IMG/VR virus record: IMGVR_UViG_3300034012_003212
Location: 62,001-126,000 of that record
Length of the DNA stretch: 64,000 nucleotides
Strand: one strand, 5' to 3'
Shown here: positions 1 through 64,000 of the stretch, piece after piece
Numbering within the stretch: the stretch's first letter is position 1
Layout of the letters: every line of letters begins with the position of its first letter
Translations under genes and position numbers: made by a program
Notes under the pieces: generated by a model
Seen by the model: only the letters and a program-made list of their open reading frames with translations
The model's database searches: none
What the model was told of the DNA's origin: nothing

Positions 1-1262
1 TCGCCTTTAACGTTGTGTGGTGCATTGTCAATATAGCAATCAAAAAAGGTGTTATGGGGTGTAGCAATATGACATGATTTTATCTTTGAGAACTCTATGT
101 TGTTGTCCAGCGAGATGTTACAGTAAAACAAATGAGACTCTTTTACTTTACATCCTATGAAGGTGCACTGTTCTATCACAGCACCTTTTATGTAACAGTC
201 GACGAAATCCATATCAGAAAATTTCCACGATCTAAGAAACTTTCCATCTTTTACTTGATACCGATGTAGGTCGTTATCAAGGTTTATCATGCCAGACTTC
301 AACCCGTTTGTATATATCAGATTGAATAGGATGTTTCTTATCTCATTCCAGTATGTTGCCAACAGCTGATCATCGTCCTTGAGATCGACAAAAACTTTGA
401 TCTTTGGATACATCACCTTAAAAACCCTGTGATTTATTATACTATTGACAAACTTTTTATGGTCTATCATCCTCTGTCTCAGGCTATCGACATCCGCTTG
501 ATCGTATGATGGAACCCTCAGGCATTCATATATGGTCAGAGCTGTATAATCAATGAGACTTAGTATATCTTCTATCTTTTCCTCATAATCCCGCCCTCCC
601 ATATACCTCATTTCAAGGTAACCAAATTCAAGCTTTGAGAAATTGAAACCAAAGTACTTGTCACTTGGTACGGTAAAACTCGAACGATTTATCGTCTTTA
701 TGTTATCTGTGAAGGAAAAAAGATTATTCGGAAGGACAAAATCTATAGACTTTGCAAAAACATTGTCCATCCTCTCGGGAAACTTATCGAATACATTATT
801 CTCATCGTAGGATAATATGAGTTTTAATGGATCCAACCCTGATAAATTTATGGTTTTATCAGGGGTCTTAAATGGATCAAAACTTATATTTACGTGTATG
901 CCAGAACGAGATGTGGTTTTTCCATTATCTCGTATGTAATTAAGAACTTTAGCTAGTATTATTTTTGCCTCATAATAAGGAGTAGGACCGGTGACCAATT
1001 CCATCATCGCCGGCCCTCCTGAAAAATCATGCTCTAGCTTATAGTTATAGTAAGAAACCTTCATCTCTGTGTGAGCTCCGGGTATCTTTTTTCCGCTAGG
1101 ATCTGTCTTAAATGCAGCAACGACCTTTTTTTCAAGGATATCTGATAGTTCGCGCGCAACTTTATTGAATCCCTTCTTACAAAAGAATTCAAACTCAAAT
1201 CCTATTATAACAGAATTCAGTATCGCGTTCTTATTTAAAAAATCCCTTGTTTTAAGGTTCAT
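1..1262 (-). CDS. Amidoligase-like enzyme (COOH-NH2 ligase type, Amidoligase_2-like) with a C-terminal beta-repeat-like region; runs off the left edge
   Basis: Absent from the ORF track; translated by hand from ATG at 1262, which overlaps the S1 gene stop: MNLKTRDFLNKNAILNSVIIGFEFEFF...MMELVTGP...SRSGIHVNISF...KYFGFNF...YLEMRYMGG. These match the GxExE / ExV / GxHxN / ExR ligase motifs. Frame stays open to position 1. Confidence 0.7.
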   Translation of the reverse strand, partial: MNLKTRDFLNKNAILNSVIIGFEFEFFCKKGFNKVARELSDILEKKVVAAFKTDPSGKKIPGAHTEMKVSYYNYKLEHDFSGGPAMMELVTGPTPYYEAKIILAKVLNYIRDNGKTTSRSGIHVNISFDPFKTPDKTINLSGLDPLKLILSYDENNVFDKFPERMDNVFAKSIDFVLPNNLFSFTDNIKTINRSSFTVPSDKYFGFNFSKLEFGYLEMRYMGGRDYEEKIEDILSLIDYTALTIYECLRVPSYDQADVDSLRQRMIDHKKFVNSIINHRVFKVMYPKIKVFVDLKDDDQLLATYWNEIRNILFNLIYTNGLKSGMINLDNDLHRYQVKDGKFLRSWKFSDMDFVDCYIKGAVIEQCTFIGCKVKESHLFYCNISLDNNIEFSKIKSCHIATPHNTFFDCYIDNAPHNVKG

Positions 1263-2388
1263 TTTCTGTGTATAATGTTGCTTGGATCAAATTCCGTTTT
1301 TCATTTATACTACTAACTACGATTTTTACCGTGTCCCCTTGCTTTATCCTTTGTTGTGGAGCAGTCACTGATTTGATGGGAACTGTTGTAATTATGTTTC
1401 CGAATTTAATGGTAACATGTGATCCGCGTATAGATTCCACTAGAACATCGACGCACAGATCACTATCGTTAGTTTCTATGATATTTTTTAGGTTCTTCAA
1501 TTGTTCGTACAACGCCTGAACAAAACTTTCATTTTGCGTGAGAACAAAATTCTTAGGCGGTATGACATCCCGGATCCAAACTTCTATTTCAGAACCAGGC
1601 CTTAAAAGCTTTGAAGAAAAATCAGCCGCAGTCTGTTTATTCATATCACCCACGGACAGAAGACCTGTCATTATGCCGTTAAACTCAACAAAAACTCCAG
1701 CATCTATCGATCCCGTCACTATGCCAACGTACAGATTCCTTATATCAAGGTCTGCCACCATCTTAGGCATGATGTGATCTATGTACTTCTTATTGGAAAC
1801 GATGAACGTGTTATTCGCATGGATATACGAATCTACCATCACTTTTATAGTCTTTCCAATGAGTGCTTCAAAATTTGTTATCTTATTAGCACTTGCGAGT
1901 GAACCTGGCAAAAATGCTTCAATGCCATTGATATCAACAAAATATCCCCCTTTGTTCTTCTGAAGGACCTTTGCATCATACACTTTCGTTTGCGCATCAA
2001 TCTGCGAAAAGAAATCATTGAAGATGGATTCACGCTGAGCCTCGGCGAAGCTTCCCATAAGACCACCGTCTGTTGAAATGATCTTTATCGTCTGCTTGCT
2101 TCCGTTTCTCACCGATTCGATAAAACTAGCGGCGTCCAAACCAAGGCCCTTGAGAAAATCTTTCTCTTTATTGATTTTAACACTCACAGCAGGGCAAGAT
2201 TCACCCGTTACTATGACCATGTTATCGTTGGAAGATAGGACGGAGTCTATTTCAAAGATTTGACCGATTGTTACTGATTTGTTCAACTCCCCCTGTGAAT
2301 TGTTAGATATCATCTCCATATAGAGAGAATCATCTATATCATGCGAAAAATCTTGCTGGCTGAAGAGATTCGCGGAAACGTATTTCAT
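1252..2388 (-). CDS. rpsA: Ribosomal protein bS1-like protein (tandem S1 OB-fold domains)
   Basis: NKGGYFVDINGIEAFLPGS resembles bS1 domain 2; YVGIVTGSIDAGVFVEFNGIMTGLLSVGDM resembles domain 3; a further degenerate S1 repeat lies at the C-terminus. Confidence 0.85.
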   Translation of the reverse strand: MKYVSANLFSQQDFSHDIDDSLYMEMISNNSQGELNKSVTIGQIFEIDSVLSSNDNMVIVTGESCPAVSVKINKEKDFLKGLGLDAASFIESVRNGSKQTIKIISTDGGLMGSFAEAQRESIFNDFFSQIDAQTKVYDAKVLQKNKGGYFVDINGIEAFLPGSLASANKITNFEALIGKTIKVMVDSYIHANNTFIVSNKKYIDHIMPKMVADLDIRNLYVGIVTGSIDAGVFVEFNGIMTGLLSVGDMNKQTAADFSSKLLRPGSEIEVWIRDVIPPKNFVLTQNESFVQALYEQLKNLKNIIETNDSDLCVDVLVESIRGSHVTIKFGNIITTVPIKSVTAPQQRIKQGDTVKIVVSSINEKRNLIQATLYTENEP

Positions 2389-2428
2389 TACTACCCCTAA
2401 AAATGCTTGAAAAAAAATTAATTCATAC

Positions 2429-2436
2429 TATATATC
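2429..2436 (-). promoter_or_regulatory. Putative late promoter GATATATA upstream of the bS1-like gene
   Basis: Overlaps the stop of the 887-aa ORF, 40 nt before the S1 ATG. Confidence 0.6.
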
Positions 2437-5098
2437 AAAATGGATCTCTGAAGAATCCACCTTTTTCCTTACCGGCTGAGCACCATTTCCATAAAAAAAG
2501 AAGAAATGCTATGTTATCTAGGCTAAGACGCTCCCAGACAGGAAATTCATCTGAAATCATAGGAAGAGATGCTGCAAGAGATGGGTTCAATTCTGCAAGA
2601 AAATTCATGTGCGTGATCTTCGGGGACAAGATCGAAGCCATAGATTGAACTGACCCCAGAGAAAGGCTGAAACCTTGTATCAAGGATGACACGTTTATCT
2701 TATTAAGATCTATGACAGGAACTTTTATGTTACCAATAAGATTCCTCAGGTCCTCAAGAGAACTATCATATTCATTGTATCTTTCTCTTATCTCATTTAT
2801 CTTCTCATCATACTGCTTTTTTGCTTTACTTATTTCATCGTTGTACTTGTCACTTGCATTTTTTACTAAATTATCGGCCGATTGTTTTGCTAAATCTATC
2901 ATGTCTTGTGCCCTCTTCTTCTCTTGCTCAAATCGGTTAATCTCCTCATTCAGTCTGGTTTCGTTCACTTTTACCAATTCCTCGACGTCTTTGTTGAATT
3001 TATCACGAAGGGCATTTAATCTCACGCTTACCATTTCTCTGGATAAAGGATCCTTTAGATTTTCGAGCTGAGACTTTAGATTTTTTTCCTGGATAGAAAA
3101 TTCATTTTCATATGCAGAAATTGTTTCTTGTGTGCTTTTTCTTAGATTATCTGATGCAGCATCTAAAGATTTTTTCGCAGAATCTTTGATCGTTGCTGCT
3201 TTGTTCTCCGCATCTTTTATCGCGTCAGATGCAGATTTTTTAAGGTATTCAAAGTAAACATACGCAGACTGTTCAAGTTCGGCTTCCTTTTGTTTTGCTT
3301 CAGAAAGGAGAGATCCAACTGATATGCCTACTCCACTTCTCAATGATTTTACTGCTTCATTTATCAATTGCATGAGTGGATTTATGCTTGGAAATGGAAT
3401 GCTTGACAATGACTCATGGCTACTTATGTTTATTGCACCCCGTATGGCGAGAATGAAATAAGGATTGTTTGATTTAAATGGCCCAACAGGAAATGGCAAA
3501 AAATGCTGAGCAAACAAAAAAGGGCATGGTAGTATACCGCACTGACCTATGAATAGTACATATATCCCTGTTTCGCTTGCTATAACGAACAATGGTATCC
3601 ATATGATAGGAAACGGAACCTTTATGAGTGCAACCGGAGTTGGTATAATGAGTCCTATCGGCCAATGAACTGGTATGAGGTTTACTATTGTGGCAAGCGT
3701 TGAAAACTTCTTCCACCATGCATAATCAAATATTGTGGGATTTGTGCTCACATTCTTGAAGTTTACATCTTTTCCAGATTCAACTCCCGGAACTATCTCT
3801 TTCTGAGAACATCCCATCTTTGCAAGTTCCTGATTTACGAGATCATTGACCTTCGATATTACTGCTTCTGCTATCTTTTCCCTCTCCTTTGCAGAATCAT
3901 ACTTCTTCTTTATATCATCGGAATCTGTTTTCCTAAATGCAAGCCTAGTCTTAAAATCGGATGGAAGCTTTTCCTTCTTAGAGAATTTATTAACTCCATA
4001 AGAAAATGATATTTCACCTATAAATTTTAGTGTGTTTTTATATGCGTTATCAAGGTCCAGCTCAGCTTTTTTCGCCAGTTCCAAGGCAGAAGTTTGGTTT
4101 GACTCAACAGTTAAATCAATAGAAGTTATATCATTGGAAAGTTTCGTCGGTATATCCTTAACAGTTCCAAAAAGATCCTTTGATTTATCAAAACCCGCAT
4201 CTAATTTTTCTGCGTCGACGTACAACTGGGAACTGAACTTACCGTATGCTGATGACAGTTGTTTCTGTGCATCCTTTGCGTTTTTACCATACTTGTTAGT
4301 TTTTACCAGATTCTTTAGTGTATCTGATATCTTTGTTTTTTCAGTAGCTGATTGAGCGCTAGAAAGAAGCCTCTGTAGTCTATTGGATTCATCATACCCC
4401 TTCAGGAACGATTCGTAAAATTTATATGATAACTGAGTATAGTAATAATCAAGCTGTAACGATTGTACTTCTTCTTTTGCCTTTTTATATTCTTCTGTCT
4501 GGTCCTGTATCTTTTTTGACAATGAGTTCATCACAGAAAAGCAACCTGAACCGTTTGATGAAAAAAGAGGGACCGTCTGTTCCCTCTCGGCAAAAACCCC
4601 GTCCGATGCAACCTGGCCTTCTTTTAGTGCTCCTGTGCTCAGTGAAGGCTTTAAAGGCGTTGCAGGGATTGGCTGACCATTCTTCTGCTTCCTCCTCTGT
4701 TCTGTCCCAAGAGGATCAAGAACACTATTGATGGATGTTTCTAGACTAGATATGAACTGATCTATGACGGATGGATCAAAATCTCCGACGGATTGTGGCG
4801 TGGAACTTCTATCTATCGAAAATGGAGGTATTACCTGTGCAGTGATCGGGTTCGTGAGTTCTTCGAAGGGTATCTTAACTGGCTCACATGCCGCCTGTTC
4901 TACTTCGCTGTCATTAAATAATTGAGCCGCCTCTGTTTCTTCCGGGGCGCACACAATCTCATCCTCGTATGGAATAAGATCCAGCTCAGAAGGAACCGGG
5001 GACTGATCTGCTTCTGCTAAACGGAGTGCATCAGCGAGCTCCTTCTCTGAAAGAGAAGTTAGATCAATTTCCTTTGGTTCCTGATCATTCACTAACAT
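2435..5098 (-). CDS. Large coiled-coil protein with a central Pro-rich hydrophobic segment; probable virion/baseplate-associated
   Basis: 887-aa ORF with K/E/A-rich heptads flanking WPIGLIIPTPVALIKVPFPIIWIPLFVIA...; lies two genes downstream of gp5. Confidence 0.55.
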   Translation of the reverse strand: MLVNDQEPKEIDLTSLSEKELADALRLAEADQSPVPSELDLIPYEDEIVCAPEETEAAQLFNDSEVEQAACEPVKIPFEELTNPITAQVIPPFSIDRSSTPQSVGDFDPSVIDQFISSLETSINSVLDPLGTEQRRKQKNGQPIPATPLKPSLSTGALKEGQVASDGVFAEREQTVPLFSSNGSGCFSVMNSLSKKIQDQTEEYKKAKEEVQSLQLDYYYTQLSYKFYESFLKGYDESNRLQRLLSSAQSATEKTKISDTLKNLVKTNKYGKNAKDAQKQLSSAYGKFSSQLYVDAEKLDAGFDKSKDLFGTVKDIPTKLSNDITSIDLTVESNQTSALELAKKAELDLDNAYKNTLKFIGEISFSYGVNKFSKKEKLPSDFKTRLAFRKTDSDDIKKKYDSAKEREKIAEAVISKVNDLVNQELAKMGCSQKEIVPGVESGKDVNFKNVSTNPTIFDYAWWKKFSTLATIVNLIPVHWPIGLIIPTPVALIKVPFPIIWIPLFVIASETGIYVLFIGQCGILPCPFLFAQHFLPFPVGPFKSNNPYFILAIRGAINISSHESLSSIPFPSINPLMQLINEAVKSLRSGVGISVGSLLSEAKQKEAELEQSAYVYFEYLKKSASDAIKDAENKAATIKDSAKKSLDAASDNLRKSTQETISAYENEFSIQEKNLKSQLENLKDPLSREMVSVRLNALRDKFNKDVEELVKVNETRLNEEINRFEQEKKRAQDMIDLAKQSADNLVKNASDKYNDEISKAKKQYDEKINEIRERYNEYDSSLEDLRNLIGNIKVPVIDLNKINVSSLIQGFSLSLGSVQSMASILSPKITHMNFLAELNPSLAASLPMISDEFPVWERLSLDNIAFLLFLWKWCSAGKEKGGFFRDPF

Positions 5099-5303
5099 TT
5101 TTCTTTCCTTTTACTGCATCCAGAGATCTAGGAATTTTTAACTGGGATGATAGATCGTTATTCACAGGGGATATAAAAAACTGCTGGCCTGCAACTATCT
5201 TAGTGTTGATATTCGTTGTTTCAGACGACGCTTTTTTTCTGGCGGCAGTTGCAGCCCCATCAATCTTATTAAACCATCCTATTATTGAACTGAAATCTAT
5301 CAT
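5085..5303 (-). CDS. Small hypothetical protein (72 aa, MIDFSSIIGW...)
   Basis: ATG at 5303 overlaps the gp5 stop (ATGA); I prefer this start to 5384 in the ORF track. Confidence 0.55.
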   Translation of the reverse strand: MIDFSSIIGWFNKIDGAATAARKKASSETTNINTKIVAGQQFFISPVNNDLSSQLKIPRSLDAVKGKKNVSE

Positions 5304-6022
5304 GCAGTTGTCTTCACTGTGTTGGATAGAGCAGTTCTCGCCTGTTGCATGATGGCGGCACTTACTCCAGGAGAAGGAGGCCATTTGAGATCAACCGTAA
5401 GCGCGAGTGAATCAAGAGCTGCCATAAGAACCTCTCCTAGTATCACAGAAAACTCTGGAGCCGTTCCAAGTTCCGTGCGGCCTCCGTTAACGTGGACTTT
5501 CGGGGAATTTACTTCCACTTTTGTCACAGCATTAACAACGATGTTGCCTTCTTTTAACTCTATGTTTGATTTACTCTCTTTATGGTCTATCAAAATAGAT
5601 TTATCGGGATTTATTGATATGCTGCTATCGCCCCAAAAAATTTGTATTCCATTTCCAGGCGTGAACCATATTTTCATATTCTGGTCCTCGTCATAGACTA
5701 AAACATGACTATCCTGGTACGTCTCTTTGATGGAGTTCCTCATATCGTCATTGAGGTGGTGAACCCCATGCCACACAGGAGAATGTATATCACCATTCAT
5801 GAAACTAACGCGCACCTTCGTCCCAACTTTTGGAACGGAAAATGCTCCAGCTCCTTTTGACTGCCCTCCTGCAAAAACTGACATTCCATACGGAAATGCC
5901 CATGGGAGTTCTTCGTCTTGTAGATCATCAAAAACTCCATACACCCTGAGCTTGCAACGCCCGAGTATATCAGGGTCATTTGAATCAACTACTATCCCTA
6001 TGAATTCTTGATTAAGATCCAA
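5300..6022 (-). CDS. gp5: Baseplate central spike, gp5/VgrG-like (N-terminal OB fold, no lysozyme domain)
   Basis: FIGIVVDSNDPDILGRCKLRVYGVFD...LPWAFP...VPKVGTKVRVSFMNGDIHSPVW, followed by a beta-rich C-terminus. Confidence 0.85.
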   Translation of the reverse strand: MDLNQEFIGIVVDSNDPDILGRCKLRVYGVFDDLQDEELPWAFPYGMSVFAGGQSKGAGAFSVPKVGTKVRVSFMNGDIHSPVWHGVHHLNDDMRNSIKETYQDSHVLVYDEDQNMKIWFTPGNGIQIFWGDSSISINPDKSILIDHKESKSNIELKEGNIVVNAVTKVEVNSPKVHVNGGRTELGTAPEFSVILGEVLMAALDSLALTVDLKWPPSPGVSAAIMQQARTALSNTVKTTA

Positions 6023-7886
6023 AGTCTTCCTCCACCTTAGGCTTATTAAATTTCACATCACTGGATATCCTTGTGTCCTCGAACGCAGGCCGAAGTTCGA
6101 TTGAAGTCAATGAATCTTCGGATAATACGGTAGGGAGGCCGAAATTCACAAACTTTTCCACATCGTTGATATTAACTACACTTGGAACCTGGAAGTCCAC
6201 TCTGTCTATAATTTCTTCTGATGTTGTAGATGAATTGAATTCAACACTTCCTATGCCAAACTCAACGCTAGGGGTCTTCAATTCAACCATCTCCGTTATA
6301 TCCAGATCAACCGTTGGTGCTGTGAATTTTACTTCGGATAATTGATCATCAACTTTAGGGACATCGAAAGATATGTTTGATATATCAGTGGACACTGTCG
6401 GTAGTTCGAACGAGATGTCGTTGATTTCGGTGGCAACAGTAGGAGCTACGTATTCTATTGCTGCCAGCGACTCATCAACTTTAGGTTTGTCGAACGTGAC
6501 ATCTCCTATTGAACTATCAACTTTAGGCTTCTGTAGATTAACGTCGGATGATATAGTTGTCTCAAAAGAAGGTCTTACTAGATTCACATTTGAGATCTCT
6601 GTCTCGACCTTTGGCCTCATAAATTCTACTTGATTAGGCATATCTTCATCTAATTTTGGTTCTTCAAATTCAATTTGTGGTTCAATATTAACATCTTGCG
6701 TTGGCCTCTCAAATTCGATCGAGTTTCTTATGTCAGTTGTTACGCTCGGACGGCCAAATTCGATTAATCTTGGTGTTTCTCCTGTGATTCCGGCTGAGCT
6801 CTCAATGGCCTGCATTATCGTTCTTGCTTGTTCTGCTCTTGAAGCTGACATGTCCATGGAATTTAGTTCAGCTTGACGGATTCTTTCACGCTCTTCTCTT
6901 GGAAGAGCTTCAACCGTGTCAGCTTTAGTGAATTCCATATTATTCAGAAAATAGTCACGTATGTTGTTGTTGCTAGATGCAATTACATTCTCATAATTAT
7001 TTTCATACTCTCTTATGAACGGTGCTAAAAAACTCCTATAATTCGTCACATCACGAAAATCATTGAATGATGCACCGCTTCCCCCTTGTTTTATGATGAG
7101 ATCTCGTTTCATCTCACCGAGCATGTAGTTTAGAAGTTTATATGAGTTTGCCTCTTGTACCCTTCCAACTTTTATGTTAAATGATGCTCCGGCAGTTGTG
7201 TATTCATCCCCCTTTAGGGTTTTAGCAGGGACAGATGAACTAAAGTCGAATTCGCAATCAAAACACCTGAACGCAATGGCAGAAACGTGGTTCAACCAAT
7301 CAGGACGAAGAGAATTCCTGCCCTGTTGAACAAATGTCTTCAAATATCTCGCCTCTCCTGCTATCACCGTCATATTGAACCTCCGTTTATTCAACGGAAG
7401 AAGTTCACGAAAGTATAACCTGTCCCATGAAGCCTTTCTGTATAAATCAGCAAGAGCCGTCATACGAAGGTCCACCGTCTCGTAACAATCCAAAGTTAAT
7501 GTAACATCATCAATCTGGGTCTTTGAGTCGTTTGACGCAGAAGGATATCCCCATTTCCAAAGACCCTCGAGTCCTGATATCTGTTTAAAAAACCAAGGAA
7601 AATCATCAGAAACTCTGCTCAGAAGCCACCTGAACTCCTTGAGCGCTTCCGCCTTTCCTTGTTCTCCGGTCCTACGGAGATAACTTATAGCACTTTCATC
7701 CCTGTCCTCTGATAAGAGAAGACCTTGTGTGACTTCATTATCATTGTTGAGTGGCTCAAAATCAAATAGCACCCTAAATGTGATAAAAGACGGATCATTG
7801 TACCTTAACTTATCGTCAGGTGTTGTTCCAGCTGACTCGAAGACGAACTTCCTCTCGAGTCTACCGACGTGCATGATTCCGCTCAT
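6012..7886 (-). CDS. Probable baseplate/tail structural protein with a C-terminal 14-16 aa repeat array
   Basis: 624-aa ORF in the baseplate cluster; globular N-terminus (NDPSFITFRVLFDF...DCYETVDLRMTALADLYRKA) followed by repeats. Confidence 0.55.
   Translation of the reverse strand: MSGIMHVGRLERKFVFESAGTTPDDKLRYNDPSFITFRVLFDFEPLNNDNEVTQGLLLSEDRDESAISYLRRTGEQGKAEALKEFRWLLSRVSDDFPWFFKQISGLEGLWKWGYPSASNDSKTQIDDVTLTLDCYETVDLRMTALADLYRKASWDRLYFRELLPLNKRRFNMTVIAGEARYLKTFVQQGRNSLRPDWLNHVSAIAFRCFDCEFDFSSSVPAKTLKGDEYTTAGASFNIKVGRVQEANSYKLLNYMLGEMKRDLIIKQGGSGASFNDFRDVTNYRSFLAPFIREYENNYENVIASSNNNIRDYFLNNMEFTKADTVEALPREERERIRQAELNSMDMSASRAEQARTIMQAIESSAGITGETPRLIEFGRPSVTTDIRNSIEFERPTQDVNIEPQIEFEEPKLDEDMPNQVEFMRPKVETEISNVNLVRPSFETTISSDVNLQKPKVDSSIGDVTFDKPKVDESLAAIEYVAPTVATEINDISFELPTVSTDISNISFDVPKVDDQLSEVKFTAPTVDLDITEMVELKTPSVEFGIGSVEFNSSTTSEEIIDRVDFQVPSVVNINDVEKFVNFGLPTVLSEDSLTSIELRPAFEDTRISSDVKFNKPKVEEDFGS
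6015..6764 (-). repeat. About 17 degenerate protein repeats, consensus (V/I)xFxxPxVxxxI
   Basis: IEFGRPSVTTDIRNS / IEFERPTQDVNIEPQ / VEFMRPKVETEISN / VTFDKPKVDESLAA / ISFELPTVSTDISN / VKFNKPKVEEDFGS. Confidence 0.85.
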
Positions 7887-9121
7887 TCGCCTTGAAATTT
7901 TGTTATAAGCGCAGCATCTGGTGTGTTCTCTGTGTTTGGTATCGATAGATCAGAACGCTGCCATTCTTCTCTCCAGACAAAATCATCATGACCAAGTTCA
8001 AGGAACCTCTCATGGATCTTCTTGTCATAGTATGATGCTATATATCTCACGGCCCGTTGTATCTCTGCCCTTCTTGGTTCCTGTGTGTTGTTTCCGCCTG
8101 CATTCATGTACTGTATGTAACACAGTTTAGGAACGTGTATCATCCTCGTGCCAAGGAAACTCCTCACGACAAGTTCATAATCATCTGCTATGTGCAATCG
8201 AGGATTATGGCCTCCTATTTCGTGGTAGAACTTTCGCTCCCACGCGCGTATGTGATTGGGGCACGCAATGATATGCCTCATCGTTTTTGGATTGATGGGC
8301 ACAGTCTCACATGTGTACTGGGCGTTATTATAGTTCGTGGTGTAGTGTTTGCCGTAACCGTATCCCCAAAAATCCCCGTAATTAACACATCCTCCGGTTT
8401 CAAAAACCTCAGACGCGTCCGTGTATAGGAATTTTCCTTCCGGATATTCGCCGAAACCGCGTTTAACGTGATCGAGTGCCCAAGGAGTCAGAGCATCATC
8501 ATGATCGAGTTCGACGAGGTATTTTCCTGTACAAAGACCCGCTGCATTTCGCTTCACTTCTCCTATGATTCCGCTGGGTTTGTTTGATTTAAAAACACGT
8601 ATACGGTGGTCCTGGCTCGCAAGCTGCAGGAGCATATCAAAGGTCTTTCCTCCGTCATTTGAATCATCGTACAAGACCCATTCCCAATTTGAGTGCCACT
8701 GATTCTTGAGAGATGTGAAAACGCGATCGATTCGATTCCCGGTTCTGTACGTGGGGGTAAAACAGCTTATCAACGGATCTTCGTCATTCTTCTCCTGGTT
8801 TAAAATAGAGTCAATAAAACAGAAATACGCAGAATCTCCTATGTTGCCATCATCGGATTTTATATTTTCCACGTGTATCCATTTTCTCCTGATGCTATAT
8901 GGCGCGTTGTACAACTGTGCGAATAAAGACACATCAGGCCCGGTTGTTATGTACACCATAGGATTTATAGTCCTGATGATGAAATTGAGATCATCGGTAT
9001 GCGAAAAAAAGTGACACTCAAAATCATGGGATTCTGAAATCCACTGTACATTTGTTGAGTGTATCTCCGTCTTTACTTTACAATCCTTAGAGAATATCGC
9101 TACTACTGGTGTGATTGGCAT
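7883..9121 (-). CDS. Glycosyltransferase family 2 with an N-terminal extension
   Basis: ISCFTPTY...NWEWVLYDDS...GEVKRNAAGLCTGKYLVELDHDD...HIADDYEL (GT-A fold with DxD motif). Confidence 0.9.
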   Translation of the reverse strand: MPITPVVAIFSKDCKVKTEIHSTNVQWISESHDFECHFFSHTDDLNFIIRTINPMVYITTGPDVSLFAQLYNAPYSIRRKWIHVENIKSDDGNIGDSAYFCFIDSILNQEKNDEDPLISCFTPTYRTGNRIDRVFTSLKNQWHSNWEWVLYDDSNDGGKTFDMLLQLASQDHRIRVFKSNKPSGIIGEVKRNAAGLCTGKYLVELDHDDALTPWALDHVKRGFGEYPEGKFLYTDASEVFETGGCVNYGDFWGYGYGKHYTTNYNNAQYTCETVPINPKTMRHIIACPNHIRAWERKFYHEIGGHNPRLHIADDYELVVRSFLGTRMIHVPKLCYIQYMNAGGNNTQEPRRAEIQRAVRYIASYYDKKIHERFLELGHDDFVWREEWQRSDLSIPNTENTPDAALITKFQGE

Positions 9122-9143
9122 TACTTATCCCTTTGAAAAAAAC

Positions 9144-10559
9144 TTATTGCCTTCTTGCCGATTTAATCCATTCCCGTTTTGTGAGGTAAATTTCCTGGGA
9201 AAAACCTATTTGTTTAGACGGATCATAGATTATCTTATGGCCTTTAACAAAATAGAAGTCAGTGAGAAAAAAATTGATTGTCGCTGTTGTTTTGTCGTTT
9301 AGAAATATGATCGGAACGCTCTCGTCCAATTGGTCTATTTTATCAGCATATGATAATATCTCCAAAAATAGCCTTTGACCTCGGTGAACAAAGAAATTCG
9401 GAGTTGCTAGACTCGCCTCAACAATGATCTTATCCATCTGGATGTTATTGAACTTATTCTGCAGCGAAGCAAAATTGTAGTTCCGATGAACATTTCCAGT
9501 AGGATACGAATACTGTAGTCCTGCCCACTCACGAACTGATTGAAGTGATGTCCCTAAATTTGAAAAAATGCTAACCATCTTTTCTGGCGCATTTTCTGTC
9601 CTGAGTGGTACCAGCGAATCTTTTACAATATCCTTGACTGTGAAATCATAGAACGAATAATCCTTGTACACACCTTCTTTATATGTCAGAAGCGATGCAT
9701 TGTTAATTATGTTGTATTGCAATACAAAGTTATTAAACGATGCAAAATTCATGTTATTGGTGAGCCTAAAAACATCTAGCTGTGTTTCAAAAGTTGAATT
9801 TTCACTAGGTACTCTGATGTTTATATCGCTTATGACACCAGGCTGCCCGTCCTTTGAAAAAACGAACTGTTTATTCACATCAACGAAATTCAGATTGTAA
9901 TAGAAATCAACGAATGCGATGAAAAAACTATTCTCCCCGTCCCATGAATGTTCTGCTATTGATTTGATGTAACTCTCGTAGTTTCCCATATGGATCCACT
10001 TCATCTTATCGTCGGTTGAATCCACGTTCGATGCGAATCCAAGTGAAAGATCTTCGGCGAGTTTCATGAGGGCAGAATAGCTTGTGTCCTCTATCGAAAA
10101 TGTCTTATGATCGTATAATTTTGGTATGAACAGTCTCCCTGTTATGCTCAGGAAACCCTCGCCCGCGTCGCTGGGAAAATCACTCCCATCATAGTTTACC
10201 GTGATGATCTGATAATCATTTCTTATGGGTTTTATGTTATCATTAGGAGATCTAACGAATACTGAAATAACGTCTCCAGCTCTTGGAAATGATTTTGCAA
10301 AAAAGTTGGCCTTTCCTGGCATTATGCTTATGGTGAGCGATATTTTGGGAAGAAACCCCATACAATCGATCTCCATGTGACGTATCTTATTTCGCTGGAT
10401 TTCAGCTCCATTTAAGACTATGTATGGAAATGCCTGACCGAGGTAGGATGCATTATAACCCTGGGGGCCTCCGTAATCAAGGCGTTGTTCGAACGCCTCG
10501 AGCTGCACAAGAGGTACCTTTGATTTTATCTTTTCTTTTATGTTTATCTGATCTAACAC
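9144..10559 (-). CDS. Baseplate hub protein, gp27/late-control-D-like
   Basis: 471 aa, beta-rich, between the gp53-like gene and gp5; assignment rests mainly on synteny. Confidence 0.5.
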   Translation of the reverse strand: MLDQINIKEKIKSKVPLVQLEAFEQRLDYGGPQGYNASYLGQAFPYIVLNGAEIQRNKIRHMEIDCMGFLPKISLTISIMPGKANFFAKSFPRAGDVISVFVRSPNDNIKPIRNDYQIITVNYDGSDFPSDAGEGFLSITGRLFIPKLYDHKTFSIEDTSYSALMKLAEDLSLGFASNVDSTDDKMKWIHMGNYESYIKSIAEHSWDGENSFFIAFVDFYYNLNFVDVNKQFVFSKDGQPGVISDINIRVPSENSTFETQLDVFRLTNNMNFASFNNFVLQYNIINNASLLTYKEGVYKDYSFYDFTVKDIVKDSLVPLRTENAPEKMVSIFSNLGTSLQSVREWAGLQYSYPTGNVHRNYNFASLQNKFNNIQMDKIIVEASLATPNFFVHRGQRLFLEILSYADKIDQLDESVPIIFLNDKTTATINFFLTDFYFVKGHKIIYDPSKQIGFSQEIYLTKREWIKSARRQ

Positions 10560-10560
10560 G

Positions 10561-11175
10561 TTAACCTAGTAAACGATTTTTAATCAATTTAGAAACCAAT
10601 TCTCCCTTGCTGATCGGCTGATTTTCATTCGTCACACATTTACCTATGTTCGGAGCGAATATCACCCTGCCGCCCTTTACTATAAACTGCTTATCCCCGA
10701 AATCTGCAACAGTAGGAGGAAGGCCACTTCCATTCTGCTGTAATTCTGATTCCTGTTTATCGAATGCTCTGTTGAATTTCTGTATGGAAGATTCCGACTT
10801 TCTATCATCGACATCCTTGAATGAAATCCTGAAATCTTGTACCTTTTCATCCCTTGAGTCATCATTCTTTCTATTAAGAATGTTTCTAGAAAATGAAACT
10901 AGTTGAGGTATAACGAGTGAATTGTTCATCTCGATGGAAAAAGGATTTGATATGCCATTTGCTTTACATATTTCATCCTGATGATCATCGCTTCCATACA
11001 CTCTAAGAGACACAAGATCTGGTCTTGATTGTTCCCCGTCCTTTACGAGTGTGTATGAAAGAGGCTGAACACCGTCCAATGTATCAAGGGTCTTTTCGGT
11101 TAAAAGCACCTTCTCTACATTACCGTACTCGTCTATCTTTTTAGGTTTCTTTGAAAGAATTATTGACTCAAACAT
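10561..11175 (-). CDS. gp53: Baseplate wedge gp53-like (LysM-type) protein
   Basis: YTLVKDGEQSRPDLVSLRVYGSDDHQDEICKANGISNPF. Confidence 0.75.
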   Translation of the reverse strand: MFESIILSKKPKKIDEYGNVEKVLLTEKTLDTLDGVQPLSYTLVKDGEQSRPDLVSLRVYGSDDHQDEICKANGISNPFSIEMNNSLVIPQLVSFSRNILNRKNDDSRDEKVQDFRISFKDVDDRKSESSIQKFNRAFDKQESELQQNGSGLPPTVADFGDKQFIVKGGRVIFAPNIGKCVTNENQPISKGELVSKLIKNRLLG

Positions 11176-11779
11176 CTGATTGTAATTTTTTTAAGATCCA
11201 AAATGAATCAATGACATCATCCACCGGTTTTACCACCTTATCTTTCTTGAGAACTTCATCAATCGATGATGAAATCCTAACATGAACGTCGTTTTTCTTG
11301 ACAGAGAGATCATCCAATTCAATGAACTTTTCAAGCAATTGCACTTTATTGAATTTTCCGCTCCCAGCAAAGGCCTTTATAGTCATAGGAGAATAGAAAT
11401 ACATGTTGTTTAATTCAATGGATTTATTTTCCACTAACATGTACCGTAAAAGGAACTGATATGAAACAAGTTCTAAAAGAGAGTTTCCTTTACTTCCAAA
11501 TGAATGTCCTTCAAATGCAACATGTGTAACACCTCTTTTAGAGATCTCTAGGTAAATATTAGAACACAGATGTTTTGCATCATCCATCTTCATCCGTTCA
11601 TTTGAGCAGTAGTTCTTGTGTGATTCCCTTTTTGGGAGGACCCATTGTTGGAAATTTTTATTTCCAAGCCAGAAGTATTTAGAAGCCTCACGGCCGAAAT
11701 GCAGCCACGAGTATTCTCCATCTGAAAATATGCAAACAGACGCTGAATTTATGCTAAAGTCTATGCCGGCTAAAACCAT
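11168..11779 (-). CDS. RuvC-like Holliday junction resolvase
   Basis: LAGIDFSINS...VAFEGHSFGSKG...PMTIKAFAGSGKFNK...DDVIDSFWI (RNase H fold acidic tetrad). Confidence 0.8.
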   Translation of the reverse strand: MVLAGIDFSINSASVCIFSDGEYSWLHFGREASKYFWLGNKNFQQWVLPKRESHKNYCSNERMKMDDAKHLCSNIYLEISKRGVTHVAFEGHSFGSKGNSLLELVSYQFLLRYMLVENKSIELNNMYFYSPMTIKAFAGSGKFNKVQLLEKFIELDDLSVKKNDVHVRISSSIDEVLKKDKVVKPVDDVIDSFWILKKLQSDV

Positions 11780-11806
11780 GAAGTAGAGAATTTGTGTTGT
11801 AAAAGA

Positions 11807-14422
11807 TTAACCTAGAAAATTGTTTCCGATTCCAAAATTATTCGACTTCATTTGATTTATCGTAGCTTTAGCCGCTTCTTTCGCCTGGTTAAAGTTATCA
11901 TTTGCACTGGTGGATGCATCCTGATTCTTATTTGCGCCTCCGGTTGGAGATTTTGCCGGATCGTTTTGTTTAGGCCTACTGATATGAGGAGACACCGGTG
12001 ATATGCTTTGATTCAAACCTTCTTGGTTCTGGGCCTTCAGTGTTACCATCTGATTTGGCTTTGCGTTCATTGAATTTTCAATTCCCTGATCATTTGTCTC
12101 TCTTGCCTTGGTCTCTTGAAGCTCCTCAATTGATGGAAGGTTGTTGCTATCAGCTTTAGGTATGTAAAGTCCACCGTGGCCATCATTGAACACAGATTCT
12201 ATGTCTGCATTTGCACGGGGCATTCCTGGTTTAAGGGAAACTGTCGCCCTCATCTCAGTGGGAAAATCATCCGCTCCCAAATTATCATTGAACTCTATCC
12301 TAACTCCGGTGCATATGAGATTTCCCATTTTTGCTATAGGGTTGAACGGATTTCCTACTGTAATATGCCATTCACCAGTAGGAGCCCCGGTTCTAAATGC
12401 CTGGAATACAGGAAGGGATGCATTTGAGCCTCCTGCGGAAAGACCGAACATTCCCGATAGAAGGTCGTACAGCGCATAATCCTCTAATTTATCTAGCGTG
12501 GTTTGAAGATACCCCGTGTTAGCAGTACTCTGAGATATATCAACGGATCCTGGGTACAACGCCTTGGTCTCAGCAGAGCTCGACGGTGTTTCCTGATTTG
12601 CACTAACATGGGCGTTCACAAGATCTATTATCTGCTGGAACGTTGTGTCTTTTCCGAAACTCTCGACGAGTATATTCTTCAGGGCTTCTGTTGCAGACTT
12701 AAAATCACCTGACCAAAATCCTTGAACGAGTTTTAGCGTCTGACCTTCATCCAATAATGGAAATATTCCTTTATCAAGGAAAAAGCGCGCTTCACCTCCC
12801 CAGAAATTTCCACGATAATGGCAAGTCGCAAGAATATTTGCCATTATATCCAACATTACAGCTTTAGAATTAAGGTGACCGATGGACTTTAATGTGTAAT
12901 CAAAAACCAAACTTATACCATCAGTTCCGATTCCTCCGGTTAGTCCCGGCGTCCTTTCGTTCACAGATGATATAACATTAAATGGCTTCTGGTAAATATC
13001 CTGTAAATAACCACCACGATCGTACGGGTTGTATGTATCCCTATACGATTCAAGCCCCCCTGCTCTTTCTGGGTCAACGAGTCCAGAAAATGATAGCAAG
13101 CCCTTTGTGAGATCCTTCGCAGAAAGTCCGGATAGGGCCCCTTTCATGAGGGATGCGGCAAGACTCGCACCGCCAAATGACACAAGATTTGTCAATGATC
13201 CAGCAGCATTCGAGAGCTGGGATGCCTTTTCGGAAGCGAATTTTCCAATAGAACTATCTTTAAACAATGAAAGAGCATCTGTGCTTTTTCCTCCGAACAA
13301 ATTAATGTACTGTAGCTGTGAATCCTTGGACTGAACTGAAATCGATGGATTTATTGATAAAATCCTTGATAGTGAGTTCCCTGAAGGTCCACCGAAAAAT
13401 GTCACCATCTGAGCAACTGGGTTATTTGACCAGCCTTGAATGCTTGATTTTTTTGAGAAGTACGGACTCCTCTGCCTATCATCATTGATAGGGAACATAT
13501 AGCGTCGTAGCGTTATCTGGCGATTTAAAGGGATCTTATTATAATACTTAAGCCACAAGAAATCAGATGCCCTATATGGTGTTGGATTAGATTGAGAAAA
13601 GTTCCCGTACTTTGCAAGTATATTCGTAAGAGTCACTTCCTTCTTATTAAAGGAATTCAATCCATCTCTAAACTCTTTATCCAATAAGAGTTTTGACTGA
13701 AGCTCAGAATCCTCTCCTGCGCTATTCTTGTTTGCAACAAGATTCAATCGGAACACATAGTACGGATTCATAAGAGGTTCCACGCCCTTGAAATATATCG
13801 GGGTGTTTCCGTCCTTTGCCTTTCCTTGTGTGTATGATTTATGAGCAGTTATTGGACCAAAGTATGTGTATGATAGCCTTGAATCAGTGACTCCGAGGTT
13901 TGTTGTCTTCGCTGCCTCTGGACTGAGGAAAGAATTCACAGCGCCTCTTGCCAAATCTTTAACATCCTGAACAACAGAACGAGCAGCAGATTTAAACGTC
14001 TGCTTTGCCTCGTTTGCAGTAGAAGCGTAAAGATTATTTGCGAGGGTCTTAACTTCGCTCTTGGGGTCTCTTAGAAGATTCGATGGGTTTATCTGTGATA
14101 ACTCATCTGTGACAAAATTATTACCAAAGGTGGATGTTATACTTGAAATAGGAAGAACATCCTGTATGACACCGAAGTAGTTACCACGAACATTAAATTT
14201 GCTAGGGTCAGAGAGAACAGAGAATCTATCAAAATTTGGGCCCAACGCCTGAGCAGTATTATCAGAAACTTTATTGATGTTTACTATAGTGCTAATGACC
14301 TTCTGTGCCGGATCTGCTCCATATTTCATACCACTGGCCATAACATTTGTGACAGAACCCTCGGGCATGTTCACATAGTTCTTTGGCAGAGATGACGATA
14401 TTGCTTCTGAAAAAATTGGCAT
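11807..14422 (-). CDS. Large virion structural protein, possibly a gp48/gp54-like tube initiator
   Basis: IPLNRQITLRRY...WHITVGNPFNPIAKMGNLICTGVRIEFND...DFPTEMRATVSL; directly downstream of gp25. Confidence 0.45.
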   Translation of the reverse strand: MPIFSEAISSSLPKNYVNMPEGSVTNVMASGMKYGADPAQKVISTIVNINKVSDNTAQALGPNFDRFSVLSDPSKFNVRGNYFGVIQDVLPISSITSTFGNNFVTDELSQINPSNLLRDPKSEVKTLANNLYASTANEAKQTFKSAARSVVQDVKDLARGAVNSFLSPEAAKTTNLGVTDSRLSYTYFGPITAHKSYTQGKAKDGNTPIYFKGVEPLMNPYYVFRLNLVANKNSAGEDSELQSKLLLDKEFRDGLNSFNKKEVTLTNILAKYGNFSQSNPTPYRASDFLWLKYYNKIPLNRQITLRRYMFPINDDRQRSPYFSKKSSIQGWSNNPVAQMVTFFGGPSGNSLSRILSINPSISVQSKDSQLQYINLFGGKSTDALSLFKDSSIGKFASEKASQLSNAAGSLTNLVSFGGASLAASLMKGALSGLSAKDLTKGLLSFSGLVDPERAGGLESYRDTYNPYDRGGYLQDIYQKPFNVISSVNERTPGLTGGIGTDGISLVFDYTLKSIGHLNSKAVMLDIMANILATCHYRGNFWGGEARFFLDKGIFPLLDEGQTLKLVQGFWSGDFKSATEALKNILVESFGKDTTFQQIIDLVNAHVSANQETPSSSAETKALYPGSVDISQSTANTGYLQTTLDKLEDYALYDLLSGMFGLSAGGSNASLPVFQAFRTGAPTGEWHITVGNPFNPIAKMGNLICTGVRIEFNDNLGADDFPTEMRATVSLKPGMPRANADIESVFNDGHGGLYIPKADSNNLPSIEELQETKARETNDQGIENSMNAKPNQMVTLKAQNQEGLNQSISPVSPHISRPKQNDPAKSPTGGANKNQDASTSANDNFNQAKEAAKATINQMKSNNFGIGNNFLG

Positions 14423-14784
14423 CAGTTGGTTATTTGGAAAACAAGTTTCGAATCTATATAAACATCAAGTATCATTATCTTTGAGATCTCTCCATCACTT
14501 ATGTAGAGATCAAATTCAACTTGAACAGTTGGAAAATACGGTGAGATGAACTGGGCGTACTGGTAATTTATCTCTGAGAGAACGGTATCTTTGTCCAGTT
14601 CAAACTCAAAGAGCATGTCTTCCAAGTTTAATCCGTAATTTGGATATGCTATGACTTCCCCTGGGCAGGTCGCAAACAACATCATGAGGTGCTGCACGAG
14701 TACTTCGAGCATTTCACCTTCTTCGATCTTGTTCTCAACGAACTTTGGATCGTCTTCATTTCTTATATAGATTTCACGAAGCAT
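14422..14784 (-). CDS. gp25: Baseplate wedge gp25-like protein
   Basis: LVQHLMMLFATCPGEVIAYPNYGLNLEDMLFE. Confidence 0.8.
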   Translation of the reverse strand: MLREIYIRNEDDPKFVENKIEEGEMLEVLVQHLMMLFATCPGEVIAYPNYGLNLEDMLFEFELDKDTVLSEINYQYAQFISPYFPTVQVEFDLYISDGEISKIMILDVYIDSKLVFQITN

Positions 14785-14789
14785 AGAAC

Positions 14790-15521
14790 TTAGTGTACTT
14801 GGAGGAAGTAATCGGCAGTGTTGACACCATCAACCTGCGCGAGAACCTTGTCTATCATTGCATTGCCTTGGCTTTCGAACGCAGATGCGTTCACTGCAGC
14901 GCCGCCAGGAAGAGAAAATGTCATGAACGAATAAACCCTTGACATGCTTATCATAGCTTTACCTTTCACGTAATCTATGAACAGCGGATCATCATACAAC
15001 TTATCGCTCTGTATCTTGGTCATGACCTGCATAGAGACGTCGTGCTTGGGATCACGCCCAAGAAGTGTAAAATGGTGTGTATTCTGATTGTAATCAAATT
15101 GGATTCTTTCTAAGAAATACGCGCGTGTTAGATCGTAGTACGCATACTGGGCCGTACGATACACGAGATCATCGCTTCCGAATGGAGCCAGATATAGCTC
15201 TGCTGCAACCAAACGATTCTCGGTTATATCACGATCAACCATACCAAAGAAATTGCTTCCTCTGACTTCCTTAACATCAAGGACTGAAACAACACAATCA
15301 GGTAGAACTATCTGTCTCCTGTTCTTTTTCCACACAGTATCGAATTTAGCAAGGGGTAGTATGTAATAAACAGTTTCAACTGCATACCGATAGTTTTGAA
15401 AAAACCATCTTTCGGCATCATTTATGATCCTATCGATCTCCTTTATTCCTATAGAGGTCGGTATAGCACCCGATGCTGTTATTTCATCCTGTACGAGTTC
15501 TATCAATTGATCTTTTACCAT
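14790..15521 (-). CDS. gp13: Neck/head-completion protein, gp13-like
   Basis: IDRIINDAERWFFQNYRYAVE...IDYVKGKAMISMSRVYSFMTFSLPGGAAVN. Confidence 0.75.
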   Translation of the reverse strand: MVKDQLIELVQDEITASGAIPTSIGIKEIDRIINDAERWFFQNYRYAVETVYYILPLAKFDTVWKKNRRQIVLPDCVVSVLDVKEVRGSNFFGMVDRDITENRLVAAELYLAPFGSDDLVYRTAQYAYYDLTRAYFLERIQFDYNQNTHHFTLLGRDPKHDVSMQVMTKIQSDKLYDDPLFIDYVKGKAMISMSRVYSFMTFSLPGGAAVNASAFESQGNAMIDKVLAQVDGVNTADYFLQVH

Positions 15522-15525
15522 GCAC

Positions 15526-15563
15526 TATATATAAAAAAAGGGATACGCTTTTTACGTATCCCT
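15526..15563 (-). terminator. Intrinsic terminator whose U-tract runs into a late-promoter-like TATATATA
   Basis: Perfect 9-bp stem AGGGATACG/CGTATCCCT (15539-15563), then a T run and TATATATA, 5 nt before the gp13 ATG. Confidence 0.75.
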
Positions 15564-15603
15564 CGTTTCCTTATCAAATTATGATAGGGAAACCCCCGTT
15601 ATT

Positions 15604-15822
15604 TTAATCAATCAGTACGTTTCTTAGCTTCAACACACGTTCTTCCGCCTTTTCTTTTTCCTTGAAGCAATTACCAACATTCCACCTTAGTTGGTTTATC
15701 GGTATTTTTTCATCCCAGGTCCAACAGTGAACAACCGGAACCAACATAGAAAATGTATGAAATGAATCTATGTAGTAGTACTGTTCATTATTCTGCGGCT
15801 TCCATCTTTTACAATCTTCCAT
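15604..15822 (-). CDS. Small hypothetical phage protein
   Basis: 72 aa, RWKPQNNEQYYYID...GNCFKEKEKAE; tiles with its neighbours. Confidence 0.7.
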   Translation of the reverse strand: MEDCKRWKPQNNEQYYYIDSFHTFSMLVPVVHCWTWDEKIPINQLRWNVGNCFKEKEKAEERVLKLRNVLID

Positions 15823-15828
15823 TTAAGC

Positions 15829-16185
15829 TCATCTCACAGTTAAGATAGAATCTACTTCCATTTTCATTTCAGGCAGCTGTGACGAAACACACGCAAAGTA
15901 TTTTTTTACCTTTACATCATTTGCAATTAGGGTCTTCTTTATATTGCATATAAGCTGCGAGGACAGCTCTTTGTTAATGTAAACGATCGAGCTTTTCTTG
16001 TTCTTAAACGCAAATAAAAATTCATCCAACAACATCATATTGAGCGCGAATGTATACGAGTCTTTATCCGCATATGAAGAACTATTCGAAGAAGATAAGA
16101 TCTTTGCAACATTGATAACATATGGTCTATTTCCTAACGCATACTTAGGAAGACTATACTTTTGATCGCAAAAAATGAAATTCAT
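15829..16185 (-). CDS. Hypothetical protein
   Basis: 118-aa ORF in a co-oriented operon. Confidence 0.6.
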   Translation of the reverse strand: MNFIFCDQKYSLPKYALGNRPYVINVAKILSSSNSSSYADKDSYTFALNMMLLDEFLFAFKNKKSSIVYINKELSSQLICNIKKTLIANDVKVKKYFACVSSQLPEMKMEVDSILTVR

Positions 16186-16197
16186 CTATGAATTATT

Positions 16198-16785
16198 TTA
16201 TCCGATTAAAGACCTATGGATTGCATCCTTAATCGCATCCGAAACATCTTCTTTATTCACACCTTCGAGTAAAACATCGAGCACTTCATCAAAAACACCT
16301 TCATCAAATGATTCTGACACAAATTGCATGAATTGTTTAGTTGGAAGATCGACCTTGATCTCAATACTTAAAGTGTTGCTAGATGTTTTTGCCTTTGCGA
16401 GAAGATTTGCTGCAAAACTTCCAGCCTTTGACTTTTTCTGCTGCTGTTGTTGAACAGGGGCCTCTACTGGTTTTACTGGTTCTGGAATGACTTCAATAGA
16501 CGCGGATTCTGTCTGTTTTTTATGTTCCTCGAATGATTTTGCTGGACCTGTTCTAGAAGGAAACCTTTCTTCCTTTGGATACATCCTTCTTAAAGAAACT
16601 TCATCCATTGCAATATTCCTATCATTGAGTATGATGAATGCCTTTCCGTAAAGATGCATAGGAATTGACCTACCGCTAGCCGGAATCACAACGTCCTGTT
16701 TTCCGTCGAACATCTGTTCGGCTGGTTCAACGACAGCAAATTTATCGTCAGTTAGCCACTGGATGAATTGTTGACCGTTACTCAT
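16198..16785 (-). CDS. Hypothetical protein
   Basis: 195-aa ORF with a central P/E/Q-rich linker. Confidence 0.65.
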   Translation of the reverse strand: MSNGQQFIQWLTDDKFAVVEPAEQMFDGKQDVVIPASGRSIPMHLYGKAFIILNDRNIAMDEVSLRRMYPKEERFPSRTGPAKSFEEHKKQTESASIEVIPEPVKPVEAPVQQQQQKKSKAGSFAANLLAKAKTSSNTLSIEIKVDLPTKQFMQFVSESFDEGVFDEVLDVLLEGVNKEDVSDAIKDAIHRSLIG

Positions 16786-17111
16786 GCAAACAACCTCATT
16801 AAATTATCTTCGTAAAATCTCCTTTTGTCTTGATCCATCTGATCGATCTGGGATAACACAGTATTTTTCAATTGTATTAGAACCTTAGAAAAATGGACCA
16901 CTGCACCATCCGCTAGAACGTCTTTTTGGTTAGACATGAAACTACCGGTTATTCCTTTTAACCTCCAGAATATGTAAGGAGGAGAATCTATATATTCAAT
17001 GGTAACCTGCTTCCAACCAGGAGGTTGTATGAACATCCTATCAGCTTGGTCCCATTCAAGTGATTCTTCTAAATTGTAATCGAGCTTCATACTATATTCC
17101 TTGGCCACCAA
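16782..17111 (-). CDS. Hypothetical protein
   Basis: 109-aa ORF overlapping both neighbours. Confidence 0.6.
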   Translation of the reverse strand: MVAKEYSMKLDYNLEESLEWDQADRMFIQPPGWKQVTIEYIDSPPYIFWRLKGITGSFMSNQKDVLADGAVVHFSKVLIQLKNTVLSQIDQMDQDKRRFYEDNLMRLFA

Positions 17112-17779
17112 TCATCTTTCTGTATACCCATGAGCTCTAAAACTAATTCCAGTTCCCGGTCTGCGTTTATCCTATTGGGTAATTGCCAGTGCTGGCTCCC
17201 AACGGGTTTGGTGTGCTTTACGACAACAGAATCAACTATTCCTAGACCTTCATACTTTAGTTCCTTTGCCCATATTATATCCTGCCCCCAGCCGGAGTAT
17301 GTGATCTTTAACGTCCATAGTAGATTCTTCAGGACCTCAGATTTAAACAATGGGCACATTATCTCGACAAAATTAGTCCTTCTGAATCCATTTTTATTCC
17401 TATTGACGACGAGTTCGAAGCTTCTAAAACTATCTTGTGACAATGACGGCTGGCATATATTGCAGTCATTTGATTCCGCCTCGTCGAATAATCTTACTAT
17501 GTCATCAACTGTACCAAAATCAACATCATAATCAGGAAGCCAGATGTACTTATACTTATTAAAAACTTCCGGCCAATGCGTGTTCAGTATATTGTACAGT
17601 ATATGGTGCTTGAACCCCTTGAATGAAAACGTCTTCATGGACTTTGAAATATCAAAATCCGGTGGTATTGTGTCGAACGATATGTGCGCAACATCGAATC
17701 CAGGGCCGCCGTACAAAGAATTGTAAAAGCCTCCTGGTGCTATCGTACACAACACTAGTCTATCGTTATTGCTTCGCAT
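17087..17779 (-). CDS. DUF707-family putative glycosyltransferase (GT-A-like)
   Basis: YKYIWLPDYD...CQPSLSQDS...RRTNFVEIMCPLF...SGWGQDIIW. Confidence 0.8.
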   Translation of the reverse strand: MRSNNDRLVLCTIAPGGFYNSLYGGPGFDVAHISFDTIPPDFDISKSMKTFSFKGFKHHILYNILNTHWPEVFNKYKYIWLPDYDVDFGTVDDIVRLFDEAESNDCNICQPSLSQDSFRSFELVVNRNKNGFRRTNFVEIMCPLFKSEVLKNLLWTLKITYSGWGQDIIWAKELKYEGLGIVDSVVVKHTKPVGSQHWQLPNRINADRELELVLELMGIQKDDWWPRNIV

Positions 17780-18002
17780 TCTGCTGCTTCTCTTGATTTG
17801 ACGACATTGACTCTATCGTCTTTGTCTTATCAAAAAATGTCACGGCGTCATATACCATCTTGGACTCCTGGAGTGTGTATGCGCCTCTTTGCTGAGCCCG
17901 CTCAACTGCACTTATGAGTATGTTGATCGCTTTTACTGGATCATCAACAACAAATTGAGGTTGTTCCTGTTGTTTTTCTGCCGTCGTATTTGTTTCTTCC
18001 AT
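17766..18002 (-). CDS. Small conserved-type hypothetical viral protein
   Basis: AINILISAVERAQQRGAYTLQESKMVYDAV. Confidence 0.65.
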   Translation of the reverse strand: MEETNTTAEKQQEQPQFVVDDPVKAINILISAVERAQQRGAYTLQESKMVYDAVTFFDKTKTIESMSSNQEKQQNAKQ

Positions 18003-18011
18003 CTTTACTCC

Positions 18012-18854
18012 TTATTTAAGTATGAATTTTTTTAATAGATTAAGATAATCCTGTTGTTTCATCGATTCTAATCTTTCTTTGTCCGATACTATGCATTCCA
18101 TCTCATTGATAAAAGCATCATTGTTTCCGTCAAAAATAGAAACAATGTTGAATTCATATGGGGTTTTTGCAAGTTCATCTGAATCAAAACCATCTACAAT
18201 CTTTTGTGCAACATCAAAATGCCTCTCGTAGTAGTGTGTGTTGTCAGAGAAATGGTGGTATGTGCCCAGTTTAATGTTTTCATACCCCCTCAACTTCAAT
18301 TGATGCAGCATCGATTGCTGTACTGTTGAGAAGAATGGCGCGTCATATTGCAGTCCATAGAATATATCGTTTGATCTCATCTGTACCTTCATGTTTAATT
18401 TCGAATCTCTGACCCAAAAATTAACATACATCGTACACACGAAATCTTTTACACCACTTTTCTGGTAATCAGGGGTGTTAAACACCATAACAGCTTGTCT
18501 TGTGTTTATATCATTCGCGAGACAGTCCAATGCCCACTGGAACTGATCATGATTCCTCTTTTGAATGATGTAGCCATAATTGGAATTTATGATTCCATTC
18601 ACTCTGAGATTATCCCAGAAATTAGAGAAGTGGCGGATCTTGTCAGTAGAAAGATCGCACAACATGTACCACCACAATTCTCCTGCAAAATATTTCCAGT
18701 TGAACTTCCTCGATGAGAAGTTCATGATACAGAGTCTGGGATCGATCTCTAGGTGTGTGAGAGTCTTTTCCCTCACCTTTAGGTTTCTTGGCGCACATTC
18801 ATCCTGCATTGTAATCAGAAGATCGTACACACACTGATTTAGGCTTTTAGGCAT
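18012..18854 (-). CDS. gp42: dCMP hydroxymethylase-like enzyme (thymidylate synthase superfamily, cytosine-specific clade)
   Basis: YFAGELWWY, KDFVCTMY and MRSNDIFYGLQYD parallel T4 gp42 (RELEWY, SDFMCTNT, MRSNDVVFGFRND); Asp rather than Asn at the specificity position. Confidence 0.8.
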   Translation of the reverse strand: MPKSLNQCVYDLLITMQDECAPRNLKVREKTLTHLEIDPRLCIMNFSSRKFNWKYFAGELWWYMLCDLSTDKIRHFSNFWDNLRVNGIINSNYGYIIQKRNHDQFQWALDCLANDINTRQAVMVFNTPDYQKSGVKDFVCTMYVNFWVRDSKLNMKVQMRSNDIFYGLQYDAPFFSTVQQSMLHQLKLRGYENIKLGTYHHFSDNTHYYERHFDVAQKIVDGFDSDELAKTPYEFNIVSIFDGNNDAFINEMECIVSDKERLESMKQQDYLNLLKKFILK

Positions 18855-18884
18855 ATCTATTTTATAGATTTACTGACCGACTGT

Positions 18885-19970
18885 TTAAAAGAGCGCAACA
18901 GATCTGTTGGGATTTTGAAATTTATTCTTCTCGTCATTCTCAAAATTGTACTGATAACTGCTTCTTGAAAGATGCACGGATCCAGGCTTTTCCATGAATT
19001 TTGATGAGTATTCCTCTGGATCGATTGTATACCAAAAATCTGGCCATGTTATAGGGGCAAATCCCAATCTAGAACTATGTTCCATAAGTTCATCGTTGAA
19101 CAATCTCATAACATTGGATCGTTCTTCCCTTGAACCAAAGAATGGAGTTCCCTTGTACCAACCGGTTTTAGGTATACGTCTGTCCTCGTTTTCTATTGGG
19201 AGGAGGCACACAGGAGAAACAGTTTCAAGTTCGTACGAATCCATAAGTTTTACGAGGGATTCCATGTATTTGTTGCATAACTTTACGGCGGAATCCTGTG
19301 GATTAGATTCGCGAAGCAAATGGTGCCTAACATCTATATTACCGAAGTATGTTATGACATTCTTTGGGTAAACACCATCATAGATGAATTTGGATAAATC
19401 GCCGTCTTTTATGGCTCCATATAGCGTCTTTCCGTCGTTTCTATTTATGTTCGATCCAGGAACATACACTGAAACAGTGTGACTATCGCCCATGGCAAAC
19501 ACTTCGGATCGAAGGACGACTCGAACGGTTGGCACATTTGAACATATGTCACTGAACTGTGATGGATTCAATGATTTCCAAAAATCTTCACATGAGTTCA
19601 TCCTAGACAGAAGAACTGTTCCATAATCTGGCATTCTTTCATTCAAGCAGAATATGTCTCCGTTGAATATAGCCAGTCTGTTTATTCGATGTGCGTTTTC
19701 GTCACTCGCGCCCGAGAACATATTGAATGTTCCCTTATAGTCCATGGGAAGAAGGACTAGCCATGCGTCGAATTCATTCACGTCCTGTCCCTTTTCGAGT
19801 AACTTTGCATCAATTCCGGCGTGTCTCAGCTGATTGATGACAAGAAATGTCCAGGAGGATTTATGGCTTTCTGGCTTTTTGCTATACGTAGAAATAACGT
19901 CATCTACACAGACCTTTTTGCCATGCAATCTTTTTGATAGATCATAGACATCAATAAATGTTTGCATCAC
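18885..19970 (-). CDS. Two-domain protein: T4 beta-glucosyltransferase-like N-terminal domain plus SGNH-like domain; putative DNA-modifying enzyme
   Basis: N-terminus DVNEFDAWLV...FNMFSG...FNGDIFCLNERMPDY; C-terminus GDSH, DGKTLYG, YFGNID, SVHL; lies directly upstream of the hydroxymethylase. Confidence 0.5.
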   Translation of the reverse strand: MMQTFIDVYDLSKRLHGKKVCVDDVISTYSKKPESHKSSWTFLVINQLRHAGIDAKLLEKGQDVNEFDAWLVLLPMDYKGTFNMFSGASDENAHRINRLAIFNGDIFCLNERMPDYGTVLLSRMNSCEDFWKSLNPSQFSDICSNVPTVRVVLRSEVFAMGDSHTVSVYVPGSNINRNDGKTLYGAIKDGDLSKFIYDGVYPKNVITYFGNIDVRHHLLRESNPQDSAVKLCNKYMESLVKLMDSYELETVSPVCLLPIENEDRRIPKTGWYKGTPFFGSREERSNVMRLFNDELMEHSSRLGFAPITWPDFWYTIDPEEYSSKFMEKPGSVHLSRSSYQYNFENDEKNKFQNPNRSVALF

Positions 19971-20263
19971 TTTCCATTCAGATAGTTTTCTAATGCCTGT
20001 ATGTATGCGACAGCATCCAAGAGATTATCTTGTTTATGTGTATAGCTCTCTCTGGATAGTTTTAGGGCTATCATGGCCTTGTACATGTGTTCTGCGTCAA
20101 GTGTTAGGCCAGTCATGCCATTGAATATTTGCGCAGCTCTCGCCATACCTTCCGAGAATGGTCCATACTGTCTTTCCTTTTCCTCCGACCTCTGGTTAAC
20201 TATTTTATCTGCCTGTTGCAGTATACTATCTTCATTGGTCTTTGTTTGTTTCTTGGGTTTCAT
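19967..20263 (-). CDS. DUF6378-family protein (MazG-like all-alpha nucleotide pyrophosphatase candidate)
   Basis: ILQQADKIVNQRSEEKERQYGPF...MIALKLSRE...DNLLDAVAYI. Confidence 0.75.
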   Translation of the reverse strand: MKPKKQTKTNEDSILQQADKIVNQRSEEKERQYGPFSEGMARAAQIFNGMTGLTLDAEHMYKAMIALKLSRESYTHKQDNLLDAVAYIQALENYLNGK

Positions 20264-20280
20264 ATGGTATAGTTATGATT

Positions 20281-20700
20281 CTAAAAGACTTCTTCTGTTT
20301 TTACCCATTCCATGTATTTTATCAGGACTCTGTCCTTTGGTTTAACGCGGTTGTCATGTCTTTGAAAAATCATCCATGAATCTCTTGCGTATTCCCCGAT
20401 TCCATGCAATTCACTAGGATCTTCCCCGTTCCACTGGAGCCATTCATTCGAGAATCGTATGAGCTTCTTTGAACGAATATTCTGAAACCCGAGTGGTTTT
20501 ATACATCGCGCGACTTCAATTGGATCTGCCTTAGATAATCTATCTGCATTGGGGTACTTTTCAAAAAATTCATGTCTGACCAGGTCAACTTGACGAAAAC
20601 TCGTCTGGTTCAACATCATGCAGACCACCAGCATCTTCCATGGATCATCTCGGTATATTTCTTGTCTCAGATTATACGGACTTAATTTAGGATGTTTCAT
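20281..20700 (-). CDS. MBD4-like HhH-GPD DNA glycosylase (T/U:G mismatch type)
   Basis: DDPWKMLVVCMMLNQT...FFEKYP...IKPLG...ELHGIGEYARDSWMIF...VKPKDRVLIKY; catalytic Asp retained (cf. MBD4 VHPEDHKLNKY). Confidence 0.85.
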   Translation of the reverse strand: MKHPKLSPYNLRQEIYRDDPWKMLVVCMMLNQTSFRQVDLVRHEFFEKYPNADRLSKADPIEVARCIKPLGFQNIRSKKLIRFSNEWLQWNGEDPSELHGIGEYARDSWMIFQRHDNRVKPKDRVLIKYMEWVKTEEVF

Positions 20701-20728
20701 ATTTTTTTCGTTTTTTCGCCGAGAACGA

Positions 20729-20736
20729 GATATATA
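20729..20736 (+). promoter_or_regulatory. Putative late promoter GATATATA (plus strand)
   Basis: The motif flips strand together with the plus-strand gene pair just downstream. Confidence 0.6.
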
Positions 20737-20752
20737 GTTTAAATTTCAGAGT

Positions 20753-21070
20753 TTGTACACCTTTTCTGATATAAAAAACGGACTTCACACGCTGAATGAA
20801 GCTTCAACTGAATTGAATTCTAGCCTCAAGAAAGTACACAAACTTGGGTTGGAGTTACAAAACATACAAAAAGATGTCATAGATTTGTATGAAGACAAAA
20901 AGAAAATTGACCCTAAGTCAAAGACACTGAAGAAGTTAGAAGCTAAGATAAATTCTTTGTTGAAGACGAAAGTAAACATTGAAAAAGAGATGGATCGAGA
21001 AACGAGAAAGCTCGAAAGACACATCTCGCAATTGGATCCACAGGGGAAAATTCAGAAATTTTTCACATAA
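20753..21070 (+). CDS. Small coiled-coil protein, possibly a head-internal protein (TTG start)
   Basis: TLNEAS motif, K-rich coiled coil, preceded by GATATATA. Confidence 0.6.
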   Translation: MYTFSDIKNGLHTLNEASTELNSSLKKVHKLGLELQNIQKDVIDLYEDKKKIDPKSKTLKKLEAKINSLLKTKVNIEKEMDRETRKLERHISQLDPQGKIQKFFT

Positions 21071-21082
21071 AAACATCATACT

Positions 21083-21673
21083 ATGCCAGCAAAATCTAAA
21101 GCACAAAAGCGACTCATGACATGGGCGCTCGGAGTCAAAAAGGGCAAAGCAAAAACATCCTCGAAAAAAGTAAAGGATATTGCCAAGGATATGACAGTAA
21201 AGGAACTAGAGAAATACGCAAAAACAAAAATGAGTATGCCAGAACGAATCGAAGAGGCGAATTCAGTCGTGTGTTTCGATGACTTTGAATTCAAGAATTC
21301 AACGAATAAACGAAGGATTCTTGAGGCAAAGGATGATGAAGAAACAACAGATGTAACACCAGAGCCGGAGACAGAGATGCCTTCAGGTGATATGGCTGAT
21401 ACGCTGATGGCTCCCGAGGACGCAGAAGAAGGTGATAATGTTTTGATGAACATAAAATCTCCCGAGAAGATGTCAAGGACAAAGGATTCCTATGAATGGA
21501 GCGAACCTGAGTCAAAGATGATTCAATTTCAATTGAAGAACATCATTGAAAAGGCAGAAGAGCTCATACAACTCTTTGATGGCTATGACGAAATTGAAGA
21601 TTGGATTCAAGCAAAAATGACAGTTGCTGACAACTACATAAGTAACGTCCGTGACTACATGAAGCACAAGTAA
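21083..21673 (+). CDS. DUF3008-like N-terminal domain plus acidic linker and C-terminal helical domain
   Basis: MPAKSKAQKRL...KDMTVKELEKYAKT; C-terminal EIEDWIQAKMTVADNYISNVRDYM. Confidence 0.7.
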   Translation: MPAKSKAQKRLMTWALGVKKGKAKTSSKKVKDIAKDMTVKELEKYAKTKMSMPERIEEANSVVCFDDFEFKNSTNKRRILEAKDDEETTDVTPEPETEMPSGDMADTLMAPEDAEEGDNVLMNIKSPEKMSRTKDSYEWSEPESKMIQFQLKNIIEKAEELIQLFDGYDEIEDWIQAKMTVADNYISNVRDYMKHK

Positions 21674-21694
21674 ACGATACACATAGAAGATAAC

Positions 21695-21730
21695 AAACCC
21701 GTTAGTTAGCAATAACTTACGGGTTTTTTA
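21695..21730. terminator. Bidirectional-type terminator between convergent genes
   Basis: 14-bp stem AAACCCGTTAGTTA/TAACTTACGGGTTT with one mismatch, GCAA (GNRA) loop and a T-tract. Confidence 0.85.
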
Positions 21731-21731
21731 T

Positions 21732-22373
21732 TTACACTTTATACCATTCACGATTTCTAGATTCATCACTCTCGCACCAATCATCAAACGATATGGCATT
21801 TGCATCCTTTTCTGAAAGTATCGGATCAATTCCTAGATCTTTCCAGTCACAATCAAATGAGTCCCATCTGATTGATCTTTCCTTTTCATGAAACCTGTTC
21901 TCGTCGCATTTATAGCAAACATCCGCAACATCACTTAGAACCTGAAACCCATTTGCAAAACCGCTAGGAATCCATACCATCTTTGGTTCATTATCATTTA
22001 GATGTATCTTCACATGCTTACCGAATGTAGGGGATCCTCTACGGAGATCTAGTTCAACGAGCAAGATCTCGCCCCTGACAACTCTTATCAGTTTCCCCAT
22101 ACCAAACATGTACTGAAAGTGCATACCTCGGATCACGCCACGCTTTGATCTTGAGTGATTATCCTGAACGAATGATCCCGGAAGATCGTTATACGCGAAT
22201 GAGATCTTATTGAAACTTTCTTGAAAGAAACCACGATCATCCTCAAATCTCTTTCCTGTTATGATTTCCACGCCACCGAGAACAACTTCTATGCTATCTA
22301 TTGCATTTTTGCTCATAAGGCTGATTTTCTTGTGTATTGAATCCAAGGATTCTCGTGAATTTTTTAGTTCCAT
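21732..22373 (-). CDS. rmlC: dTDP-4-dehydrorhamnose 3,5-epimerase
   Basis: FEDDRGFFQESF...FVQDNHSRSKRGVIRGMHFQ...DLRRGSPTFG...WIPSGFANGFQVLS. Confidence 0.95.
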   Translation of the reverse strand: MELKNSRESLDSIHKKISLMSKNAIDSIEVVLGGVEIITGKRFEDDRGFFQESFNKISFAYNDLPGSFVQDNHSRSKRGVIRGMHFQYMFGMGKLIRVVRGEILLVELDLRRGSPTFGKHVKIHLNDNEPKMVWIPSGFANGFQVLSDVADVCYKCDENRFHEKERSIRWDSFDCDWKDLGIDPILSEKDANAISFDDWCESDESRNREWYKV

Positions 22374-22427
22374 AAAAACATCCTGTATTTTTGCTGTAAT
22401 CTAACAAAAAATTACAAATTTTTACAC

Positions 22428-22465
22428 AAAAAAATAAGGGCCCCGAAAAAATATCGGAGGCCCTT
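22428..22465 (-). terminator. Intrinsic terminator after the major capsid gene
   Basis: Minus strand AAGGGCC(T)CCGA...TCGGGGCCCTT followed by ATTTTTTT. Confidence 0.8.
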
Positions 22466-22503
22466 AACATTCTATAACCTAGGATCCCTTAGAATCCTTT
22501 AGG

Positions 22504-24333
22504 TTATGCCAAACCTGCTGTCGGCGGCTCAACCCAGAAAGTGTAGTATTGTGCTTCGGGGTAGAAACCAGCGTCAACCAGAGCGTAACGGCTCTTCACT
22601 GCGATCTTCGGCGACATTGTACCTTCAGCGATTGTGCTGATGGACTCTGCCATGAGGTAAGGCATGAACTTGATACCGGGTTCGATATCTGCACCCTTAC
22701 GACCAACGAGAACGCGTGTATCTTCCCATGTCATGTTAGGATCAACATAAACTGTCATTCCGAACAATGTACCAGCGGGATACAATTGGCCATTAGATTG
22801 GTTGAGGTTGTTATCAAACGGAGAGAACGTGAAGCCCTTAACAACGTTCAATGCCGAAATAACTTGGGCATTTGTAACGATGAAGTTAGCCGGGCCACGA
22901 CGACCGCGTGTGTGAATCAGGTTAGAAGCAGCATGGATCTTGCTAACAATACGATGTTGTACCGTTGTCAAGTTCTCGAATCCACCGTAATCAGCGAATG
23001 CGGGGATGTTGTTGCTCCAAGAAATTGCGCTATCAGATTTACCGATGAAGCTCAGAGTAGATGCGGATGTAGTTTGTGTAGCATCGCATGACAGGTTAAG
23101 AGTAAAACCTTGTGTCTGATAAACATCGTAGTTGTTCTGCCAGCCAAGTGCGAATGCACGGCTCAAGATGTGCTTGTTGATCGTCTGAGAAACTTCGTTA
23201 ACCAACACGCCTTCTGCCATACCAAGGATGTCGATACCGAATTGACGGTTAAGATCCTGGATCTGCTCAGTTGTTACGCTGATGTTAACTTGGAATGTAC
23301 CAGCCTGAACGTTCTTTGTGAACGTCTGGATGCCCATCGAACGTGAATACGTAGATTCACCGGTCGAACGATTCATCGGATCGTATGCCTTTGTACCATC
23401 GGTGAAAGGACCATTCCATGTGTTTGTGTCACTGTTGCCAGCGCCAGAAGGACCATATATGTGATTCTCGAGAGCCGATACGTATGTAGGCTTGTTGCCG
23501 TTGCAGCTTGCGAATGCTTCTGTATCTGCTGTGTTTGCGGATGCTTGACCTACGATCGCAGAGTAGGAACTGGTAGTGTTACCAAAACCGAATACGTCAG
23601 CGATGGAAACTGTGTTCTCATTTGTGCCTGCTGTGTATGCACCAGTCGATGCGATAGTACCAGTAGAAGTTACGCGGAAAATCAAATCGCCAGTAACGAA
23701 TGACTTACCTACGTATATCACCTTTGCAGCAGAGGTTGCTGCTAGTGTAACAGCATAACCTGTTCCGCTAGCAGTGTTCGAAGAAGCTTGTAGAGGCAAT
23801 GCATAATATGTCGTTCCAACTGCAAGTTGATCTGTGCTTGCATCGTATATAGAGCTAGTAGCGACTGCAAACATCAACGGTTGGTTTGTATTTGCATTCA
23901 AGTTATCAGCTGTATCAAGTTTACCACCAGCATAGATATAATCCATGTAAGGAAGGATACCTGTCGGACCCGGCATGGGGATAACCGAAACGATATCGAA
24001 ACCTATTGTCTTTGCTGCAACTTGGATAGCAAGAGGAAGCAACGACGGGAATTTATCACCAGAGCCTTGGTAAGCTGCATTATAGAAACCGGAAGCCGAT
24101 GTGCCATAAGCTGTACCGAGGTTAACTGCGCCCTGACCGGGAACGTTGATGAGCTGCGCAAGACCTGTGCCTTGGAAAGACTCGTTGAGGGATGAACTTT
24201 CGTTCATCTGATGGTAGTGGCAATACTTCGACAACCAAGTAGTCTTGTAGTTGTCGTTGACACCAACATCCTTAAGTACCGGGGCCCACTCGTTTACAAC
24301 TTGAGCCTCATTTATATGCATAAGATTATTCAT
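22504..24333 (-). CDS. gp23: Major capsid protein, T4 gp23-like
   Basis: LLPLAIQVAAKTIGFDIVSVIPMPGPTG...EQIQDLNRQFGID...RGRRGPANFIV...YMPYLMAE-like KFMPYLMAE...PKIAVKSRYALV. Confidence 0.95.
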   Translation of the reverse strand: MNNLMHINEAQVVNEWAPVLKDVGVNDNYKTTWLSKYCHYHQMNESSSLNESFQGTGLAQLINVPGQGAVNLGTAYGTSASGFYNAAYQGSGDKFPSLLPLAIQVAAKTIGFDIVSVIPMPGPTGILPYMDYIYAGGKLDTADNLNANTNQPLMFAVATSSIYDASTDQLAVGTTYYALPLQASSNTASGTGYAVTLAATSAAKVIYVGKSFVTGDLIFRVTSTGTIASTGAYTAGTNENTVSIADVFGFGNTTSSYSAIVGQASANTADTEAFASCNGNKPTYVSALENHIYGPSGAGNSDTNTWNGPFTDGTKAYDPMNRSTGESTYSRSMGIQTFTKNVQAGTFQVNISVTTEQIQDLNRQFGIDILGMAEGVLVNEVSQTINKHILSRAFALGWQNNYDVYQTQGFTLNLSCDATQTTSASTLSFIGKSDSAISWSNNIPAFADYGGFENLTTVQHRIVSKIHAASNLIHTRGRRGPANFIVTNAQVISALNVVKGFTFSPFDNNLNQSNGQLYPAGTLFGMTVYVDPNMTWEDTRVLVGRKGADIEPGIKFMPYLMAESISTIAEGTMSPKIAVKSRYALVDAGFYPEAQYYTFWVEPPTAGLA

Positions 24334-24347
24334 GTTTGTTTATTTTT

Positions 24348-26222
24348 TTAAATTTTTCCTTTGAGTGCTTTTCTTACAGCGTCACGGTATTCAGAATTTC
24401 CGCTATTCACGTTCTCAAGAACGGAATAAGGATTTGCTGATTCGTTTAGCGTTTGGACTGAACTACCATCAAAATTTGCGATTTCCGGCCTCGATGCCCA
24501 GAAGTTGCGAATCTGATATGGCGTATCTAATTTTATGTACTGAGCAGCAGCTGCGATTCGCTTCCTGCCATCATTACTCATAGATTCCCATATAGGAGCG
24601 TATTCCGTCGGCATCTCTGCGATCCACTTAGGAAGATTTCGACGCTCTCTATCTGCTGCCAGTGCAGATTCCCAAACATTCACTACATCCTTTTCCGAGA
24701 ATACTATAGCTGTGCTCAATGCTTCGCTCACTATCTCTTTTTCAGTTTGCTTAAGCTGTACGAACTTGCTACGCTTTTCCGGCGAAAGATAACGAAGGAA
24801 CGGGAATTTGGAGGACTCATTCATAACGCTTGCCTTCTCTTTTTTGGCTTCGCTTATCATGTGGTCCACTTTCTCCGATAAGTTTCGTCCACCGATCATG
24901 GCAGCTCTCTTCTCCATGATCTTTTTTGTTTTCTTCTTTTCTTTAACATTGATCGATTCTGCTATGTAATCTCCATAGCCTATTGATTTGTCGAGTTGTT
25001 CTGCGAGGTAGTTACTGTAGCCTATGTTACTATTGAGATTTTCGGCCAAGTAATCATTGTGTTTGATCGCATTGTCAAGATTCTCTCCAAGATATTCTTG
25101 GTATCGAATTGAATTATTGAGATTTTCTGAAAGGTAGTTAGAGTAATCTATCGCCTTATCAAAATTCTCAGCTATATAGTTAGAATAGTCAATCGTCTGG
25201 TTGATCTTGTTGGAAAGATAATTCGAGAACGATATGCTCTTGTCGAGATTCTCTGCAAGGTAGTTCTGATATTCAATAGAAACATTGAACCTATTTGCAA
25301 GGTAATTCGTGTACTCTGTGATATCATTCATATCGCGGCGTGCCTTCTTTGACTCGGAGATCGTCTTATCAACGTTCTCAGAGAGGTAATTGCTATACTT
25401 GATAGCACCGTTAAGCTTTTGTGCGAGATAATTAGAATATTCGCTCAGCTTAGATATTGTTTTTTCTGACCCAAGACTCTTCTTGGTGAGGACCTGTATT
25501 TTCTTCTCAAGGAGCTCTATTTCCTTCTTAACGTGTTTAGAGTACTCATTGAAATCCCTTTCAGAAATCATACCTGTGTTTTGGTTATTTTGGCTCATAT
25601 TATCACTTTTATTTTGCGTTTGTTTTCCTTTTGTTTCATTCGAAAGAAATGGCAATTCTGAATCATACATCTCAGAGACGTCATATATCTGTACATTTGA
25701 TTTGCCGGAGAATCCGAGGGATTCATTCACCAAACTAAGGGTGGCATTCTCAAATCCAGGATCAGCAACCAAATCGTATGTGAAAATCTTCTTTAGTTTT
25801 ACGCGTTTATCGGATCCTACAACGCCAGCAGCCCTGCTGCTTATGGACAAAGGAACCCCAGCTTCTATCAATTTCTTCGCCTGGCGGCCGGGATCTGTAT
25901 CTAGTAGACGAACGCGCCCTCTAACTGTCCTTGTTGCATTATCATAATCCAAGCTCTCGATTATGTGAGAGACTTTCTGAAGAGAGATATCAAATTTATC
26001 CGGATGATCTAATTCACCCATCAACCTTTTCGAACTTATTTTTGTTTTCAGGTATTCGAGGTGGGGCAAATATTCATTCTCTTCGTACAATCGGTCGTTA
26101 TTGTTAACAACACCAAACTGAGCAAATACTCCTTCGAGTATGACTGCTCCTGTTGAATCTGACTTGCTCTCAAGTATCGCGTTCGAATTCTCGAGAATAA
26201 GTAGCACTTTTTGTTGGTCCAT
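24348..26222 (-). CDS. gp21: Prohead protease (gp21/S78-S80-like) fused to a scaffold/core domain
   Basis: ILEGVFAQFGVVNNNDRLY...GELDHP...SHIIE...LLDTDPG...ISSRAAG...YDLVADPGFENA, followed by 14-aa helical repeats. Confidence 0.9.
   Translation of the reverse strand: MDQQKVLLILENSNAILESKSDSTGAVILEGVFAQFGVVNNNDRLYEENEYLPHLEYLKTKISSKRLMGELDHPDKFDISLQKVSHIIESLDYDNATRTVRGRVRLLDTDPGRQAKKLIEAGVPLSISSRAAGVVGSDKRVKLKKIFTYDLVADPGFENATLSLVNESLGFSGKSNVQIYDVSEMYDSELPFLSNETKGKQTQNKSDNMSQNNQNTGMISERDFNEYSKHVKKEIELLEKKIQVLTKKSLGSEKTISKLSEYSNYLAQKLNGAIKYSNYLSENVDKTISESKKARRDMNDITEYTNYLANRFNVSIEYQNYLAENLDKSISFSNYLSNKINQTIDYSNYIAENFDKAIDYSNYLSENLNNSIRYQEYLGENLDNAIKHNDYLAENLNSNIGYSNYLAEQLDKSIGYGDYIAESINVKEKKKTKKIMEKRAAMIGGRNLSEKVDHMISEAKKEKASVMNESSKFPFLRYLSPEKRSKFVQLKQTEKEIVSEALSTAIVFSEKDVVNVWESALAADRERRNLPKWIAEMPTEYAPIWESMSNDGRKRIAAAAQYIKLDTPYQIRNFWASRPEIANFDGSSVQTLNESANPYSVLENVNSGNSEYRDAVRKALKGKI
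24948..25445 (-). repeat. About 11 copies of a 14-aa repeat, xYSNYLAENLDKSI
   Basis: EYQNYLAENLDKSI / DYSNYIAENFDKAI / DYSNYLSENLNNSI / RYQEYLGENLDNAI / GYSNYLAEQLDKSI. Confidence 0.9.
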
Positions 26223-26254
26223 TTTAATTAGTTATTTCTATAAATCCGATGTTT

Positions 26255-26262
26255 TATATATC
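26255..26262 (-). promoter_or_regulatory. Putative late promoter GATATATA upstream of gp21-gp23
   Basis: Lies about 33 nt upstream of the ATG; the same motif precedes the sheath, chaperone, lysozyme and S1 genes. Confidence 0.7.
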
Positions 26263-26317
26263 AACACTAGTGGGAAAAAATTAAATTTTTTTCTCAATTT
26301 GTCCCTATAATTTTAGA

Positions 26318-27388
26318 TTATGCTAAAAACATCCTTTGTTCCTTTGACCTTCTTTCAGAAAGACCCGACAGAGTTCTACCCTGTGACTTAACCCAACGAG
26401 GGAACTCTGATGCAGCCCCTGCATAGTCCTTCGAATTGATCTTTTTCAGAAGAGTGCTTTTTTTGAAATTGCCAAACCCGACGTTGTACGCAAAAGAAAC
26501 GAGAGCATCCCATTGATTCTGTGTAACGGGGACTTTGACGACTGATCTCATCTTCTGTTCAAATTTTCCTACGACCCTTCTCATCATGGAATCTGCCTGT
26601 TCCCTTGTTATCGGTCCCATGTTTGGATTTTTAACACCTACACCGAATCCAATCGAATATCCATTTCCATCTTTGTATGCATTCTGCTTGAAACCCTCGT
26701 ATGCCTGTATGGCCTGGATTCCGCGTTCAGAGATTCGAATGTTTGATGGATTTATCGTCCCGGACGGTTGGTATGGTTCAAATTCGGTGGTGTCTGCATC
26801 ACCTGAACCATCATCTTTTGTTCCAGCCAAAGCAATAGAGCTTGTGGCCGCAGATGAGGTTATTCCGATTGATGCTAATTTCGGTAGGTCTTTTAGCGGA
26901 ACCTTTGTGACGATATTTACGCCCGATGAAGGGTCTTTGAAATACCCGAAGAAGTCTTTCTGCTGGACGTCGATGTTCTCGCCGTTCTTTGCGTCCTTTG
27001 ATAGAGCAATCTTGGCGTCTATGATCTTTTTTATCCTCGGATAAACAGAAACGACCATATCATCACTGACTGCGTCTGAATCAACGTCAGTCAATATGTT
27101 TACGTGTTTTATGGCAGTTGAAAGATCTGCCTTTGCTGTTGTTATATCGAGCCCGGAATCCTTCAAAAAGGACTCATGTTTGTCGATGAGTTTCAGGAGC
27201 TTGTCCCTATCGAACATCACCTGAACTGAAAATTTTTTCCGCTGAGATTGTTTTTCGCCTGATAGATATCTAAGTAATACCTGAAGATCAGAATAATTGA
27301 ACCCGTCGTTAAGGCAGGAAAGTATCCTAACAAACGCTACATTATAAGGGATGATATCCTCTATGTTCTCTAAAAGAAAATATTTCAT
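26318..27388 (-). CDS. GH24 phage lysozyme domain with a ~210-aa N-terminal extension
   Basis: ISERGIQAIQAYEGFKQNAYKD...SIGFG...TQNQWDALVSFAYNVG...STLLKKIN...EFPRWV...GLSERRSKE. Confidence 0.9.
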   Translation of the reverse strand: MKYFLLENIEDIIPYNVAFVRILSCLNDGFNYSDLQVLLRYLSGEKQSQRKKFSVQVMFDRDKLLKLIDKHESFLKDSGLDITTAKADLSTAIKHVNILTDVDSDAVSDDMVVSVYPRIKKIIDAKIALSKDAKNGENIDVQQKDFFGYFKDPSSGVNIVTKVPLKDLPKLASIGITSSAATSSIALAGTKDDGSGDADTTEFEPYQPSGTINPSNIRISERGIQAIQAYEGFKQNAYKDGNGYSIGFGVGVKNPNMGPITREQADSMMRRVVGKFEQKMRSVVKVPVTQNQWDALVSFAYNVGFGNFKKSTLLKKINSKDYAGAASEFPRWVKSQGRTLSGLSERRSKEQRMFLA

Positions 27389-27392
27389 GCCC

Positions 27393-27400
27393 TATATATC
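27393..27400 (-). promoter_or_regulatory. Putative late promoter GATATATA
   Basis: Ends 4 nt before the lysozyme ATG (near-leaderless). Confidence 0.6.
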
Positions 27401-27405
27401 TTTTT

Positions 27406-28074
27406 TCACACATGAATTGCAAGCAGCTCCGGAAGTTGAACATACTTAAACATCTTCCCTAGTCTATCGTATGTGTATCCATCGTTGTAATAACCCTTCT
27501 CTCCTATGAAATGATCCCAGCCACACTCCATCATGGATTTTGCACGAACAACAACCTGTAGTGTATCTATGTTCTGGAATACAGGAGGGACTCCACTTAT
27601 TACTTGAGGAGCATTACCTAAGTGAGAAGGAAGGGGGCCTAGATGCAATATCTTGCATACAGAAAACTCTGAATCAGGGTTCTCATTGAGTATATCTATA
27701 TTTTTTTTAACAAAATCAGGAAAAAGAAGATTATCATCATCGAGATGGATGATGAATTTGCATACATCATTTTGTATGTCATCCGCAAGTATATTATTCA
27801 TAACATGATGACGCACACCGCCTCCGTATGAATTTGTATTCACTGCGGTATAATCATACACAAGCTTTACGTGTTCCGGTAGCACTTCCTGTATTTCCTC
27901 TACGATTGAGCATGCGTGATCTTCTTTTGGGCCGTCTGAACACACTATCTGAAGAATATCAAGATTATTTGGTTTGATCTGCCATGCAACAGATGTTAAG
28001 CATCTTTTTATTATATCTCCATTTCTCTTATATGTGGGAGTTATGACTGCGATGTATGGATTGATGTTTTGCAT
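27406..28074 (-). CDS. Glycosyltransferase family 2
   Basis: IAVITPTYKR...CSDG...IIHLDDDNLLFPD. Confidence 0.85.
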   Translation of the reverse strand: MQNINPYIAVITPTYKRNGDIIKRCLTSVAWQIKPNNLDILQIVCSDGPKEDHACSIVEEIQEVLPEHVKLVYDYTAVNTNSYGGGVRHHVMNNILADDIQNDVCKFIIHLDDDNLLFPDFVKKNIDILNENPDSEFSVCKILHLGPLPSHLGNAPQVISGVPPVFQNIDTLQVVVRAKSMMECGWDHFIGEKGYYNDGYTYDRLGKMFKYVQLPELLAIHV

Positions 28075-28092
28075 CGTTTCTTGTGTTGATTG

Positions 28093-29346
28093 TTAAAAAC
28101 CTATTCTTTCTTTCTTTCTTCGTGCGTTGTGTTCTATAATGTTCCTGCTGTTCTTCATCGAATATATGGAAGCGAGACTCATGAAGCCTTGGGGCTCATA
28201 ATTATCTATTCCTAGATGTAGCAGGAGTTTTTTTGCCTGTTCTGAGTCAAGATCAAGGAATTCCTTTCTTGCAAGAAGACGTTCTGGTCTAAGTAGGGCA
28301 TCATCTATCATCTCAATATCAATGTTGAATGTTAGTATGATCTGGGTGCCTAGGATGTCGTTAAGGATGCCGTCTGTCGCATTGAGGAGGTTCGATATAC
28401 CTTGACTTCTATACCCTGGATCTCTGCTCTCTATCAGGCTCTCTGAATCTTCTATGAGTATGATAGTCGGATTGTTCATCGTGACTATCCAATCCTGTAA
28501 GAATGTTAGGAACGATGGCTCCATGAACATCTCAACAAAACTTGATGGTATGTATATCACATTCTTCGTGCTCTCTGCTAGCTCCTTTATCAGCATTCTA
28601 ATATAGTGAGTTTTTCCGCTTCCAGGAGTTCCGTGGAATATGAGAAGCCCTTTACTATCAGATTTTAACGTATCAATGACCTTTTGGTTGAAATCAGAAA
28701 ACCCGTCGCCGTAGTGAAGGTCCAGCTCTTCATCAGTCATGGGTTTTACGTGTTCATCGAGGCTGTATCTCCTTATCGTGAGACCGTCTTTGTCTGAACA
28801 CACCATGCCAATTATAGGAGAAGATTCATCAAATTCATCTTCTGACTTTTCATAACATGTGTTTAAAAGTTTCTGTATTTTTTTCTCTATCGAATTTTTT
28901 TGTTTGATGTCAGTAAAACACACTTCGATTGTGCTTATGATTTCCACTTGTTTCTGGCCAGGAATTCCATGGCTGTATGACAGGGAAAGCACGAGGACTT
29001 TGGAATCTTTTGACATGTAAAGATCACACATATCAGATGCAATGAATGAATCTGAATTCTTTATTCCATTTTTCATCCCTTTTCTGAATTGCGCTATTTC
29101 AGAATCATTCTCTATGATTATATCATCAGACGCTGACTGGTGATCAACGTTGAATATCTTCATTATGTTAGAGTGTGCTTTTTCTTTGTTTAGCATGCAC
29201 CGAACCCGTAACGATGAAACTGGCATATCCCCGTTCAGGTGAGACAGGAAACTAGAAGCGTTCACACTCCATGTGAACATATGCGTCCCATGCAGGGGAT
29301 AAAAAATCGAAGATTCTCTATTTAAGTCTAACATATTTGGACACAA
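28093..29346 (-). CDS. AAA+ ATPase
   Basis: Walker A HGTPGSGKT, Walker B ILIEDSE, LLNATDG, SRH-like IDDALLRPERL. Confidence 0.9.
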   Translation of the reverse strand: MCPNMLDLNRESSIFYPLHGTHMFTWSVNASSFLSHLNGDMPVSSLRVRCMLNKEKAHSNIMKIFNVDHQSASDDIIIENDSEIAQFRKGMKNGIKNSDSFIASDMCDLYMSKDSKVLVLSLSYSHGIPGQKQVEIISTIEVCFTDIKQKNSIEKKIQKLLNTCYEKSEDEFDESSPIIGMVCSDKDGLTIRRYSLDEHVKPMTDEELDLHYGDGFSDFNQKVIDTLKSDSKGLLIFHGTPGSGKTHYIRMLIKELAESTKNVIYIPSSFVEMFMEPSFLTFLQDWIVTMNNPTIILIEDSESLIESRDPGYRSQGISNLLNATDGILNDILGTQIILTFNIDIEMIDDALLRPERLLARKEFLDLDSEQAKKLLLHLGIDNYEPQGFMSLASIYSMKNSRNIIEHNARRKKERIGF

Positions 29347-29587
29347 TTTTTATGAATTTTTCATTTTGGATGTAGTTATATTTCATATCTGAAAAAAATA
29401 TGAGTGGAAACGGCATCCAACCGTCCAGACGATACATGATGAGCATTATATCATCGAGCTTTATGACAGTCTCTCTGACGGTGGGATCCGTCCTATATGT
29501 ATCCTTTTCTATGAGATCCTTGCGCCTCAATATCTCCGCATATACCATATGCGCCTTTGTTGGTTTGTATCCATTATCCATTAACAT
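29318..29587 (-). CDS. Hypothetical protein (start moved to MLMDNG)
   Basis: The shorter start removes the antisense overlap with the 29622 gene. Confidence 0.55.
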   Translation of the reverse strand: MLMDNGYKPTKAHMVYAEILRRKDLIEKDTYRTDPTVRETVIKLDDIMLIMYRLDGWMPFPLIFFSDMKYNYIQNEKFIKIVSKYVRLK

Positions 29588-29621
29588 TGATTTGTTTTCC
29601 TTGTAAAACCATAAAATCACA

Positions 29622-30908
29622 TTGCTATATATGTTCTTTGGCGCGCATGAAAAATTCGAACAAGGATTATATTTTGAGGCACTAGAATTGTTCAGGGCCA
29701 CAAAAAATGATGCAGATGACCGTATACGTTATTGGTCGAATATTTTCATTGGAAGATGCATGGATGGATTAAACATGCCAGGGTCTTTGGAACACTACAA
29801 AGAGGCACATGTTGTATTTCCAGGAAGGGCTGAAGCACTCCATGAGATTGGAAAATTCTATTACAAAACAGGGGATCTGATTACGTCAGAAAAATTCCTC
29901 CAGATGGCAAAATCGTGCAATCCTGGCGTTGTATGCATACGTTATGAACACGATAAATACTTCGAGAGGAATCACGAACTTCTGATTGATATCTATGTGC
30001 ATCAATCGAGGTATAACGACGCAGAAGAGCTGTTGTATACTCTAAAACAGAACGGCTCAAAGGAGCACTACGACTATAACAGAGTGAACTATAACCACCT
30101 GTTTGCGAGGCACTACAACAATGTTTTCATTGAATTTGCGAAAGTGAAAGCAGTAAATGCAAAAAAAGAACTGGTTATACAGCTGCCCGATGGATATGAT
30201 GGCCTCGGAGACCAATTGGTATTCAGCCATTTACCCGAACTAGCAAAAAAGACAGGAAGGTATGAAAAAGTGTACGTGTCGGAATTCAATAAATACGGTA
30301 GGCCGGAGTACAAAGATCTTGTGTGGAAAATGAACCCATTTGTTGACGGATTCGTTGATCTTCCAGGGACTTTCACAAATCGTATTCAGTTTGCAAGGAT
30401 CCTCGAGAAATGGATAGATCCAATGCCAGGATTAAATCTTCTGGATTCCATGATGTTACTGCACGACATAGATGACGGGGAAAGGGACCACAAGCCTGTG
30501 TGTTACTATAAGTTGAGGAAAAGAACAGACCTAGATGATATATCAGAAAAAACAATACTCGACATTGGATCAAGGACAATAAGTACGAAGGATTTTAATG
30601 TTGATGTATTTCTCCAGGAACTGGAAAAACAAGGATGTGTTCCAGATTTGTTTATAGTATCAAAGGGGCTGACTAATTCAATGGATGTGGATAAAGAGAA
30701 ATCCATAACACCTGAGGATATCTATGACTGGTGCGATATCATGATGTCGTGCAAAGAATATGTGTGTTTTAATAGTGGTGGGTACTGGCTATCATCCGCC
30801 CTTGGAGTAAAAGGTTCACATGTATGGATAAAGGAAAAAAATCTACCTGCTTGGTCATTTCTTGATCATAGAAACATCCACATGAGCCTTGCTACCATTT
30901 GTCAATAG
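29622..30908 (+). CDS. TPR-domain plus GT-B-type glycosyltransferase-like protein
   Basis: TPR helices (FPGRAEALHEIGKFYYKTG); DGLGDQLVFSHLP...NPFVDGF...YVCFNSGGYWLSSALG resembles GT9/fucosyltransferase motifs. Confidence 0.65.
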   Translation: MLYMFFGAHEKFEQGLYFEALELFRATKNDADDRIRYWSNIFIGRCMDGLNMPGSLEHYKEAHVVFPGRAEALHEIGKFYYKTGDLITSEKFLQMAKSCNPGVVCIRYEHDKYFERNHELLIDIYVHQSRYNDAEELLYTLKQNGSKEHYDYNRVNYNHLFARHYNNVFIEFAKVKAVNAKKELVIQLPDGYDGLGDQLVFSHLPELAKKTGRYEKVYVSEFNKYGRPEYKDLVWKMNPFVDGFVDLPGTFTNRIQFARILEKWIDPMPGLNLLDSMMLLHDIDDGERDHKPVCYYKLRKRTDLDDISEKTILDIGSRTISTKDFNVDVFLQELEKQGCVPDLFIVSKGLTNSMDVDKEKSITPEDIYDWCDIMMSCKEYVCFNSGGYWLSSALGVKGSHVWIKEKNLPAWSFLDHRNIHMSLATICQ

Positions 30909-31137
30909 GGCATTTTGACATTTTGAGGCGCGTCTTTGCATCCAAGAAACAGCCGCATTGTAAACACCTCGGGGATAATCCAGATGATGAAAAATAACTA
31001 CACCTTTCGCACGTGTTCATCCTTGACACTTGCTCTTCATCGGATGCAATGTACTCGTTCACTTTATCCTGAACCTTTTCTATAAACTGAACAGTTGTTG
31101 ATTTTTTCTTTTCCTTCTTGCAGCTGTTACATCCCAT
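30892..31137 (-). CDS. DUF6171-like Cys-rich zinc-binding protein
   Basis: RMNTCERCSY...RCLQCGCFLDAKTRL..KCPIDKW. Confidence 0.7.
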   Translation of the reverse strand: MGCNSCKKEKKKSTTVQFIEKVQDKVNEYIASDEEQVSRMNTCERCSYFSSSGLSPRCLQCGCFLDAKTRLKMSKCPIDKW

Positions 31138-31621
31138 CTATGTACTCCTTGAAGCTTTTTATGTATGTCTGTTTTTGTGATTCTGCCATAAGTTTACGCG
31201 GCTCCGACATCTCCTTTGACGGGCCAGGCACGAAGAAGTTATCGTACTTTGTGATCATGTCCATTCTATCGTAGTTGCTTCCGTCTTTGACTTTAACGAC
31301 AGTATCAGGGTCCAAATTCATCTTCTCATTATCGATAGTTCTTATAACTATGATCGTTGGATTCCCTTTATCGTCGTTCTTTATCTCTTCTATTTTTCCC
31401 TTGAAAATTTCTTCTGTCGTCTTCTCTGAGCTCTGACCTACGACATCGTCTCCAACCTTAAAAACATGAGAATAGTCTGCATCGTTACTTCCATCAACGG
31501 CAGGAAGGCCCGTGTCACGAATATCTCGCACTCGGATTCTAAACGCAGGATTCTCATAGTTTGAGTACGCATCCTGAGATGATGTCTGAAAGGGAAAGTT
31601 CCCTGATAATACTGCGGACAT
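31127..31621 (-). CDS. Hypothetical protein (SH3-like core; possibly virion-internal)
   Basis: FKVGDDVVG...FKGKIEEI; C-terminal LMAES...YIKSFKEYI. Confidence 0.6.
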   Translation of the reverse strand: MSAVLSGNFPFQTSSQDAYSNYENPAFRIRVRDIRDTGLPAVDGSNDADYSHVFKVGDDVVGQSSEKTTEEIFKGKIEEIKNDDKGNPTIIVIRTIDNEKMNLDPDTVVKVKDGSNYDRMDMITKYDNFFVPGPSKEMSEPRKLMAESQKQTYIKSFKEYIDGM

Positions 31622-31635
31622 TTTATAGGTATTTT

Positions 31636-31824
31636 TTACTTCTTCGGCTGCTCAATAGGAATCTGCATCTGTTGATGCTTTACATCCTGGGCATCATTCC
31701 TCAAGAGGTCATTGAGAACACTATTTCCTATGCTCTCAGGTCGATTGATTGATACTTCGTGTATCTTTGAAAAGAAATCATAAGGATTTCCATTCTGAAG
31801 AGATTCATTCAACTTGTTGTTCAT
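31636..31824 (-). CDS. Small protein MNNKLNES...
   Basis: ATG at 31824 lies 14 nt after GATATATA (31839-31846). Confidence 0.55.
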   Translation of the reverse strand: MNNKLNESLQNGNPYDFFSKIHEVSINRPESIGNSVLNDLLRNDAQDVKHQQMQIPIEQPKK

Positions 31825-31940
31825 GGTGTAGTTTTTTTTATATATCTGCAATACATGTAATTTAATTACTTATGGTGACTAATATGAGCATGGTCTAATA
31901 GATATCTCATATATCCAACCGTTTACGCATACTCATATTA

Positions 31941-33092
31941 TCAAGAAACTCCTGTTATCTTAGAAATAGACGCCTTCAATACAGAAGACACTTTACCCAC
32001 AGAACTATACAAGACTCCAGAAACTTTAAGAATATTTGTTATTATAGAAGTATACGTGTAATTATTTGCTACAAATGGACTACTGAAGTATGTAAAATCC
32101 ATTAGCTGCAAGTTAATACTTGTTTTTGCCGCCGGCGGAACGAGCGGATTTCCATAAATAGTATAATCTAATAGTTGTAGATTAGTTGGTAATGTTGATG
32201 TAATTACGCTAGTCGTTACAACTGTGAATGTACCACTTGACGTGAAAGTATGGATGGTATAAGCACCCGATACACTTTTAGTTCCACCTGTTGTTAATGC
32301 AGCATCAATTCCAGAAGAACCATTGGTTTTGTAACGAATGATTACAACCCCAGATCCACCAGAACCACCAGTAGTTGGTGTAGCACTACGACCGCCGCCG
32401 CCACCGCCACCACCTAATCCATTAACACCATTCACGCCACTTGTGTTTAAAGCACCACCATTACCCCCACCACCACTACCACCAGTAGCGCCTGTTGCTC
32501 CTCCTTGGGCACCACCGCCACCTCCGCCAGCATAAAAAGTAGCAGTTCCTGTTATAGAACTCTGAATACCAGTACCCCCTGTACCACCAATACCATCCGT
32601 GACTCCATTTCCTCCAACTGCTCCCGCTCCACCACCACCACCACCGCCTGCATTTTGAAATGAAGAAACGCTTGTACCAGCACCAGCAGCCCCTCCGTTA
32701 TTGCCCTGACCAAGTGTTCCAGTGCCACCAAGATTACTATTACGAAAACCGCCACCACCACTACCGCCGTTTCCACCAACAAGGATAGGACCAACAACTC
32801 TAGCGCCACCACCACCACCTATGGCAATAAGACCAAATCCAGAGGAGTTTCCACCTTGTCTTTGTGCCTCCGTATATTGACCATCGGTGCCTCCTAGACC
32901 GCCACTACCGACTGTGATTGAATAACTTTGAGCAGTAACTGTAACGTTTCCGGTTAATACGCCACCAGCACCGCCAGCGCCACCGCCGCCTCCATTATTA
33001 TCTCCACCGTTTCCACCACCGCCGCCTGCAACAATAAGGTAGTCAATGGATGTATATGTAGATGATATTGATGGTACTCTATTTCTTATCAT
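31941..33092 (-). CDS. Glycine-rich fibre/adhesin-type protein
   Basis: YLIVAGGGGG...SYSITVGSGG...GGSGGSGVVIIRY...YTIHTFTSSGTF. Confidence 0.75.
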   Translation of the reverse strand: MIRNRVPSISSTYTSIDYLIVAGGGGGNGGDNNGGGGGAGGAGGVLTGNVTVTAQSYSITVGSGGLGGTDGQYTEAQRQGGNSSGFGLIAIGGGGGARVVGPILVGGNGGSGGGGFRNSNLGGTGTLGQGNNGGAAGAGTSVSSFQNAGGGGGGGAGAVGGNGVTDGIGGTGGTGIQSSITGTATFYAGGGGGGAQGGATGATGGSGGGGNGGALNTSGVNGVNGLGGGGGGGGRSATPTTGGSGGSGVVIIRYKTNGSSGIDAALTTGGTKSVSGAYTIHTFTSSGTFTVVTTSVITSTLPTNLQLLDYTIYGNPLVPPAAKTSINLQLMDFTYFSSPFVANNYTYTSIITNILKVSGVLYSSVGKVSSVLKASISKITGVS

Positions 33093-33094
33093 AT

Positions 33095-33913
33095 TTAATC
33101 TCCTATGACCGGAGGTCTATTTTTAAATGGATGAGAAGCTGATAGATTACCAGTAAGTCCCCACTTCCATGCAAGGTAACCTTCATGCAACTGACGAATC
33201 TGTCCTGATTGAGAATTAGTCATAATAACAATCTCCGCTATTTGTCCGCCTAAGTATCTATCATATACTGTACCGGTGTACCATGCACCAATATTTAATT
33301 GAGACTGTATATTAAATACACCGGTATTAGCAGTAGTTTGGATTAACTCCCCATCCCTATAAAATGAGTCACTCACCCCACTAGATGCCTCCAAGCCAAT
33401 AATTCTCCATGTATTATTTCCAGTTGTAGTATTATCAATGGCACCGGCCGTTGAATTGGGTAAATGCTCAAAAGTTAACGGTCTATTTACTAAATCGGGT
33501 CTATCCTGTGCAACAAAACCACGGAGAGGGTCCGATAGGTGATTGTTATCGACAAGCGCCTGAATAGTTGTTGTAGAATTACCGATAGTTTGCCATTTAG
33601 CAATAACGTAGATATAAAGTTCCGTAAAACTAGTTGGAAATGATGTTGTTGATAGATAATCATTTGATCCATCAAATACAACTGCTGGAAGTGAATTTAT
33701 TAATGTTTGTGAATAAATGGGTTGGAATGCTGATGTACTCTGTGATATATGTCTACCATTACCGCTCTTATCACGCCATTCACTAATTCCAGTTGAAACA
33801 GTTATTGTACTAGCATCTGCTGCATCAAACCACAAAGCAGGACGAGACAGAGTAGGAGTCCACAACCTCCCCTGCAATCTTGCTTCATCATATTTATTCA
33901 CACCTCTTGGCAT
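33095..33913 (-). CDS. LamG/concanavalin-like lectin-fold tail protein
   Basis: LWFDAADASTIT...EWRDKSGNGRH...VVFDGSNDYL...GQIAEIVI...EGYLAWKWG. Confidence 0.75.
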   Translation of the reverse strand: MPRGVNKYDEARLQGRLWTPTLSRPALWFDAADASTITVSTGISEWRDKSGNGRHISQSTSAFQPIYSQTLINSLPAVVFDGSNDYLSTTSFPTSFTELYIYVIAKWQTIGNSTTTIQALVDNNHLSDPLRGFVAQDRPDLVNRPLTFEHLPNSTAGAIDNTTTGNNTWRIIGLEASSGVSDSFYRDGELIQTTANTGVFNIQSQLNIGAWYTGTVYDRYLGGQIAEIVIMTNSQSGQIRQLHEGYLAWKWGLTGNLSASHPFKNRPPVIGD

Positions 33914-34329
33914 TATACAACCCCCTCATTGAAGTCTGTTACATAGATTTCATTTCCACTCGCTGCAAGTGTTACCCCTGAGTTATTGACTATACTAAAC
34001 CTGAGTGAGAACGGATATAATCTCACCAAAGGAAAGTTAACAATCTTTGAAGATGTGGTCGTGGTAAGAGCCGCTGTGTATAAATCGCCTCCAACTGTTG
34101 CGTCTCCGAGGTCTGTGCTATCAGATGCAGTCACACGGAGAGATATACTACCGCCTGTTGATGGTGTTATACTTCCAAGTTTTACTGTAATGAAACCATA
34201 CAGATTCCTTGTTGAAGAATTGTCATATGTCACACGAGTTGACTCCGAACCATTTGCGAGTGAGTTAAGTGTGGTACTTGCAAGGTTTGCTGACCTTACC
34301 TGTGCGGTTCCCCATTTTGCTGTTGCCAT
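33913..34329 (-). CDS. Small beta-rich fibre-associated protein
   Basis: 138-aa T/S-rich ORF coupled to the next gene. Confidence 0.6.
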   Translation of the reverse strand: MATAKWGTAQVRSANLASTTLNSLANGSESTRVTYDNSSTRNLYGFITVKLGSITPSTGGSISLRVTASDSTDLGDATVGGDLYTAALTTTTSSKIVNFPLVRLYPFSLRFSIVNNSGVTLAASGNEIYVTDFNEGVV

Positions 34330-34358
34330 ATTATATTACCTCCGTTTATTATTATTTT

Positions 34359-34799
34359 TTAAAATCCGCCTCTAGCGATACCAATTATACGCGCATCTAC
34401 ATAAATATTATGATACTCTGACCAACTAGGAAACCTCTCCGATTTTGATAAATTTAAAATAGAATCAACTTGTTCTGATGTTAAAAGATTCAAAGGGGGA
34501 TCTGATAATTGCTGAATCTGTTGACGTGTAACAGATAAAGATATATCTAAGTTCCCCTGCTCTAATACCTTAAATGCCCATTTCATTTGTGGTATTGAAA
34601 ACAGGTTATCTAAGACATCGGAACCCTCATTAATTCCTAATGCAGATAATACGGACCCGAAACCGAGTTCTGTCTTTTTCCACTCAGTGATTATAGGTAA
34701 CGTAGTATCTGGTGAATTAAGGATTTCTGCGACTCTCCAATCAGGCAAAGCAACAACATCCTGTTGTGATATTCTCTGTATTAATTCATCTGGTATCAT
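34359..34799 (-). CDS. Hypothetical protein (possible fibre chaperone)
   Basis: 146-aa ORF inside the fibre cluster. Confidence 0.55.
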   Translation of the reverse strand: MIPDELIQRISQQDVVALPDWRVAEILNSPDTTLPIITEWKKTELGFGSVLSALGINEGSDVLDNLFSIPQMKWAFKVLEQGNLDISLSVTRQQIQQLSDPPLNLLTSEQVDSILNLSKSERFPSWSEYHNIYVDARIIGIARGGF

Positions 34800-34832
34800 G
34801 TTATTTATATTTTACAAGTATTTTTTACGTAA

Positions 34833-36788
34833 TTATGCCTGCGTTACGGTTGCATCGCCAAAGTAAACCGTGCCTGTTGAGGAGCCAAGTGCGTAACTTT
34901 CAAGGTCAATTTGCACCACGCCAGCGGACGATGGTGTGCAGGTGACAGTAAGTTCCTGCCATGTGTTTGCCGCCGCTGTAATGGTAGCGGTTACGTCAGC
35001 ATCGACCCCAGGGGTTACCCAACCTTTAAGACGCACCCGTCCTTCTACGTTCGTGTTTGTCCTTCGTACCCAAATCTTGAACGTAACAAGCGTCGATGCG
35101 CCAACGGCAAAGGGTTGCAATGGCTGAACAAAAGGAACTTCAGAAAATGTATTGGTAGTCGGCACATGGCGATACGACCGCGTGGCAGTGCCGTGTACAG
35201 GCGTGGCCACATCATCTACTACAACACCGGCATTGGAGAATTGATAGCCCACAAATGTTGAATACCGCGAAGCCCTGATTGAGGCTATCATGGCGCTGTT
35301 AGAAAACGGAGTTGCCTCTGATATGCTTGCATTGTTTAGGCGCAAAAGACCTGAATTAGTTGCGCCACCTGATGCGTTGCCTGAGGTTGTGAGACCGTTT
35401 AATTCCAAGCCTCCGGAATTATTAACGCCTTGCTGACTATTGTCACGGCAAACAATATCTTGCGCTATACAAAACCCAGTATTTACGAAACCTACCGCAT
35501 TGTTATTATGCGAAACCGCGTCATTTACAATACAATATCCAGCGGTCGATATTCCGATACCGGCATTGCTGTACGATATGGGACTTTGCAATTTTGCGTT
35601 TGTCGCTGAAATGCCCACGGCGTTCATACTTATTGCAACGTAATTTTCTACATACGCATCCCCTGTGACTGTAGGTGCAGAGTTTGTTCCGTAATGACCG
35701 CAATTTAGAAATTTAAGGTATTGACCTGCCGCTGAAAATGGTGCATTTCCCCACAGAACCGCCATTTTTTCAATTGTTAGGCGAGCATGATTATTAGTGT
35801 GTATGGTCTGCGTTGTCATTATATTGCGGTCGCTTGCTACAAACGTGACGCCGTCCTGCGTACTCATGTTAGTTCTATCCCATCCGCCCGAATAAATGAT
35901 ATTGTTGCCAGTCGATCCCGCTTCATTTATTGTTTGCTGCGCTGTTAAGCGGATAGTATCGCGAATGTATGCGGTTGTTGTGGTTGTGGTGTCGTGCCAT
36001 CCGCGAGAGGTGTTTGTGCCTTGTATGTTGTTTTGCTCTTGCTCAATAATTACCGTTGTTCCATTAACCGAACGAATCGGATACCAAATCATGTTGGTTG
36101 CTGATGACGATGTGCCGATTAACGAGTTGAAGTGCAGGTCGTTGCAGGCAATGATATTGTCAATTAGCACTGTGTTTGTGCCGGGATCAAGAAGCGCACG
36201 AATTGCTACCGACTGTATAGATGATGACAGCGCCGAGCCGTTTTTGAATGTTATAGGCTTGTATGCGGTAGCTGCAAAAACAGTATCAATTGTGAACGAA
36301 TGAACAGGAGTAGCTCCAGCTGTATCACTGCACAGATCAATACGAAAAGTATTGGCAGCGGTCGCAATTGACGTCCGCATCCAAAAAGAAATGTTGTTGT
36401 AGGCTGATAAATTAAGCGTACCTGTGGCTCGATATGCTACGAGACCTGTAGTGAACCCAGCGGCAATAGCAAGCTGTATAGCATTTGACCCTTCTTTTCT
36501 TGTGGTATTAAGAGTAGGCGTTACGTTAGCCGATGCCGTCCACAATGCTTCACACGTATCGATATTCGCAGTCACCGCGCTCGCAAGAGTAATCGTCGGG
36601 CTTTGCTTTGTGAACGTACCGTTAACCCCCAAACTCACGGGGTCGGTGCTTTTCATTATGCGGATAACATCGCCAGGTGCTGTACGTGCGGCGGTTGCTC
36701 CGCTTGTTATAGTTTTCCAGCGATTGGCAAATGTAGTTCCGTCGTTGGAATCGTTGCCGCCGTCAAAATCAAGATAAAATATTGCCAT
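34833..36788 (-). CDS. Tailspike-like beta-helix (pectate lyase-like) protein
   Basis: MAIFYLDFDGGNDSNDGTT...APGDVIRI; Asn/Gly-rich beta-helix rungs (SNAGIGI, NNNAVGF, DNSQQGV). Confidence 0.65.
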   Translation of the reverse strand: MAIFYLDFDGGNDSNDGTTFANRWKTITSGATAARTAPGDVIRIMKSTDPVSLGVNGTFTKQSPTITLASAVTANIDTCEALWTASANVTPTLNTTRKEGSNAIQLAIAAGFTTGLVAYRATGTLNLSAYNNISFWMRTSIATAANTFRIDLCSDTAGATPVHSFTIDTVFAATAYKPITFKNGSALSSSIQSVAIRALLDPGTNTVLIDNIIACNDLHFNSLIGTSSSATNMIWYPIRSVNGTTVIIEQEQNNIQGTNTSRGWHDTTTTTTAYIRDTIRLTAQQTINEAGSTGNNIIYSGGWDRTNMSTQDGVTFVASDRNIMTTQTIHTNNHARLTIEKMAVLWGNAPFSAAGQYLKFLNCGHYGTNSAPTVTGDAYVENYVAISMNAVGISATNAKLQSPISYSNAGIGISTAGYCIVNDAVSHNNNAVGFVNTGFCIAQDIVCRDNSQQGVNNSGGLELNGLTTSGNASGGATNSGLLRLNNASISEATPFSNSAMIASIRASRYSTFVGYQFSNAGVVVDDVATPVHGTATRSYRHVPTTNTFSEVPFVQPLQPFAVGASTLVTFKIWVRRTNTNVEGRVRLKGWVTPGVDADVTATITAAANTWQELTVTCTPSSAGVVQIDLESYALGSSTGTVYFGDATVTQA

Positions 36789-37065
36789 TTTTTAGTTCCT
36801 CCATGTTCTTATTAATTCTCTCTACAACATCTAATAAATCTTGCTCATGCTCATAATATGGTGTGGATAATACTAATGGGAGTGATTTATCATATAAATA
36901 AATCTGCATAGCACCATAGCCAAGAGTCCCGCTAGACTGACCGAGTATATATACGATTGAAAGAAACCCATCGCTTGATGTATATGTATCAAACGATGGA
37001 TTATCAAATGTATTTAAAGTAAAAACCACTTGGTTTTCTATTATTTCTATTATGTAATCTATCAT
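36769..37065 (-). CDS. Hypothetical protein
   Basis: 98-aa AT-rich ORF. Confidence 0.5.
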   Translation of the reverse strand: MIDYIIEIIENQVVFTLNTFDNPSFDTYTSSDGFLSIVYILGQSSGTLGYGAMQIYLYDKSLPLVLSTPYYEHEQDLLDVVERINKNMEELKNGNILS

Positions 37066-37093
37066 GTAATAAAATATTTAATTATTAATATGG

Positions 37094-40000
37094 TTACGCC
37101 CGTTCTACTATCACAAGTTGTGGATTGAAATAAACAACGGTTGCCGAATACGCGATACCCAAAACAACAACAGCATTATTAGTTGATGACGGAGCGGTCT
37201 GTGTCATTAATCCACCTGTTGCAGCAGAAAGATATATGAATCCACCAGGAGTCCATGTCCAAGAGTTATTCTGCACAAATGAGTTTGCAAGAACAAAAGT
37301 TTCAGAAGCAGATGCGCTTACAGATGTTGAAGCCAATGCAATAGCGGCAGCTGTACCAACAACATCAGCTTTCGCCTTTGCCATCTGTGATGAACTATTA
37401 ACATAAACAACATCCCATTGTGTTAATGTTTCTGCCGCTGTTAGCGTGACACTTTGACCTGAAAACAGGTTATTACCAGGAGATACAGTGACAGTGGATG
37501 AACCAGCAGAACCTTGAAATCCTTGAATACCTTGGGTTCCTGTGCCTGTATTTCCCTGAAGTCCTTGTAATCCTTGCAACCCCTGGAGACCTTGAAGACC
37601 TTGAGTTCCTGCACCAGTGTTTCCTTGATTACCTTGATTACCTTGAAGACCCTGCAATCCCTGCAATCCCTGAAGACCCTGGGTTCCAGATGAACCTGCA
37701 ACACCTTGTGTTCCCTGGGTTCCTTGAAGACCCTGAAGGCCTTGAAGACCCTGGGTTCCTTCGCCTGTAGCACCTTGAAATCCCTGAAGTCCTTGTGATC
37801 CAACAGAACCTAATGTTGTAACAATATAAGAATAGTGCTGTGTACCTTCTGTATAAAAAGTAACTGTTCTATTAGCATTATCTAAATTATTAACATATAG
37901 ATTTATTATTAGTCTATCCGTAGCATTTAATGATGCGGTTGTAACTACTCCATTATTTTTAACTTCTACTGGAGTGGTATTATTAACAGACCAACCAATC
38001 GCGGAAGTATCTGATGTAAATAATAGTGTAGTAGTAGCGCCATCATACTTTGAAACGGTGAAATAATACTCTAAATCATTATTTTCTGCTTGTTTAGTCC
38101 AATATGAATACATATGCCATATGCCATTTGGTATAATTATAACATTTGGATCATTTGAATTAGTTATCCACCCGGAATCAACAAGTACATTTTGCTGATT
38201 TGCTGTCAAGTTTACAACAACAGTACTTTCGCTGGCAACACTTGTAGTTCTTGATAGTTGTGTATATGGACTCGGGGATTGTGCAACAGAAGAGTTTAGG
38301 AAATAATTGACACCACCGGAAATACCATCAATTCCATAAGATCCTTGTAATCCCTGAAGACCCTGGGTTCCTTGAAGACCTTGCAATCCTTGAAGACCCT
38401 GGGTTCCAGATGAACCTTCAACACCTTGTGTTCCCTGGGTTCCTTGAAGACCTTGCAATCCTTGAAGACCCTGGGTTCCAGATGAACCTTCAACACCTTG
38501 TGTTCCCTGGGTTCCTTGAAGACCTTGCAATCCTTGAAGACCCTGGGTTCCTGCGCCTGTATCACCCTGATTACCTTGGTTTCCCTGATTACCTTGGTTA
38601 CCCTGTAATCCTTGAAGACCTTGAAGACCTTGAAGACCTTGAAGACCTTGGAATCCTTGTGTTCCATTTCCGCTTCCACCAGCAGGACCTTGGTTACCTT
38701 GGTTACCTTGTAATCCCTGAAGACCTTGAACACCTGCGCCTGTAGCACCCTGGTTACCTTGGTTACCTTGTAATCCCTGAAGACCCTGAGTTCCTGTACC
38801 AGTAGCACCCTGATTACCTTGGTTGCCCTGGTTACCTTGGTTACCTTGTAATCCCTGAAGACCTTGGAGACCCTGGAGACCTTGAGTTCCTGTACCAGTA
38901 GCACCCTGATTACCTTGGTTGCCCTGGTTACCTTGGTTACCCTGTAATCCTTGAAGACCTTGAAGACCTTGGAATCCTTGTGTTCCATTTCCGCTTCCAC
39001 CAGCAGGACCTTGGTTACCTTGATTGCCTTGCAATCCTTGAAGACCCTGAAGACCCTGAGTTCCTGCACCTGTGGCACCTTGATTACCTTGATTTCCCTG
39101 TAAGCCCTGAAGACCTTGAGTTCCCAAGCCTGTAGAACCCTGTAATCCCTGAAGACCTTGAAGTCCTTGGGTTCCTGCTCCAGAAGCACCTTGATTTCCC
39201 TGATTACCTTGATTGCCTTGCAATCCTTGAATGCCCTGTACACCTTGAAGACCCTGAAGGCCTTGAACGCCTTGGGTTCCTGCTCCTGTCACACCTTGGT
39301 TACCTTGAAGGCCTTGAGCTCCTGCACCAGTAGATCCTTGATTACCTTGATTACCCTGTGTTCCAGACAATCCTTGAATACCCTGTAAACCCTGCGATCC
39401 TTGAACGCCCTGGGGTCCAAGTTGGGTAAACATAACCTGTTGAACTGTTACTATAACAGAAGGAATCTCGGGTCTATCTGGACTTGTTGCTACACTATTT
39501 TGAGCAAGTATAGAAACGCTTGTATCATCAGCAGACCAATAGAGTTCAACATATTCACCAGCATTCAACGATAACATGAAATTCCATGATGGAACATAAT
39601 ATCCGTTTCCGCCACCTGCTGGTTTTACTATACTAAATTCAGTGTTTGATTGAGAGAGATTTATTCCATTCTTTTTGACCCATATACTTACAGTTGCTGT
39701 ATTATTACCCGTATGCTGATATTGTGCAGAAAATTGTATGTTGTAAACACCAGAATAATTAACCTTTATTCTTGAATTATTCTGTATAAGAACTTCCTTT
39801 GATTCGGCAGTTGAGTTTATGGTAATAGGGTTTGCTACATTTGCGACTAAATTATACTGGGTTGTTGTATCATAAAATGATCCATAATATCCAAGAGCGC
39901 CGCCAGAACCTTGAGCGCCAGTAAAACCCTGGAATCCTTGTAAACCTGCGCCACCAGGACCGCCGTTGGAAGGACCCTGAGGACCGGTGAATCCCTGAAC

Positions 40001-41608
40001 TCCCTGGGGTCCCTGAAATCCTTGAACTCCCTGCAATCCTTGAAGACCCTGGAGACCCTGAAGCCCCTGAACGCCATCGGATCCTTGTGTGCCCCTAGCA
40101 CCCTGAAGACCTTGGGTTCCTGCGCCCTGGTTACCCTGATTTCCTTGCAATCCTTGAAGACCTTGAAGACCTTGAGTTCCTGCACCCTGGTTACCCTGAT
40201 TTCCTTGCAATCCTTGAAGACCTTGAAGACCTTGAAGACCTTGAAGACCTTGAGTTCCTGCGCCCTGGTTACCCTGATTTCCTTGCAATCCTTGAAGACC
40301 TTGAAGACCTTGGGTTCCTGCGCCCTGGTTACCCTGATTTCCTTGCAATCCTTGAAGACCTTGAAGACCTTGAAGACCTTGAAGACCTTGGGTTCCTGCG
40401 CCCTGGTTACCCTGATTTCCTTGCAATCCTTGAAGACCTTGAAGACCTTGAAGACCTTGAAGACCTTGAGTTCCTGCGCCCTGGTTACCCTGATTTCCTT
40501 GAAGACCTTGAGTTCCCTGAATTCCTTGAATACCTTGGGTTCCGGTTAGACCTTGATTTCCTTGATTGCCCTGATTTCCTTGCAATCCTTGAAGACCTTG
40601 AAGACCTTGAGTTCCTGCACCCTGGTTACCCTGATTTCCTTGAAGACCTTGAGTTCCCTGAATTCCTTGAATACCTTGGGTTCCGGTTAGACCTTGATTT
40701 CCTTGATTGCCCTGATTTCCTTGAAGACCTTGAGTTCCCTGAATTCCTTGAATACCTTGGGTTCCGGTTAGACCTTGATTTCCTTGATTGCCCTGAAGAC
40801 CTTGGAGGCCCTGATAACCACGAGCACCAAAATCACCCTGTGATCCAGTAGATCCCTGAAAACCTTGAGCACCCTGAGTTCCATTTGGACCTTGCCTTCC
40901 CTGCAAACCAGCTGAACCAGCTGAACCAGCAGGTCCAGTAGGACCTGCCAAACCAGGTTCTCCTTGGAATCCCTGAAGGCCATACGAACCCTGGGGTCCT
41001 TGCGCACCACCAGGAGAACCAGAAGGACCTGTGGGGCCTGTTACGCCGCCCGTTCCAAAGGGGCCTTCGTATGTGTATGCGGTTATGTATAAATCACCCA
41101 GGGATCCGGTTACTCCAACATCTTCAGGAAGATCCCCATGGAATGTAACAACACCAGAATAATTATTAAGAACCCAATTTCCAAGACCGTGTGGTATTTC
41201 TACATATGTACCACCTACTTTACAATAAAGAGTTGCGGAGTATTCACGGCCAAATACATTATAGTCTATGATGTTCTTTATAGGAACACTAGGATTCTTG
41301 AATGCATATTTACTACCACGCTCAAATGCTAAAGGATGGTAAATCCATTTTTTGATCTCATATGGGCCAGTTCCTGTGTGAGTATAACTTGTTCCTGTAG
41401 GAGAAGACGCACCAGTGGATCCAAGAGGATTATACCCAGAAGGGCCAGATGCAGGAATGTACTCGGCATTCTTCCAGACAAATTCAGGAAAAATTATAGT
41501 TTGACTAACATTGGATTCTTCAAAAGGAAGAATCCTTGTGTTAGTTGAAACTTTCGAAGCACTTACCTGCTTAAATGATATATCGCTTTTATCTTCTGGT
41601 GTAATCAT
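37094..41608 (-). CDS. Collagen-like fibre protein: three G-X-Q tracts, a C1q/BclA-like domain and a C-terminal cement-like domain
   Basis: Hundreds of GLQ/GNQ/GTQ triplets; YYGSFYDTTTQ...SGVYNIQFSAQ domain. Start MITPEDK (41608) chosen by paralogy with upstream genes and the adjacent AATATATA. Confidence 0.85.
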   Translation of the reverse strand: MITPEDKSDISFKQVSASKVSTNTRILPFEESNVSQTIIFPEFVWKNAEYIPASGPSGYNPLGSTGASSPTGTSYTHTGTGPYEIKKWIYHPLAFERGSKYAFKNPSVPIKNIIDYNVFGREYSATLYCKVGGTYVEIPHGLGNWVLNNYSGVVTFHGDLPEDVGVTGSLGDLYITAYTYEGPFGTGGVTGPTGPSGSPGGAQGPQGSYGLQGFQGEPGLAGPTGPAGSAGSAGLQGRQGPNGTQGAQGFQGSTGSQGDFGARGYQGLQGLQGNQGNQGLTGTQGIQGIQGTQGLQGNQGNQGNQGLTGTQGIQGIQGTQGLQGNQGNQGAGTQGLQGLQGLQGNQGNQGNQGLTGTQGIQGIQGTQGLQGNQGNQGAGTQGLQGLQGLQGLQGLQGNQGNQGAGTQGLQGLQGLQGLQGLQGNQGNQGAGTQGLQGLQGLQGNQGNQGAGTQGLQGLQGLQGLQGLQGNQGNQGAGTQGLQGLQGLQGNQGNQGAGTQGLQGARGTQGSDGVQGLQGLQGLQGLQGVQGFQGPQGVQGFTGPQGPSNGGPGGAGLQGFQGFTGAQGSGGALGYYGSFYDTTTQYNLVANVANPITINSTAESKEVLIQNNSRIKVNYSGVYNIQFSAQYQHTGNNTATVSIWVKKNGINLSQSNTEFSIVKPAGGGNGYYVPSWNFMLSLNAGEYVELYWSADDTSVSILAQNSVATSPDRPEIPSVIVTVQQVMFTQLGPQGVQGSQGLQGIQGLSGTQGNQGNQGSTGAGAQGLQGNQGVTGAGTQGVQGLQGLQGVQGIQGLQGNQGNQGNQGASGAGTQGLQGLQGLQGSTGLGTQGLQGLQGNQGNQGATGAGTQGLQGLQGLQGNQGNQGPAGGSGNGTQGFQGLQGLQGLQGNQGNQGNQGNQGATGTGTQGLQGLQGLQGLQGNQGNQGNQGNQGATGTGTQGLQGLQGNQGNQGATGAGVQGLQGLQGNQGNQGPAGGSGNGTQGFQGLQGLQGLQGLQGLQGNQGNQGNQGNQGDTGAGTQGLQGLQGLQGTQGTQGVEGSSGTQGLQGLQGLQGTQGTQGVEGSSGTQGLQGLQGLQGTQGLQGLQGSYGIDGISGGVNYFLNSSVAQSPSPYTQLSRTTSVASESTVVVNLTANQQNVLVDSGWITNSNDPNVIIIPNGIWHMYSYWTKQAENNDLEYYFTVSKYDGATTTLLFTSDTSAIGWSVNNTTPVEVKNNGVVTTASLNATDRLIINLYVNNLDNANRTVTFYTEGTQHYSYIVTTLGSVGSQGLQGFQGATGEGTQGLQGLQGLQGTQGTQGVAGSSGTQGLQGLQGLQGLQGNQGNQGNTGAGTQGLQGLQGLQGLQGLQGNTGTGTQGIQGFQGSAGSSTVTVSPGNNLFSGQSVTLTAAETLTQWDVVYVNSSSQMAKAKADVVGTAAAIALASTSVSASASETFVLANSFVQNNSWTWTPGGFIYLSAATGGLMTQTAPSSTNNAVVVLGIAYSATVVYFNPQLVIVERA
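37510..41040 (-). repeat. Hierarchical 9-nt tandem repeats (CAAGGTCTT-like) encoding collagen triplets, in three tracts
   Basis: Near-identical ccttgaaga units and higher-order blocks, e.g. GLQGNQGNQGAGTQ repeated in 40080-40800. Confidence 0.95.
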
Positions 41609-41612
41609 GCTC

Positions 41613-43226
41613 TTATATATTTTCTTTAGCAACAAAAGAATTTACTTCCTGAATAATACCTTCAAAAACTATTATCGGAGACGAATCATATGATACATTA
41701 TGACACACATCGTAAAAAAGGGTGTCCACTGGATAGTCATACTGATTGACGGTTCCTGATTCTGCTGTATCATACATTGAAGAAGAAACTATGCCCACCT
41801 TTAATCCATGCTGAACAGAAGAACTACCTGTATATGCTATGATATCAGATGAATTGGAAATGACGCGCGAGTTTCGAATCAATAGAGATGGGTTTGACAT
41901 GCCATAACTAGAAGGCACTCCACTATCATCTGCTGATATGATGTCTATTACTGTTTGATTCTCATTTTCTCCTGTAAAATGACATGCTTCGAACCTCACA
42001 CTGGATAATTCATCCATCTCAATAGTTCCTCTTATGCATGATCTTGTAAAAATTGCAAGAGATGAGTAGCAAATGATATTATTTACCGTTGAGTCTGTTA
42101 GCATGAGCCTAGATACGTCAGTCAGTCCTGTTGTTATCATTTCAATATCATGAATCTTTCCTCCGTTGACTTGGAGTGACGAATCTGATAATGATATGGT
42201 TCCATCATTGAATGAAAAATCATTTCCACATAATTCGATTTTAGATCCATCTGTGAAAGATATGTGAGATGCACCCCCATCAAAACTCACAGTAACATGC
42301 CCTATGAAGGTCATTCTGAGTTGTGCGGAAGCTGCACAATCAATGGAGTCTTCTAACACGTAATCACCTGGATAGATTATCATTGAAGACGCTCCAGTTA
42401 TATCTATGTAATCAAATGCATGCTGTAGGTTACTAGCAAGATTTGATATGTTAGGAAATCCAGGAGAAACGAAAACAGTAGATGCCGGATACGAAAAACT
42501 TTCTCTGAATTGCTCTGCCCCAAACGGAAGCCAAAAAGGAGCATCCACTGGGCTCCTGTCATTAAAGTCGACGCTGGAAAAATAGAATTTTCCTTCATAT
42601 TTAACAACATTCCACCTAGAATACGATGAATCTACGTCCCATGAACCCCTGTACCTAAAGGATCCGGGTTTTGTGGGTCCCGTGTCTCCGGTTTGACCAG
42701 TAGGACCTGTTGGCCCCGTGGGCCCAACGTCAGGAAATGAAGGAAACTGGGAGAGCGTGTTGAATCCTTTATCCCCTTCATATCTTATAAATGATATGTA
42801 TACTCTATTTTTATCATAAAGTCCTTTTAGTCCATTGGTGAGTATGAGGACCCCGGAATCTGAATCAAAAAATACATCGCCCTGAGAATATGGCATTTCT
42901 ATATAATTGCCTTGATTCGTGCGATTGAAGAATTGTACTCTATACGATGGATCAAAACCGGAATCAAAACAGACAACATCGTACACTTCACTTGATGTGA
43001 ATGCGTATTTATCCGAAGACATTCTTCTCATCTCAACATACTGCAACTTTTTCAGTATTGCCTTTCCCTTTGAGTTGCGGAAAAAACCATCCTGATCAAA
43101 CGATGGTGCATTCGATGGAATATCAGAACCGTCCCTCCATATTTGCGAGTTGAAAACGGACTCACTATTAGGGCTAACAATAGCGTATTTAGAATACAGT
43201 ATGTCTATCTTTTCTTGATCTGTCAT
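41613..43226 (-). CDS. Fibre/spike paralog with the shared N-terminal anchor domain
   Basis: MTDQEKIDILYSKY...DSDSGVL...RYEG; GPTGP linker; YRGSWD..YSRWNVVKYEG small carbohydrate-binding-like module; beta-helix-like C-terminus. Confidence 0.7.
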   Translation of the reverse strand: MTDQEKIDILYSKYAIVSPNSESVFNSQIWRDGSDIPSNAPSFDQDGFFRNSKGKAILKKLQYVEMRRMSSDKYAFTSSEVYDVVCFDSGFDPSYRVQFFNRTNQGNYIEMPYSQGDVFFDSDSGVLILTNGLKGLYDKNRVYISFIRYEGDKGFNTLSQFPSFPDVGPTGPTGPTGQTGDTGPTKPGSFRYRGSWDVDSSYSRWNVVKYEGKFYFSSVDFNDRSPVDAPFWLPFGAEQFRESFSYPASTVFVSPGFPNISNLASNLQHAFDYIDITGASSMIIYPGDYVLEDSIDCAASAQLRMTFIGHVTVSFDGGASHISFTDGSKIELCGNDFSFNDGTISLSDSSLQVNGGKIHDIEMITTGLTDVSRLMLTDSTVNNIICYSSLAIFTRSCIRGTIEMDELSSVRFEACHFTGENENQTVIDIISADDSGVPSSYGMSNPSLLIRNSRVISNSSDIIAYTGSSSVQHGLKVGIVSSSMYDTAESGTVNQYDYPVDTLFYDVCHNVSYDSSPIIVFEGIIQEVNSFVAKENI

Positions 43227-43228
43227 TT

Positions 43229-45070
43229 TTAGAGGTTGAAGTAAAAACAGGAATTTTGTCGAGCATCTGAGGACGAAAATTCTGTCTGAGATTCTAGAAA
43301 ATCTGCGAGGGCCTGATTGATTGTTGTCGTACCAATCCTCGTGAACATAGAATCAATTGATGGTGCATATGTACTAGGCATAACGCATGATCCGTATGTG
43401 GTTATATCTGAATAATCAGGAACATTAAATGAACTGTTGGGGCATGTTAATGTACTGTTTATTATGCTGATCTTTACGCGATACCTGTTACTGTTTGAAT
43501 CAGAGAACTCATATGGCCTCACAGGGAAAGTTATTCCAGCATATGCATATGACTGTCTGGTTTCAATAAAAGAACAGCGAACAAATATTAATTCAACATT
43601 GGAATACCTTCCACTATAGTCAAGGATGATATTAGTATCTATTAGTTCGCAATCAGTAAACATATGAACAACCCTATCCCTGTACTGTAGCGTAGATAGT
43701 GCGCCAGAATTCATTGATTGGTCTCCTACGCGTATTGTAGAATTCCAAAATGAGGATGAATCGATCTGAGATTTACCGTAGAGGTTGATGTTCGCATCCT
43801 GATAGTATGATTTATCGGACTTAAAAGAAACATCCTTTCCATCAAAAGAGATTCCATATGGATCAGCATAGAAGTTTAATGTCATTGATGAAGACACTGG
43901 CTCTATGATTTTTGAATTATTTATTTCCAGCGAACACCTTGAATCTATAACTGAATCATTTGTGTATAGTCCATCTATAGAAAAAATTCGATTACCTCCT
44001 GACATAAGTCCATAGTACGAATCATCTTCCATTCTTAACGGAGAATAGAAATTAATCCTTGTCGAATACGGCTGTGCTATATCGACGTAATAGAACATGT
44101 TAGTTGGTGCATCAAAAACATGTAGTGTTTGATCACAGTTCTTGTATTTATAGAAAAAATCACCTGGATATGTTGAAGTTGTTATACCTTCATAGAAATC
44201 CTGCAACTCTTGGAAATAAGGGACAGTTCCTATAGAAAAGCTAGAATCAAAATATTGTTCACAGTATGTTTTTATGAACCCATCCTGCAACTCGTTATAT
44301 GTTATTGAATCGAAGTACGTCGGCGTGAGTGAAGTAGGCCCCGTCGACCCTGTCTTCTTTACATATAATATCCCATTTTGCTCCACGATGTCATCCACTG
44401 CATACGCTGTAAGCGCATTGTATGATCCAGACCAGTTCATGGATTCCGTCTCAAAATTTCCTGTATCACCCTTAGGCCCAGTCGGACCCGATGGACCTGT
44501 TATCGTATCAGGAGAAAGCCCGTATGCACTCTTCTTTCCAACGTACCTATAAGCCGTGATGGCAGGAGGCTGGAACTGAGGGGATTTCATCTGCTTCGGA
44601 AATCCATCAAGAAATACTAAACACCCGGTTTCATAATCAAAGGACCATGGGTATTCACTAGGACTTATACGGTCTATGTAAACATTACTCTTCGCATTGA
44701 GAATGAAAACCTCAGGAGAAAAGCTTATGTGATGTGATGGAGATATGATATCTACTACTGCATCATCATTAGACGGATCGCTGGGATCATAGAATGCATA
44801 TGTTCCGCGTATCCATGTGAGCGTCTTCTTTACTATCTTTCGTATTACAGGGGAATTTGCATTCGTCCACTCTGACAGATTTACCGGACTGTTTATTAGT
44901 GGATTTTTTCCATACGGAAGATTCTGTAGATCAACGTATAGCTGATCGGGCAGAATAAATGGTGGATTGAATCCAAGGTTTGTATACGATTCTTGACCGG
45001 TCAAATCCATCATGATGGATTTATGACCGTACTTTTTTATGAGAATCGATATTTTTTCGGATTGCGTCAT
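43229..45070 (-). CDS. Fibre/spike paralog with the shared N-terminal anchor domain
   Basis: MTQSEKISILIKKY...DYETGCLVF...YRYVG; GPSGPTGP; start at 45070 overlaps the upstream stop (ATGA). Confidence 0.7.
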   Translation of the reverse strand: MTQSEKISILIKKYGHKSIMMDLTGQESYTNLGFNPPFILPDQLYVDLQNLPYGKNPLINSPVNLSEWTNANSPVIRKIVKKTLTWIRGTYAFYDPSDPSNDDAVVDIISPSHHISFSPEVFILNAKSNVYIDRISPSEYPWSFDYETGCLVFLDGFPKQMKSPQFQPPAITAYRYVGKKSAYGLSPDTITGPSGPTGPKGDTGNFETESMNWSGSYNALTAYAVDDIVEQNGILYVKKTGSTGPTSLTPTYFDSITYNELQDGFIKTYCEQYFDSSFSIGTVPYFQELQDFYEGITTSTYPGDFFYKYKNCDQTLHVFDAPTNMFYYVDIAQPYSTRINFYSPLRMEDDSYYGLMSGGNRIFSIDGLYTNDSVIDSRCSLEINNSKIIEPVSSSMTLNFYADPYGISFDGKDVSFKSDKSYYQDANINLYGKSQIDSSSFWNSTIRVGDQSMNSGALSTLQYRDRVVHMFTDCELIDTNIILDYSGRYSNVELIFVRCSFIETRQSYAYAGITFPVRPYEFSDSNSNRYRVKISIINSTLTCPNSSFNVPDYSDITTYGSCVMPSTYAPSIDSMFTRIGTTTINQALADFLESQTEFSSSDARQNSCFYFNL

Positions 45071-46866
45071 ATAGAAAGTATGTTCCACTGCGTAGCCATG
45101 CTGAAGTAACTGTCTATTGGCTTAGGATTGCTTGATGCCGGCGAATCCCATTCAACGGACCTCTTTGAAAATTCTTGTGTTAATATCAGGTCAATATTAG
45201 AAATAGGCCTGTATTCGATGATTCGGTCCGTAGTCGTATTATCAAAATTCAAATTATTCCCTCCTACTACAACAAGTCTTGCTGATTGGTTTGTTGACTG
45301 CGCGTCGAGCCTCACTTCAAAAAATATGGAATTATCGGAATACACATAGAATGTGTCGTATGAAATAGATTGTGTCTCCGGTAAAATTTTAACACAAAGT
45401 GATGGCAAAAGACTATTGAATGTTTGAACATAGAATGAGTTAAAATCATCCCTACGAGCAAGAATGATAACATCCTTAGGTTCTGTCGCCAGGCGGCCGT
45501 CCCCCATCCTGTTAAAAAACTTTGTATTTCTTATAGTTAATTCATGAGTTTTTCCTACATCAGAAATGCTGGATGCATCAAGTGTTATTGCGCAAAAAGC
45601 GAGAGAAGAGTCGAACTTTATGATAGAATTTGAAACGATGCAAAGAGGGTTAACATGGCTTCTATCAAAGTGAAGTGTTGCATCATAAGTAGATCCAGAT
45701 GTAGCTATTACTCTGTTACTATTTATTCTACAATTTATGAATTTCAAAGATGCATTTTGCATTTCTGCGGAAACAGTGATGTTATTTTCTATTGGATACA
45801 GAGTGTAAACTTTATCACCTCCTATTCTTGCATTTTCCACAACAACTTCGGAGTCAACAACGGAAAATGAAAAATCAACAGAAGTCGGAGTATCATTAAA
45901 AACGCTTGCGTACTTTTTAAAGATAAGGTTTATTTTTTTACCGCCGCTTATGAGAAATGATCCACCGAGCGGGGCTTCATTACTCATCTGATTTACCATG
46001 ATTGTTGTCCATATTCCGTTCTCGCAAGAATCTATGGCATCCTGTAATGCGGTGTAATGAGTCCCTCCGGATACAAAGAAATCACCAGTAGGAACGAGTG
46101 TTGCATCGCTCACATAGAGAACCCTGCTGGGCATGTAACCAGAATTCCCTGATGGAGATATGCATTCCCAAAAAGATGGGACATCATCGGGACTTCCATC
46201 AGTATCCTGCAGACACACGTAACTATTGCCATCTACCGTGTAGGTGATGACGTCATTAGTATGATATTGAGTGCCCGAAACAGAGAAATCAGTGGAGCCC
46301 CTGTAAATCATCGTGCTAGTATCCTTAGGGCCATTGGGCCCGGTTGGTCCAGCAACGCCACGCTGACCGATCCTATTGTATGTCTGTATCGCTCCGAGTG
46401 TTCTACCAGTGTATGAATAGTAATTTGCAACCGGAGGGAGATCCATGGACACATCAAATGGTTCACTATCATCAAACGTGATCAAACCTGATTCATAATC
46501 GACGTAAAAGGGGAAATCAATAGGATCTATTATCCTTCCCTCTTGTGTCTTTAATACTATGCCATATCCATTTCCATAACTCGCAGGAATTATTTTTCCA
46601 TACGAAAGCTTATAGCTCTTCCCATTTAATGACGCAGCGCTTGACAGATCATCCTTCACGTACTTTAACGTCAGAACTCCATTGAATGTGATATCATCCA
46701 ATGGGGCTTCTGACGGAATTGCATCGCTATTAACGTATACGTACGGAGAAGGGACCTGGCGAAATCTGGAGAATGGTTCCTCAAATGGAACTATTCCATC
46801 TTTCGTCCTGGCCTTCGAGTGCACGAGTTTCTTGTACACTATGTCAAGTTTTTGTTCGCTTATCAT
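45067..46866 (-). CDS. Fibre/spike paralog with the shared N-terminal anchor domain
   Basis: MISEQKLDIVYKKL...DYESGLITF...YSYTG; GPTGP; YRGSTD..YHTNDVITY; YTALQDAIDS. Confidence 0.7.
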   Translation of the reverse strand: MISEQKLDIVYKKLVHSKARTKDGIVPFEEPFSRFRQVPSPYVYVNSDAIPSEAPLDDITFNGVLTLKYVKDDLSSAASLNGKSYKLSYGKIIPASYGNGYGIVLKTQEGRIIDPIDFPFYVDYESGLITFDDSEPFDVSMDLPPVANYYSYTGRTLGAIQTYNRIGQRGVAGPTGPNGPKDTSTMIYRGSTDFSVSGTQYHTNDVITYTVDGNSYVCLQDTDGSPDDVPSFWECISPSGNSGYMPSRVLYVSDATLVPTGDFFVSGGTHYTALQDAIDSCENGIWTTIMVNQMSNEAPLGGSFLISGGKKINLIFKKYASVFNDTPTSVDFSFSVVDSEVVVENARIGGDKVYTLYPIENNITVSAEMQNASLKFINCRINSNRVIATSGSTYDATLHFDRSHVNPLCIVSNSIIKFDSSLAFCAITLDASSISDVGKTHELTIRNTKFFNRMGDGRLATEPKDVIILARRDDFNSFYVQTFNSLLPSLCVKILPETQSISYDTFYVYSDNSIFFEVRLDAQSTNQSARLVVVGGNNLNFDNTTTDRIIEYRPISNIDLILTQEFSKRSVEWDSPASSNPKPIDSYFSMATQWNILSI

Positions 46867-49800
46867 GAGTATTCCTCGAGAATGATAGTATTAAGTACGA
46901 TTCCAGATCCTTCTGCTATCCTATACCGTATCTGAAGGAATCCCGTTCTGCCTCCGACAACAGGGCCGAATGTCACACGCCTGTTGAATGTTGTGCTCAG
47001 GCCTGCATCGAGGGCGGCATCCCCTAATAGATTCGGCATCTCTGCCACATATGGGTCGTACGCATCATTGGCACTAACCCAATCAGTTCCATTGTCGCCG
47101 CTCAGTTTCACTTCCAGCTCCAGTCCAGGTGTCATCGTATTCGGAGAGTCCGGGTCGGAAAAATCTCCAGGAAAATTGCTTCCATTCAATGAAAGCACAA
47201 GATTCTGTATATTCTCGAGTTCTGGCATAAGTTCAGTGTCTATGTATTCCCATCCGTCTCCTTCTGTTACAGAATCGCTATTCACTATAACAACATTTCG
47301 GAATGCTATGCGAGCTGGATCGTCGTCTGCATTAAAATACCTGGTTCCTATTCTTACCCAAACAAGTCCCTTTCTTGCAGTGGTTCCAAATGTTATTCTG
47401 CGGAATAAAGGTCCTTGCGCAAAAGATGCATCTAATGCAGCATCACCATTTAAAGATGGATTAGGGTCAGATGGATCGTATGATTTATTTGCATCAAGCC
47501 ATCCAGTCTGCAGACCACTATCGGGATCATATAATTTCACCTGGAATGAAAAATCTCTAGACATCACAATCCCATCCCAATCCTCATTAATGTTATGTCC
47601 ATCAACTATTCTAAGCCTCACGAAGTGCGTCTCTACATCTATGTAACCTGCATAAAAAGTTGCATACCTATAATCATTATTAAGAAGATCGGGTATTCCT
47701 GAATAATCAGGAGGGAGTGGTGAAACTGGAGTCAAGGACTCATCTGCGTATATGTTAATACTTGAATAATCCAAATACGGGAAGAAATAATAACCACACT
47801 TGTCCTGACCTGTCAAGAAAGTCGCAACTCCTAATTGCAGTTCTTCTGTTGAGGAGAGGTCGTCCTGCGTTTCAACAGAACTATATGGTTTTCCCCATCC
47901 AGACGCCGTGTTATACATATACGGAACACCTCCCGTTGGAATTGTTCCAGAACCACTTGTATACCTGCCAGATGAAGGGACATATCCATTGTAATCGGTT
48001 GGATCAATTTCTGGTATTTCAGTTGTCTCTGATGCAACTATTAAGTCTGTTTCGTAGAGGGCATTTCCAATATCACTGACGTCTGTCCCCCTTGCATTGT
48101 ACGCAAGGAGATTGAAAGACAATGAATCACCACACGCCGATGAAGAAACAAATAGATCCACATCATCAAATGATAGCGTCTGATTAGAAGACCACGGTGA
48201 CCCCACGCTCGGAGCTCCCGTGCTAGTATCAGCATCGGTGAGACTAAACGGTTGAAAATCAGAGGTATTAGTACATTCTATGATCCTGTCTTTGTTATAG
48301 AAATAATTAACAGCATCATCCACATCTATCGACAGACGAACGCGATCACCGGTTCCAAGAACAGGAACCCCGGAGATATACTTATTAGATGTGAGTATTC
48401 CAAAAGGATTTGTCGTTGTTGTTATCGATGGAGTATTTAGATTCTCTACATAGAAATCGCACGTAGAATCAAGTCCAGCGTATTTAACGGCAAGTGTGTG
48501 CATTGTGCTAGAAGCGGATATAGAAGACATGGTCTCTACTCTCGCGGTAAATGCCGTGTATATGTCATTCTTCTGATCTATATTTTCATACGGATCAACT
48601 TTTGAAACAAGAAAAAGAACATCATCCTCTGATACAACTCTATTCGGGATATAGATTTCATACGAATCAAAGTCCCCGTTAAGTGAAGAAAATGGAGTGC
48701 TGTTATCTATTGGTATAGTCAGAACATTAGTTAGCCATGTAGCCGGAGTCTTTACCCTCACATAGAAGAAATTTGAAGGATCCGCCGTCTCTCTTATGAG
48801 CAAATACCTACCCTCTATGAGCATCGGGTGGTCCGATATATCATCGACAACAGAAATCTTTACACTCATGCTACCAGGTGTAACCACACTAGATGTGGAT
48901 ATGCCGTAATATGTCGGGATCTCGGGCGCATCAAAAAGAACATCGTCATCGTATGTATCCGTAGATTTAAATGTATCAACGTCGTACCAACCGAACATCA
49001 AGCAGTGGTTGTTCTTATCACGGAACGGCTTTCCATTAGGAGTTATGGCGATTGCCGGAGTATCGGAATCGTTTACGATATTCAGTTTCGTCAAACCGGT
49101 GAGCGCCTTTGCGGAAAAGCCCCCCATCGACTCCGACAGCTCGAGATCAAATGAACCAGCATCAAATGGTGCAGAAGGAGAGAGCTTTCCTATCATATCA
49201 TTGAGGTATGCTATCGAGTCTATCACTCGAGTTGTCGCATCCCATGATGTATAAAAACCGTCAGAAAATGAAGGAGCCCCTACAGACTGGGGGAACCCTA
49301 TATCAGAAAATGTGTCAACAGAAGACGTGCCCCCTCCCGTGCTACAGAATTCAACAAGATTTCCGGACGAAAGATCAGTCGCAAGTGAACTCGATGACTG
49401 ATATGTCTTCTTTACATAGTACATCGTGCCACAACCACCTGCCTTTGAGTAAAGCAATTGATTCTCAAACATGAGCGTGTTCTGTTGCCACTCAAAATTT
49501 GATTTCTGCCTACGGCGAATGAAATCGTTGACTGTGACAATCGGAAATGGGAATGTCGTGTAGAACGGCGATGTGAGTCCATCGGGATCCAATGGAGTTG
49601 CAGTTGCCGTGTCCATCTTGGCGTCAATCACCGAGAGAGGGTACAACTGGGTAGTTGACTGATTTAGATTAGCTGGGACATAAACAAGGCCAAGGAGAAA
49701 AGTGCCGCCTTCACAATTTTCATCAGGTTCTTCAACTATCGGTGGCCATATCTTCACCTCACCGCAACCGGCGTAATACTCTTCACCACGGACTACGGAA

Positions 49801-50255
49801 ATCTCAAGTTCATATAAACCCTCGGATTCGTTATATGTAGTTCCAGGTGAGGCCACAATTGCATCTATTCTAGGCCCCGGGGCACCGGAAGAACTTTCTA
49901 TAGTTATAGAACTAGGATTAGACAGCGAAGGGGTCTTATAAACATACGTGCGGCCTTTGAACCTAGCATATCCATCTGACACTGCTAAATAGGTTCCACT
50001 TGCACCAACGTTGGTGAGAACAAGACCAAAAAGTATTGCATTTTCTGTGTTTGGCTGGTATGAAGAATCACCGTCCTGGGTCCAAAGGGTGCCGCAGATT
50101 TCATTCAGTGCAAGTTCACCTGGATAAATGGAATTTTGCGTCCATTCTGGAGCATCATCAACGTGATTTGTGCCCTGAGGGGGTACGACAGGTCTCAATG
50201 AAGAAATGATCTTCTCTATCCTTCTAGAGAAGTTTGATTGCAGCTTCTTTGGCAT
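46863..50255 (-). CDS. Large virion structural protein with a duplicated C-terminal domain
   Basis: IYPGELALNEICGTLW N-terminal fibre motif; two copies of ..W..AN..YDP...GDAALDA...RR(I/V)TFG. Confidence 0.7.
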   Translation of the reverse strand: MPKKLQSNFSRRIEKIISSLRPVVPPQGTNHVDDAPEWTQNSIYPGELALNEICGTLWTQDGDSSYQPNTENAILFGLVLTNVGASGTYLAVSDGYARFKGRTYVYKTPSLSNPSSITIESSSGAPGPRIDAIVASPGTTYNESEGLYELEISVVRGEEYYAGCGEVKIWPPIVEEPDENCEGGTFLLGLVYVPANLNQSTTQLYPLSVIDAKMDTATATPLDPDGLTSPFYTTFPFPIVTVNDFIRRRQKSNFEWQQNTLMFENQLLYSKAGGCGTMYYVKKTYQSSSSLATDLSSGNLVEFCSTGGGTSSVDTFSDIGFPQSVGAPSFSDGFYTSWDATTRVIDSIAYLNDMIGKLSPSAPFDAGSFDLELSESMGGFSAKALTGLTKLNIVNDSDTPAIAITPNGKPFRDKNNHCLMFGWYDVDTFKSTDTYDDDVLFDAPEIPTYYGISTSSVVTPGSMSVKISVVDDISDHPMLIEGRYLLIRETADPSNFFYVRVKTPATWLTNVLTIPIDNSTPFSSLNGDFDSYEIYIPNRVVSEDDVLFLVSKVDPYENIDQKNDIYTAFTARVETMSSISASSTMHTLAVKYAGLDSTCDFYVENLNTPSITTTTNPFGILTSNKYISGVPVLGTGDRVRLSIDVDDAVNYFYNKDRIIECTNTSDFQPFSLTDADTSTGAPSVGSPWSSNQTLSFDDVDLFVSSSACGDSLSFNLLAYNARGTDVSDIGNALYETDLIVASETTEIPEIDPTDYNGYVPSSGRYTSGSGTIPTGGVPYMYNTASGWGKPYSSVETQDDLSSTEELQLGVATFLTGQDKCGYYFFPYLDYSSINIYADESLTPVSPLPPDYSGIPDLLNNDYRYATFYAGYIDVETHFVRLRIVDGHNINEDWDGIVMSRDFSFQVKLYDPDSGLQTGWLDANKSYDPSDPNPSLNGDAALDASFAQGPLFRRITFGTTARKGLVWVRIGTRYFNADDDPARIAFRNVVIVNSDSVTEGDGWEYIDTELMPELENIQNLVLSLNGSNFPGDFSDPDSPNTMTPGLELEVKLSGDNGTDWVSANDAYDPYVAEMPNLLGDAALDAGLSTTFNRRVTFGPVVGGRTGFLQIRYRIAEGSGIVLNTIILEEYS

Positions 50256-50439
50256 CTCAGAATATATTTGTCCTATATATTCTATGACATCACATAAAGA
50301 TGCTGGATGTGATCTATTTTAAGCTTGGGGTGATTTTCTTGTAAAAAAATCTAGCAGATCACAAATCTATATGGGGTTATGATAACGACTTCTCGTTTAC
50401 AGACTGGCGTGCAAGAATAATAACGCGCAATGCGCATTA

Positions 50440-50865
50440 TCACGCACCGACTATTATGTTTATAGTCACATCAGTATCAAGCTCATTTCGTAAATAGATC
50501 GTATCTATAGGCAAAGCATCGGTTCCGGATAGGCTTAATATGGATCCTACTGAATGCCAATCTGATTGATCGAACGACCAGCTGATAACTTTCTCAGAAT
50601 CAGATAGTGAGGAATCGTATGAGGTCAAAAGGAAAAGTATCGAGGGTGATTGTAAGTTTCCATAGGAAACTTCAAATGAACTCGTCGAAGCGGGAAGGAT
50701 GAATGAGGTAAATAAACTATCCTCAACGGGGACGAAAAAGGATTTAAGGGAAAGTTGTTGCTCTGTTGCACCTCCCTTTATTGCGGCTATACGGTCGCAT
50801 AAAAATACTATCCTCTTTTGGGATAATGAATCAAGGCCGTCATAACAAGGATTAGTGTAACTCAT
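50440..50865 (-). CDS. Hypothetical beta-rich protein
   Basis: 141-aa ORF. Confidence 0.6.
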   Translation of the reverse strand: MSYTNPCYDGLDSLSQKRIVFLCDRIAAIKGGATEQQLSLKSFFVPVEDSLFTSFILPASTSSFEVSYGNLQSPSILFLLTSYDSSLSDSEKVISWSFDQSDWHSVGSILSLSGTDALPIDTIYLRNELDTDVTINIIVGA

Positions 50866-50870
50866 TTGTT

Positions 50871-51632
50871 TTAATATTTTATCTTCGCGTTTCCTATAAC
50901 GCGGGTCTTTTTCCTTCTAGGTTCTTGTGGATTATCATCGGATTCATCGTAGGGATTATCTATTCCATACGAATCACCATCGGAAAAACTTTCTTCGTGC
51001 ACTTCCTCTTCGGAGGTGTTTTCATCTTGAGCTGCATTTTCATCTTGAGCGACAACATCAGTAGTAGTATCATTTATTTCAACATTCGGTACTACTTCAT
51101 TTGATTCTTCTACCATAGAATCTTCAGCTTCTACCTTGACCTGTTCCTTTTCCCCTGTATTCTTTTTTCCCAACTTTAAATAATCCATGTTTGACTTAAG
51201 GAAGAATAGGGCTATAAGAGGAATGGGTATTCCTATTATACAGGAAAGGAAGAGCTTAGCATCCTTTATGTCGTCCCCTGTTATGAACGAGAACAGCTCA
51301 TTAAATGTTGTGAGAAAGTTCTGATTCGACAACAGCTGCACACTCGTGAACGTGTACGAATAATAGACATTTCCGATTATCTGAAGTGCAGATAGCACGA
51401 AAAAGATGAACCATATCGCATAGGAATTTATCCTATCGATCACAGAAATGGCAAGCAAACTGGCAATCGATCCAAGCTCGAATGTTATAGCAAGAAGGAT
51501 CGACAGCCAGATAGGATTTCCTAGATTAAAAAGGTCCACCAAATGGACCATGGATATTGCAGAAGATATGGCAGGAACGGATAAAAACGTACCTATCACA
51601 AGTTTGCGCAATAGCGTATTATTTCTTGTCAT
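50871..51632 (-). CDS. Multi-pass membrane protein with an acidic C-terminal tail (holin-like candidate)
   Basis: Four hydrophobic segments followed by an E/D-rich tail. Confidence 0.6.
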   Translation of the reverse strand: MTRNNTLLRKLVIGTFLSVPAISSAISMVHLVDLFNLGNPIWLSILLAITFELGSIASLLAISVIDRINSYAIWFIFFVLSALQIIGNVYYSYTFTSVQLLSNQNFLTTFNELFSFITGDDIKDAKLFLSCIIGIPIPLIALFFLKSNMDYLKLGKKNTGEKEQVKVEAEDSMVEESNEVVPNVEINDTTTDVVAQDENAAQDENTSEEEVHEESFSDGDSYGIDNPYDESDDNPQEPRRKKTRVIGNAKIKY

Positions 51633-51915
51633 CTTTTGATATTTTTAATCGTATTTCTGAGAGACTTGTCTTCTTTTTGTCCAAATCATCTTCAAAAATC
51701 AAAAAATCGTACAGTCTCTCGGAAACTATTCTATCAATATCTTGCTTCGTTGGTGCAGCATTAGCAGTCTCTATACTATCCCGGATCTCAATCTCTTTTG
51801 TGAGCTTGTTTATCGCGCTGGTCTGCGAACAACTCCTAAAGAACAACAACATCATAATGGATATGAGAATTATTGTTCCGTATGTATCAACCAATTTTAC
51901 TACAGCATTTTTCAT
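51619..51915 (-). CDS. Single-pass membrane / signal-anchored coiled-coil protein
   Basis: GTIILISIMMLLFFRSCS followed by a coiled coil. Confidence 0.6.
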   Translation of the reverse strand: MKNAVVKLVDTYGTIILISIMMLLFFRSCSQTSAINKLTKEIEIRDSIETANAAPTKQDIDRIVSERLYDFLIFEDDLDKKKTSLSEIRLKISKDDKK

Positions 51916-51916
51916 A

Positions 51917-52216
51917 TTAATTCTTTCTCCTCTCTATCAAATTTTTTATTGAACTGTGCTTGACATCTGTAACAACCTTAATAAAATTGTCCTGGTCTAT
52001 TGTAGCACCCTTTTGTAGCAAATTAGGAGGAATGAGCATACCAACTGACTTAATGATAGAATCAATTGCTATGTTCAGATCCTCCTCTTGCTTTTTTCCA
52101 TCTTCTACGTCCTGGATTATCTGATTTATCTCATTGAGAATGAACAAATTGCTTAGGTATGAACGAAAAACATTATTACAGTTCAAACTATTGAGTAGTT
52201 CATTTAATCCAAACAT
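51917..52216 (-). CDS. Hypothetical protein
   Basis: 99-aa ORF, tightly tiled. Confidence 0.55.
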   Translation of the reverse strand: MFGLNELLNSLNCNNVFRSYLSNLFILNEINQIIQDVEDGKKQEEDLNIAIDSIIKSVGMLIPPNLLQKGATIDQDNFIKVVTDVKHSSIKNLIERRKN

Positions 52217-52230
52217 ATCAGCTCCAATTG

Positions 52231-52791
52231 TTAGTTCTCTTCATCAAACTCGATTAATTCATCGGGGTCCAACAGTCCCATTATCTTGGCATTCAGTTTA
52301 TCAAGATACGATTGAACTTTTGACTTCCTAACCATTGCTTCGTTCAGACAGATGAGAACGGGCTCAACGATTGCTGCAAGTTTTAATGCAGAATTGTATC
52401 CAGTTCCTGTCGCCTTCTGAAGATAATAATACAGAGCTTCTAAGTGTATGTTGGTCATGCCAAAATTATACTCATCGCTCTGAAGTGTGGCTGATTCTTC
52501 CTTTGCTTCTTTCAAAGCATTGTGTAAACGAATAACGCCTAGCGCATCCTTTCCATCGTACTTTACATCATTTTCAATGAAATTAAGGCATTTTGTTACA
52601 AATGACCTTTCAGTTGAAACTATGTATTTCCTTTCATCGAAATTCTTGGAAACAACTTGAATTTGTTCCCGCAACTCAGAAATCTCAGACTCGCTAAGAG
52701 TCCTAAAATTCTTCGTTTCCTCGGTTGAAGCATCACTTGTTGTGATAATTTCTCCCTCTATAGCATCAACTTGTGCTATCTCTTCTCTCAT
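52231..52791 (-). CDS. Hypothetical helical protein
   Basis: 186-aa ORF. Confidence 0.65.
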   Translation of the reverse strand: MREEIAQVDAIEGEIITTSDASTEETKNFRTLSESEISELREQIQVVSKNFDERKYIVSTERSFVTKCLNFIENDVKYDGKDALGVIRLHNALKEAKEESATLQSDEYNFGMTNIHLEALYYYLQKATGTGYNSALKLAAIVEPVLICLNEAMVRKSKVQSYLDKLNAKIMGLLDPDELIEFDEEN

Positions 52792-53557
52792 ACAGTACCT
52801 CGTAATTAAATGATGAATGAAACTTGTTCAATAACTCTTTGAACCCATTAAAGTATATATCTCTATCTTTGCGCAACAACTCAAAAATCTGAAGTCCAGT
52901 CTTATCATTACATATTAAGATCTGGGATTTTTCTACCTCCATCTCATACATCTCCTCGTATGCGACCATGTATGCCGCAACTTGCATGAAGTATGTCTCA
53001 ATCTCGTCCTCTGTTTTTTCCCTACTCGATGATTTATAGTCTCGAATTATGACAGAATTCTCAGTGAAATATGAACAATCACACGTTCCGGCGAACTTAT
53101 GTTCCAATGAAAACAGAGGTTCTTCCAATCCAGATATGAACTTAAAGTCGGATAAAAACTTAGGGGAATTGTAGTAAAAGTAGAATAGTTTTCTCCCCTT
53201 GGCTATAGTATCACGGCTGAATCCTTTTTCAGTTAGGCTTGTTGGAACTAATTCCTGCGTTTTCTGAAGTGCACTATTTTTATTGTGTGATATGTTGTAT
53301 TCTCGCATGAATACCTCGAGGAATTCATGCATGCACGTACCACGATCTGCTGCAGCCTTTGCTATAGACTTACTCGCTTCTTCTCCTACTGATAATTTCC
53401 ATTGCTCTAATTTTGGATTAGGTAGGAGGGATGTAACTGTTGTTACTGAAGGAAAATATAACCAGTTAAGACCAGTTCGGGTGTATTCGTTTATCTTGTA
53501 GAAACGCTTCCCATCTATCTCTTCACGGCCGTCGTAGAGATACTTATTTTGATACAT
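52766..53557 (-). CDS. PD-(D/E)XK exonuclease (T4-like/Cas4-like fold)
   Basis: FPSVTTV...RGTCMHEFLE...EEPL...FAGTCDC...IRDYKSS...QVAAY. Confidence 0.85.
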   Translation of the reverse strand: MYQNKYLYDGREEIDGKRFYKINEYTRTGLNWLYFPSVTTVTSLLPNPKLEQWKLSVGEEASKSIAKAAADRGTCMHEFLEVFMREYNISHNKNSALQKTQELVPTSLTEKGFSRDTIAKGRKLFYFYYNSPKFLSDFKFISGLEEPLFSLEHKFAGTCDCSYFTENSVIIRDYKSSSREKTEDEIETYFMQVAAYMVAYEEMYEMEVEKSQILICNDKTGLQIFELLRKDRDIYFNGFKELLNKFHSSFNYEVLYERRDSTS

Positions 53558-54023
53558 ATGTACTAAAAAAATATTTTAGGTAAGGAAAAGACCATATAAT
53601 AAAACAAGCGAATATGACCCTTCTCACAAACCACCAGAACCCTATCTCGTACATTAACGGTGAAAATTTGATGAGATATGAATTCGTTTCTTCGATTCTT
53701 TCGACGGTTGGCATTATGATTTCCGATAGGTTATTGTCAACCAACCAGTTTATCATAGGTTTTATCCTATCGAGAACAAGAGTTTTTTGCACGTCATTGG
53801 GGAGGCTTTGTTCTTCAAATGGAACGGACCTCACTGTGTACATTCTACCTACCCAGTCATGGCGTAAATTGAACTCAAGCCATTTTTCATTTCCCCTGTT
53901 TTTCCGTATGAATAGCCAGATGTAAACGTAGAAATAAATGTCCTTAAGTCCAGTTTTTAGCAAAAAAATATTTATCATTCTCTGAATTCTCCGAGTATAG
54001 TCAGATGCTCTTCCATTCATCAT
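53544..54023 (-). CDS. Hypothetical protein with a C-terminal transmembrane segment
   Basis: 159-aa ORF; IGFWWFVRRVIFACFIIWSF. Confidence 0.55.
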   Translation of the reverse strand: MMNGRASDYTRRIQRMINIFLLKTGLKDIYFYVYIWLFIRKNRGNEKWLEFNLRHDWVGRMYTVRSVPFEEQSLPNDVQKTLVLDRIKPMINWLVDNNLSEIIMPTVERIEETNSYLIKFSPLMYEIGFWWFVRRVIFACFIIWSFPYLKYFFSTYVSK

Positions 54024-54669
54024 ATAAATGCTGCAATCTATTTTTCAAGATTCGTCTTCCCTTATGAATGTATATCTTGCACTTGGGCATGTCTAGTTTA
54101 TACTTTTCTGCAAGATCCTTGTAACTCATCTTGTGGACTTCCCGATCCCAAATTATCCCCTTGTATCTATCATCAAGCTCTCGTATTTCTTTTATTACTG
54201 ATCGAATGAGGTATCTGAGGGCATCGTTTTTTATCTGTTTATCCGCATCGGGATTATCAATGTACTGATCCTTGACAGAAGATTCTATAAACATCTTAGC
54301 CTGAGACTGAGACGAATCCGAAGATCCTGCGGTGTGTGTTAATTCACCGTTGTTCATGGAAACTTCTTTGTATTTTTTCTTTTTACTCAGCTTGATAAGA
54401 GCTTCATTTTTTGCTATGGTATAAGACCATGTAGAAAATTTGAAGTATTCATTATAGCTGTCAATATTTATAAATATCTTCAGTAATGCATCACTGACGC
54501 AATCTTCCACGTCCATGTGTGAAAGTTCATTCGCTGCATTATAGTATTTATTTATAAAGAACTGAAAACGAGGCTTGAGCTCATTGTACAAAATGATGTA
54601 ATTCTCATGCGTCCTCGTGTTGAAATACTGCATGCCCAATTGCTGCAGATCTCTACCTTCTCTTCTCAT
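54001..54669 (-). CDS. ECF-type sigma-70 family RNA polymerase sigma factor
   Basis: Region 2 DVEDCVSDALLKIF...KFSTWSYTIAKN; region 4 MSYKDLAEKYKL...KIYIHKGRRILK. Likely start MRREG at 54669. Confidence 0.85.
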   Translation of the reverse strand: MRREGRDLQQLGMQYFNTRTHENYIILYNELKPRFQFFINKYYNAANELSHMDVEDCVSDALLKIFINIDSYNEYFKFSTWSYTIAKNEALIKLSKKKKYKEVSMNNGELTHTAGSSDSSQSQAKMFIESSVKDQYIDNPDADKQIKNDALRYLIRSVIKEIRELDDRYKGIIWDREVHKMSYKDLAEKYKLDMPKCKIYIHKGRRILKNRLQHLYDEWKSI

Positions 54670-55189
54670 TATATTCCTCCAAAATATAAGGGTAGTGATT
54701 ATGGAAATCACTGAAACTTCCGTGTCTTATCTTTAGCTTATCGGAATTTAAGACTGCGAGATGACGAATATCTCGATACTCTTCTTTCCAGTATATGCAC
54801 TTAAATCCTGAATTTATGAGGATTTTCATACATACTTCGCATGGAGAGTGTGTTAGAAGAACGACATAATCCTCTGGATTGTGTTCGTTGAACTTTGCAA
54901 CAAGATTCATTTCTGCATGGACAAACCCACTAGATCCGGATTCGAGGGAATTCTCCTCGCCGGACGTTGCTGGATTTATTTCAGCTCCTGGATATGAACC
55001 GTTGTAACCAAAACTGCCAATCTTTGAAAAGTCTTTTTTCAGTGCAATTGCACCAACCTTCAAAGTCTTTGAAACAGAAAGGCTTGCAATCTGACAAACA
55101 AAGTCAGTGAAAACATCTATCTTCTGGGACTTCCTCTTTGAACCCATGATCGAATCAACTTCCGTGGATGGTCTGAACTCGCTGCTCAT
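54653..55189 (-). CDS. dCMP deaminase
   Basis: KVGAI...GYNG...HAEMN...THSPCEVCMK (zinc-binding HAE and PCxxC). Confidence 0.9.
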   Translation of the reverse strand: MSSEFRPSTEVDSIMGSKRKSQKIDVFTDFVCQIASLSVSKTLKVGAIALKKDFSKIGSFGYNGSYPGAEINPATSGEENSLESGSSGFVHAEMNLVAKFNEHNPEDYVVLLTHSPCEVCMKILINSGFKCIYWKEEYRDIRHLAVLNSDKLKIRHGSFSDFHNHYPYILEEYNEKRR

Positions 55190-55228
55190 TGCAAATATAA
55201 CAAAGATTGCTTCGAGAAAAAAATATTT

Positions 55229-56995
55229 TTATCGACCTTCGTTCAAAAATCCTGATAGCGTGATGTTCTTAGCTATTTCCGCACCAAGTTTCTTTATCGA
55301 AGAAAGAGAAAGCTCAACTACATTAGAGGGAACGATCGTGGGATTGTTGATGTTCATCGGAGAAAAGACATTCGTGTTTTCTTCCTTTGAGGGTTCTGTT
55401 TTAGAAAATTCTGGATTGACGAATGTCACACTTTCCTTTGCATTGAAGGGCGGTGATGCAGATTCTTCAGTGGAAACATTATTGGTTATACTCATCGGCT
55501 GTATGTTTGTTACAGAAGTTTGTATAGCCTGCGATATATTTTCTGCCAGTTCCTTTGATGTTATTTTTTCGGTGGCTTCGCTCTCTCGGGTAATCATCCT
55601 CTCAACCGCATTGAAGAATGTTTCAGTTCTTGGCGTTATGACTATACTAGGAGTGGATTGAGGTGCTTCTCCGGTCGCAACTTCTCTAGTAGTGGAACCG
55701 CCTTCCACATACGAAGAGGAATTGTTAAGATCCATAGATCGTATGGATTCGATGATTCTGTCTTTGATCAAATTGGTCGATGTTCTCTCTGAGGTTCTAA
55801 TCTCTGGAGATTGAGATTCAACAAAGGGGATGCTTGTTGAATTTGAGATCATGTCATTCTGCAATACGCTGGTGCTGATCTTCTCTACTTCATTCAAAAT
55901 AGGAATAGTGCTTTCGATCACCTTAGTTTTTTCAATGAGCTGATTCAAAGAAGATGACAGGGTATCTTTGCTCGTCTGGATCCTTTCACTCGTTCCAGGA
56001 TATTGCTCAACAGGTGTGGTGACTATATTCTCTGTCGCTTCCCTGACTTCGGACGATGATTTTTCTAACATTCGTTCAAGTGAAGACGAAACATCTCTCA
56101 TCTGTGAAGTTGTTTCCACCGCAGTCTCGGCTTTTTTCTCGGTTGTTATTGCATTGAAGAGGGAAGAAAAAGTATTCTGCACTCCATCGATAATACGCTC
56201 CTTTAGAACGGATGCAACAGGTAACACATTGAGTGATCCACCCGGGAGCTGTTGCACAACTTCTTTTGTTGTTTCTAACGTCTTAGAAAAAACTTGATTC
56301 TCTGCCCCAAACGATGTTTTTGAATTTGATATAAACTCCTGCAGACTGTTCCCCGACTCCTTTTCCGTGTTCCTTTCTACTATGTTAGATATTACGCTCT
56401 GTATGAAGTTTTCAGTCTTTGATGCTATCTGATTTGTGAGCTCCGACGATTCAGTTGAAGTTGTGCTAGTCGATTCCCTTTCCCCGGGAACTGAAAATAT
56501 CCTGGTTTCTATAGGTTGCACTGAAGAAACTTGGGGTTCTACTACTGGAGCTTCTGCTGATCTTTCATTCGCCTGAACGTTTACATTGACGGTTATTTCC
56601 GGGGGGAATTGTTGTACGATTGGACCTGTTTCCCTAACTATAGGCTGCTGGGTCTCAGGTTTGGCCTTTTGTTCTAGAACTGTGGTCTTAGAAGGAGCTG
56701 ATGAAATCTCTCGTTGTTCGAGTATCTTTCCATACTGTTTCTCTACATTCTTTACACTGATCTCGCTTGACTTCTTTTTCGCAATGATGTAATCATCTTC
56801 CTTTTTCTCAAAGGATACATCAAAATCAAGCATGGCAGAATTCAGGTACTCGACTGCATCTGATTCGCCGTCGTATGAATACACAGCAGATTGGATCGCA
56901 TCCAATTCATCCTGTGAAAACACGGAATCACTCGATGCTTTTACCACGAGCTGGTCATCACTACTGGAGGCTAAGATGATGTTTTCTTCATCCAT
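55229..56995 (-). CDS. Probable tape measure / gp29-like protein (S/T/E-rich, low complexity)
   Basis: 588 aa, at the canonical position after sheath-tube-chaperones; assignment by synteny only. Confidence 0.45.
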   Translation of the reverse strand: MDEENIILASSSDDQLVVKASSDSVFSQDELDAIQSAVYSYDGESDAVEYLNSAMLDFDVSFEKKEDDYIIAKKKSSEISVKNVEKQYGKILEQREISSAPSKTTVLEQKAKPETQQPIVRETGPIVQQFPPEITVNVNVQANERSAEAPVVEPQVSSVQPIETRIFSVPGERESTSTTSTESSELTNQIASKTENFIQSVISNIVERNTEKESGNSLQEFISNSKTSFGAENQVFSKTLETTKEVVQQLPGGSLNVLPVASVLKERIIDGVQNTFSSLFNAITTEKKAETAVETTSQMRDVSSSLERMLEKSSSEVREATENIVTTPVEQYPGTSERIQTSKDTLSSSLNQLIEKTKVIESTIPILNEVEKISTSVLQNDMISNSTSIPFVESQSPEIRTSERTSTNLIKDRIIESIRSMDLNNSSSYVEGGSTTREVATGEAPQSTPSIVITPRTETFFNAVERMITRESEATEKITSKELAENISQAIQTSVTNIQPMSITNNVSTEESASPPFNAKESVTFVNPEFSKTEPSKEENTNVFSPMNINNPTIVPSNVVELSLSSIKKLGAEIAKNITLSGFLNEGR

Positions 56996-56998
56996 ATT

Positions 56999-57170
56999 TT
57001 ATAGTATCTTTTTTGTTCCCAGCTTCGCTTCTTCGATCTTATCAAGAAGTTCAAGGTAATTTTCAAGAAGTGTCTGGTACTCATAGAATGGCATGGATTC
57101 TATTCCTGTACTGCTGAGATTCAACTTCATGTACAACAACATCTTTGTGTTCAGAAAATCCGATAGATCA
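56999..57170 (-). CDS. gp51: gp51-like small tail-chaperone domain; start uncertain, possibly reached by frameshift
   Basis: FQIDLSDFLNTKMLLYMKLNLSSTGIESMPFYEYQTLLENYL resembles T4-like gp51 (..TELENMMPWERxxY..L). First ATG is at 57142. Confidence 0.6.
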
Positions 57171-58097
57171 ATCTGAAATGTTTGGTATAAAGAGTTCTTT
57201 AATTCCTCGCTGAAATCGAAGTGGTGCGACGACCCCGGCATCGCAGCTAGAACACTTATAGTAGAGATCAACCGAGTAAGATGAATTGATTCGTTCCACA
57301 AATGACTTAACGTACACGTAGATGTCAGGAGTCCAATCATCGAGCTTAGCCTCGAATGAATCAAAATCTTTCTTGCTTAGCTTCGTCCATGGCTTAACAA
57401 CAAAACACGCCATGAATTTATCCTGAGACTCTTCCTTTGAAAGAAACTTCCTGGCTTGTTGCATATTATAACAGCTAGGAAGGCAGAGCGAAACATTTTT
57501 GCCTGAAATAGTTCTCACTATCATTCGTTGTTCTTCGGAGTAGTGATTGAAGAAATCATTCAGTGCATCTTTCTTCATCGTTCCTATCCTCTCGGGCCGA
57601 ACATCAACTTGATCTTTGTTTCCGCATGATGTGCACGTACATTCTGCATTCATTATAGAAGGAAACTCGGTGAACGTCATACTTCGTATGATGAGAATAA
57701 GATACAATCTATCGATCTCGAGTAACGAATCTGTGTCAAACTCTGGATTTGTTTCCGATTGGACAAGAACAGCCTCGTTTATTATCATACGAAGCTTTGC
57801 ATCGACATCCATGCCGTCATTCTCATCTATTGATGAAAAGTGTCGTATGGCGCTAACTTTTAGTGGGAACACAACAATAACAAGATCTTCTGGATAAAAG
57901 AAACCCCGTGAACTCAAGTAGGATGGAGGCACAGCTTTTCCGCCATGCAGTTCTCGTATATCCTTTTTCTTCTCTTTTTGTGGTTCTATTATAGCATCTA
58001 AACTTCTATCAGCACCATCCTTTGATGTCTGGGCCTCATCATTTTCTATAATTTTTCTAAGGAAATCTTCGTTAGCTTGGGTAAATATGCCACTCAT
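57168..58097 (-). CDS. gp26: Baseplate hub / tail assembly chaperone, gp26-like
   Basis: LLEIDRLYLILIIRSMTF...CTCTSCG...YKCSSC (two CxxC pairs). Confidence 0.7.
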   Translation of the reverse strand: MSGIFTQANEDFLRKIIENDEAQTSKDGADRSLDAIIEPQKEKKKDIRELHGGKAVPPSYLSSRGFFYPEDLVIVVFPLKVSAIRHFSSIDENDGMDVDAKLRMIINEAVLVQSETNPEFDTDSLLEIDRLYLILIIRSMTFTEFPSIMNAECTCTSCGNKDQVDVRPERIGTMKKDALNDFFNHYSEEQRMIVRTISGKNVSLCLPSCYNMQQARKFLSKEESQDKFMACFVVKPWTKLSKKDFDSFEAKLDDWTPDIYVYVKSFVERINSSYSVDLYYKCSSCDAGVVAPLRFQRGIKELFIPNISD

Positions 58098-58130
58098 ATT
58101 GGCTGCCTATGGAAATAGTGAAACTTTCTG

Positions 58131-58169
58131 TATATATCAAAAAAATAGGGTCTACGTGTGTAGACCCTA
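58131..58169 (-). terminator. Terminator after the tube gene, abutting late promoter GATATATA
   Basis: Perfect 10-bp stem TAGGGTCTAC/GTAGACCCTA (58146-58169), T-tract, then GATATATA (58138-58131). Confidence 0.8.
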
Positions 58170-58197
58170 ATCATTTATCGCATTAACATCAGAATTT

Positions 58198-58803
58198 TTA
58201 CCTTGTGATGTTATCCCAGTAATCTGCCTTGAACTTGAATCCGGTTACCTTTGCAATCTCGGTTCCCTTTGTATAATCAAATCCTTCAAACACTCCACTA
58301 AGAGGAGTCGTCGGGAATATTTGCCTGAACACCATCTGTTTGATAACAACGCCCTTCTTGTTATACACAAGAACTGTCATCGAAGAAGGATCATCTGCGG
58401 TTCCCGCGTATTCACTCTTCAGACCAGTTTCGCCAGTAAGAGGGTTGTACATAAGATCGTTCCATGCCTTAAGGGCCTTGAAAACGTATGAGCTATTCTG
58501 ATTATCCAAGTTCAACTCAAACGAAAGTGTCAATTCAACACTAGTGTCAGTGGGTATCGTTCCCATGAAAGTCCTTGTGACACCTTTGTACTTCTGAGTC
58601 ACGGTTCCGGGCATTTTCTCTATTGCGCCAGTTCCTGAAATCTCAGTGAGGTTGTCTATAATAAGACCTGTGTTTTCCCAGGGTGTGCCAGTTCGAATGG
58701 CAGCAGGAGGCGTTATTCGCACCTCAAAAAGATTCTTATAGATAGGCTCGAAGGATTGCATCGAAGCCTGAGAAAGCCTAAAATGTGGAAGTCCTGTTGA
58801 CAT
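58198..58803 (-). CDS. gp19: Tail tube protein, gp19-like
   Basis: EPIYKNLFEVRITPP...QKYKGVTRTF...LSFELNL...KAWNDLMYNPLTG...FKADYW. Confidence 0.85.
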   Translation of the reverse strand: MSTGLPHFRLSQASMQSFEPIYKNLFEVRITPPAAIRTGTPWENTGLIIDNLTEISGTGAIEKMPGTVTQKYKGVTRTFMGTIPTDTSVELTLSFELNLDNQNSSYVFKALKAWNDLMYNPLTGETGLKSEYAGTADDPSSMTVLVYNKKGVVIKQMVFRQIFPTTPLSGVFEGFDYTKGTEIAKVTGFKFKADYWDNITR

Positions 58804-58821
58804 AATTCTGAATTATTTTTT

Positions 58822-61800
58822 TTATACTATTGTAAAACCGCCACTCGCGATACCGCCGGTTTTAAATACGGTTATCCTATTTATGATCTTCTGGAGTCCA
58901 CGCGCGGGCTCAATCTGAACATCTACTATTCCAATATTCTGATCGATAATTGCCTGTGTATTATTCGTCTCATCCATGATGACGCGATAATCATAAACTC
59001 CTCCTGCTGTCCTCACACCTTCAAGAAAACTAGCAACTTTGTTCTTTATTTCAAGTCGTGTTGCTTCATCGTTGAAGTCGAAGATGAAGTTCGTAAGGAT
59101 AGACTCGATCGACTGCTCTATCGTGATGAGAAGATCTCTCACATGGAGGTTATTGAACGCTGATATAGTCTTCTGGAACGTAGTCTGATTTGCATATATC
59201 AATGTTCCCTTTCCGCGCTTTGTGACGATAGGATTGAAACCGATAGGCTCAAGAACCTCTCTATCAGATAAGAACAGATCGGATTCAACACCAACGAGAT
59301 TAGGATCGCTTATAATACCCCTCTTCGTTCCTGCTACTATCGCATAAGGATAACCGGAGATGAATTTTTGCACAAAGTTGTTAGAAACGTGTGCAGAAGG
59401 CGGAACCAATATATTCTTGTTGTTCTCCCTAAGAACTATGTAAGGGAAGAACACTCCGCAGTACTTCGCGCCGTTGTCTTCATCAGGAAGACTGAACGTA
59501 AATGAAGGACCTAGAGACAGGTTACCACCGGCTGCGATATACTCCGTGTTAATAACAGGCCTCGGGATTCCAGCACCAGGATTCGGTTCATCCGTGAATC
59601 GAGGATCAGATGAATCAAAGAATTGCTTCAATGAAGGAGGATTCAAGAATGCAAGACATTTTCCGCGATTCTTCGCAAGTCTTGATAGTATATTCTTTGC
59701 CCCCAACTGAGGAGCAAGTCCTCCGTCGAATGTATCAATGATGTAACGGAAATCTATGATGTCAGAATCAGAAAGTGTCTCGAATATGTTAGTATTCTCG
59801 AGAACACCGAGGATCTTCTCAAGTTGAGAATTCTTGGTTCCAGACGAAGAAGGCAAATGGTATTCTGTCATCTTGAAACCTGACATGCTCATCAACTGAT
59901 AATTCGTAACAAGATTCTCTATTCCCTTGTAATGAATAACAGTCGGGTCAGTCGATTCATTTTGAATGTATGCAGGTTGCGAAATTGTCACCTGATACGT
60001 TATTATGCCGCTAACTGCATTAACTTTCTTTACTTTAGTCTTTATCTTCGACATGTGATATGACTCATCGCCGCTCTCGTCATACATTATACTAACGAGA
60101 TACTCACCAACGTTGAGACCAGCGCCGCTAGTTTCATCGAATGTAAGAACAGTGCGGCTAGTATCCCACGACTGTAACTCAACTCCAGTTTTGAGAGATT
60201 CTGCCGATATTGTCACGGTCATAGTGCCGCCACATTCTATGTTAGTATCTGCAACCTTCGAATTAAGGTTCTCATCAGAATACACATAAACGTAAAGAAC
60301 ATCCATACCATTGGCATCTTTACCGCGCTGGAACTTTAGGTATCCATCAGGATCCAGTGCACTGTTACATAGGAGTTCAGCAGAGTAGTATTCACCGTCC
60401 ACGATACTGATGTCCTCGTATGCTTTGTATATGTCAGAGTAGGGGTATGCAACATAAACGTCGTCCTCAGAATTATATCCATCAACATAAACCATGTCAA
60501 ATGCAGCCGGCTGATATGCAAAGGCTATGTTGTTATATCCGGCATTTTCATAAATTCTCGGGCAAACATATGAACCAAAGGTCACTGTGTAATTTGAAAC
60601 AACGCCAGCAGAAACCAGCTCTGCAAATTCAGAATTTACAACAATCGTAACACTCATAAGGTCAGTAGCACTGTTGTATGATGTGCTTGCTATTGTTGCA
60701 TAAAATTCAATTGTTCCGTTGGACACGAGTACCTTACGGCCTTCAGCGAGCCCTTTATCGGTTGTGAGATCCGTTGCAGAAGAAAACTTTATGATAGAAG
60801 AAGATGAACTTGCATCTATAGCATACGGCGTCCTTGTGCTTTCGTCCTCTTTCGCAGGGTGTGTATAAGAAACTTTAAGGTATGTGTTTCCGCCGATTAT
60901 AGATTCAGCAACACTACGAACAACACCCCAGCGGGCCAATTCATCGTTATCATTTGTGTTCAAAAGTATATTACTCTTTGCAACAACCAATGAATTCTTT
61001 ATCTCGTTGTACTGTTCAAGCGTGAAATCCGTGTCTGTGGACAGGGGCTTCTTTATCGAAAGGACGTTATCGAACCATCCATAAGCACCACCGACTTTAG
61101 AACTGTCGAGTGTGAAGAAGTCGTTAGACGTCGTGCAAGAATATGTCGAATAATCCGAAAAATCGGGCTGTTGATCAACTGCGTCACCTGGAGTGTTATT
61201 AGGAGATACGTTGAGCTCTGATACATCCACTTGGTTTGTGTTGATCTGCCTAGCGCCGAACGTGAAGTCTAAGCTTGTGTCCAGGTTGGCCTTATATGAC
61301 AAAAAGTCCATCTTGGTGCCCGAAAAATCGGGGGTTCCAAAACTGTGACCAACGAGGTCTATCTTGCTAGTCGAATCTACATAATTTCCCAACTGCTCAC
61401 GGTTTATTGCACAGAACAGTCCAGTCACACTTGTTCCATTATTTATGATGGTATCAAGAGACTGGTTTATATTGTTAGAATCGATGAAATCGGGGATGAT
61501 ACATCCTACGAATGAACCGATCTTTATAACCTCAGGCGATGCCAAAAAGTTATTTATTTGGTTCTTCTTTATACCCTTCTTATCAAAATATGTTGAATAT
61601 ACGGGATTTATTGCAAGCTCGGAATAATTGCTCCAATCACCTTGAACTATATCTACTTGCAAGAAATACTCAGAAATAGAATCCCATTCATATACGTAAT
61701 CGGGAACTTCCTGATTCAATTGAGAATAATATTCCTTTGCTGTTATATCATAACCCTTGATTCCAACAGCTTTACGCACAAATACCGATATAGGAGTCTG

Positions 61801-62304
61801 GCCTATATTTACAAAGCTAAGAAGCTTTCCTGTGTTCAGGGGGCTGTTGTTGGAAACAGAAATCAGGTTATCTTCAGACAACTTGAAAAATCTTTGTGTG
61901 TCATAGAAACTCTCGTAGAGGCTCTTTGTCTTTGTTCCATTTGCCTCTGTTGCCGACAGGGAGTATGACATGTAATCAACTGCATCGCCGCCGTCAGAAA
62001 TCGGCTTATTGTTCAAAGGAAGCAAATTAAGAGCATAAACAGGGCCTGTGCGAAGACAGGTGATCAAGGAGCGATGGAAAAATGATCCACGGCTCTCGAG
62101 AAATTTATCTGTATCGCCAAAAACCGTCTTCATTTCCTTCACATCACGAAGGAAAACTGGTGTGTTAAAGGGTCCCTTTCTTGAGAATCCAACAACCAAT
62201 CTGAGAGTGTTTGTGTTGACGACTATTCTCTCACTAGCGTCGAACTCGACGGTGTAGACTCCGCTAGCTTTAAACCTATTTAGATCAAGGGTTACATTTG
62301 CCAT
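58822..62304 (-). CDS. gp18: Tail sheath protein, gp18-like
   Basis: ASGVYTVEFD...VGFSRKGPFNTP...VPPSAHVSN...VAGTKRG...GFNPIV...LHVRDLLI...FDFNDEATR...CDETNN-like MDETNNT. Confidence 0.95.
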   Translation of the reverse strand: MANVTLDLNRFKASGVYTVEFDASERIVVNTNTLRLVVGFSRKGPFNTPVFLRDVKEMKTVFGDTDKFLESRGSFFHRSLITCLRTGPVYALNLLPLNNKPISDGGDAVDYMSYSLSATEANGTKTKSLYESFYDTQRFFKLSEDNLISVSNNSPLNTGKLLSFVNIGQTPISVFVRKAVGIKGYDITAKEYYSQLNQEVPDYVYEWDSISEYFLQVDIVQGDWSNYSELAINPVYSTYFDKKGIKKNQINNFLASPEVIKIGSFVGCIIPDFIDSNNINQSLDTIINNGTSVTGLFCAINREQLGNYVDSTSKIDLVGHSFGTPDFSGTKMDFLSYKANLDTSLDFTFGARQINTNQVDVSELNVSPNNTPGDAVDQQPDFSDYSTYSCTTSNDFFTLDSSKVGGAYGWFDNVLSIKKPLSTDTDFTLEQYNEIKNSLVVAKSNILLNTNDNDELARWGVVRSVAESIIGGNTYLKVSYTHPAKEDESTRTPYAIDASSSSSIIKFSSATDLTTDKGLAEGRKVLVSNGTIEFYATIASTSYNSATDLMSVTIVVNSEFAELVSAGVVSNYTVTFGSYVCPRIYENAGYNNIAFAYQPAAFDMVYVDGYNSEDDVYVAYPYSDIYKAYEDISIVDGEYYSAELLCNSALDPDGYLKFQRGKDANGMDVLYVYVYSDENLNSKVADTNIECGGTMTVTISAESLKTGVELQSWDTSRTVLTFDETSGAGLNVGEYLVSIMYDESGDESYHMSKIKTKVKKVNAVSGIITYQVTISQPAYIQNESTDPTVIHYKGIENLVTNYQLMSMSGFKMTEYHLPSSSGTKNSQLEKILGVLENTNIFETLSDSDIIDFRYIIDTFDGGLAPQLGAKNILSRLAKNRGKCLAFLNPPSLKQFFDSSDPRFTDEPNPGAGIPRPVINTEYIAAGGNLSLGPSFTFSLPDEDNGAKYCGVFFPYIVLRENNKNILVPPSAHVSNNFVQKFISGYPYAIVAGTKRGIISDPNLVGVESDLFLSDREVLEPIGFNPIVTKRGKGTLIYANQTTFQKTISAFNNLHVRDLLITIEQSIESILTNFIFDFNDEATRLEIKNKVASFLEGVRTAGGVYDYRVIMDETNNTQAIIDQNIGIVDVQIEPARGLQKIINRITVFKTGGIASGGFTIV

Positions 62305-62334
62305 TGTTTGAGATTATTTTCTTGCTTTGCTTTC

Positions 62335-62342
62335 TATATATC
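62335..62342 (-). promoter_or_regulatory. Putative late promoter GATATATA upstream of the sheath gene
   Basis: About 30 nt upstream of the ATG at 62304. Confidence 0.7.
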
Positions 62343-62356
62343 AAAAAAATCTAAAA

Positions 62357-64000
62357 TTACATAGGGTATGTCAGACCTTTTGGAATTTCCGGCTTAAAAT
62401 TTGTATCAAAGAGATTAAAATTTATATCCAGCATATCCCCGTCCTCATCTTTTGCATCAAGAGTCTGAAATATTTTGCTTTGCATCTTAGTTTTTACTGT
62501 TTCGTCTATATTATCATAGAGCTCTTCTACCTGGTACATTAGATCCTCTCCAGCTGGGTCGCCATCTATGTCAAAATCAACGAGATATGGGCACAAACAT
62601 ATGCATGTCATTGCTGCATCATCATGGTGATAAACATCTGCATTATAGGACGTTTCGGTCTTCTGGAAGTTTATGAGCTCTTCGCATGTAACACGTTCAT
62701 TGACTATAATCCTCTTTGACTGCTCGAGCCTTTTAAATGTCACACAGAATAGGTTTTTGTTGTCCTTTTTTATCCTAACGCCGGGTTTTTTCTTACGAGC
62801 ATCTTTTGTATGTTTTGTGTGAACAAAAACATCATCATGTATTTCATCCTGATTTTTTGCATCATTGAGTACCCTCGATATGAAATAATCTCCCTTGAAG
62901 TTTATCTCAACAATTGCTTTTGTGTTATCAACATTGGTGTAATTCTTCACAAGTTCAGAGAATATCCTTGCTGCATTCTCAATTGAACATTTATTATCCC
63001 TGAAAATTCCTATCTGTTTTAGGTAGAAAAAGTCACTATCCTGCGTGGGATTTGTTACGGAGTTCATCATGCTAATGTCCATGAGCTTGAGCTCAAATAT
63101 GTTCATCACGGTAGAATCCCTTCCATTTCCATCGGAAAGATCCACAGATATAACGAACTTCTTATCTGAAAAATCAAAATCAAAATCCGGGTCCCAAACT
63201 AGATTGTCATGGTTTATTCCAAGATCGTGGAGTTCTGGTATCTCTCTCCATTCATAATCTATGCAGCTCTTCTTCAATCTTTCTATCTGTTCCTCTGAGA
63301 GAAGCACGCTGCTTCCAACAAAGAAATTCAGACCATATTCACGGTCAAACTTATCCTGCCCTAGGTTGGCTATCTCATTTTTCTTCCAGTTCTCATCCCG
63401 GCCTTCAACCTCCCACCAATCCACACGGAGTGAACGATACTCGTTGGTCCCGTCGACTCCTCCAAAATATATGTCATGGAATAGATTCTTTCCATTAGGA
63501 GTTGATGTTAATATTATCTGAGCGACCTTTGATGATGAAAGCGTCGGATATATGGAGGTATAAAACTCTCCTGCGACGTTATCCGGAATGAACGCAAACT
63601 CATCAGCATACAATAAGTGCACGGTTTTTCCGCGGCCAGAACTCTTTGTTGTCGTCTCGGCATATATTTTACATCCATTATCAAAATAAAGGGTGTTTAC
63701 ATTATTTACCGTTATTCCGGGTTTTAGGAAGTATGGTACTTTATCATATACATCCTTTATCTTTTCCATGATCTCTTTTGCCGTGTTGCCCTTGTTTGCA
63801 AGAATCAACACATTGCGATCAATGTTAAAACATATGTACCAAACTATGTAGATCGACGATGTTACCGTCTTACCGACCTGTCGGCTTGCGAGCAGTGCAA
63901 CATATCGGTTCTTCTGGAATTCTGCAAGCATCCTTTTCTGGTATTCCCTTAGTTGCAGCTTTGCGATTCCAAAGTCCGTCATTGAATGTGCATGTCCATT
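62357..64000 (-). CDS. gp17: Terminase large subunit, gp17-like (5' part lies beyond the window)
   Basis: LQLREYQ, Walker A SRQVGKT, Walker B LLYADEFAF, TSTPNG, nuclease VDLSDG...HHDD; frame is open to position 64000. Confidence 0.95.
   Translation of the reverse strand, partial: NGHAHSMTDFGIAKLQLREYQKRMLAEFQKNRYVALLASRQVGKTVTSSIYIVWYICFNIDRNVLILANKGNTAKEIMEKIKDVYDKVPYFLKPGITVNNVNTLYFDNGCKIYAETTTKSSGRGKTVHLLYADEFAFIPDNVAGEFYTSIYPTLSSSKVAQIILTSTPNGKNLFHDIYFGGVDGTNEYRSLRVDWWEVEGRDENWKKNEIANLGQDKFDREYGLNFFVGSSVLLSEEQIERLKKSCIDYEWREIPELHDLGINHDNLVWDPDFDFDFSDKKFVISVDLSDGNGRDSTVMNIFELKLMDISMMNSVTNPTQDSDFFYLKQIGIFRDNKCSIENAARIFSELVKNYTNVDNTKAIVEINFKGDYFISRVLNDAKNQDEIHDDVFVHTKHTKDARKKKPGVRIKKDNKNLFCVTFKRLEQSKRIIVNERVTCEELINFQKTETSYNADVYHHDDAAMTCICLCPYLVDFDIDGDPAGEDLMYQVEELYDNIDETVKTKMQSKIFQTLDAKDEDGDMLDINFNLFDTNFKPEIPKGLTYPM

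What the first reader, a model, noticed from the sequence alone, without database searches (positions are those of the whole stretch)
1252..2436. Phage bS1 homolog under an apparent late promoter
Seen: a shortened bS1 with domain-2-like and domain-3-like repeats plus a divergent N-terminus, preceded by GATATATA and embedded in the baseplate cluster. Established: bS1 recruits A/U-rich leaders, and S1 homologs have been reported in huge phages. Inference: it may replace host S1 to bias ribosomes toward the SD-less, A-rich late mRNAs seen throughout this window.
Basis: partly seen in the sequence, partly recalled or inferred. Interest (0 to 1): 0.65.

Follow-up and report, generated by a model that had tools for sequence, protein, structure and literature searches.

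The report
Jumbo-phage ribosomal protein S1 homolog
A 260-kb freshwater jumbo phage carries a shortened, four-domain copy of bacterial ribosomal protein S1, made with its late (virion) genes; this fits a known idea, still untested, that huge phages re-tune host ribosomes towards their own messages.

Summary
Window 1252-2388 (- strand) encodes a 378-aa protein derived from ribosomal protein bS1. It has an N-terminal helix, a very divergent OB domain in the place of D1, a domain that matches only bS1 domain 2, and two generic RNA-binding S1 domains. The modelled helix+D1+D2 module superposes on ribosome-bound E. coli bS1 (Z 14.1).

GATATATA at 2429-2436 is a real recurrent element: 38 genome copies against about 10 expected, 23 of them within 80 nt upstream of a start codon (p about 1e-20). 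It precedes the sheath, portal, prohead-protease and endolysin-like genes and a bS21 homolog. An ATATATA core lies upstream of the S1 gene in four diverged relatives. Motif-linked leaders are A-rich and carry Shine-Dalgarno words only at the random rate.

The gene sits between baseplate-hub and wedge genes and overlaps a downstream amidoligase/pentapeptide-repeat gene. The phage's nearest relatives are the Lak/'Mahaphage' huge phages of Bacteroidota, which carry S1 homologs. S1 in huge phages and its link to SD-poor genomes were published in 2020, so this is a new, well-resolved member of a known kind. Ribosome binding and biased translation remain inference: no RNA data exist and the complex prediction gave no answer.

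The parts
2429..2436 (-). GATATATA promoter-like octamer, 40 nt upstream of the S1 ATG. It overlaps the TGA stop (2435-2437) of the upstream 887-aa gene.
   Evidence: over-represented and concentrated upstream of starts. The extended consensus is T-rich at -4..-1, GATATATA, G/C, then an A-rich run, with no -35-like element. The ATATATA core is conserved upstream of S1 in relatives L002/L003, L004, L022 and L023.
2389..2428 (-). 40-nt stretch between the motif and the ATG. It is T-rich, holds a 2-codon mini-ORF ATG-AAT-TAA (2418-2426), and has an SD-like AGGGG (2394-2398) at -10..-6.
   Evidence: Read directly from the sequence. It is unlike most motif-linked leaders, which are A-rich and lack SD words.
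1252..2388 (-). CDS of the 378-aa bS1 homolog (P0001), acidic (pI 5.1).
   Evidence: It is the only S1-domain gene found in the 260,658-bp record.
2296..2331 (-). Residues 20-31: a predicted helix equivalent in position to the uS2-binding N-terminal helix of bS1. It is preceded by a 19-residue extension (the model shows residues 1-16 disordered).
   Evidence: The model has low confidence here. VIA-align places model residues 25-204 on E. coli bS1 3-174 in the 30S pre-initiation complex: Z 14.1, rmsd 3.9 A, 167 aligned. There is no significant sequence match.
2044..2280 (-). Residues 37-115: a divergent OB domain in the position of bS1 D1.
   Evidence: The sub-profile matches D1 only at E 0.003, 6.5 bits.
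1789..1992 (-). Residues 133-200: a bona fide bS1 domain 2 (motif GGYFV..G..AFLPGSLA..NKI). It is the most conserved part of the family and the only basic domain (pI 9.35).
   Evidence: The sub-profile hits only D2 of bacterial bS1: E 5e-11 and 5e-12 for the two shown. 10 of the 18 invariant columns of the family lie here. pI.
1531..1743 (-). Residues 216-286: a generic RNA-binding-type S1 domain in the D3 position.
   Evidence: F233 is invariant. The canonical His is Ser in this protein but His in the family consensus.
1264..1470 (-). Residues 307-375: a fourth S1/OB domain of generic D3/D4/D5 type, followed by a short acidic tail (..YTENEP).
1..1262 (-). Downstream gene (447 aa; it runs 81 nt beyond the window start). 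Its ATG lies 11 nt inside the S1 reading frame. It has an amidoligase (glutamine-synthetase-like) N-domain and a pentapeptide-repeat C-domain.
   Evidence: The adjacency to S1 is conserved in L003, L004, L015, L022 and L023. The family also occurs without S1.
2435..5098 (-). Upstream 887-aa coiled-coil protein with hydrophobic stretches. Reading it as a tape-measure-like protein is a guess from its make-up and its position beside the hub gene.
   Evidence: Conserved upstream of S1 in L003 and L023.
5300..6022 (-). gp5-like baseplate hub OB-domain protein (context).
   Evidence: PF04717 E 1.6e-10; phrog_430 E 3.9e-18.
54001..54669 (-). Phage-encoded sigma-70-family factor. It is a candidate reader of the GATATATA element; the link is not tested.
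   Evidence: PF04542 E 3.8e-10; phrog_1740 E 1.1e-9.

Best explanation
This is a phage-encoded, four-domain paralog of ribosomal protein bS1, descended from the bS1 of Bacteroidota-type hosts. It is made together with the virion genes from a phage-specific, -10-only type promoter (T-rich, GATATATA, G/C, A-rich), possibly read by the phage's own sigma factor.

Proposed mechanism:
1. The N-terminal helix, the D1-position OB and the strictly conserved D2 dock it on the 30S platform (uS2 side) in place of, or beside, host bS1.
2. The two C-terminal S1 domains hold single-stranded, A-rich, SD-less leaders of late phage mRNAs.
3. This raises initiation on those mRNAs when structural proteins are needed in bulk.

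Shown here: bS1 ancestry, the domain map, the conserved motif and its link with late genes, the A-rich and SD-poor leaders, co-occurrence with a phage bS21, and conservation across a large family of jumbo phages.

Inferred: promoter activity and timing, ribosome docking, RNA preference, and any bias against host mRNAs.
For: Protein:
- Homology to bS1.
- D2-specific match, and D2 is the most conserved part of the family.
- Model residues 25-204 superpose on ribosome-bound bS1 3-174 with Z 14.1.
- Whole-chain Foldseek best hit is bS1, E 1.7e-19.
- More than 100 relatives of about 378-430 aa sit on contigs of up to 343 kb.

Lineage and host:
- The portal's and S1's nearest relatives are the same Lak/LR7565xx huge phages. 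PMC7162821 predicts these infect Bacteroidetes.
- 14 of 111 family members, plus Lak-A2, keep the F[DN]W N-terminal element. The same element is seen in the 10 of 30 Bacteroidota-phylum bS1 closest to the Flavobacteriales query.
- The phage bS21's only pattern-level genome matches are an Amniculibacterium and a Rikenellaceae MAG.

Promoter-like motif:
- Motif statistics.
- It lies upstream of the sheath, portal, prohead-protease and endolysin-like genes and of bS21.
- The core is conserved upstream of S1 in relatives.
- A phage sigma factor is present.

Leaders: A-rich and without SD enrichment.

Precedents:
- PMC7162821: rpS1 in huge phages correlates with missing SD.
- PMC9723584: phage bS21 of freshwater Bacteroidetes phages is transcribed with structural genes.
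- PMC7797042: Bacteroidetes ribosomes ignore SD, and the authors suspect bS1-mRNA contacts matter more there.
Against: - There is no direct evidence of ribosome or RNA binding.
- The N-terminus and the D1-position domain have no significant sequence similarity to bS1.
- The Bacteroidia-type F[DN]W element is lost in this protein's own 378-aa subfamily.
- In this protein two canonical RNA-contact positions of the third domain are changed (His to Ser, aromatic to Ala). The fourth domain looks degenerate at the matching positions, by eye from the sequence only.
- It scores 71 bits against the rpsA equivalog model, where true Bacteroidota bS1 score 546-574.
- Several motif-linked genes have only 4-9 nt between the motif and the ATG. 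Their mRNAs would be nearly leaderless, a class that does not need S1 in E. coli (my knowledge).
- The S1 gene's own leader is not A-rich.
- No RNA run holds this DNA, so timing is unproven.
Confidence: 0.5

Rival explanations
1. It acts off the ribosome as a free single-strand RNA chaperone or shield. It coats late phage mRNAs, protecting them from host RNases or from translation-directed defences, or it assists a phage RNA enzyme, without docking on the 30S subunit.
For: S1 domains are generic RNA binders and occur in many non-ribosomal proteins (PMC6375957). The N-terminus and D1 are too diverged to show uS2 docking. PMC7162821 itself allows a role 'on or off the ribosome'.
Against: The bS1-specific D2 is not an RNA-binding-type domain in E. 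coli (my knowledge). Yet it is the most strongly conserved part of the family. The N-helix/D1/D2 module keeps the geometry of ribosome-bound bS1.
Confidence: 0.2
2. It works as a pair with the overlapping downstream amidoligase/pentapeptide-repeat protein. Either S1 brings the ligase to the ribosome or to mRNA, or S1 is itself the ligase's substrate. The unit would then be a ribosome-modifying module, not a plain S1 substitute.
For: The two reading frames overlap by 11 nt. Adjacency is kept in relatives down to 27-35% S1 identity: L003, L004, L015, L022 and L023. At least a dozen pairs of the two families' members list identical longest-contig lengths. The ligase domain keeps invariant Glu and Arg residues and a near-invariant His. 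It has a glutamine-synthetase/YbdK-like fold at pLDDT 92.9. In L004 an ATP-grasp (R2K-like) ligase follows.
Against: The amidoligase/pentapeptide family also occurs with no S1 match within the 5 kb held on each side, behind its own TAATATATA motif (L024, L025). No copy lies within 6 kb of S1 in Lak-A2 or LR745206. The S1 C-terminus is not conserved across the family, so there is no obvious shared modification site. Adjacency may only reflect insertion of S1 into an existing late transcription unit.
Confidence: 0.1
3. It is packaged in the virion and delivered with the DNA. It would then act on host ribosomes at the very start of the next infection, not late in the current one.
For: It lies inside the baseplate/tail module and shares the promoter-like motif of virion genes. 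That position is kept in relatives.
Against: No packaging signal or virion proteome is available. The phage bS21 precedent was read as late-acting, not packaged (PMC9723584). This reading does not exclude the main one.
Confidence: 0.1
4. It is a structural OB-fold tail or baseplate protein that only looks like S1 and has no RNA role.
For: Its genomic position among baseplate genes. OB folds are common in hub proteins.
Against: Collinear sequence homology to bS1 over four domains and their linker helices, at profile E 3e-44. The D2-specific match. No PHROG structural family match. Baseplate proteins appear in the viral fold search only at E about 1e-2.
Confidence: 0.03

Closest known systems
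Bacterial ribosomal protein bS1 (rpsA), e.g. E. coli bS1 (PDB 9guq, 6h4n, 6bu8) and the 595-659-aa bS1 of Bacteroidota
   Same: N-terminal helix, D1-position OB, a D2 with the GG..AFLPGSL motif, then RNA-binding-type S1 domains joined by long linker helices. Acidic overall. The helix+D1+D2 module superposes on ribosome-bound bS1.
   Different: Only four domains, where E. coli bS1 has six (my knowledge) and the two Bacteroidota bS1 read here are 595 and 659 aa. D1 and the N-terminus are unrecognisable by sequence. A 19-residue N-terminal extension is present. It lacks the F[DN]W element of Bacteroidia bS1. It scores 71 bits against about 550-570 for real bS1 on TIGR00717. It is encoded by a virus and flanked by baseplate genes.
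S1 homologs of huge phages (Lak phages, LR756500-LR756504, LR745206; Al-Shayeb et al. 2020, PMC7162821) and same-length entries already labelled '30S ribosomal protein S1' in uncultured phages (BFVD A0A6J5NIG6, A0A8D9CG03)
   Same: Homologous at 27-34% identity. Similar length of about 366-395 aa. Same phage lineage by portal. The genomes are poor in SD. The best viral fold matches have E 1e-24 to 1e-28.
   Different: This 378-aa subfamily sits in 260-290-kb freshwater phages. It has lost the F[DN]W N-terminal element, and it has a fourth S1 domain where Lak-A2 has an acidic tail. Its fixed position behind the tape-measure-like gene, with its own ATATATA element and an overlapping amidoligase gene, was not found described in the papers I searched.
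Phage-encoded bS21 of freshwater Bacteroidetes phages (Chen et al. 2022, PMC9723584)
   Same: A small-subunit initiation-related ribosomal protein gene placed among structural genes. It is proposed to enter host ribosomes during late replication. Same habitat. This genome also has a bS21 gene with the same upstream motif.
   Different: A different protein with a different ribosomal site. For bS21 there are metatranscriptomes; for this S1 there are none. Here the bS21 gene does not lie beside the portal, protease or S1 genes, unlike the conserved context given in that paper's abstract.
T4-type late promoters (TATAAATA, -10-only, read by the phage sigma gp55; my knowledge)
   Same: An A/T octamer with no -35 element, concentrated just upstream of virion genes. 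The phage carries its own sigma-70-family factor.
   Different: The sequence differs (GATATATA). No transcription start is mapped. The sigma-promoter link is untested. Spacing to the ATG is often only 4-9 nt.

Membership tests
bS1 (ribosomal protein S1, rpsA) | Tandem array of S1/OB domains joined by helical linkers, collinear with bS1 | tested here: met
   Four OB domains in the AF2 model. Profile collinear with M. smegmatis bS1, 34-370 against 29-364, and E 3e-44 to E. coli bS1. Foldseek best hit 9gut_B, E 1.7e-19, over 375 columns.
bS1 (ribosomal protein S1, rpsA) | bS1-specific domain 2 | tested here: met
   The sub-profile of residues 133-200 matches only D2 (about 107-173) of bacterial bS1, E 5e-11 and 5e-12 for the two shown, and no other domain significantly.
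bS1 (ribosomal protein S1, rpsA) | N-terminal helix plus D1 that dock on uS2 | tested here: inconclusive
   The fold and geometry match ribosome-bound bS1 residues 3-174: Z 14.1, rmsd 3.9 A. The sequence signal is absent or faint: N-terminus E 7, D1 E 0.003. The helix has low model confidence. The complex prediction gave no verdict and counts neither way.
bS1 (ribosomal protein S1, rpsA) | Score at the level of curated equivalog models (TIGR00717, NF005208) | tested here: not met
   71.4 bits against a cut-off of 577, and 61.7 against 368. Two genuine Bacteroidota bS1 score 546-574 on TIGR00717.
bS1 (ribosomal protein S1, rpsA) | RNA-contact residues in the mRNA-binding domains (D3-D5 type) | tested here: inconclusive
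   F233 is invariant. The conserved His is Ser here but His in the family consensus. One aromatic position is Ala. The fourth domain has poor matches at these positions, by eye only.
bS1 (ribosomal protein S1, rpsA) | Physical, reversible association with the 30S subunit and a role in initiation | not testable with these tools
   Needs biochemistry or cryo-EM; the host is not cultured or identified.
Phage-encoded S1 homologs of huge phages (PMC7162821) | Encoded on a phage genome with hallmark virion genes, homologous to the Lak/LR7565xx S1 ORFs | tested here: met
   IMG/VR record of 260,658 bp. Sheath, portal, protease and baseplate genes are present. tblastn to Lak and LR7565xx gives E 2e-24 to 8e-13. 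The portal's nearest relatives are the same phages.
Phage-encoded S1 homologs of huge phages (PMC7162821) | Genome with few recognisable Shine-Dalgarno sequences | tested here: met
   27% of 331 called genes have a core SD 4-mer at -18..-4, against 11% in random windows. The figure is 13% for motif-linked genes. The region -16..-7 is 50-62% A at most positions. Gene calls are my own crude longest-ATG ORFs.
-10-only late promoter (T4 gp55 type) | Conserved A/T octamer, no -35 element, enriched just upstream of late genes | tested here: met
   Not present within 120 nt upstream of the PolB parts, the DnaB-like helicase or the sigma gene.
-10-only late promoter (T4 gp55 type) | Mapped transcription start and late timing; dependence on a phage sigma | not testable with these tools
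   No RNA run holds this DNA. A phage sigma gene exists, but its specificity is unknown.

The most novel reading that the evidence does not exclude
The S1 homolog and the overlapping amidoligase/pentapeptide-repeat enzyme form a conserved two-gene late module. In it, the S1-like protein is the ribosome- or mRNA-targeting subunit, or the substrate, of a peptide or amino-acid ligase. Some of these phages add an R2K-type ATP-grasp ligase. This would be a phage system that covalently re-tools the host's initiation platform, not one that merely supplies a spare S1.
Probability: 0.1. Interest if true: 0.75.

Novelty: new member of a known kind. Interest (0 to 1): 0.45.

Why it matters
Bacteroidota ribosomes ignore Shine-Dalgarno sequences, and how they choose start sites is still open; bS1 is a prime suspect (PMC7797042). 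A compact, conserved phage bS1 would give a natural minimal S1 with which to test what bS1 contributes to SD-independent initiation. It keeps D2, has a re-modelled docking end and only two RNA-binding domains, and is co-encoded with a phage bS21. Both genes sit behind one promoter-like motif, and the phage's late leaders are short and A-rich. It would also test whether phages bias ribosomes during late gene expression. The idea is already in the literature, so the value here is a well-delimited candidate and a defined set of test leaders, not a new concept.

Tried and rejected
- Complex prediction of residues 1-215 with Flavobacterium johnsoniae uS2: no verdict (score 0.02). It counts neither for nor against binding.
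- RNA evidence: the look-up of sequencing runs found 20 DNA holders, lake or freshwater metagenomes plus one crustacean metagenome, in 16 studies, but no RNA run. Read laying was not used, because DNA contigs cannot show timing or transcription starts.
- Megablast of window 1-8000 against GenBank phages: no match.
- The PDB entry named 'Ribosomal protein S1 homologue' (28jw/9tvu) is from a Chlamydomonas chlororibosome, not a phage protein.
- From memory, the first residues (..SANLFSQQDF) seemed to resemble the E. coli bS1 N-terminal helix. The N-terminal sub-profile gives E 7, and the structural alignment puts the equivalent helix at residues 20-31 instead, so I dropped this.
- A conserved C-terminal acceptor site for the neighbouring ligase: the C-termini are conserved only within the close subfamily.
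- Obligatory S1-ligase coupling: rejected as a rule, because the ligase family occurs without S1 in L024 and L025 and is not near S1 in Lak-A2 or LR745206.
- The sigma-70 consensus promoter and terminator scan of 1-6200 gave fewer promoter-like sites than shuffles, and no terminator between the upstream gene and S1.
- The large representative protein search was not run, because the family scans and the word search already placed the protein.
Full report
**What is there.** Window 1252-2388 on the - strand is an ATG-initiated ORF of 378 aa. Evidence that it derives from bS1:
- It carries Pfam S1 domains (PF00575, E 7.9e-14).
- Its best solved relative is E. coli bS1, with query 140-271 on chain 111-244, i.e. 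D2-D3.
- It matches several NCBIfam rpsA models, far below their equivalog cut-offs: 71 bits against 577.

The window is bases 62001-126000 of a 260,658-bp IMG/VR virus record, estimated 88% complete. This is the only S1-domain gene found in the record. Near-identical DNA occurs in lake and freshwater metagenomes of 16 studies. No RNA run holds it.

**Anatomy of the protein.** I aligned 67 relatives and ran AlphaFold2 on the alignment (mean pLDDT 82.7). The model shows:
- a disordered N-terminus (1-16);
- a low-confidence helix (20-31);
- four OB/S1 domains at about 37-115, 133-200, 216-286 and 307-375, joined by long helices.

The whole chain's best Foldseek match is bS1 resolved on the 30S subunit (9gut_B, E 1.7e-19). 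The family profile hits E. coli bS1 at E 3e-44. It is collinear with M. smegmatis bS1 (34-370 against 29-364).

I cut the family alignment into domains and searched bacterial bS1 sequences with each piece:
- Domain 133-200 matches only bS1 domain 2 (E 5e-11 and 5e-12 for the two shown).
- Domains 216-286 and 307-375 match the generic RNA-binding type (D3/D4/D5).
- Domain 37-115 matches D1 only faintly (E 0.003).
- The N-terminus matches nothing.

D2 is also the most conserved part of the family: 10 of the 18 invariant columns lie there.

VIA-align puts model residues 25-204 on residues 3-174 of ribosome-bound E. coli bS1 in the 30S pre-initiation complex (Z 14.1, rmsd 3.9 A, 167 aligned). Similar results come from 9gup, 8peg and the mycobacterial ribosome. 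So the helix at 20-31, the first OB and D2 together look like the ribosome-docking module of bS1, preceded by a 19-residue extension.

In this particular protein, the third domain has lost two canonical RNA-contact positions: the conserved His is Ser and one aromatic is Ala. The protein is acidic (pI 5.1), and D2 is its only basic domain.

It missed the fourth domain and the D1-position domain.

**The upstream motif.** GATATATA lies at 2429-2436 (-), 40 nt before the ATG, overlapping the TGA stop of the upstream 887-aa gene.
- In the window it occurs 10 times against 3.3 +/- 1.8 in dinucleotide shuffles. Nine of the ten are on the coding strand.
- In the genome it occurs 38 times against about 10 expected. 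23 copies lie within 80 nt upstream of a called start on the same strand, a zone covering 5% of strand positions (binomial p 1.3e-20).
- The extended consensus is T-rich at -4..-1, then GATATATA, G/C, then an A-rich run. There is no -35-like element.
- It precedes the tail sheath, the prohead protease, an endolysin-like gene and the portal.
- It is absent within 120 nt upstream of the two DNA polymerase B parts, the DnaB-like helicase and the sigma gene.
- An ATATATA core lies upstream of the S1 gene in relatives whose S1 is 31-49% identical: L002/L003 GATATATA, L004 TAATATATA after a hairpin, L022 and L023.
- The phage encodes a sigma-70-family factor at window 54001-54669.

By analogy with T4 late promoters (my knowledge), a late, -10-only promoter is a reasonable reading. 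No transcript data exist to prove activity or timing.

**Leaders.** I made crude gene calls (331 longest-ATG ORFs covering 92% of the genome).
- The region -16..-7 is 50-62% A at most positions, against 32% on the coding strand overall.
- A core SD 4-mer occurs at -18..-4 in 27% of genes, against 11% in random windows.
- For the 23 motif-linked genes the figures are 53% A and 13% SD, i.e. the random rate. Many leaders read gaaaaaaa...
- Several have only 4-9 nt between the motif and the ATG and would be nearly leaderless.
- The S1 gene's own leader is an exception: it is T-rich, has a two-codon mini-ORF, and has AGGGG at -10..-6.

**Context.** On the - strand the order is:
- gp25-like wedge (10561-11175);
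- unknown protein;
- family-2 glycosyltransferase (7883-9121);
- unknown protein;
- gp5-like hub (5300-6022);
- an 887-aa coiled-coil protein with hydrophobic stretches (2435-5098);
- S1;
- a 447-aa protein whose ATG lies 11 nt inside the S1 frame;
- a gp6-like wedge protein.

'Embedded in the baseplate cluster' is correct.

The 447-aa neighbour has an amidoligase N-domain (Amidoligase_2 in 17 of 51 family members) with a glutamine-synthetase/YbdK-like fold at pLDDT 92.9. It keeps invariant Glu and Arg residues and a near-invariant His. Its C-terminus is a pentapeptide repeat.

The S1-ligase adjacency is kept in five diverged relatives. In one of them an ATP-grasp ligase follows. However, the ligase family also occurs with no S1 match in the 5 kb held on each side, behind its own TAATATATA motif. 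It is also not near S1 in Lak-A2 or LR745206. So the coupling may only reflect S1 having been inserted into an existing late unit.

**Lineage and host.** S1's best phage matches are the Lak phages of Prevotella and the 462-735-kb LR7565xx genomes. The portal's nearest relatives are the same phages. Al-Shayeb et al. place these in the Mahaphage clade and predict Bacteroidetes hosts for the Lak phages and for the genomes above 634 kb (PMC7162821).

The same genome encodes a bS21 homolog (genome 152304-152522, PF01165 E 1.7e-18) with GATATATA 32 nt upstream. Its only pattern-level matches among species genomes are an Amniculibacterium and a Rikenellaceae MAG, both Bacteroidota.

Reading bS1 from those two genomes and from 30 genomes of the phylum showed an F[DN]W element about 35-40 residues before D1. 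It occurs in the ten sequences closest to the Flavobacteriales query. Fourteen of 111 phage-family proteins, plus Lak-A2, have F[DN]W in the first 90 residues. None has it in the 32,209 residues beyond. This points to a Bacteroidia-type bS1 as the ancestor. The 378-aa subfamily of this window has lost the element.

**What is known already.**
- Ribosomal protein S1 in huge phages, and the observation that such phages rarely have recognisable SD sequences, were published in 2020. The authors added the caveat that 'true' rpS1 is hard to confirm (PMC7162821).
- Viral S1 had been set aside as ambiguous in 2019 (PMC6375957).
- Same-length viral proteins are already labelled '30S ribosomal protein S1' in public tables.
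- Phage bS21 in freshwater Bacteroidetes phages lies among structural genes and is transcribed with them (PMC9723584).
- Bacteroidetes ribosomes sequester the anti-SD, and the authors suspect that bS1-mRNA contacts matter more there (PMC7797042).
- I found no paper describing the S1-amidoligase pairing.

**Verdict.** The one complex prediction gave no answer. I rate it a new, well-resolved member of a known kind. My confidence is 0.5 for the ribosome-acting mechanism, with an off-ribosome RNA chaperone as the main rival. Interest is 0.45.

Noticed in passing
outside the window: genome G000:C1:152304-152522 (+), locus L018 1471-1689: A 72-aa ribosomal protein bS21 homolog (PF01165 E 1.7e-18) in the same phage, with GATATATA 32 nt upstream of its ATG. 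The phage therefore carries two small-subunit initiation-related ribosomal protein genes behind the same motif. bS21 is also present in LR745206, but not in Lak-A2 or LR756500.
   Followed up: partly
window 1-1262 (-), continuing to genome 61919: A 447-aa fusion of an amidoligase (glutamine-synthetase/YbdK-like fold, Amidoligase_2) with a pentapeptide-repeat domain. It overlaps the S1 stop by 11 nt and belongs to a large phage-only family of at least 129 proteins. Function unknown.
   Followed up: partly
window 54001-54669 (-): A phage-encoded sigma-70-family factor (Sigma70_r2 E 3.8e-10; phrog_1740). It is a candidate reader of the GATATATA element.
   Followed up: partly
genome-wide; in the window at 27393-27400, 31839-31846, 62335-62342 and others: Many GATATATA sites lie only 4-9 nt from the ATG (for example the endolysin-like gene 26318-27388). 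If the motif is a -10 element, these mRNAs would be leaderless or nearly so.
   Followed up: partly
outside the window: genome 141265-142650 (+) and 250003-251193 (-): The family-B DNA polymerase is split into two ORFs about 108 kb apart on opposite strands. PF00136 positions 16-145 fall in one and 146-382 in the other.
   Followed up: no
window 37094-41608 (-), with 41613-46866: A 1504-aa collagen-like tail-fibre protein with many repeated matches to tail-fibre PHROGs. It is followed by three paralogous fibre-like genes of about 540-610 aa.
   Followed up: no
window 7883-9121 (-) and 11168-11779 (-): A family-2 glycosyltransferase (412 aa) and a RuvC-like resolvase homolog sit inside the baseplate module. 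The glycosyltransferase position is kept in relatives L002 and L003.
   Followed up: no
window 2418-2426 (-): A two-codon mini-ORF (ATG AAT TAA) starts 2 nt after the GATATATA motif, in the S1 leader. It may be chance.
   Followed up: no
loci L027, L026, L028-L037 (Bacteroidota bS1 genes); phage proteins P0054-P0106; L016 (Lak-A2): An N-terminal F[DN]W element about 35-40 residues before D1 is shared by Bacteroidia-type bS1 and by the more distant phage S1 subfamilies, including Lak-A2. It is absent from the other Bacteroidota-phylum bS1 sampled and from this window's subfamily. Its role is unknown.
   Followed up: partly
outside the window: genome 22678-22750, 193327-193400, 194172-194246: Three tRNA genes: Lys-TTT, Met-CAT and Arg-CCT.
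   Followed up: no

What the first reader, a model, noticed from the sequence alone, without database searches (positions are those of the whole stretch)
7883..30908. Dispersed glycosylation toolkit inside the morphogenesis region: possible virion glycosylation
Seen: GT2 (7883), DUF707 (17087), RmlC (21732, directly after the capsid gene), a second GT2 (27406) and a TPR-GT (29622). The window also encodes Thr/Ser-rich virion proteins (GTQ collagen repeats, capsid insertion, PTV/PSV repeats). Established: mycobacteriophage virions and giant-virus fibrils are glycosylated by virus-encoded GTs, and the collagen-like BclA of Bacillus anthracis carries rhamnose-containing glycans. Inference: a rhamnose-related glycan coat on fibres or capsid; host-surface remodelling is an alternative.
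Basis: partly seen in the sequence, partly recalled or inferred. Interest (0 to 1): 0.62.

Follow-up and report, generated by a model that had tools for sequence, protein, structure and literature searches.

The report
Jumbo phage sugar and glycosyltransferase toolkit
An uncultured 260-kb freshwater phage makes its own activated sugars and carries about ten sugar-attaching enzymes; one of them sits beside a T4-like enzyme that makes hydroxymethyl-cytosine, so the sugars may go onto the phage's DNA at least as plausibly as onto its coat.

Summary
All five flagged genes are real: GT2 (7883-9121), DUF707/GT-A (17087-17779), RmlC (21732-22373), GT2 (27406-28074) and a TPR + GT9-like protein (29622-30908).

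The 260,658-bp virus record also encodes RmlA and RmlB equivalogs, an extra SDR, a DegT/PseC-like sugar aminotransferase, a GNAT and six more GT-like genes. No canonical RmlD was found.

It is a thymidylate-synthase homolog whose best solved relative is T4 dCMP hydroxymethylase. It keeps the catalytic Cys, the Glu and the Asp that sets cytosine specificity. A separate ThyX covers dTMP synthesis.

Homologs of this enzyme in four other phage lineages also lie 0-9 kb from GT or NDP-sugar genes.

Virion glycosylation stays possible. The TPR-GT and the head-module GT2 are conserved in relatives, and collagen-like fibres are present. Nothing tests it directly.

RmlC lies behind the capsid gene's terminator and is absent there in relatives, so its position says little. 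The acceptor is unresolved. I rate this a new variant of known kinds.

The parts
7883..9121 (-). GT2a: 412-aa soluble family-2 (GT-A) glycosyltransferase. The N-terminal ~110 aa is unassigned. It lies between unknown 624-aa and 471-aa proteins near the baseplate hub.
   Evidence: PF00535 at 49 bits. Partial NCBIfam matches to TuaG, WcaA and PglI. LDHDD motif. No predicted TM. 71-72% identical in relatives L011 and L013.
17087..17779 (-). DUF707-family GT-A glycosyltransferase, 230 aa. It is the candidate 5-hmC DNA glycosyltransferase.
   Evidence: PF05212 at 26.5 bits against 24.1. AF2 pLDDT 92.6. GT-A fold, Z 12.8 to TarP over 199 aa at rmsd 3.4, tied with SpsA and TarS. Invariant D83/D85. 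Adjacent to the TS-like gene here and in L011 and L013.
17766..18002 (-). 78-aa ORF between the TS-like gene and DUF707; function unknown.
   Evidence: Conserved at 46-47% identity in L011 and L013. No family hit. Not homologous to the small ORFs at the same position in L041 and L042.
18012..18854 (-). Thymidylate-synthase-fold enzyme, 280 aa, predicted dCMP 5-hydroxymethylase (T4 gp42-like).
   Evidence: PF00303 at 62 bits. The best PDB match is T4 dCMP hydroxymethylase 1b49 at E 1.8e-18, against 1e-7 to 1e-9 for true TS. E59, C140 and D171 align with T4 E60, C148 and D179. D163 is kept at the E. coli D169 position, so the 5-hydroxycytosine signature of PMC13326640 is absent. All these residues are invariant in 13 homologs. 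ThyX lies elsewhere in the genome.
18885..19970 (-). 361-aa conserved protein of unknown function, directly upstream of the TS-like gene.
   Evidence: phrog_13881 (unknown function) at 194 bits. No Pfam or NCBIfam hit. Syntenic in L007, L011-L013 and L020.
19967..20700 (-). DUF6378 (98 aa) and HhH-GPD (139 aa) genes at the head of the same co-directional block. This is nucleotide/DNA-metabolism context.
   Evidence: PF19905 at 46 bits and PF00730 at 34 bits. Conserved in relatives.
21732..22373 (-). RmlC, dTDP-4-dehydrorhamnose 3,5-epimerase, 213 aa.
   Evidence: TIGR01221 at 181.5 bits against 155.75. E 1e-40 to solved RmlC structures. The conserved segments DNHS, GKL, YK and SEKD stand unchanged in the alignment; I take them to hold the catalytic His, Lys, Tyr and Asp. 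Present in at least three independent lake metagenomes. Absent next to the MCP in relatives.
22441..22459 (-). Terminator-like GC hairpin followed by a T-run, between the MCP and RmlC.
   Evidence: the sequence is shown.
22504..24333 (-). Major capsid protein (Gp23-like) with an S/T/A/G-rich insertion. Candidate acceptor only.
   Evidence: PF07068 at 129 bits. 38-42% identical to Lak and uncultured megaphage MCPs. Composition.
27406..28074 (-). GT2b: 222-aa soluble GT2, between an AAA ATPase and a lysozyme-domain protein in the head module.
   Evidence: PF00535 at 30.3 bits. DDD motif. Conserved at 55-74% identity and syntenic in L007-L009, L011, L012 and L020. In L007 and L008 a guanylate-kinase-like gene lies between it and the AAA gene; L009 has that kinase gene too, beside an unannotated 210-aa gene at the contig end.
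29622..30908 (+). TPR (residues 1-175) + GT9-like GT-B (residues 178-428) glycosyltransferase. It is transcribed against the surrounding genes.
   Evidence: AF2 pLDDT 89. Foldseek top hits are SPINDLY and OGT at E about 1e-7, but TM is only 0.31. The TPR domain dominates the VIA list. The C-terminal domain sits with viral GT9 clusters. 30 full-length homologs at 40-61% identity carry only TPR Pfam hits or none, and two sources name theirs a TPR repeat protein. Syntenic in L007-L009. No homolog in 50,697 deposited phage records.
31941..33092 (-). 383-aa Gly-rich protein with an S/T-rich tail. Candidate acceptor only.
   Evidence: phrog_2295 at 164 bits.
37094..41635 (-). 1513-aa collagen-like (G-L/N/T/I-Q repeats) fibre protein. 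Candidate acceptor only.
   Evidence: 67% identical in L007-L009. Followed by tail-fibre-like genes.

Best explanation
The five genes are the window's share of a genome-wide, phage-encoded glycosylation system in an uncultured ~260-kb freshwater myovirus-like jumbo phage.

Shown:
- The phage encodes RmlA and RmlB. These give dTDP-4-keto-6-deoxyglucose.
- Two branches could follow from that intermediate. RmlC plus a generic SDR could give a 6-deoxy-L-hexose such as rhamnose. A DegT/PseC-like aminotransferase plus a GNAT could give an N-acetylated amino-dideoxyhexose.
- About ten soluble GT-like proteins are encoded.
- A gp42-like thymidylate-synthase homolog with the residues for dCMP hydroxymethylation is encoded, besides a ThyX.

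Inferred:
- The phage puts 5-hydroxymethylcytosine into its DNA.
- At least the adjacent DUF707 GT-A enzyme, and possibly others such as the GT25 and GT2 proteins, transfer phage-made sugars onto it. This would be a ThyS-plus-GT DNA hypermodification cluster of the kind described by Pyle et al., protecting the genome from restriction.
- The conserved TPR-GT9 and head-module GT2b may instead, or in addition, glycosylate virion proteins. That part is open.
For: - TS-like gene: PF00303. The best solved relative is T4 dCMP hydroxymethylase, by about 9 orders of magnitude over true TS. Glu, Cys and Asp179-equivalent residues are invariant in 13 homologs. A separate ThyX is present.
- DUF707 is a GT-A fold with a DxD motif. 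It lies one 78-aa ORF downstream of the TS-like gene, and this arrangement is kept in L011 and L013.
- Independent lineages link the TS-like gene to GT or sugar genes. L041 has TS-like, an 88-aa ORF, then GT25, with DUF2827 and GT2 within 8 kb. L128 has DUF2827 and GT2 within 7 kb. L042 has a methyltransferase-GT2 fusion and a TPR protein upstream and a kinase-like gene downstream. L129 has an SDR, GT7, NTP-transferase, GT2 and a sugar methyltransferase 3-9 kb away.
- The GT25 next to the TS-like gene in L021 has a homolog in this genome's second sugar cluster.
- Literature: GT-A and GT-B phage GTs next to ThyS homologs glycosylate 5hmC, and such clusters occur beside structural genes and extra sugar enzymes (10.1101/2023.12.21.572611). 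Phages that glycosylate cytosine encode their own NDP-sugar pathways (PMC13326640).
- RmlA, RmlB and RmlC all score above the equivalog cut-offs.
- No GT has a predicted TM segment and no Wzx/Wzy-like protein is encoded.
- Palindromes are only mildly depleted. This is weak evidence.
Against: - No dCTPase-type (MazG) or thymidylate/dNMP-kinase family hit was found in the record, and no homolog of the relatives' kinase. The T4-style route to full C replacement is therefore not demonstrably complete. The record is 88% complete and only a few families were tested.
- There is no T4 alpha/beta-GT or TAGT family hit.
- DUF707 homologs in other phages (L044, L045) sit in multi-GT clusters with no TS-like gene within 10 kb.
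- The GT-A fold match is generic: TarP is tied with many other GT-A enzymes.
- About ten GTs and two sugar branches are more than any known DNA glycan needs.
- GT-rich genomes make chance proximity fairly likely.
- No chemical or read-level evidence exists. All runs are held as contigs.
Confidence: 0.45

Rival explanations
1. Virion glycosylation. The GTs use phage-made dTDP-sugars to build O-glycans on capsid, collagen-like fibres or other S/T-rich structural proteins in the cytoplasm before or during assembly. This would parallel the mycobacteriophage capsid and tail-tube glycans and the giant-virus fibril glycans. It is not exclusive of DNA glycosylation.
For: - The TPR + GT-B architecture has the protein O-glycosyltransferases SPINDLY and OGT as top Foldseek hits.
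- The TPR-GT and GT2b are conserved and syntenic with the MCP, protease and lysozyme genes in relatives.
- GT2a lies among baseplate genes and is 71% conserved.
- Many GTs and two sugar branches (6-deoxyhexose, N-acetylated aminosugar) recall the sugar set I remember from Mimivirus fibrils (rhamnose, viosamine). That comparison is from my own knowledge; the review PMC9614988 came up in a search but I did not read it.
- Collagen-like and S/T-rich structural proteins are present.
- A late-promoter-like motif shared with head genes precedes the second sugar cluster.
- A weak Maf/sialyltransferase-like hit is present.
- DUF707 homologs elsewhere follow large, unannotated proteins (785-1132 aa) that I take for structural, in multi-GT clusters without a TS-like gene.
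Against: - There is no direct evidence of glycans.
- Foldseek TM is only 0.31, and the TPR repeats drive the matches. The catalytic domain looks GT9-like, not GT41.
- The 'structural' region is interleaved with nucleotide-metabolism genes.
- RmlC is behind a terminator and is not conserved beside the MCP.
- The nearest cultured relative by MCP, PTm1, has no GT in the 17 kb shown around its MCP gene (neck protein to the end of the record). From memory, not checked here, its virion bears head fibres.
- The TS-like/GT linkage points elsewhere for at least DUF707.
Confidence: 0.3
2. Host-envelope or metabolic takeover. The sugar pathway and GTs act as auxiliary metabolic genes. They would remodel or sustain host LPS, capsule or cell-wall glycans during infection, for example to block superinfection, or divert dTDP-sugar pools.
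For: - The GT2 proteins give their best, partial NCBIfam matches to Und-PP-linked glycan enzymes such as TuaG, WcaA and PglI.
- phrog_22739, GtrB-like, is a weak hit.
- PHROGs files phage RmlC under 'moron, auxiliary metabolic gene and host takeover'.
- RmlC sits at a moron-like site, behind a terminator and variable among relatives.
Against: - All GTs lack predicted TM segments. The record encodes no initiating-transferase-, flippase- or polymerase-like polytopic protein.
- The phage looks lytic and jumbo-sized, whereas serotype conversion is a temperate-phage trait. This rests on established knowledge.
- GT2b, GT2a and the TPR-GT are conserved core-like genes rather than variable morons.
Confidence: 0.12
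3. No common system. The flagged genes are unrelated acquisitions with different, possibly trivial, roles, and the TS-like enzyme makes unglycosylated 5hmC or has another activity. The 'toolkit' would then be a grouping artefact.
For: - The genes are dispersed over 23 kb of the window and over 190 kb of the genome.
- RmlC has no close viral relative and differs in conservation from the GTs.
- No RmlD equivalog is present.
Against: RmlA, RmlB and RmlC form consecutive steps of one pathway, and all score above the equivalog cut-offs. Without a transferase to use the product they would be pointless. The second cluster tightly packs an aminotransferase, a GNAT, an SDR and five GT-like genes.
Confidence: 0.08

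Closest known systems
ThyS/5mYOX-associated phage DNA glycosyltransferase clusters (Pyle et al., bioRxiv 10.1101/2023.12.21.572611; cited as Cell Rep 2024 in PMC12619734)
   Same: A thymidylate-synthase homolog lies next to a small soluble GT-A enzyme. Further GTs and an epimerase/SDR are encoded in the genome. The cluster sits beside structural genes. TarP is the top PDB fold match for the GT-A, as reported for their GT-A enzymes.
   Different: No TAGT-family hit, and their R...DDD...EDY/F motif is not evident in DUF707. The sugars they found were hexose, HexNAc and heptose drawn from the E. coli pool. Here the phage encodes dTDP-6-deoxyhexose and amino-dideoxyhexose routes. The genes are dispersed rather than one compact cluster.
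T4 dCMP hydroxymethylase gp42 with alpha/beta-glucosyltransferases
   Same: A TS-fold enzyme with the Glu, Cys and Asp179 equivalents, plus a separate dTMP synthase in the genome. The MCP and prohead protease are T4-like.
   Different: No AGT or BGT homologs. No MazG-type dCTPase or thymidylate-kinase-family kinase was detected. The candidate GT is GT-A, not GT-B.
RB69/DLP3/RL38J1 glycosyl-5-hydroxycytosine systems (Lee et al., NAR 2026, PMC13326640)
   Same: A TS homolog, DNA GTs and a phage-encoded NDP-sugar pathway (UDP-arabinose, UDP-Galf) in large myoviruses.
   Different: The diagnostic D169N substitution is absent here; Asp is retained. 5hmC rather than 5hoC is therefore predicted. The sugar nucleotides are dTDP- rather than UDP-linked, and the GTs belong to different families.
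Mycobacteriophage virion glycosylation (Freeman et al. 2023, PMC10527164, as cited in PMC12619734)
   Same: Phage-encoded GTs are located in or next to the structural gene block.
   Different: The phage lineage and GT set are unrelated. No C-terminal S/T/G-rich extension on the MCP was identified, only an internal insertion. The presence of glycans is untested.
Giant-virus (Mimivirus) fibril glycosylation clusters (review PMC9614988 came up in a search but was not read here; details are from my own knowledge)
   Same: Virus-encoded 4,6-dehydratase, 3,5-epimerase/reductase, 4-aminotransferase and N-acetyltransferase, plus many GTs. Collagen-like proteins are encoded in the genome.
   Different: Giant viruses use UDP-linked routes whereas this phage uses dTDP (RmlA/B). 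This is a prokaryotic virus. The acceptor here is unknown.
'Moraphages', large aquatic Bacteroidota-associated jumbo phages (PMC12619734)
   Same: Freshwater origin, 200-307 kb genomes, Lak-related markers, and four core GT orthogroups noted without an assigned function. This record is 260 kb, comes from lake metagenomes, and has an MCP nearest to Lak and uncultured megaphages.
   Different: Membership was not tested because no moraphage sequences were at hand. That paper does not mention rhamnose, thymidylate synthase or hydroxymethylation.

Membership tests
RmlC (dTDP-4-dehydrorhamnose 3,5-epimerase, TIGR01221/PF00908) | Score above the curated equivalog cut-off over the full-length cupin domain | tested here: met
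   181.5 bits against a cut-off of 155.75, covering model positions 3-174 of 176.
RmlC (dTDP-4-dehydrorhamnose 3,5-epimerase, TIGR01221/PF00908) | Catalytic His/Asp dyad, Tyr and Lys | tested here: met
   In the alignment to 6din the segments DNHS, GKL, YK and SEKD are conserved. The residue assignment rests on my knowledge of RmlC structures.
Complete dTDP-L-rhamnose pathway (RmlA-B-C-D) | RmlA and RmlB equivalogs present | tested here: met
   TIGR01207 at 416.7 bits against 360.65 (G000 23937-24803). TIGR01181 at 394.3 bits against 365.1 (G000 191968-192942).
Complete dTDP-L-rhamnose pathway (RmlA-B-C-D) | RmlD (dTDP-4-dehydrorhamnose reductase) equivalog present | tested here: not met
   The best TIGR01214 scores are 57-60 bits against a cut-off of 224. 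The spare SDR (G000 169787-170740) matches GalE best, at 163 bits, below its cut-off. It could still act as the 4-reductase, or the host enzyme could.
dCMP hydroxymethylase (T4 gp42 type, TS fold) | TS-fold domain with the catalytic Cys and the general-base Glu | tested here: met
   PF00303 at 62 bits. C140 and E59 align with T4 C148 and E60 and are invariant in 13 homologs.
dCMP hydroxymethylase (T4 gp42 type, TS fold) | Asp in place of E. coli ThyA Asn177 (cytosine specificity) | tested here: met
   D171 aligns with T4 D179. The D179N mutant entry 6l18 confirms the register. The residue is invariant.
dCMP hydroxymethylase (T4 gp42 type, TS fold) | Not the 5-hydroxy-dCMP synthase signature (D169N in E. 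coli numbering) | tested here: met
   D163 is retained in the SND segment. The criterion comes from PMC13326640.
dCMP hydroxymethylase (T4 gp42 type, TS fold) | Companion dCTPase and hm-dCMP kinase in the genome | tested here: not met
   No PF03819 or PF02223 hit, and no homolog of the relatives' kinases. Only these families were tested, and the record is 88% complete.
dCMP hydroxymethylase (T4 gp42 type, TS fold) | Enzymatic product is 5hm-dCMP | not testable with these tools
   Needs expression and LC-MS.
T4-type or TET-associated DNA glycosyltransferases (AGT, BGT, TAGT) | Match to PF11440, PF09198 or PF20691 | tested here: not met
   No hit at E <= 1 in the whole record.
GT2 (PF00535), for GT2a and GT2b | Pfam score above the gathering threshold and a DxD motif | tested here: met
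   49.1 and 30.3 bits against 23.3. LDHDD and LDDD motifs.
DUF707 (PF05212), GT-A clan | Pfam score above the gathering threshold, GT-A fold, DxD motif | tested here: met
   26.5 bits against 24.1. 16 of the 19 other homologs listed carry PF05212. Z 12.8 to GT-A enzymes. D83/D85 are invariant.
GT41 protein O-glycosyltransferases (OGT/SPINDLY) | N-terminal TPR superhelix fused to a GT-B catalytic domain | tested here: met
   AF2 model with TPR at 1-175 and a C-terminal strand/helix domain read as GT-B-like. OGT and SPY are the top Foldseek hits, and the only full-length VIA matches among the 50 rows shown are two OGT entries.
GT41 protein O-glycosyltransferases (OGT/SPINDLY) | Catalytic domain homologous to GT41 | tested here: inconclusive
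   TM is 0.31 with rmsd about 20 A. The C-terminal domain instead groups with GT9 (heptosyltransferase-like) viral clusters. The domain was not folded alone.
Lipid-linked surface-glycan systems (Wzx/Wzy, Gtr) | Polytopic membrane proteins (flippase, polymerase, GtrA/C) or membrane-anchored GTs | tested here: not met
   A crude hydropathy scan finds no ORF with more than 4 TM segments and none in any GT.
Phage virion glycosylation (mycobacteriophage type) | Glycans on capsid or tail proteins | not testable with these tools
   Requires virions. Only gene position is available.

The most novel reading that the evidence does not exclude
The phage decorates 5-hydroxymethylcytosine in its DNA with an oligosaccharide built from its own dTDP-activated 6-deoxy-L-hexose (rhamnose-type) and N-acetyl-amino-dideoxyhexose. 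I did not find this DNA glycan chemistry in the papers I read; they describe glucose, arabinose, galactose, hexose, HexNAc and heptose. The same phage-made sugar pool would be used by the conserved TPR-GT9 enzyme to glycosylate collagen-like virion fibres. One sugar factory would thus serve both genome and coat.
Probability: 0.15. Interest if true: 0.85.

Novelty: new variant of a known kind. Interest (0 to 1): 0.6.

Why it matters
Phage DNA glycosylation defeats restriction and CRISPR systems, and it complicates sequencing and engineering. Virion glycans change how phages are recognised.

The sugars reported on phage DNA in the papers read here are glucose, arabinose, galactose, other hexoses, HexNAc and heptose. 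Here a widespread lake phage, found in metagenomes of 16 studies, pairs a gp42-like hydroxymethylase with complete early steps of dTDP-6-deoxy- and amino-sugar synthesis and about ten GTs.

If the acceptor is DNA, this extends the chemistry of natural DNA hypermodification and supplies new DNA-glycosylating enzymes. If it is the virion, it would be a bacterial-virus counterpart of giant-virus fibril glycosylation.

Either way, it gives a function-testing handle on the unexplained 'core glycosyltransferases' of large aquatic Bacteroidota-type phages.

Tried and rejected
- A megablast of 10 kb against deposited phages found nothing. The TPR-GT has no tblastn hit in 50,697 phage records.
- I sought host clues through RmlC and RmlA in bacterial genomes. 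RmlC had no close relative. RmlA matched many phyla equally, at 55-62% identity, so it gives no host signal.
- RmlC in IMG/VR gave only one distant (27%) hit, so the usual context of phage RmlC could not be studied.
- The T4 late promoter TATAAATA is not enriched.
- A different motif, GATATATAG, precedes several head and tail genes and the second sugar cluster. It neither precedes nor excludes the TS-DUF707 block convincingly, so expression timing could not be used to choose an acceptor.
- The small ORFs and the GT-A genes next to TS-like genes in different lineages are not homologous by BLASTP.
- The 388-aa protein (G000 156611-157777) that co-occurs with TS-like genes in six other loci is DUF932-like, not a GT. 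I dropped it.
- Whole-model VIA search of the TPR-GT was swamped by TPR repeats.
- All public runs that hold the phage are kept as contigs, so no read-level sign of base modification and no RNA evidence could be obtained.
- Palindrome avoidance is only mild (O/E 0.79-0.87 for ACGT, CATG, GATC and CTAG). That is compatible with a protected genome but not diagnostic.
- No complex-prediction job was sent, because no specific enzyme-acceptor pair had enough prior support.

Full report
**What the window is.** The window is bases 62001-126000 of a single 260,658-bp IMG/VR virus record (linear, CheckV 88%). Nearly all of its genes lie on the minus strand.

The major capsid protein (22504-24333) is Gp23-like (PF07068, 129 bits). 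Its nearest relatives are an uncultured megaphage record and the Prevotella Lak megaphages (38-42% identity), then Tenacibaculum phage PTm1 (32%).

The same phage, at 95-99% or more identity, occurs in contigs of lake, freshwater and one crustacean metagenome. In all, 20 runs from 16 studies hold at least part of the stretch.

It fits the description of the recently named 'moraphages': freshwater origin, 200-307 kb, Lak-related, Bacteroidota hosts, and four core glycosyltransferase orthogroups of unassigned function (PMC12619734). I could not test membership.

**Check of the observation.** All five flagged genes are intact ORFs at the stated coordinates and belong to the stated families.
- GT2a (7883-9121): PF00535, E 8e-13.
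- DUF707 (17087-17779): PF05212, 26.5 bits against a cut-off of 24.1.
- RmlC (21732-22373): PF00908, 8e-54; TIGR01221, 181.5 bits against 155.75.
- GT2b (27406-28074): PF00535, 30.3 bits.
- The fifth gene (29622-30908, plus strand) has only sub-threshold TPR hits in Pfam.

For the fifth gene, an AlphaFold model built on 29 homologs (pLDDT 89) shows a TPR domain at residues 1-175 and a C-terminal domain with alternating strands and helices, which I read as GT-B-like. The ESM-Atlas search puts residues 178-428 with viral Glyco_transf_9 clusters (cosine 0.96, TM 0.72). 'TPR-GT' is therefore right.

The DUF707 model (pLDDT 92.6) is a GT-A fold. Its Z is 12.8 to TarP, tied with SpsA, TarS and others, and it has an invariant D-x-D. 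Both GT2s carry DxD-type motifs.

None of the GTs has a predicted membrane segment.

The neighbourhood does contain head, baseplate, adaptor-like and tail-fibre-like genes and a 1513-aa collagen-like protein. It is interleaved with nucleotide and DNA-metabolism genes.

**The toolkit is genome-wide.** It gives RmlA (G000 23937-24803; TIGR01207, 416.7 bits against 360.65) and RmlB (G000 191968-192942; TIGR01181, 394.3 bits against 365.1). No RmlD equivalog is present.

A second sugar cluster at G000 ~158-172 kb holds these genes:
- a GT9-like protein;
- a DegT/PseC-like 4-aminotransferase (PF01041, 246 bits);
- a third GT2;
- a GNAT;
- a phrog_1962 GT;
- a weak MptE/sialyltransferase-like protein;
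- a weak GT25-like protein;
- a generic SDR (GalE-like best match);
- a clear GT25 (50 bits).

The phage can therefore make dTDP-4-keto-6-deoxyglucose itself. It has plausible branches to a 6-deoxy-L-hexose (RmlC + SDR) and to an N-acetylated amino-dideoxyhexose (aminotransferase + GNAT). It encodes about ten GT-like proteins.

No GT1 and no polytopic Wzx/Wzy-like protein is present.

The gene at 18012-18854 is separated from DUF707 only by a 78-aa ORF. It is a thymidylate-synthase-family protein (PF00303, 62 bits).

Against solved structures its best match is T4 dCMP hydroxymethylase (1b49, E 1.8e-18). True thymidylate synthases reach only 1e-7 to 1e-9.

In that alignment E59, C140 and D171 correspond to T4 E60, C148 and D179. 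D179 replaces the Asn177 of E. coli ThyA and sets cytosine specificity. The D179N mutant entry 6l18 confirms the register.

The Asp at the E. coli D169 position is retained, so the D169N signature of 5-hydroxy-dCMP synthases (PMC13326640) is absent. All of these residues are invariant in 13 homologs from several phage lineages.

The genome also has a ThyX (165 bits), so this enzyme is not needed for dTMP. DUF6378 and HhH-GPD genes head the same co-directional block. I therefore predict a 5-hydroxymethyl-dCMP synthase.

**Context in relatives and other lineages.**

Close relatives:
- L011 and L013 keep the whole block from GT2a through DUF707, the 78-aa ORF and the TS-like gene. L011 also continues to the MCP, protease, lysozyme, GT2b and AAA genes.
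- L007 and L008 keep MCP, protease, lysozyme, GT2b, a guanylate-kinase-like gene, AAA and the TPR-GT. L009 begins at a contig end, with an unannotated 210-aa gene at the GT2b position, and keeps the rest.
- None has RmlC beside the MCP.

In the window a GC-rich hairpin with a T-run lies between the MCP and RmlC (22441-22459). RmlC is nevertheless stably present in this phage in at least three independent lake metagenomes. It has no close viral relative. It therefore looks like a lineage-specific addition at a moron-like site.

TS-like homologs at 30-54% identity in other phage lineages are again near GT or sugar genes:
- L041: TS-like, an 88-aa ORF, then GT25, with DUF2827 and GT2 within 8 kb.
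- L128: DUF2827 and GT2 within 7 kb.
- L042: a methyltransferase-GT2 fusion and a TPR protein upstream, and a kinase-like gene downstream.
- L129: an SDR, GT7, HAD-NTP-transferase, GT2 and a sugar C-methyltransferase 3-9 kb downstream.

The GT25 beside the TS-like gene in L021 is homologous to the GT25 of this genome's second cluster.

By contrast, distant DUF707 homologs (L044, L045) lie in multi-GT and sugar-modifying clusters with no TS-like gene within 10 kb. In L044 the cluster follows large, unannotated proteins (785-1132 aa) that I take for structural.

**Interpretation.** Published work shows three relevant things:
- GT-A and GT-B phage enzymes encoded next to ThyS homologs or TET-like oxygenases glycosylate 5hmC.
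- Such clusters occur beside structural genes and extra sugar enzymes (10.1101/2023.12.21.572611).
- Phages that glycosylate cytosine encode their own NDP-sugar pathways (PMC13326640).

The TS-like/DUF707 pair fits this pattern. I therefore rank DNA glycosylation as the best-supported acceptor hypothesis for at least part of the toolkit, with confidence about 0.45.

Its weaknesses are these:
- No MazG-type dCTPase, thymidylate-kinase-family kinase, T4-type GT or TAGT hit was found.
- The GT-A fold match is generic.
- Ten GTs and two sugar branches exceed what any described DNA glycan needs.
- No chemical or read-level evidence exists. All runs are held as contigs.

Virion glycosylation remains a live and not exclusive rival, at about 0.3. 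Points in its favour:
- The TPR + GT-B architecture has OGT and SPINDLY as top Foldseek hits. TM is only 0.31, though, and the catalytic half looks GT9-like.
- The TPR-GT and GT2b are conserved in the head module.
- Collagen-like and S/T-rich structural proteins are present.
- A GATATATAG motif shared with head genes precedes the second sugar cluster.
- The sugar set recalls what I remember of giant-virus fibril glycans. That is from my own knowledge; the review PMC9614988 came up in a search but I did not read it.

Host-surface remodelling is the least supported, because no membrane machinery or membrane-anchored GT is encoded.

**Novelty and verdict.** Phage GTs beside ThyS homologs, phage virion glycosylation, and GT-rich aquatic jumbo phages are all known kinds.

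What is new here is the combination in one widespread lake phage: a gp42-like hydroxymethylase, phage-encoded dTDP-6-deoxy/amino-sugar synthesis (RmlA, RmlB, RmlC, aminotransferase, GNAT), about ten GTs, and a conserved TPR-GT9 with no relative in any deposited phage record.

I rate it a new variant of a known kind, with interest 0.6. The acceptor can only be settled by nucleoside mass spectrometry and virion glycoproteomics.

Noticed in passing
window 18012-18854 (-): T4 gp42-like thymidylate-synthase homolog, a predicted dCMP hydroxymethylase, one small ORF upstream of the DUF707 GT. ThyX lies elsewhere, at G000 154189-154884.
   Followed up: yes
window 2434, 15531, 26260, 27398, 50279, 62340 (- strand) and 20731 (+ strand); also G000 159742 (+): A conserved GATATATAG-like motif lies 10-46 nt upstream of start codons. 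It precedes the prohead protease, lysozyme-domain, adaptor-like, 1130-aa and 1160-aa genes, and the gene that opens the second sugar cluster. It may be this phage's late-promoter element. The T4 motif TATAAATA is not enriched.
   Followed up: partly
window 37094-41635 (-) and 31941-33092 (-): A 1513-aa protein carries very long collagen-like G-(L/N/T/I)-Q arrays broken by two globular domains. A 383-aa poly-Gly protein has an S/T-rich tail. Both are probably fibres. The large one is 67% conserved in relatives.
   Followed up: partly
window 19967-20700 (-): DUF6378 and a short HhH-GPD (DNA-glycosylase superfamily) gene are conserved next to the hydroxymethylase block. Their role is unknown.
   Followed up: no
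window 11168-11779 (-): A RuvC-like resolvase hit (phrog_159) sits among baseplate-like genes. This shows that the 'structural' block is not purely structural.
   Followed up: no
window 22374-22503: A strong terminator-like hairpin follows the MCP gene. RmlC behind it is absent at this site in all relatives examined, but is present in this phage in several independent lake metagenomes.
   Followed up: yes
G000 156611-157777 (outside the window; L043:1611-2777): A 388-aa DUF932-like protein co-occurs within 10 kb of TS-like genes in six loci of other phage lineages (L014, L015, L018, L032, L034, L035). Its function is unknown and it is not a GT.
   Followed up: partly
L007 7955-8470 (relative): In relatives L007-L009 a guanylate-kinase/AAA_18-like gene precedes the AAA ATPase gene; in L007 and L008 it lies between GT2b and that gene. 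It has no homolog in this genome. It may be a nucleotide kinase linked to DNA modification.
   Followed up: partly
window 26318-27388 (-): A 356-aa protein has a C-terminal phage-lysozyme domain and an unassigned N-terminal ~220 aa. It is encoded between GT2b and the prohead protease, so it may be a virion-associated lysin.
   Followed up: no
window 50871-51952: Two overlapping ORFs on opposite strands each have 3-4 predicted TM segments (253 aa on the minus strand, 131 aa on the plus strand). One may be a holin-like membrane protein. The gene call is ambiguous.
   Followed up: no

What the first reader, a model, noticed from the sequence alone, without database searches (positions are those of the whole stretch)
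17087..20700. Candidate novel cytosine-hypermodification operon with its own mismatch-repair glycosylase
Seen: five co-oriented genes, in order MBD4-like glycosylase > DUF6378 > BGT-N/SGNH fusion > dCMP hydroxymethylase-like > (small ORF) > DUF707 GT-A-like. Established: in the thymidylate synthase superfamily, Asp at this position (T4 gp42 RSNDxxxGxxxD) selects dCMP and Asn selects dUMP; T4 pairs gp42 with a dCTPase and a hmC glucosyltransferase. Inference: this phage makes 5hm-dCMP (or a related C5 derivative), clears dCTP with DUF6378, decorates the base after replication with the SGNH fusion and/or DUF707, and repairs deamination with MBD4. No intact T4 alpha/beta glucosyltransferase is present in the window, so the final base may be uncharacterised.
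Basis: partly seen in the sequence, partly recalled or inferred. Interest (0 to 1): 0.9.

Follow-up and report, generated by a model that had tools for sequence, protein, structure and literature searches.

The report
Phage hydroxymethylcytosine modification cluster with glycosylase
A large uncultured freshwater T4-like phage carries a six-gene cluster that most likely makes 5-hydroxymethylcytosine DNA, tailors it with an uncharacterised but widespread enzyme pair, and includes its own MBD4-type mismatch glycosylase; the final base is unknown and could be found using related phages that are already in culture.

Summary
Six co-oriented minus-strand genes at 17087-20700 encode an MBD4-type glycosylase, DUF6378, a BGT-N-like/SGNH fusion, a thymidylate-synthase homologue, a 78-aa protein and a DUF707/GT-A-like protein.

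The synthase homologue carries every residue that marks T4-type 5hm-dCMP synthases, and lacks the residue that marks 5-hydroxy-dCMP synthases.

- DUF6378 shows no similarity to any dCTPase. It is the translationally coupled partner of the SGNH fusion (adjacent in 76 of 88 loci) and coexists with true gp56-like dCTPases in 42 loci.
- The SGNH fusion family (820 protein clusters, at least 567 viral contigs) is uncharacterised. It recurs in at least five cluster layouts, next to dCMP-type synthase homologues, HMUDK-like kinases and gp56. In Aeromonas phages 44RR and 31 it is fused to such a kinase; these phages have genes 42 and 56 but no glucosyltransferase.
- Among sequenced phages the glycosylase is almost confined to the XP12 group (5-methylcytosine DNA), again beside the synthase homologue. 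This supports repair of deaminated modified cytosine.
- A DNA role for DUF707 is plausible but weakly supported.

Verdict: a new variant of the T4-type cytosine replacement system, with unknown tailoring chemistry.

The parts
20281..20700 (-). MBD4-type HhH-GPD mismatch DNA glycosylase (glycosylase domain only, no methyl-CpG-binding domain); first gene of the co-directional run
   Evidence: PDB phmmer 4.5e-30 to the MBD4 glycosylase domain over residues 4-133, with Asp kept at the position that differs (Asp vs Asn) between MBD4 PDB chains (PKD vs PED). Pfam HhH-GPD. Phage relatives lie almost only in the XP12 group. Some database gene calls start later (112 aa), but the MBD4 alignment starts at residue 4 of the 139-aa ORF.
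19967..20263 (-). DUF6378 helical protein; conserved, translationally coupled partner of the SGNH fusion; activity unknown
   Evidence: Pfam 6.6e-12. TGATG stop/start overlap with the next gene. Immediately upstream of the SGNH fusion in 76 of 88 loci, abutting or overlapping in 69 of 76. Fused elsewhere to dUTPase, a synthase homologue, HAD and PRA-PH domains. AlphaFold model pLDDT 90, with no PDB fold match.
18885..19970 (-). Two-domain protein: N-terminal T4 beta-glucosyltransferase-N-like Rossmann domain (about 19-150) plus C-terminal SGNH/GDSL esterase or acyltransferase domain (about 155-340); candidate 5hmC-tailoring enzyme
   Evidence: Model pLDDT 91.8. Foldseek PDB hits to SGNH esterases at E 4e-5. 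Invariant GDSH 161-164, GNID 210-213 and H333. hhalign to a BGT profile: 84%, E 7e-6. 820 relatives with no Pfam domain. Only uncharacterised matches in BFVD.
18012..18854 (-). Thymidylate-synthase homologue with the T4-type dCMP hydroxymethylase (5hm-dCMP synthase) signature
   Evidence: Best PDB hit is T4 dCMP hydroxymethylase, 1.8e-18. D137 (ThyA L143 position), C140, R160-S161-N162-D163 (D169 kept) and D171 (N177 position), identical to T4 gp42 and unlike RB69 gp48 or XP12 gp59. The criteria come from PMC13326640.
17766..18002 (-). 78-aa conserved protein of unknown function
   Evidence: No family hit. Conserved in the same position in the window's lineage only (E 8e-23 to 2e-20).
17087..17779 (-). 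DUF707-family GT-A-like glycosyltransferase candidate
   Evidence: Pfam DUF707, 26.5 bits against a cut-off of 24.1. Invariant W-x-P-D83-x-D85 (DxD) in the family alignment. Distant relatives lie among GT1, GT2, GLF and DegT genes.
16198..17111 (-). Two downstream conserved ORFs (109 aa and 195 aa) of unknown function, co-transcribed by position; membership in the module is uncertain
   Evidence: No family hits. Conserved with the cluster only in the window's lineage. The co-directional run ends at a strong terminator-like hairpin at 15538-15564.
54653..55189 (-). dCMP deaminase-like gene, a distant accessory of pyrimidine metabolism
   Evidence: phrog_174 dCMP deaminase, 1.5e-19; phmmer 1.2e-12 to a metagenomic dCMP deaminase.

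Best explanation
The cluster is a cytosine-replacement and tailoring module of a roughly 260-kb T4-like phage.

Step 1 (shown by sequence signature, activity inferred): the synthase homologue converts dCMP to 5-hydroxymethyl-dCMP. After phosphorylation, this enters phage DNA in place of C.

Step 2 (inferred from domain architecture and conserved context): the BGT-N-like domain of the 361-aa protein engages 5hmC, most likely in DNA as T4 beta-glucosyltransferase does. Its SGNH domain (Ser163, Asn211, His333) then carries out an acyl-transfer or ester-hydrolysis step on the 5-CH2OH group or a derivative of it. DUF6378 acts as an obligatory partner subunit. The specific guess is O-acylation, for example acetylation, of 5hmC.

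Step 3 (weakly inferred): the DUF707 GT-A-like enzyme may add a sugar.

Step 4 (inferred, with cross-lineage support): the MBD4-type glycosylase removes T or 5hmU opposite G. These arise when C5-modified cytosines deaminate, and the host's uracil glycosylase cannot recognise them.

The confidence value refers to the general statement, namely a 5hmC-based DNA modification module with a dedicated glycosylase. The specific SGNH chemistry is rated at only about 0.3.
For: Synthase homologue:
- T4 dCMP hydroxymethylase is the best solved relative.
- All four diagnostic positions equal those of T4 gp42, using criteria from PMC13326640.

SGNH fusion:
- Confident model, SGNH fold and conserved Ser/Gly/Asn/His blocks.
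- N-domain similarity to the part of beta-gt that in T4 carries the proposed catalytic Asp100.
- All seven synthase homologues next to family members in independent contexts have Asp at the N177 position.
- In the 88 loci surveyed, the family co-occurs with gp56-like dCTPase (42), HMUDK-like kinase (40) and beta-gt-like genes (2).
- It is fused to an HMUDK-like kinase in Aeromonas phage 44RR (E 4e-86). That phage has a T4-type gene 42 plus gene 56 but no glucosyltransferase (PMC2993671).

DUF6378:
- Coupled to the SGNH gene.
- Fused to a dCMP-type synthase homologue in P0175.

Glycosylase:
- 4.5e-30 to MBD4, with Asp kept at the position that differs (Asp vs Asn) between MBD4 PDB chains.
- 13 of 16 phage records with a relative are XP12-group phages. 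XP12 DNA is 5mC (PMC7653180), and the gene sits two genes upstream of the synthase homologue.
- Of 11 synthase homologues within 8 kb of phage MBD4-like genes, 9 have Asp177, 1 has Asn and 1 is truncated.
- The gene directly abuts the SGNH gene in further layouts.
Against: - No experiment exists; no DNA composition is known for this phage.
- No dCTPase, dNMP kinase or HMUDK-like kinase was found in the 64-kb window. The other roughly 197 kb of the contig could not be searched.
- The BGT-N similarity is remote (45% with a single sequence, 84% with profiles), and the residue aligned with BGT Asp100 is Asn.
- The survey loci are not all independent, since several are near-identical contigs.
- 47 of 80 MBD4-like loci showed none of the queried partners within 8 kb.
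- The cluster lies inside the structural gene region, and its expression timing could not be inferred.
Confidence: 0.7

Rival explanations
1. The phage makes 5-methylcytosine DNA like XP12: the synthase homologue is a dCMP methyltransferase, the MBD4-like enzyme repairs T:G, and the SGNH fusion and DUF707 have nothing to do with the base.
For: The glycosylase's sequenced-phage relatives are XP12-group phages. All dCMP-directed synthase homologues share Asp at the N177 position, so that residue alone does not separate methyl from hydroxymethyl products.
Against: The position equivalent to ThyA L143 is Asp, as in T4 gp42, and not Asn as in XP12 gp59. PMC13326640 links an acidic residue there to hydroxymethyl products. 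T4 gp42 is the best PDB relative. The adjacent protein has a BGT-N-like domain, and its family travels with kinases of the 5-hydroxymethylpyrimidine DNA kinase type and with beta-gt-like genes.
Confidence: 0.1
2. DUF6378 is the pathway's dCTP or dCDP pyrophosphatase, belonging to a new structural class.
For: It is fused in other proteins to nucleotide-pool enzymes (dUTPase, PRA-PH/MazG, HAD, a synthase homologue). Its invariant Lys, Arg, Asp and Tyr residues could bind nucleotide and metal. No gp56-like gene is present in the window.
Against: There is no similarity to gp56, MazG or dUTPase by sequence, profile or fold, although the profile test lacked power. A gp56-like dCTPase coexists with it in the same cluster in 42 loci. 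It is tightly and translationally coupled to the SGNH gene.
Confidence: 0.15
3. The DUF707 protein, together with RmlC and the GT2 genes of the window, glycosylates virion proteins or a host surface glycan rather than DNA. Only four genes (glycosylase, DUF6378, SGNH fusion, synthase homologue) form the base-modification module.
For: Distant DUF707 relatives lie in clusters of GT1, GT2, Gly_transf_sug, GLF, DegT and PglD genes with no nucleotide-metabolism genes. The DUF707 link to the synthase homologue is confined to one syntenic lineage. The cluster lies among structural genes beside RmlC and the capsid gene.
Against: GT-A-fold enzymes associated with thymidylate-synthase homologues do glycosylate 5hmC in other phages (preprint 10.1101/2023.12.21.572611). 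The gene is packed immediately after the synthase homologue and overlaps the 78-aa ORF.
Confidence: 0.4
4. The MBD4-like glycosylase is not a fidelity enzyme but part of the modification or conflict machinery. For example, it might remove wrongly modified or unmodified bases as quality control, or act against competing DNA.
For: It directly abuts the SGNH fusion gene in several unrelated layouts, which is tighter than a general repair role requires. PADLOC gives a weak match to a model named as a nicking endonuclease of restriction systems (5e-5).
Against: It shows full-length similarity to MBD4, whose known substrates, from established knowledge, are T, U and 5hmU opposite G. It is present in 5mC phages that lack the SGNH fusion. 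From established knowledge, Mig.MthI and Vsr are mismatch-repair genes paired with 5mC-forming systems.
Confidence: 0.15

Closest known systems
T4 cytosine replacement system (gp42 dCMP hydroxymethylase, gp56 dCTPase, gp1 kinase, alpha/beta-glucosyltransferases)
   Same: A synthase homologue with the same diagnostic residues as gp42. A tailoring gene sits next to it, as beta-gt sits next to gene 42 in T4. The tailoring protein's N-domain resembles the beta-gt N-domain. Sister clusters carry gp56-like genes.
   Different: There is no UDP-glucose-binding domain; an SGNH domain takes its place. An extra DUF6378 partner and an MBD4-type glycosylase are present. No gp56 or gp1 homologue was seen in the window. 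Identity to gp42 is only 24%.
Xanthomonas phage XP12 5-methylcytosine module (gp61 glycosylase-like, gp60 HAD, gp59 synthase homologue, gp58 dCMP deaminase, DHFR)
   Same: An MBD4-like glycosylase heads a co-directional module that contains a dCMP-directed synthase homologue.
   Different: XP12's synthase homologue has Asn, not Asp, at the L143 position and its DNA is 5mC (PMC7653180). XP12 has no SGNH fusion, DUF6378 or DUF707 in the region shown.
Thymidine hypermodification pathways built on 5-hmdU DNA kinase (phages SP10, ViI, M6, PaMx11; PMC5889632, PMC8989533)
   Same: Sister clusters of the SGNH fusion carry HMUDK-domain kinases, PLP-enzyme-like genes and methyltransferases. The Aeromonas phage protein fuses the two.
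   Different: The associated synthase homologues are all the dCMP type, not the dUMP type. The window's own cluster has no kinase. No SGNH enzyme was found described for those pathways in the searched literature.
RB69/DLP3 5-hydroxycytosine arabinosylation clusters (PMC13326640)
   Same: A synthase homologue with Asp at the N177 position, clustered with tailoring enzymes.
   Different: The window enzyme keeps Asp at the D169 position, whereas all tested 5ho-dCMP synthases have Asn there. There are no GT-B arabinosyltransferases and no arabinose-nucleotide genes here.
Mismatch repair genes that accompany 5mC-forming systems (Mig.MthI T:G glycosylase, Vsr endonuclease); cited from established knowledge
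   Same: The logic is the same: a system that fills DNA with C5-modified cytosine brings its own repair of the deamination product. The PDB entry 1kea, a G-T mismatch repair enzyme, is a weaker relative (4e-4).
   Different: The window enzyme is far closer to eukaryotic MBD4 (4.5e-30) than to the Mig type, and it is phage-encoded within a biosynthetic cluster.

Membership tests
T4-type dCMP hydroxymethylase (5hm-dCMP synthase) within the thymidylate synthase superfamily | Thymidylate synthase fold with the catalytic Cys (ThyA C146) | tested here: met
   Pfam Thymidylat_synt 6.6e-17. Cys140 is invariant in alignments with T4 gp42, RB69 gp48 and XP12 gp59.
T4-type dCMP hydroxymethylase (5hm-dCMP synthase) within the thymidylate synthase superfamily | Asp in place of ThyA Asn177 (dCMP rather than dUMP) | tested here: met
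   D171 aligns with T4 D179.
T4-type dCMP hydroxymethylase (5hm-dCMP synthase) within the thymidylate synthase superfamily | Acidic residue in place of ThyA Leu143 (hydration of the methylene intermediate) | tested here: met
   D137 in KDFVC, as in T4 SDFMC; XP12 has Asn. Criterion from PMC13326640.
T4-type dCMP hydroxymethylase (5hm-dCMP synthase) within the thymidylate synthase superfamily | Formation of 5hm-dCMP from dCMP and methylene-tetrahydrofolate | not testable with these tools
   Needs an enzyme assay or in vivo expression with LC-MS.
5-hydroxy-dCMP synthase (RB69 gp48 type) | Asn in place of ThyA Asp169 | tested here: not met
   The window has RSND with Asp163; RB69 gp48 has RSQN. 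Criterion.
MBD4-type HhH-GPD mismatch glycosylase | Full-length similarity to the MBD4 glycosylase domain with the HhH motif | tested here: met
   phmmer 4.5e-30 over residues 4-133 against 6-136; the next-best family (Mig, MutY, Nth) scores only 4e-4 or weaker.
MBD4-type HhH-GPD mismatch glycosylase | Catalytic Asp after the HhH motif | tested here: met
   Asp123 (PKD) aligns with the Asp that is Asn in a variant PDB chain, and it is invariant in the phage family.
MBD4-type HhH-GPD mismatch glycosylase | Methyl-CpG-binding domain | tested here: not met
   The protein is 139 aa and consists of the glycosylase domain only. It is therefore a relative of the catalytic domain, not of full-length MBD4.
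MBD4-type HhH-GPD mismatch glycosylase | Excision of T, U or 5hmU opposite G | not testable with these tools
   Needs an oligonucleotide glycosylase assay.
SGNH/GDSL hydrolase superfamily | SGNH fold | tested here: met
   Foldseek PDB: sialate O-acetylesterases and acetyl-xylan esterases, E 4e-5 to 1e-3, probability 1.0, target TM 0.5-0.6, on a model with pLDDT 91.8.
SGNH/GDSL hydrolase superfamily | Block I Ser (GDS), block III Asn (GxND), block V His | tested here: met
   Invariant G161-D162-S163-H164, G210-N211-I212-D213 and H333 in 41 sequences.
SGNH/GDSL hydrolase superfamily | Block V Asp three residues before His (full triad) | tested here: not met
   The position is Gly330; the nearest invariant acid is E327. 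Ser-His dyad members of the superfamily are known (from established knowledge), so this does not exclude activity.
T4 beta-glucosyltransferase (GT-B) | N-terminal Rossmann-like acceptor domain | tested here: inconclusive
   hhalign 84% probability, E 7e-6, 108 columns; only 45% against T4 beta-gt alone. A domain-only fold search could not be run.
T4 beta-glucosyltransferase (GT-B) | C-terminal UDP-glucose-binding domain and catalytic Asp100 | tested here: not met
   The C-terminal half is an SGNH domain. The residue aligned with Asp100 is Asn110.
dCTPase (T4 gp56 / MazG / all-alpha NTP pyrophosphatase), for DUF6378 | Sequence, profile or fold similarity to a known dCTP pyrophosphatase | tested here: not met
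   No PDB hit by sequence or profile. hhalign to gp56 and PRA-PH gave 0.2% (the control also failed). Foldseek best E was 1.4.
GT-A glycosyltransferase, for the DUF707 protein | Family membership and the DxD motif | tested here: met
   Pfam DUF707 above the gathering score. Invariant D83-x-D85 preceded by W80-x-P. The GT-A clan placement of DUF707 is from memory, and the fold was not tested.
5-hmdU DNA kinase-based hypermodification cluster | An HMUDK-domain kinase in the cluster | tested here: not met
   No ORF in the window matches an HMUDK-like profile at E up to 10. It is present in sister clusters.

The most novel reading that the evidence does not exclude
The DUF6378 / BGT-N-SGNH pair is a new class of DNA base-tailoring enzyme. 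It would put an ester-linked (acyl or aminoacyl) group on the hydroxymethyl of 5hmC, or use such an ester as an activated intermediate in parallel with kinase activation. That would give a DNA base chemistry not yet described. The enzyme pair is present in hundreds of aquatic phage genomes and in the cultured Aeromonas phages 44RR, 31 and relatives, whose Hm-dCMP tailoring was still unresolved in the 2010 review.
Probability: 0.3. Interest if true: 0.9.

Novelty: new variant of a known kind. Interest (0 to 1): 0.78.

Why it matters
Phage DNA hypermodifications decide the outcome of restriction, CRISPR and glycosylase-based defence, and they are a source of enzymes for epigenetic sequencing.

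This cluster points to three things:
- **An uncharacterised enzyme pair.** It is widespread (820 protein clusters) and tied to 5hmC pathways in at least five gene layouts.
- **A candidate for an old open point.** It could explain how Aeromonas T4-like phages, which have genes 42 and 56 but no glucosyltransferase, treat their Hm-dCMP. These phages are in culture, so this is directly testable.
- **A recurring design rule.** Phages that replace C with a C5-modified cytosine (5mC in XP12, 5hmC-type and 5hoC-type here) often carry an MBD4-type mismatch glycosylase, presumably to repair deamination products that host uracil glycosylase cannot see. I found no description of this in the searchable literature.

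Tried and rejected
- **Near-identity DNA search** against sequenced phages: no match.
- **PDB searches for the SGNH fusion, DUF6378 and DUF707:** sequence or profile searches gave nothing.
- **hhalign of DUF6378 against gp56 and PRA-PH:** nothing, but the positive control (gp56 vs PRA-PH) also failed, so the test has no power.
- **Foldseek of the DUF6378 model:** no significant hit.
- **Foldseek of the full SGNH-fusion model against BFVD:** only uncharacterised relatives, so it did not help to name the N-domain.
- **Word-indexed homologue search for the glycosylase:** only 4 hits. It was replaced by tblastn against phages and a viral-contig scan.
- **Promoter and terminator consensus scans and the T4 late-promoter motif:** at background level near the cluster, so expression timing is unresolved.
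- **Model coordinates:** not exposed, so catalytic-triad geometry and the domain interface could not be checked.
- **C5-methyltransferase motif scan** around MBD4-like genes: none found.
- **PADLOC:** no defence-system membership apart from a weak HhH match.
- **5-hydroxy-dCMP synthase (RB69 type):** considered and rejected on the D169 position.
- **True thymidylate synthase or dUMP hydroxymethylase:** considered and rejected on the N177 position.

Full report
**What is there**

The finding's coordinates match six co-oriented minus-strand ORFs. In order of transcription they are 20281-20700 (139 aa), 19967-20263 (98 aa), 18885-19970 (361 aa), 18012-18854 (280 aa), 17766-18002 (78 aa) and 17087-17779 (230 aa). 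Pfam calls HhH-GPD, DUF6378, nothing, Thymidylat_synt, nothing and DUF707 respectively.

The window is part of a 260,658-bp contig from JGI metagenome 3300034012. It has a T4-type major capsid protein, prohead protease, lysozyme, baseplate and neck genes and a terminase. No close DNA relative exists among sequenced phages.

The cluster sits between the capsid gene and neck/baseplate genes. Upstream it is bounded by two opposite-strand ORFs, and downstream by a strong terminator-like hairpin at 15538-15564.

**The synthase homologue**

Its best solved relative is T4 dCMP hydroxymethylase (1.8e-18). CMP hydroxymethylase MilA and true thymidylate synthases follow at about 1e-9.

A 2026 paper (PMC13326640) gives diagnostic positions in E. 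coli ThyA numbering:
- Asn177 to Asp selects dCMP.
- Leu143 to Asp or Glu goes with hydroxymethyl rather than methyl products.
- Asp169 to Asn marks the newly found 5-hydroxy-dCMP synthases, such as RB69 gp48.

The signatures in the alignment with the reference enzymes:

| Enzyme | Residue at C-3 | Catalytic Cys | 166-169 motif | N177 position |
|---|---|---|---|---|
| Window protein | Asp137 | Cys140 | RSND | Asp171 |
| T4 gp42 | Asp | Cys | RSND | Asp |
| RB69 gp48 | Glu | Cys | RSQN | Asp |
| XP12 gp59 | Asn | Cys | RSSD | Asp |

The activity itself is inferred.

**The 361-aa protein**

It has no Pfam or NCBIfam match. It belongs to a large uncharacterised family of 820 database clusters. 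Relatives are encoded on at least 567 IMG/VR contigs.

An AlphaFold model is confident (pLDDT 91.8, pTM 0.90). Its C-terminal half matches SGNH/GDSL esterases, namely sialate O-acetylesterases and acetyl-xylan esterases (Foldseek E 4e-5, probability 1.0). GDSH (161-164), GNID (210-213) and His333 are invariant, but the usual Asp three residues before the His is missing.

The N-terminal half aligns with residues 2-123 of T4 beta-glucosyltransferase when family profiles are used on both sides (84% probability, E 7e-6). Against T4 beta-gt alone the probability is 45%. The residue aligned with Asp100 of beta-gt, which the viral glycosyltransferase preprint names as the catalytic aspartate, is Asn.

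The protein is not a glucosyltransferase.

**Neighbourhood survey of the SGNH fusion**

I called ORFs in 88 loci that encode the family (33-100% identity, flanks up to 10 kb) and searched them with the cluster proteins and with proteins from alternative clusters.

DUF6378 lies immediately upstream on the same strand in 76 loci. In 69 of those 76 the two genes abut or overlap. In the window the junction is TGATG, a one-base stop/start overlap.

Counts of other partners among the 88 loci:

| Partner near the SGNH fusion | Loci |
|---|---|
| Inositol-1-phosphate-synthase-like | 51 |
| T4 gp56-like dCTPase | 42 |
| HMUDK-domain kinase | 40 |
| Methyltransf_21 | 39 |
| Synthase homologue | 13 |
| MBD4-like glycosylase | 11 |
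| T4 beta-gt-like | 2 |

The window's exact layout (glycosylase, DUF6378, SGNH fusion, synthase homologue, 78-aa ORF, DUF707, two further ORFs) occurs only in its own syntenic lineage. Conservation of the last four genes therefore says little.

The first four components do recombine across at least five layouts. Every synthase homologue found next to the family in independent contexts has the dCMP-type signature. The loci are not all independent, because several are near-identical contigs.

**Link to cultured phages**

The family has full-length relatives in 43 sequenced phages, 38 of them T4-like Aeromonas phages.

In 44RR2.8t the homologous part is the N-terminus of the 795-aa ORF233c. Its C-terminal residues 428-780 match a profile of the metagenomic HMUDK-like kinases at E 4e-86. 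This fusion mirrors the gene adjacency seen in metagenomes.

The 2010 review of T4-related genomes says that phages 44RR, 31 and 25 have homologues of genes 42 and 56 but no glucosyltransferase. It adds that it is unknown whether gene-42 phages that lack glucosyltransferases, such as RB69 and JS98, modify Hm-dCMP in another way (PMC2993671). The 44RR gene 42 product has the T4-type signature.

The SGNH fusion is thus a concrete candidate for the missing tailoring enzyme in phages that can be grown.

**DUF6378**

- It has no relative among solved structures by sequence or profile.
- A confident model (pLDDT 90) has no significant fold match (best E 1.4).
- It coexists with true gp56-like dCTPases in the same clusters.

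It is nevertheless a nucleotide-metabolism domain. Among 861 representative relatives, some are fused to dUTPase, to PRA-PH/MazG, to a HAD hydrolase, or to a synthase homologue. That fused synthase homologue itself has the dCMP hydroxymethylase-type signature.

Its invariant residues are Gly34, Lys68, Arg71, Asp79, Asp83 and Tyr87. My reading is that it is a partner or adaptor subunit of the SGNH fusion. A catalytic role on nucleotides cannot be excluded.

**The glycosylase**

It aligns end to end with the MBD4 glycosylase domain (4.5e-30) and keeps Asp at the position where otherwise identical MBD4 PDB chains have Asp or Asn. It has no methyl-CpG-binding domain.

Among about 50,700 phage records only 16 encode a relative. 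Thirteen of these are XP12-group phages. XP12 DNA carries 5-methylcytosine (PMC7653180). In XP12 the gene lies two genes upstream of the synthase homologue, with dCMP deaminase and DHFR following.

I surveyed 80 viral contigs with MBD4-like genes:
- 17 have the SGNH fusion within 8 kb. In several it is directly adjacent even without DUF6378.
- 11 have a synthase homologue within 8 kb. Of these, 9 have Asp at the N177 position, 1 has Asn and 1 is truncated at that position.
- The Asp-type signatures include the T4 type, two of the RB69 5-hydroxy type, and one with Leu143 plus Asp177.
- 47 loci showed none of my queries.

Deamination of 5mC gives T, and deamination of 5hmC gives 5hmU. Uracil glycosylase cannot remove either, and both are known MBD4 substrates (established knowledge). 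A phage that replaces all C would therefore benefit from such an enzyme. I found no paper describing this association.

**DUF707**

The family has an invariant W-x-P-D-x-D motif, consistent with a GT-A glycosyltransferase. Distant relatives lie in phage-like contigs among several glycosyltransferases and sugar-nucleotide enzymes, with no nucleotide-metabolism genes nearby.

GT-A enzymes associated with synthase homologues are reported to glycosylate 5hmC (preprint 10.1101/2023.12.21.572611), so a DNA role is possible. However, the window also has RmlC and two GT2 genes near structural genes. A role in glycosylating something other than DNA is about equally likely.

**What is missing**

No gp56-like dCTPase, thymidylate-kinase-like enzyme, HMUDK-like kinase, inositol-phosphate-synthase-like gene or beta-gt-like gene is detectable in the 64-kb window. 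A dCMP deaminase-like gene lies at 54653-55189. T4 gp1-type dNMP kinase and alpha-gt were not used as queries. The remaining roughly 197 kb of the contig could not be examined.

**Verdict**

The best explanation is a 5hmC-based cytosine replacement and tailoring module with a dedicated mismatch glycosylase (confidence 0.7).

The tailoring chemistry of the DUF6378/SGNH pair is unknown. My committed guess is acyl transfer to, or ester hydrolysis at, the 5-hydroxymethyl group on DNA (about 0.3).

This is a new variant of the T4-type system rather than a categorically new one. It exposes a widespread uncharacterised enzyme pair and a recurring glycosylase association, and both can be tested with existing cultured phages.

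Noticed in passing
L013-L059 (for example L017:338-7016): The commonest cluster around the SGNH fusion is DUF6378 > SGNH fusion > inositol-1-phosphate-synthase-like > Methyltransf_21 > HMUDK-like kinase > gp56-like dCTPase. In L017 and L023 a T4 beta-gt-like gene takes the place of, or precedes, the methyltransferase. This looks like a separate, undescribed cytosine hypermodification pathway, possibly involving a cyclitol.
   Followed up: partly
L001:5959-8346 (Aeromonas phage 44RR2.8t ORF233c): This 795-aa protein is a fusion of the SGNH-fusion family (N-terminus) with an HMUDK-like kinase (residues 428-780, E 4e-86). The upstream neighbour is annotated as a sodium:solute (glucose-type) symporter homologue.
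   Followed up: partly
L065:11178-13281 and L079:11165-15186: A third cluster type has the SGNH fusion followed by a CitG-like triphosphoribosyl-transferase-like gene (L079 only), 400-aa proteins without a family, and a weak PLP-enzyme-like gene, before gp56-like and DNA polymerase B genes.
   Followed up: no
L167 and L168 (synthase homologue at 1328-2056, MBD4-like at 7944-8375): Two contigs carry an MBD4-like glycosylase about 6 kb from a synthase homologue with the RB69-type 5-hydroxy-dCMP signature (E, C, RSQN, D). The glycosylase therefore also accompanies 5hoC-type systems.
   Followed up: no
window 21732-22373 (-), 27406-28074 (-), 7883-9121 (-): A dTDP-4-dehydrorhamnose 3,5-epimerase (RmlC, 8e-54) sits directly beside the major capsid gene, and two GT2 glycosyltransferases lie among structural genes. 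These suggest phage-directed glycosylation, possibly with a rhamnose-type sugar, of an unknown target.
   Followed up: no
window 52766-55189 (-): A small block within the otherwise structural window holds a PD-(D/E)XK exonuclease (phrog_298, 1.4e-43), a sigma-factor-like protein (54001-54711) and a dCMP deaminase-like protein (54653-55189).
   Followed up: partly
window 20281-20700 and 18012-18854: Public gene calls for the same contig start later than the longest ORFs: 112 aa instead of 139 aa for the glycosylase, and 265 aa instead of 280 aa for the synthase homologue in one record. The MBD4 alignment begins at residue 4 of the long form, so the short glycosylase call is probably truncated.
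   Followed up: partly
window 24348-26222 (-) and 37094-41635 (-): The prohead protease domain occupies only the first 160 or so residues of a 624-aa protein. A 1513-aa ORF was not searched against any family library. Six other ORFs of 186-651 aa in the 33-57 kb part of the window gave no Pfam match.
   Followed up: no
P0146, P0160, P0175, P0245, P0252 (representatives): DUF6378 occurs as a domain fused to dUTPase, to a dCMP-type synthase homologue, to a HAD hydrolase and to PRA-PH/MazG. PHROGs labels its families 'phosphofructokinase', which looks like a propagated misannotation.
   Followed up: partly
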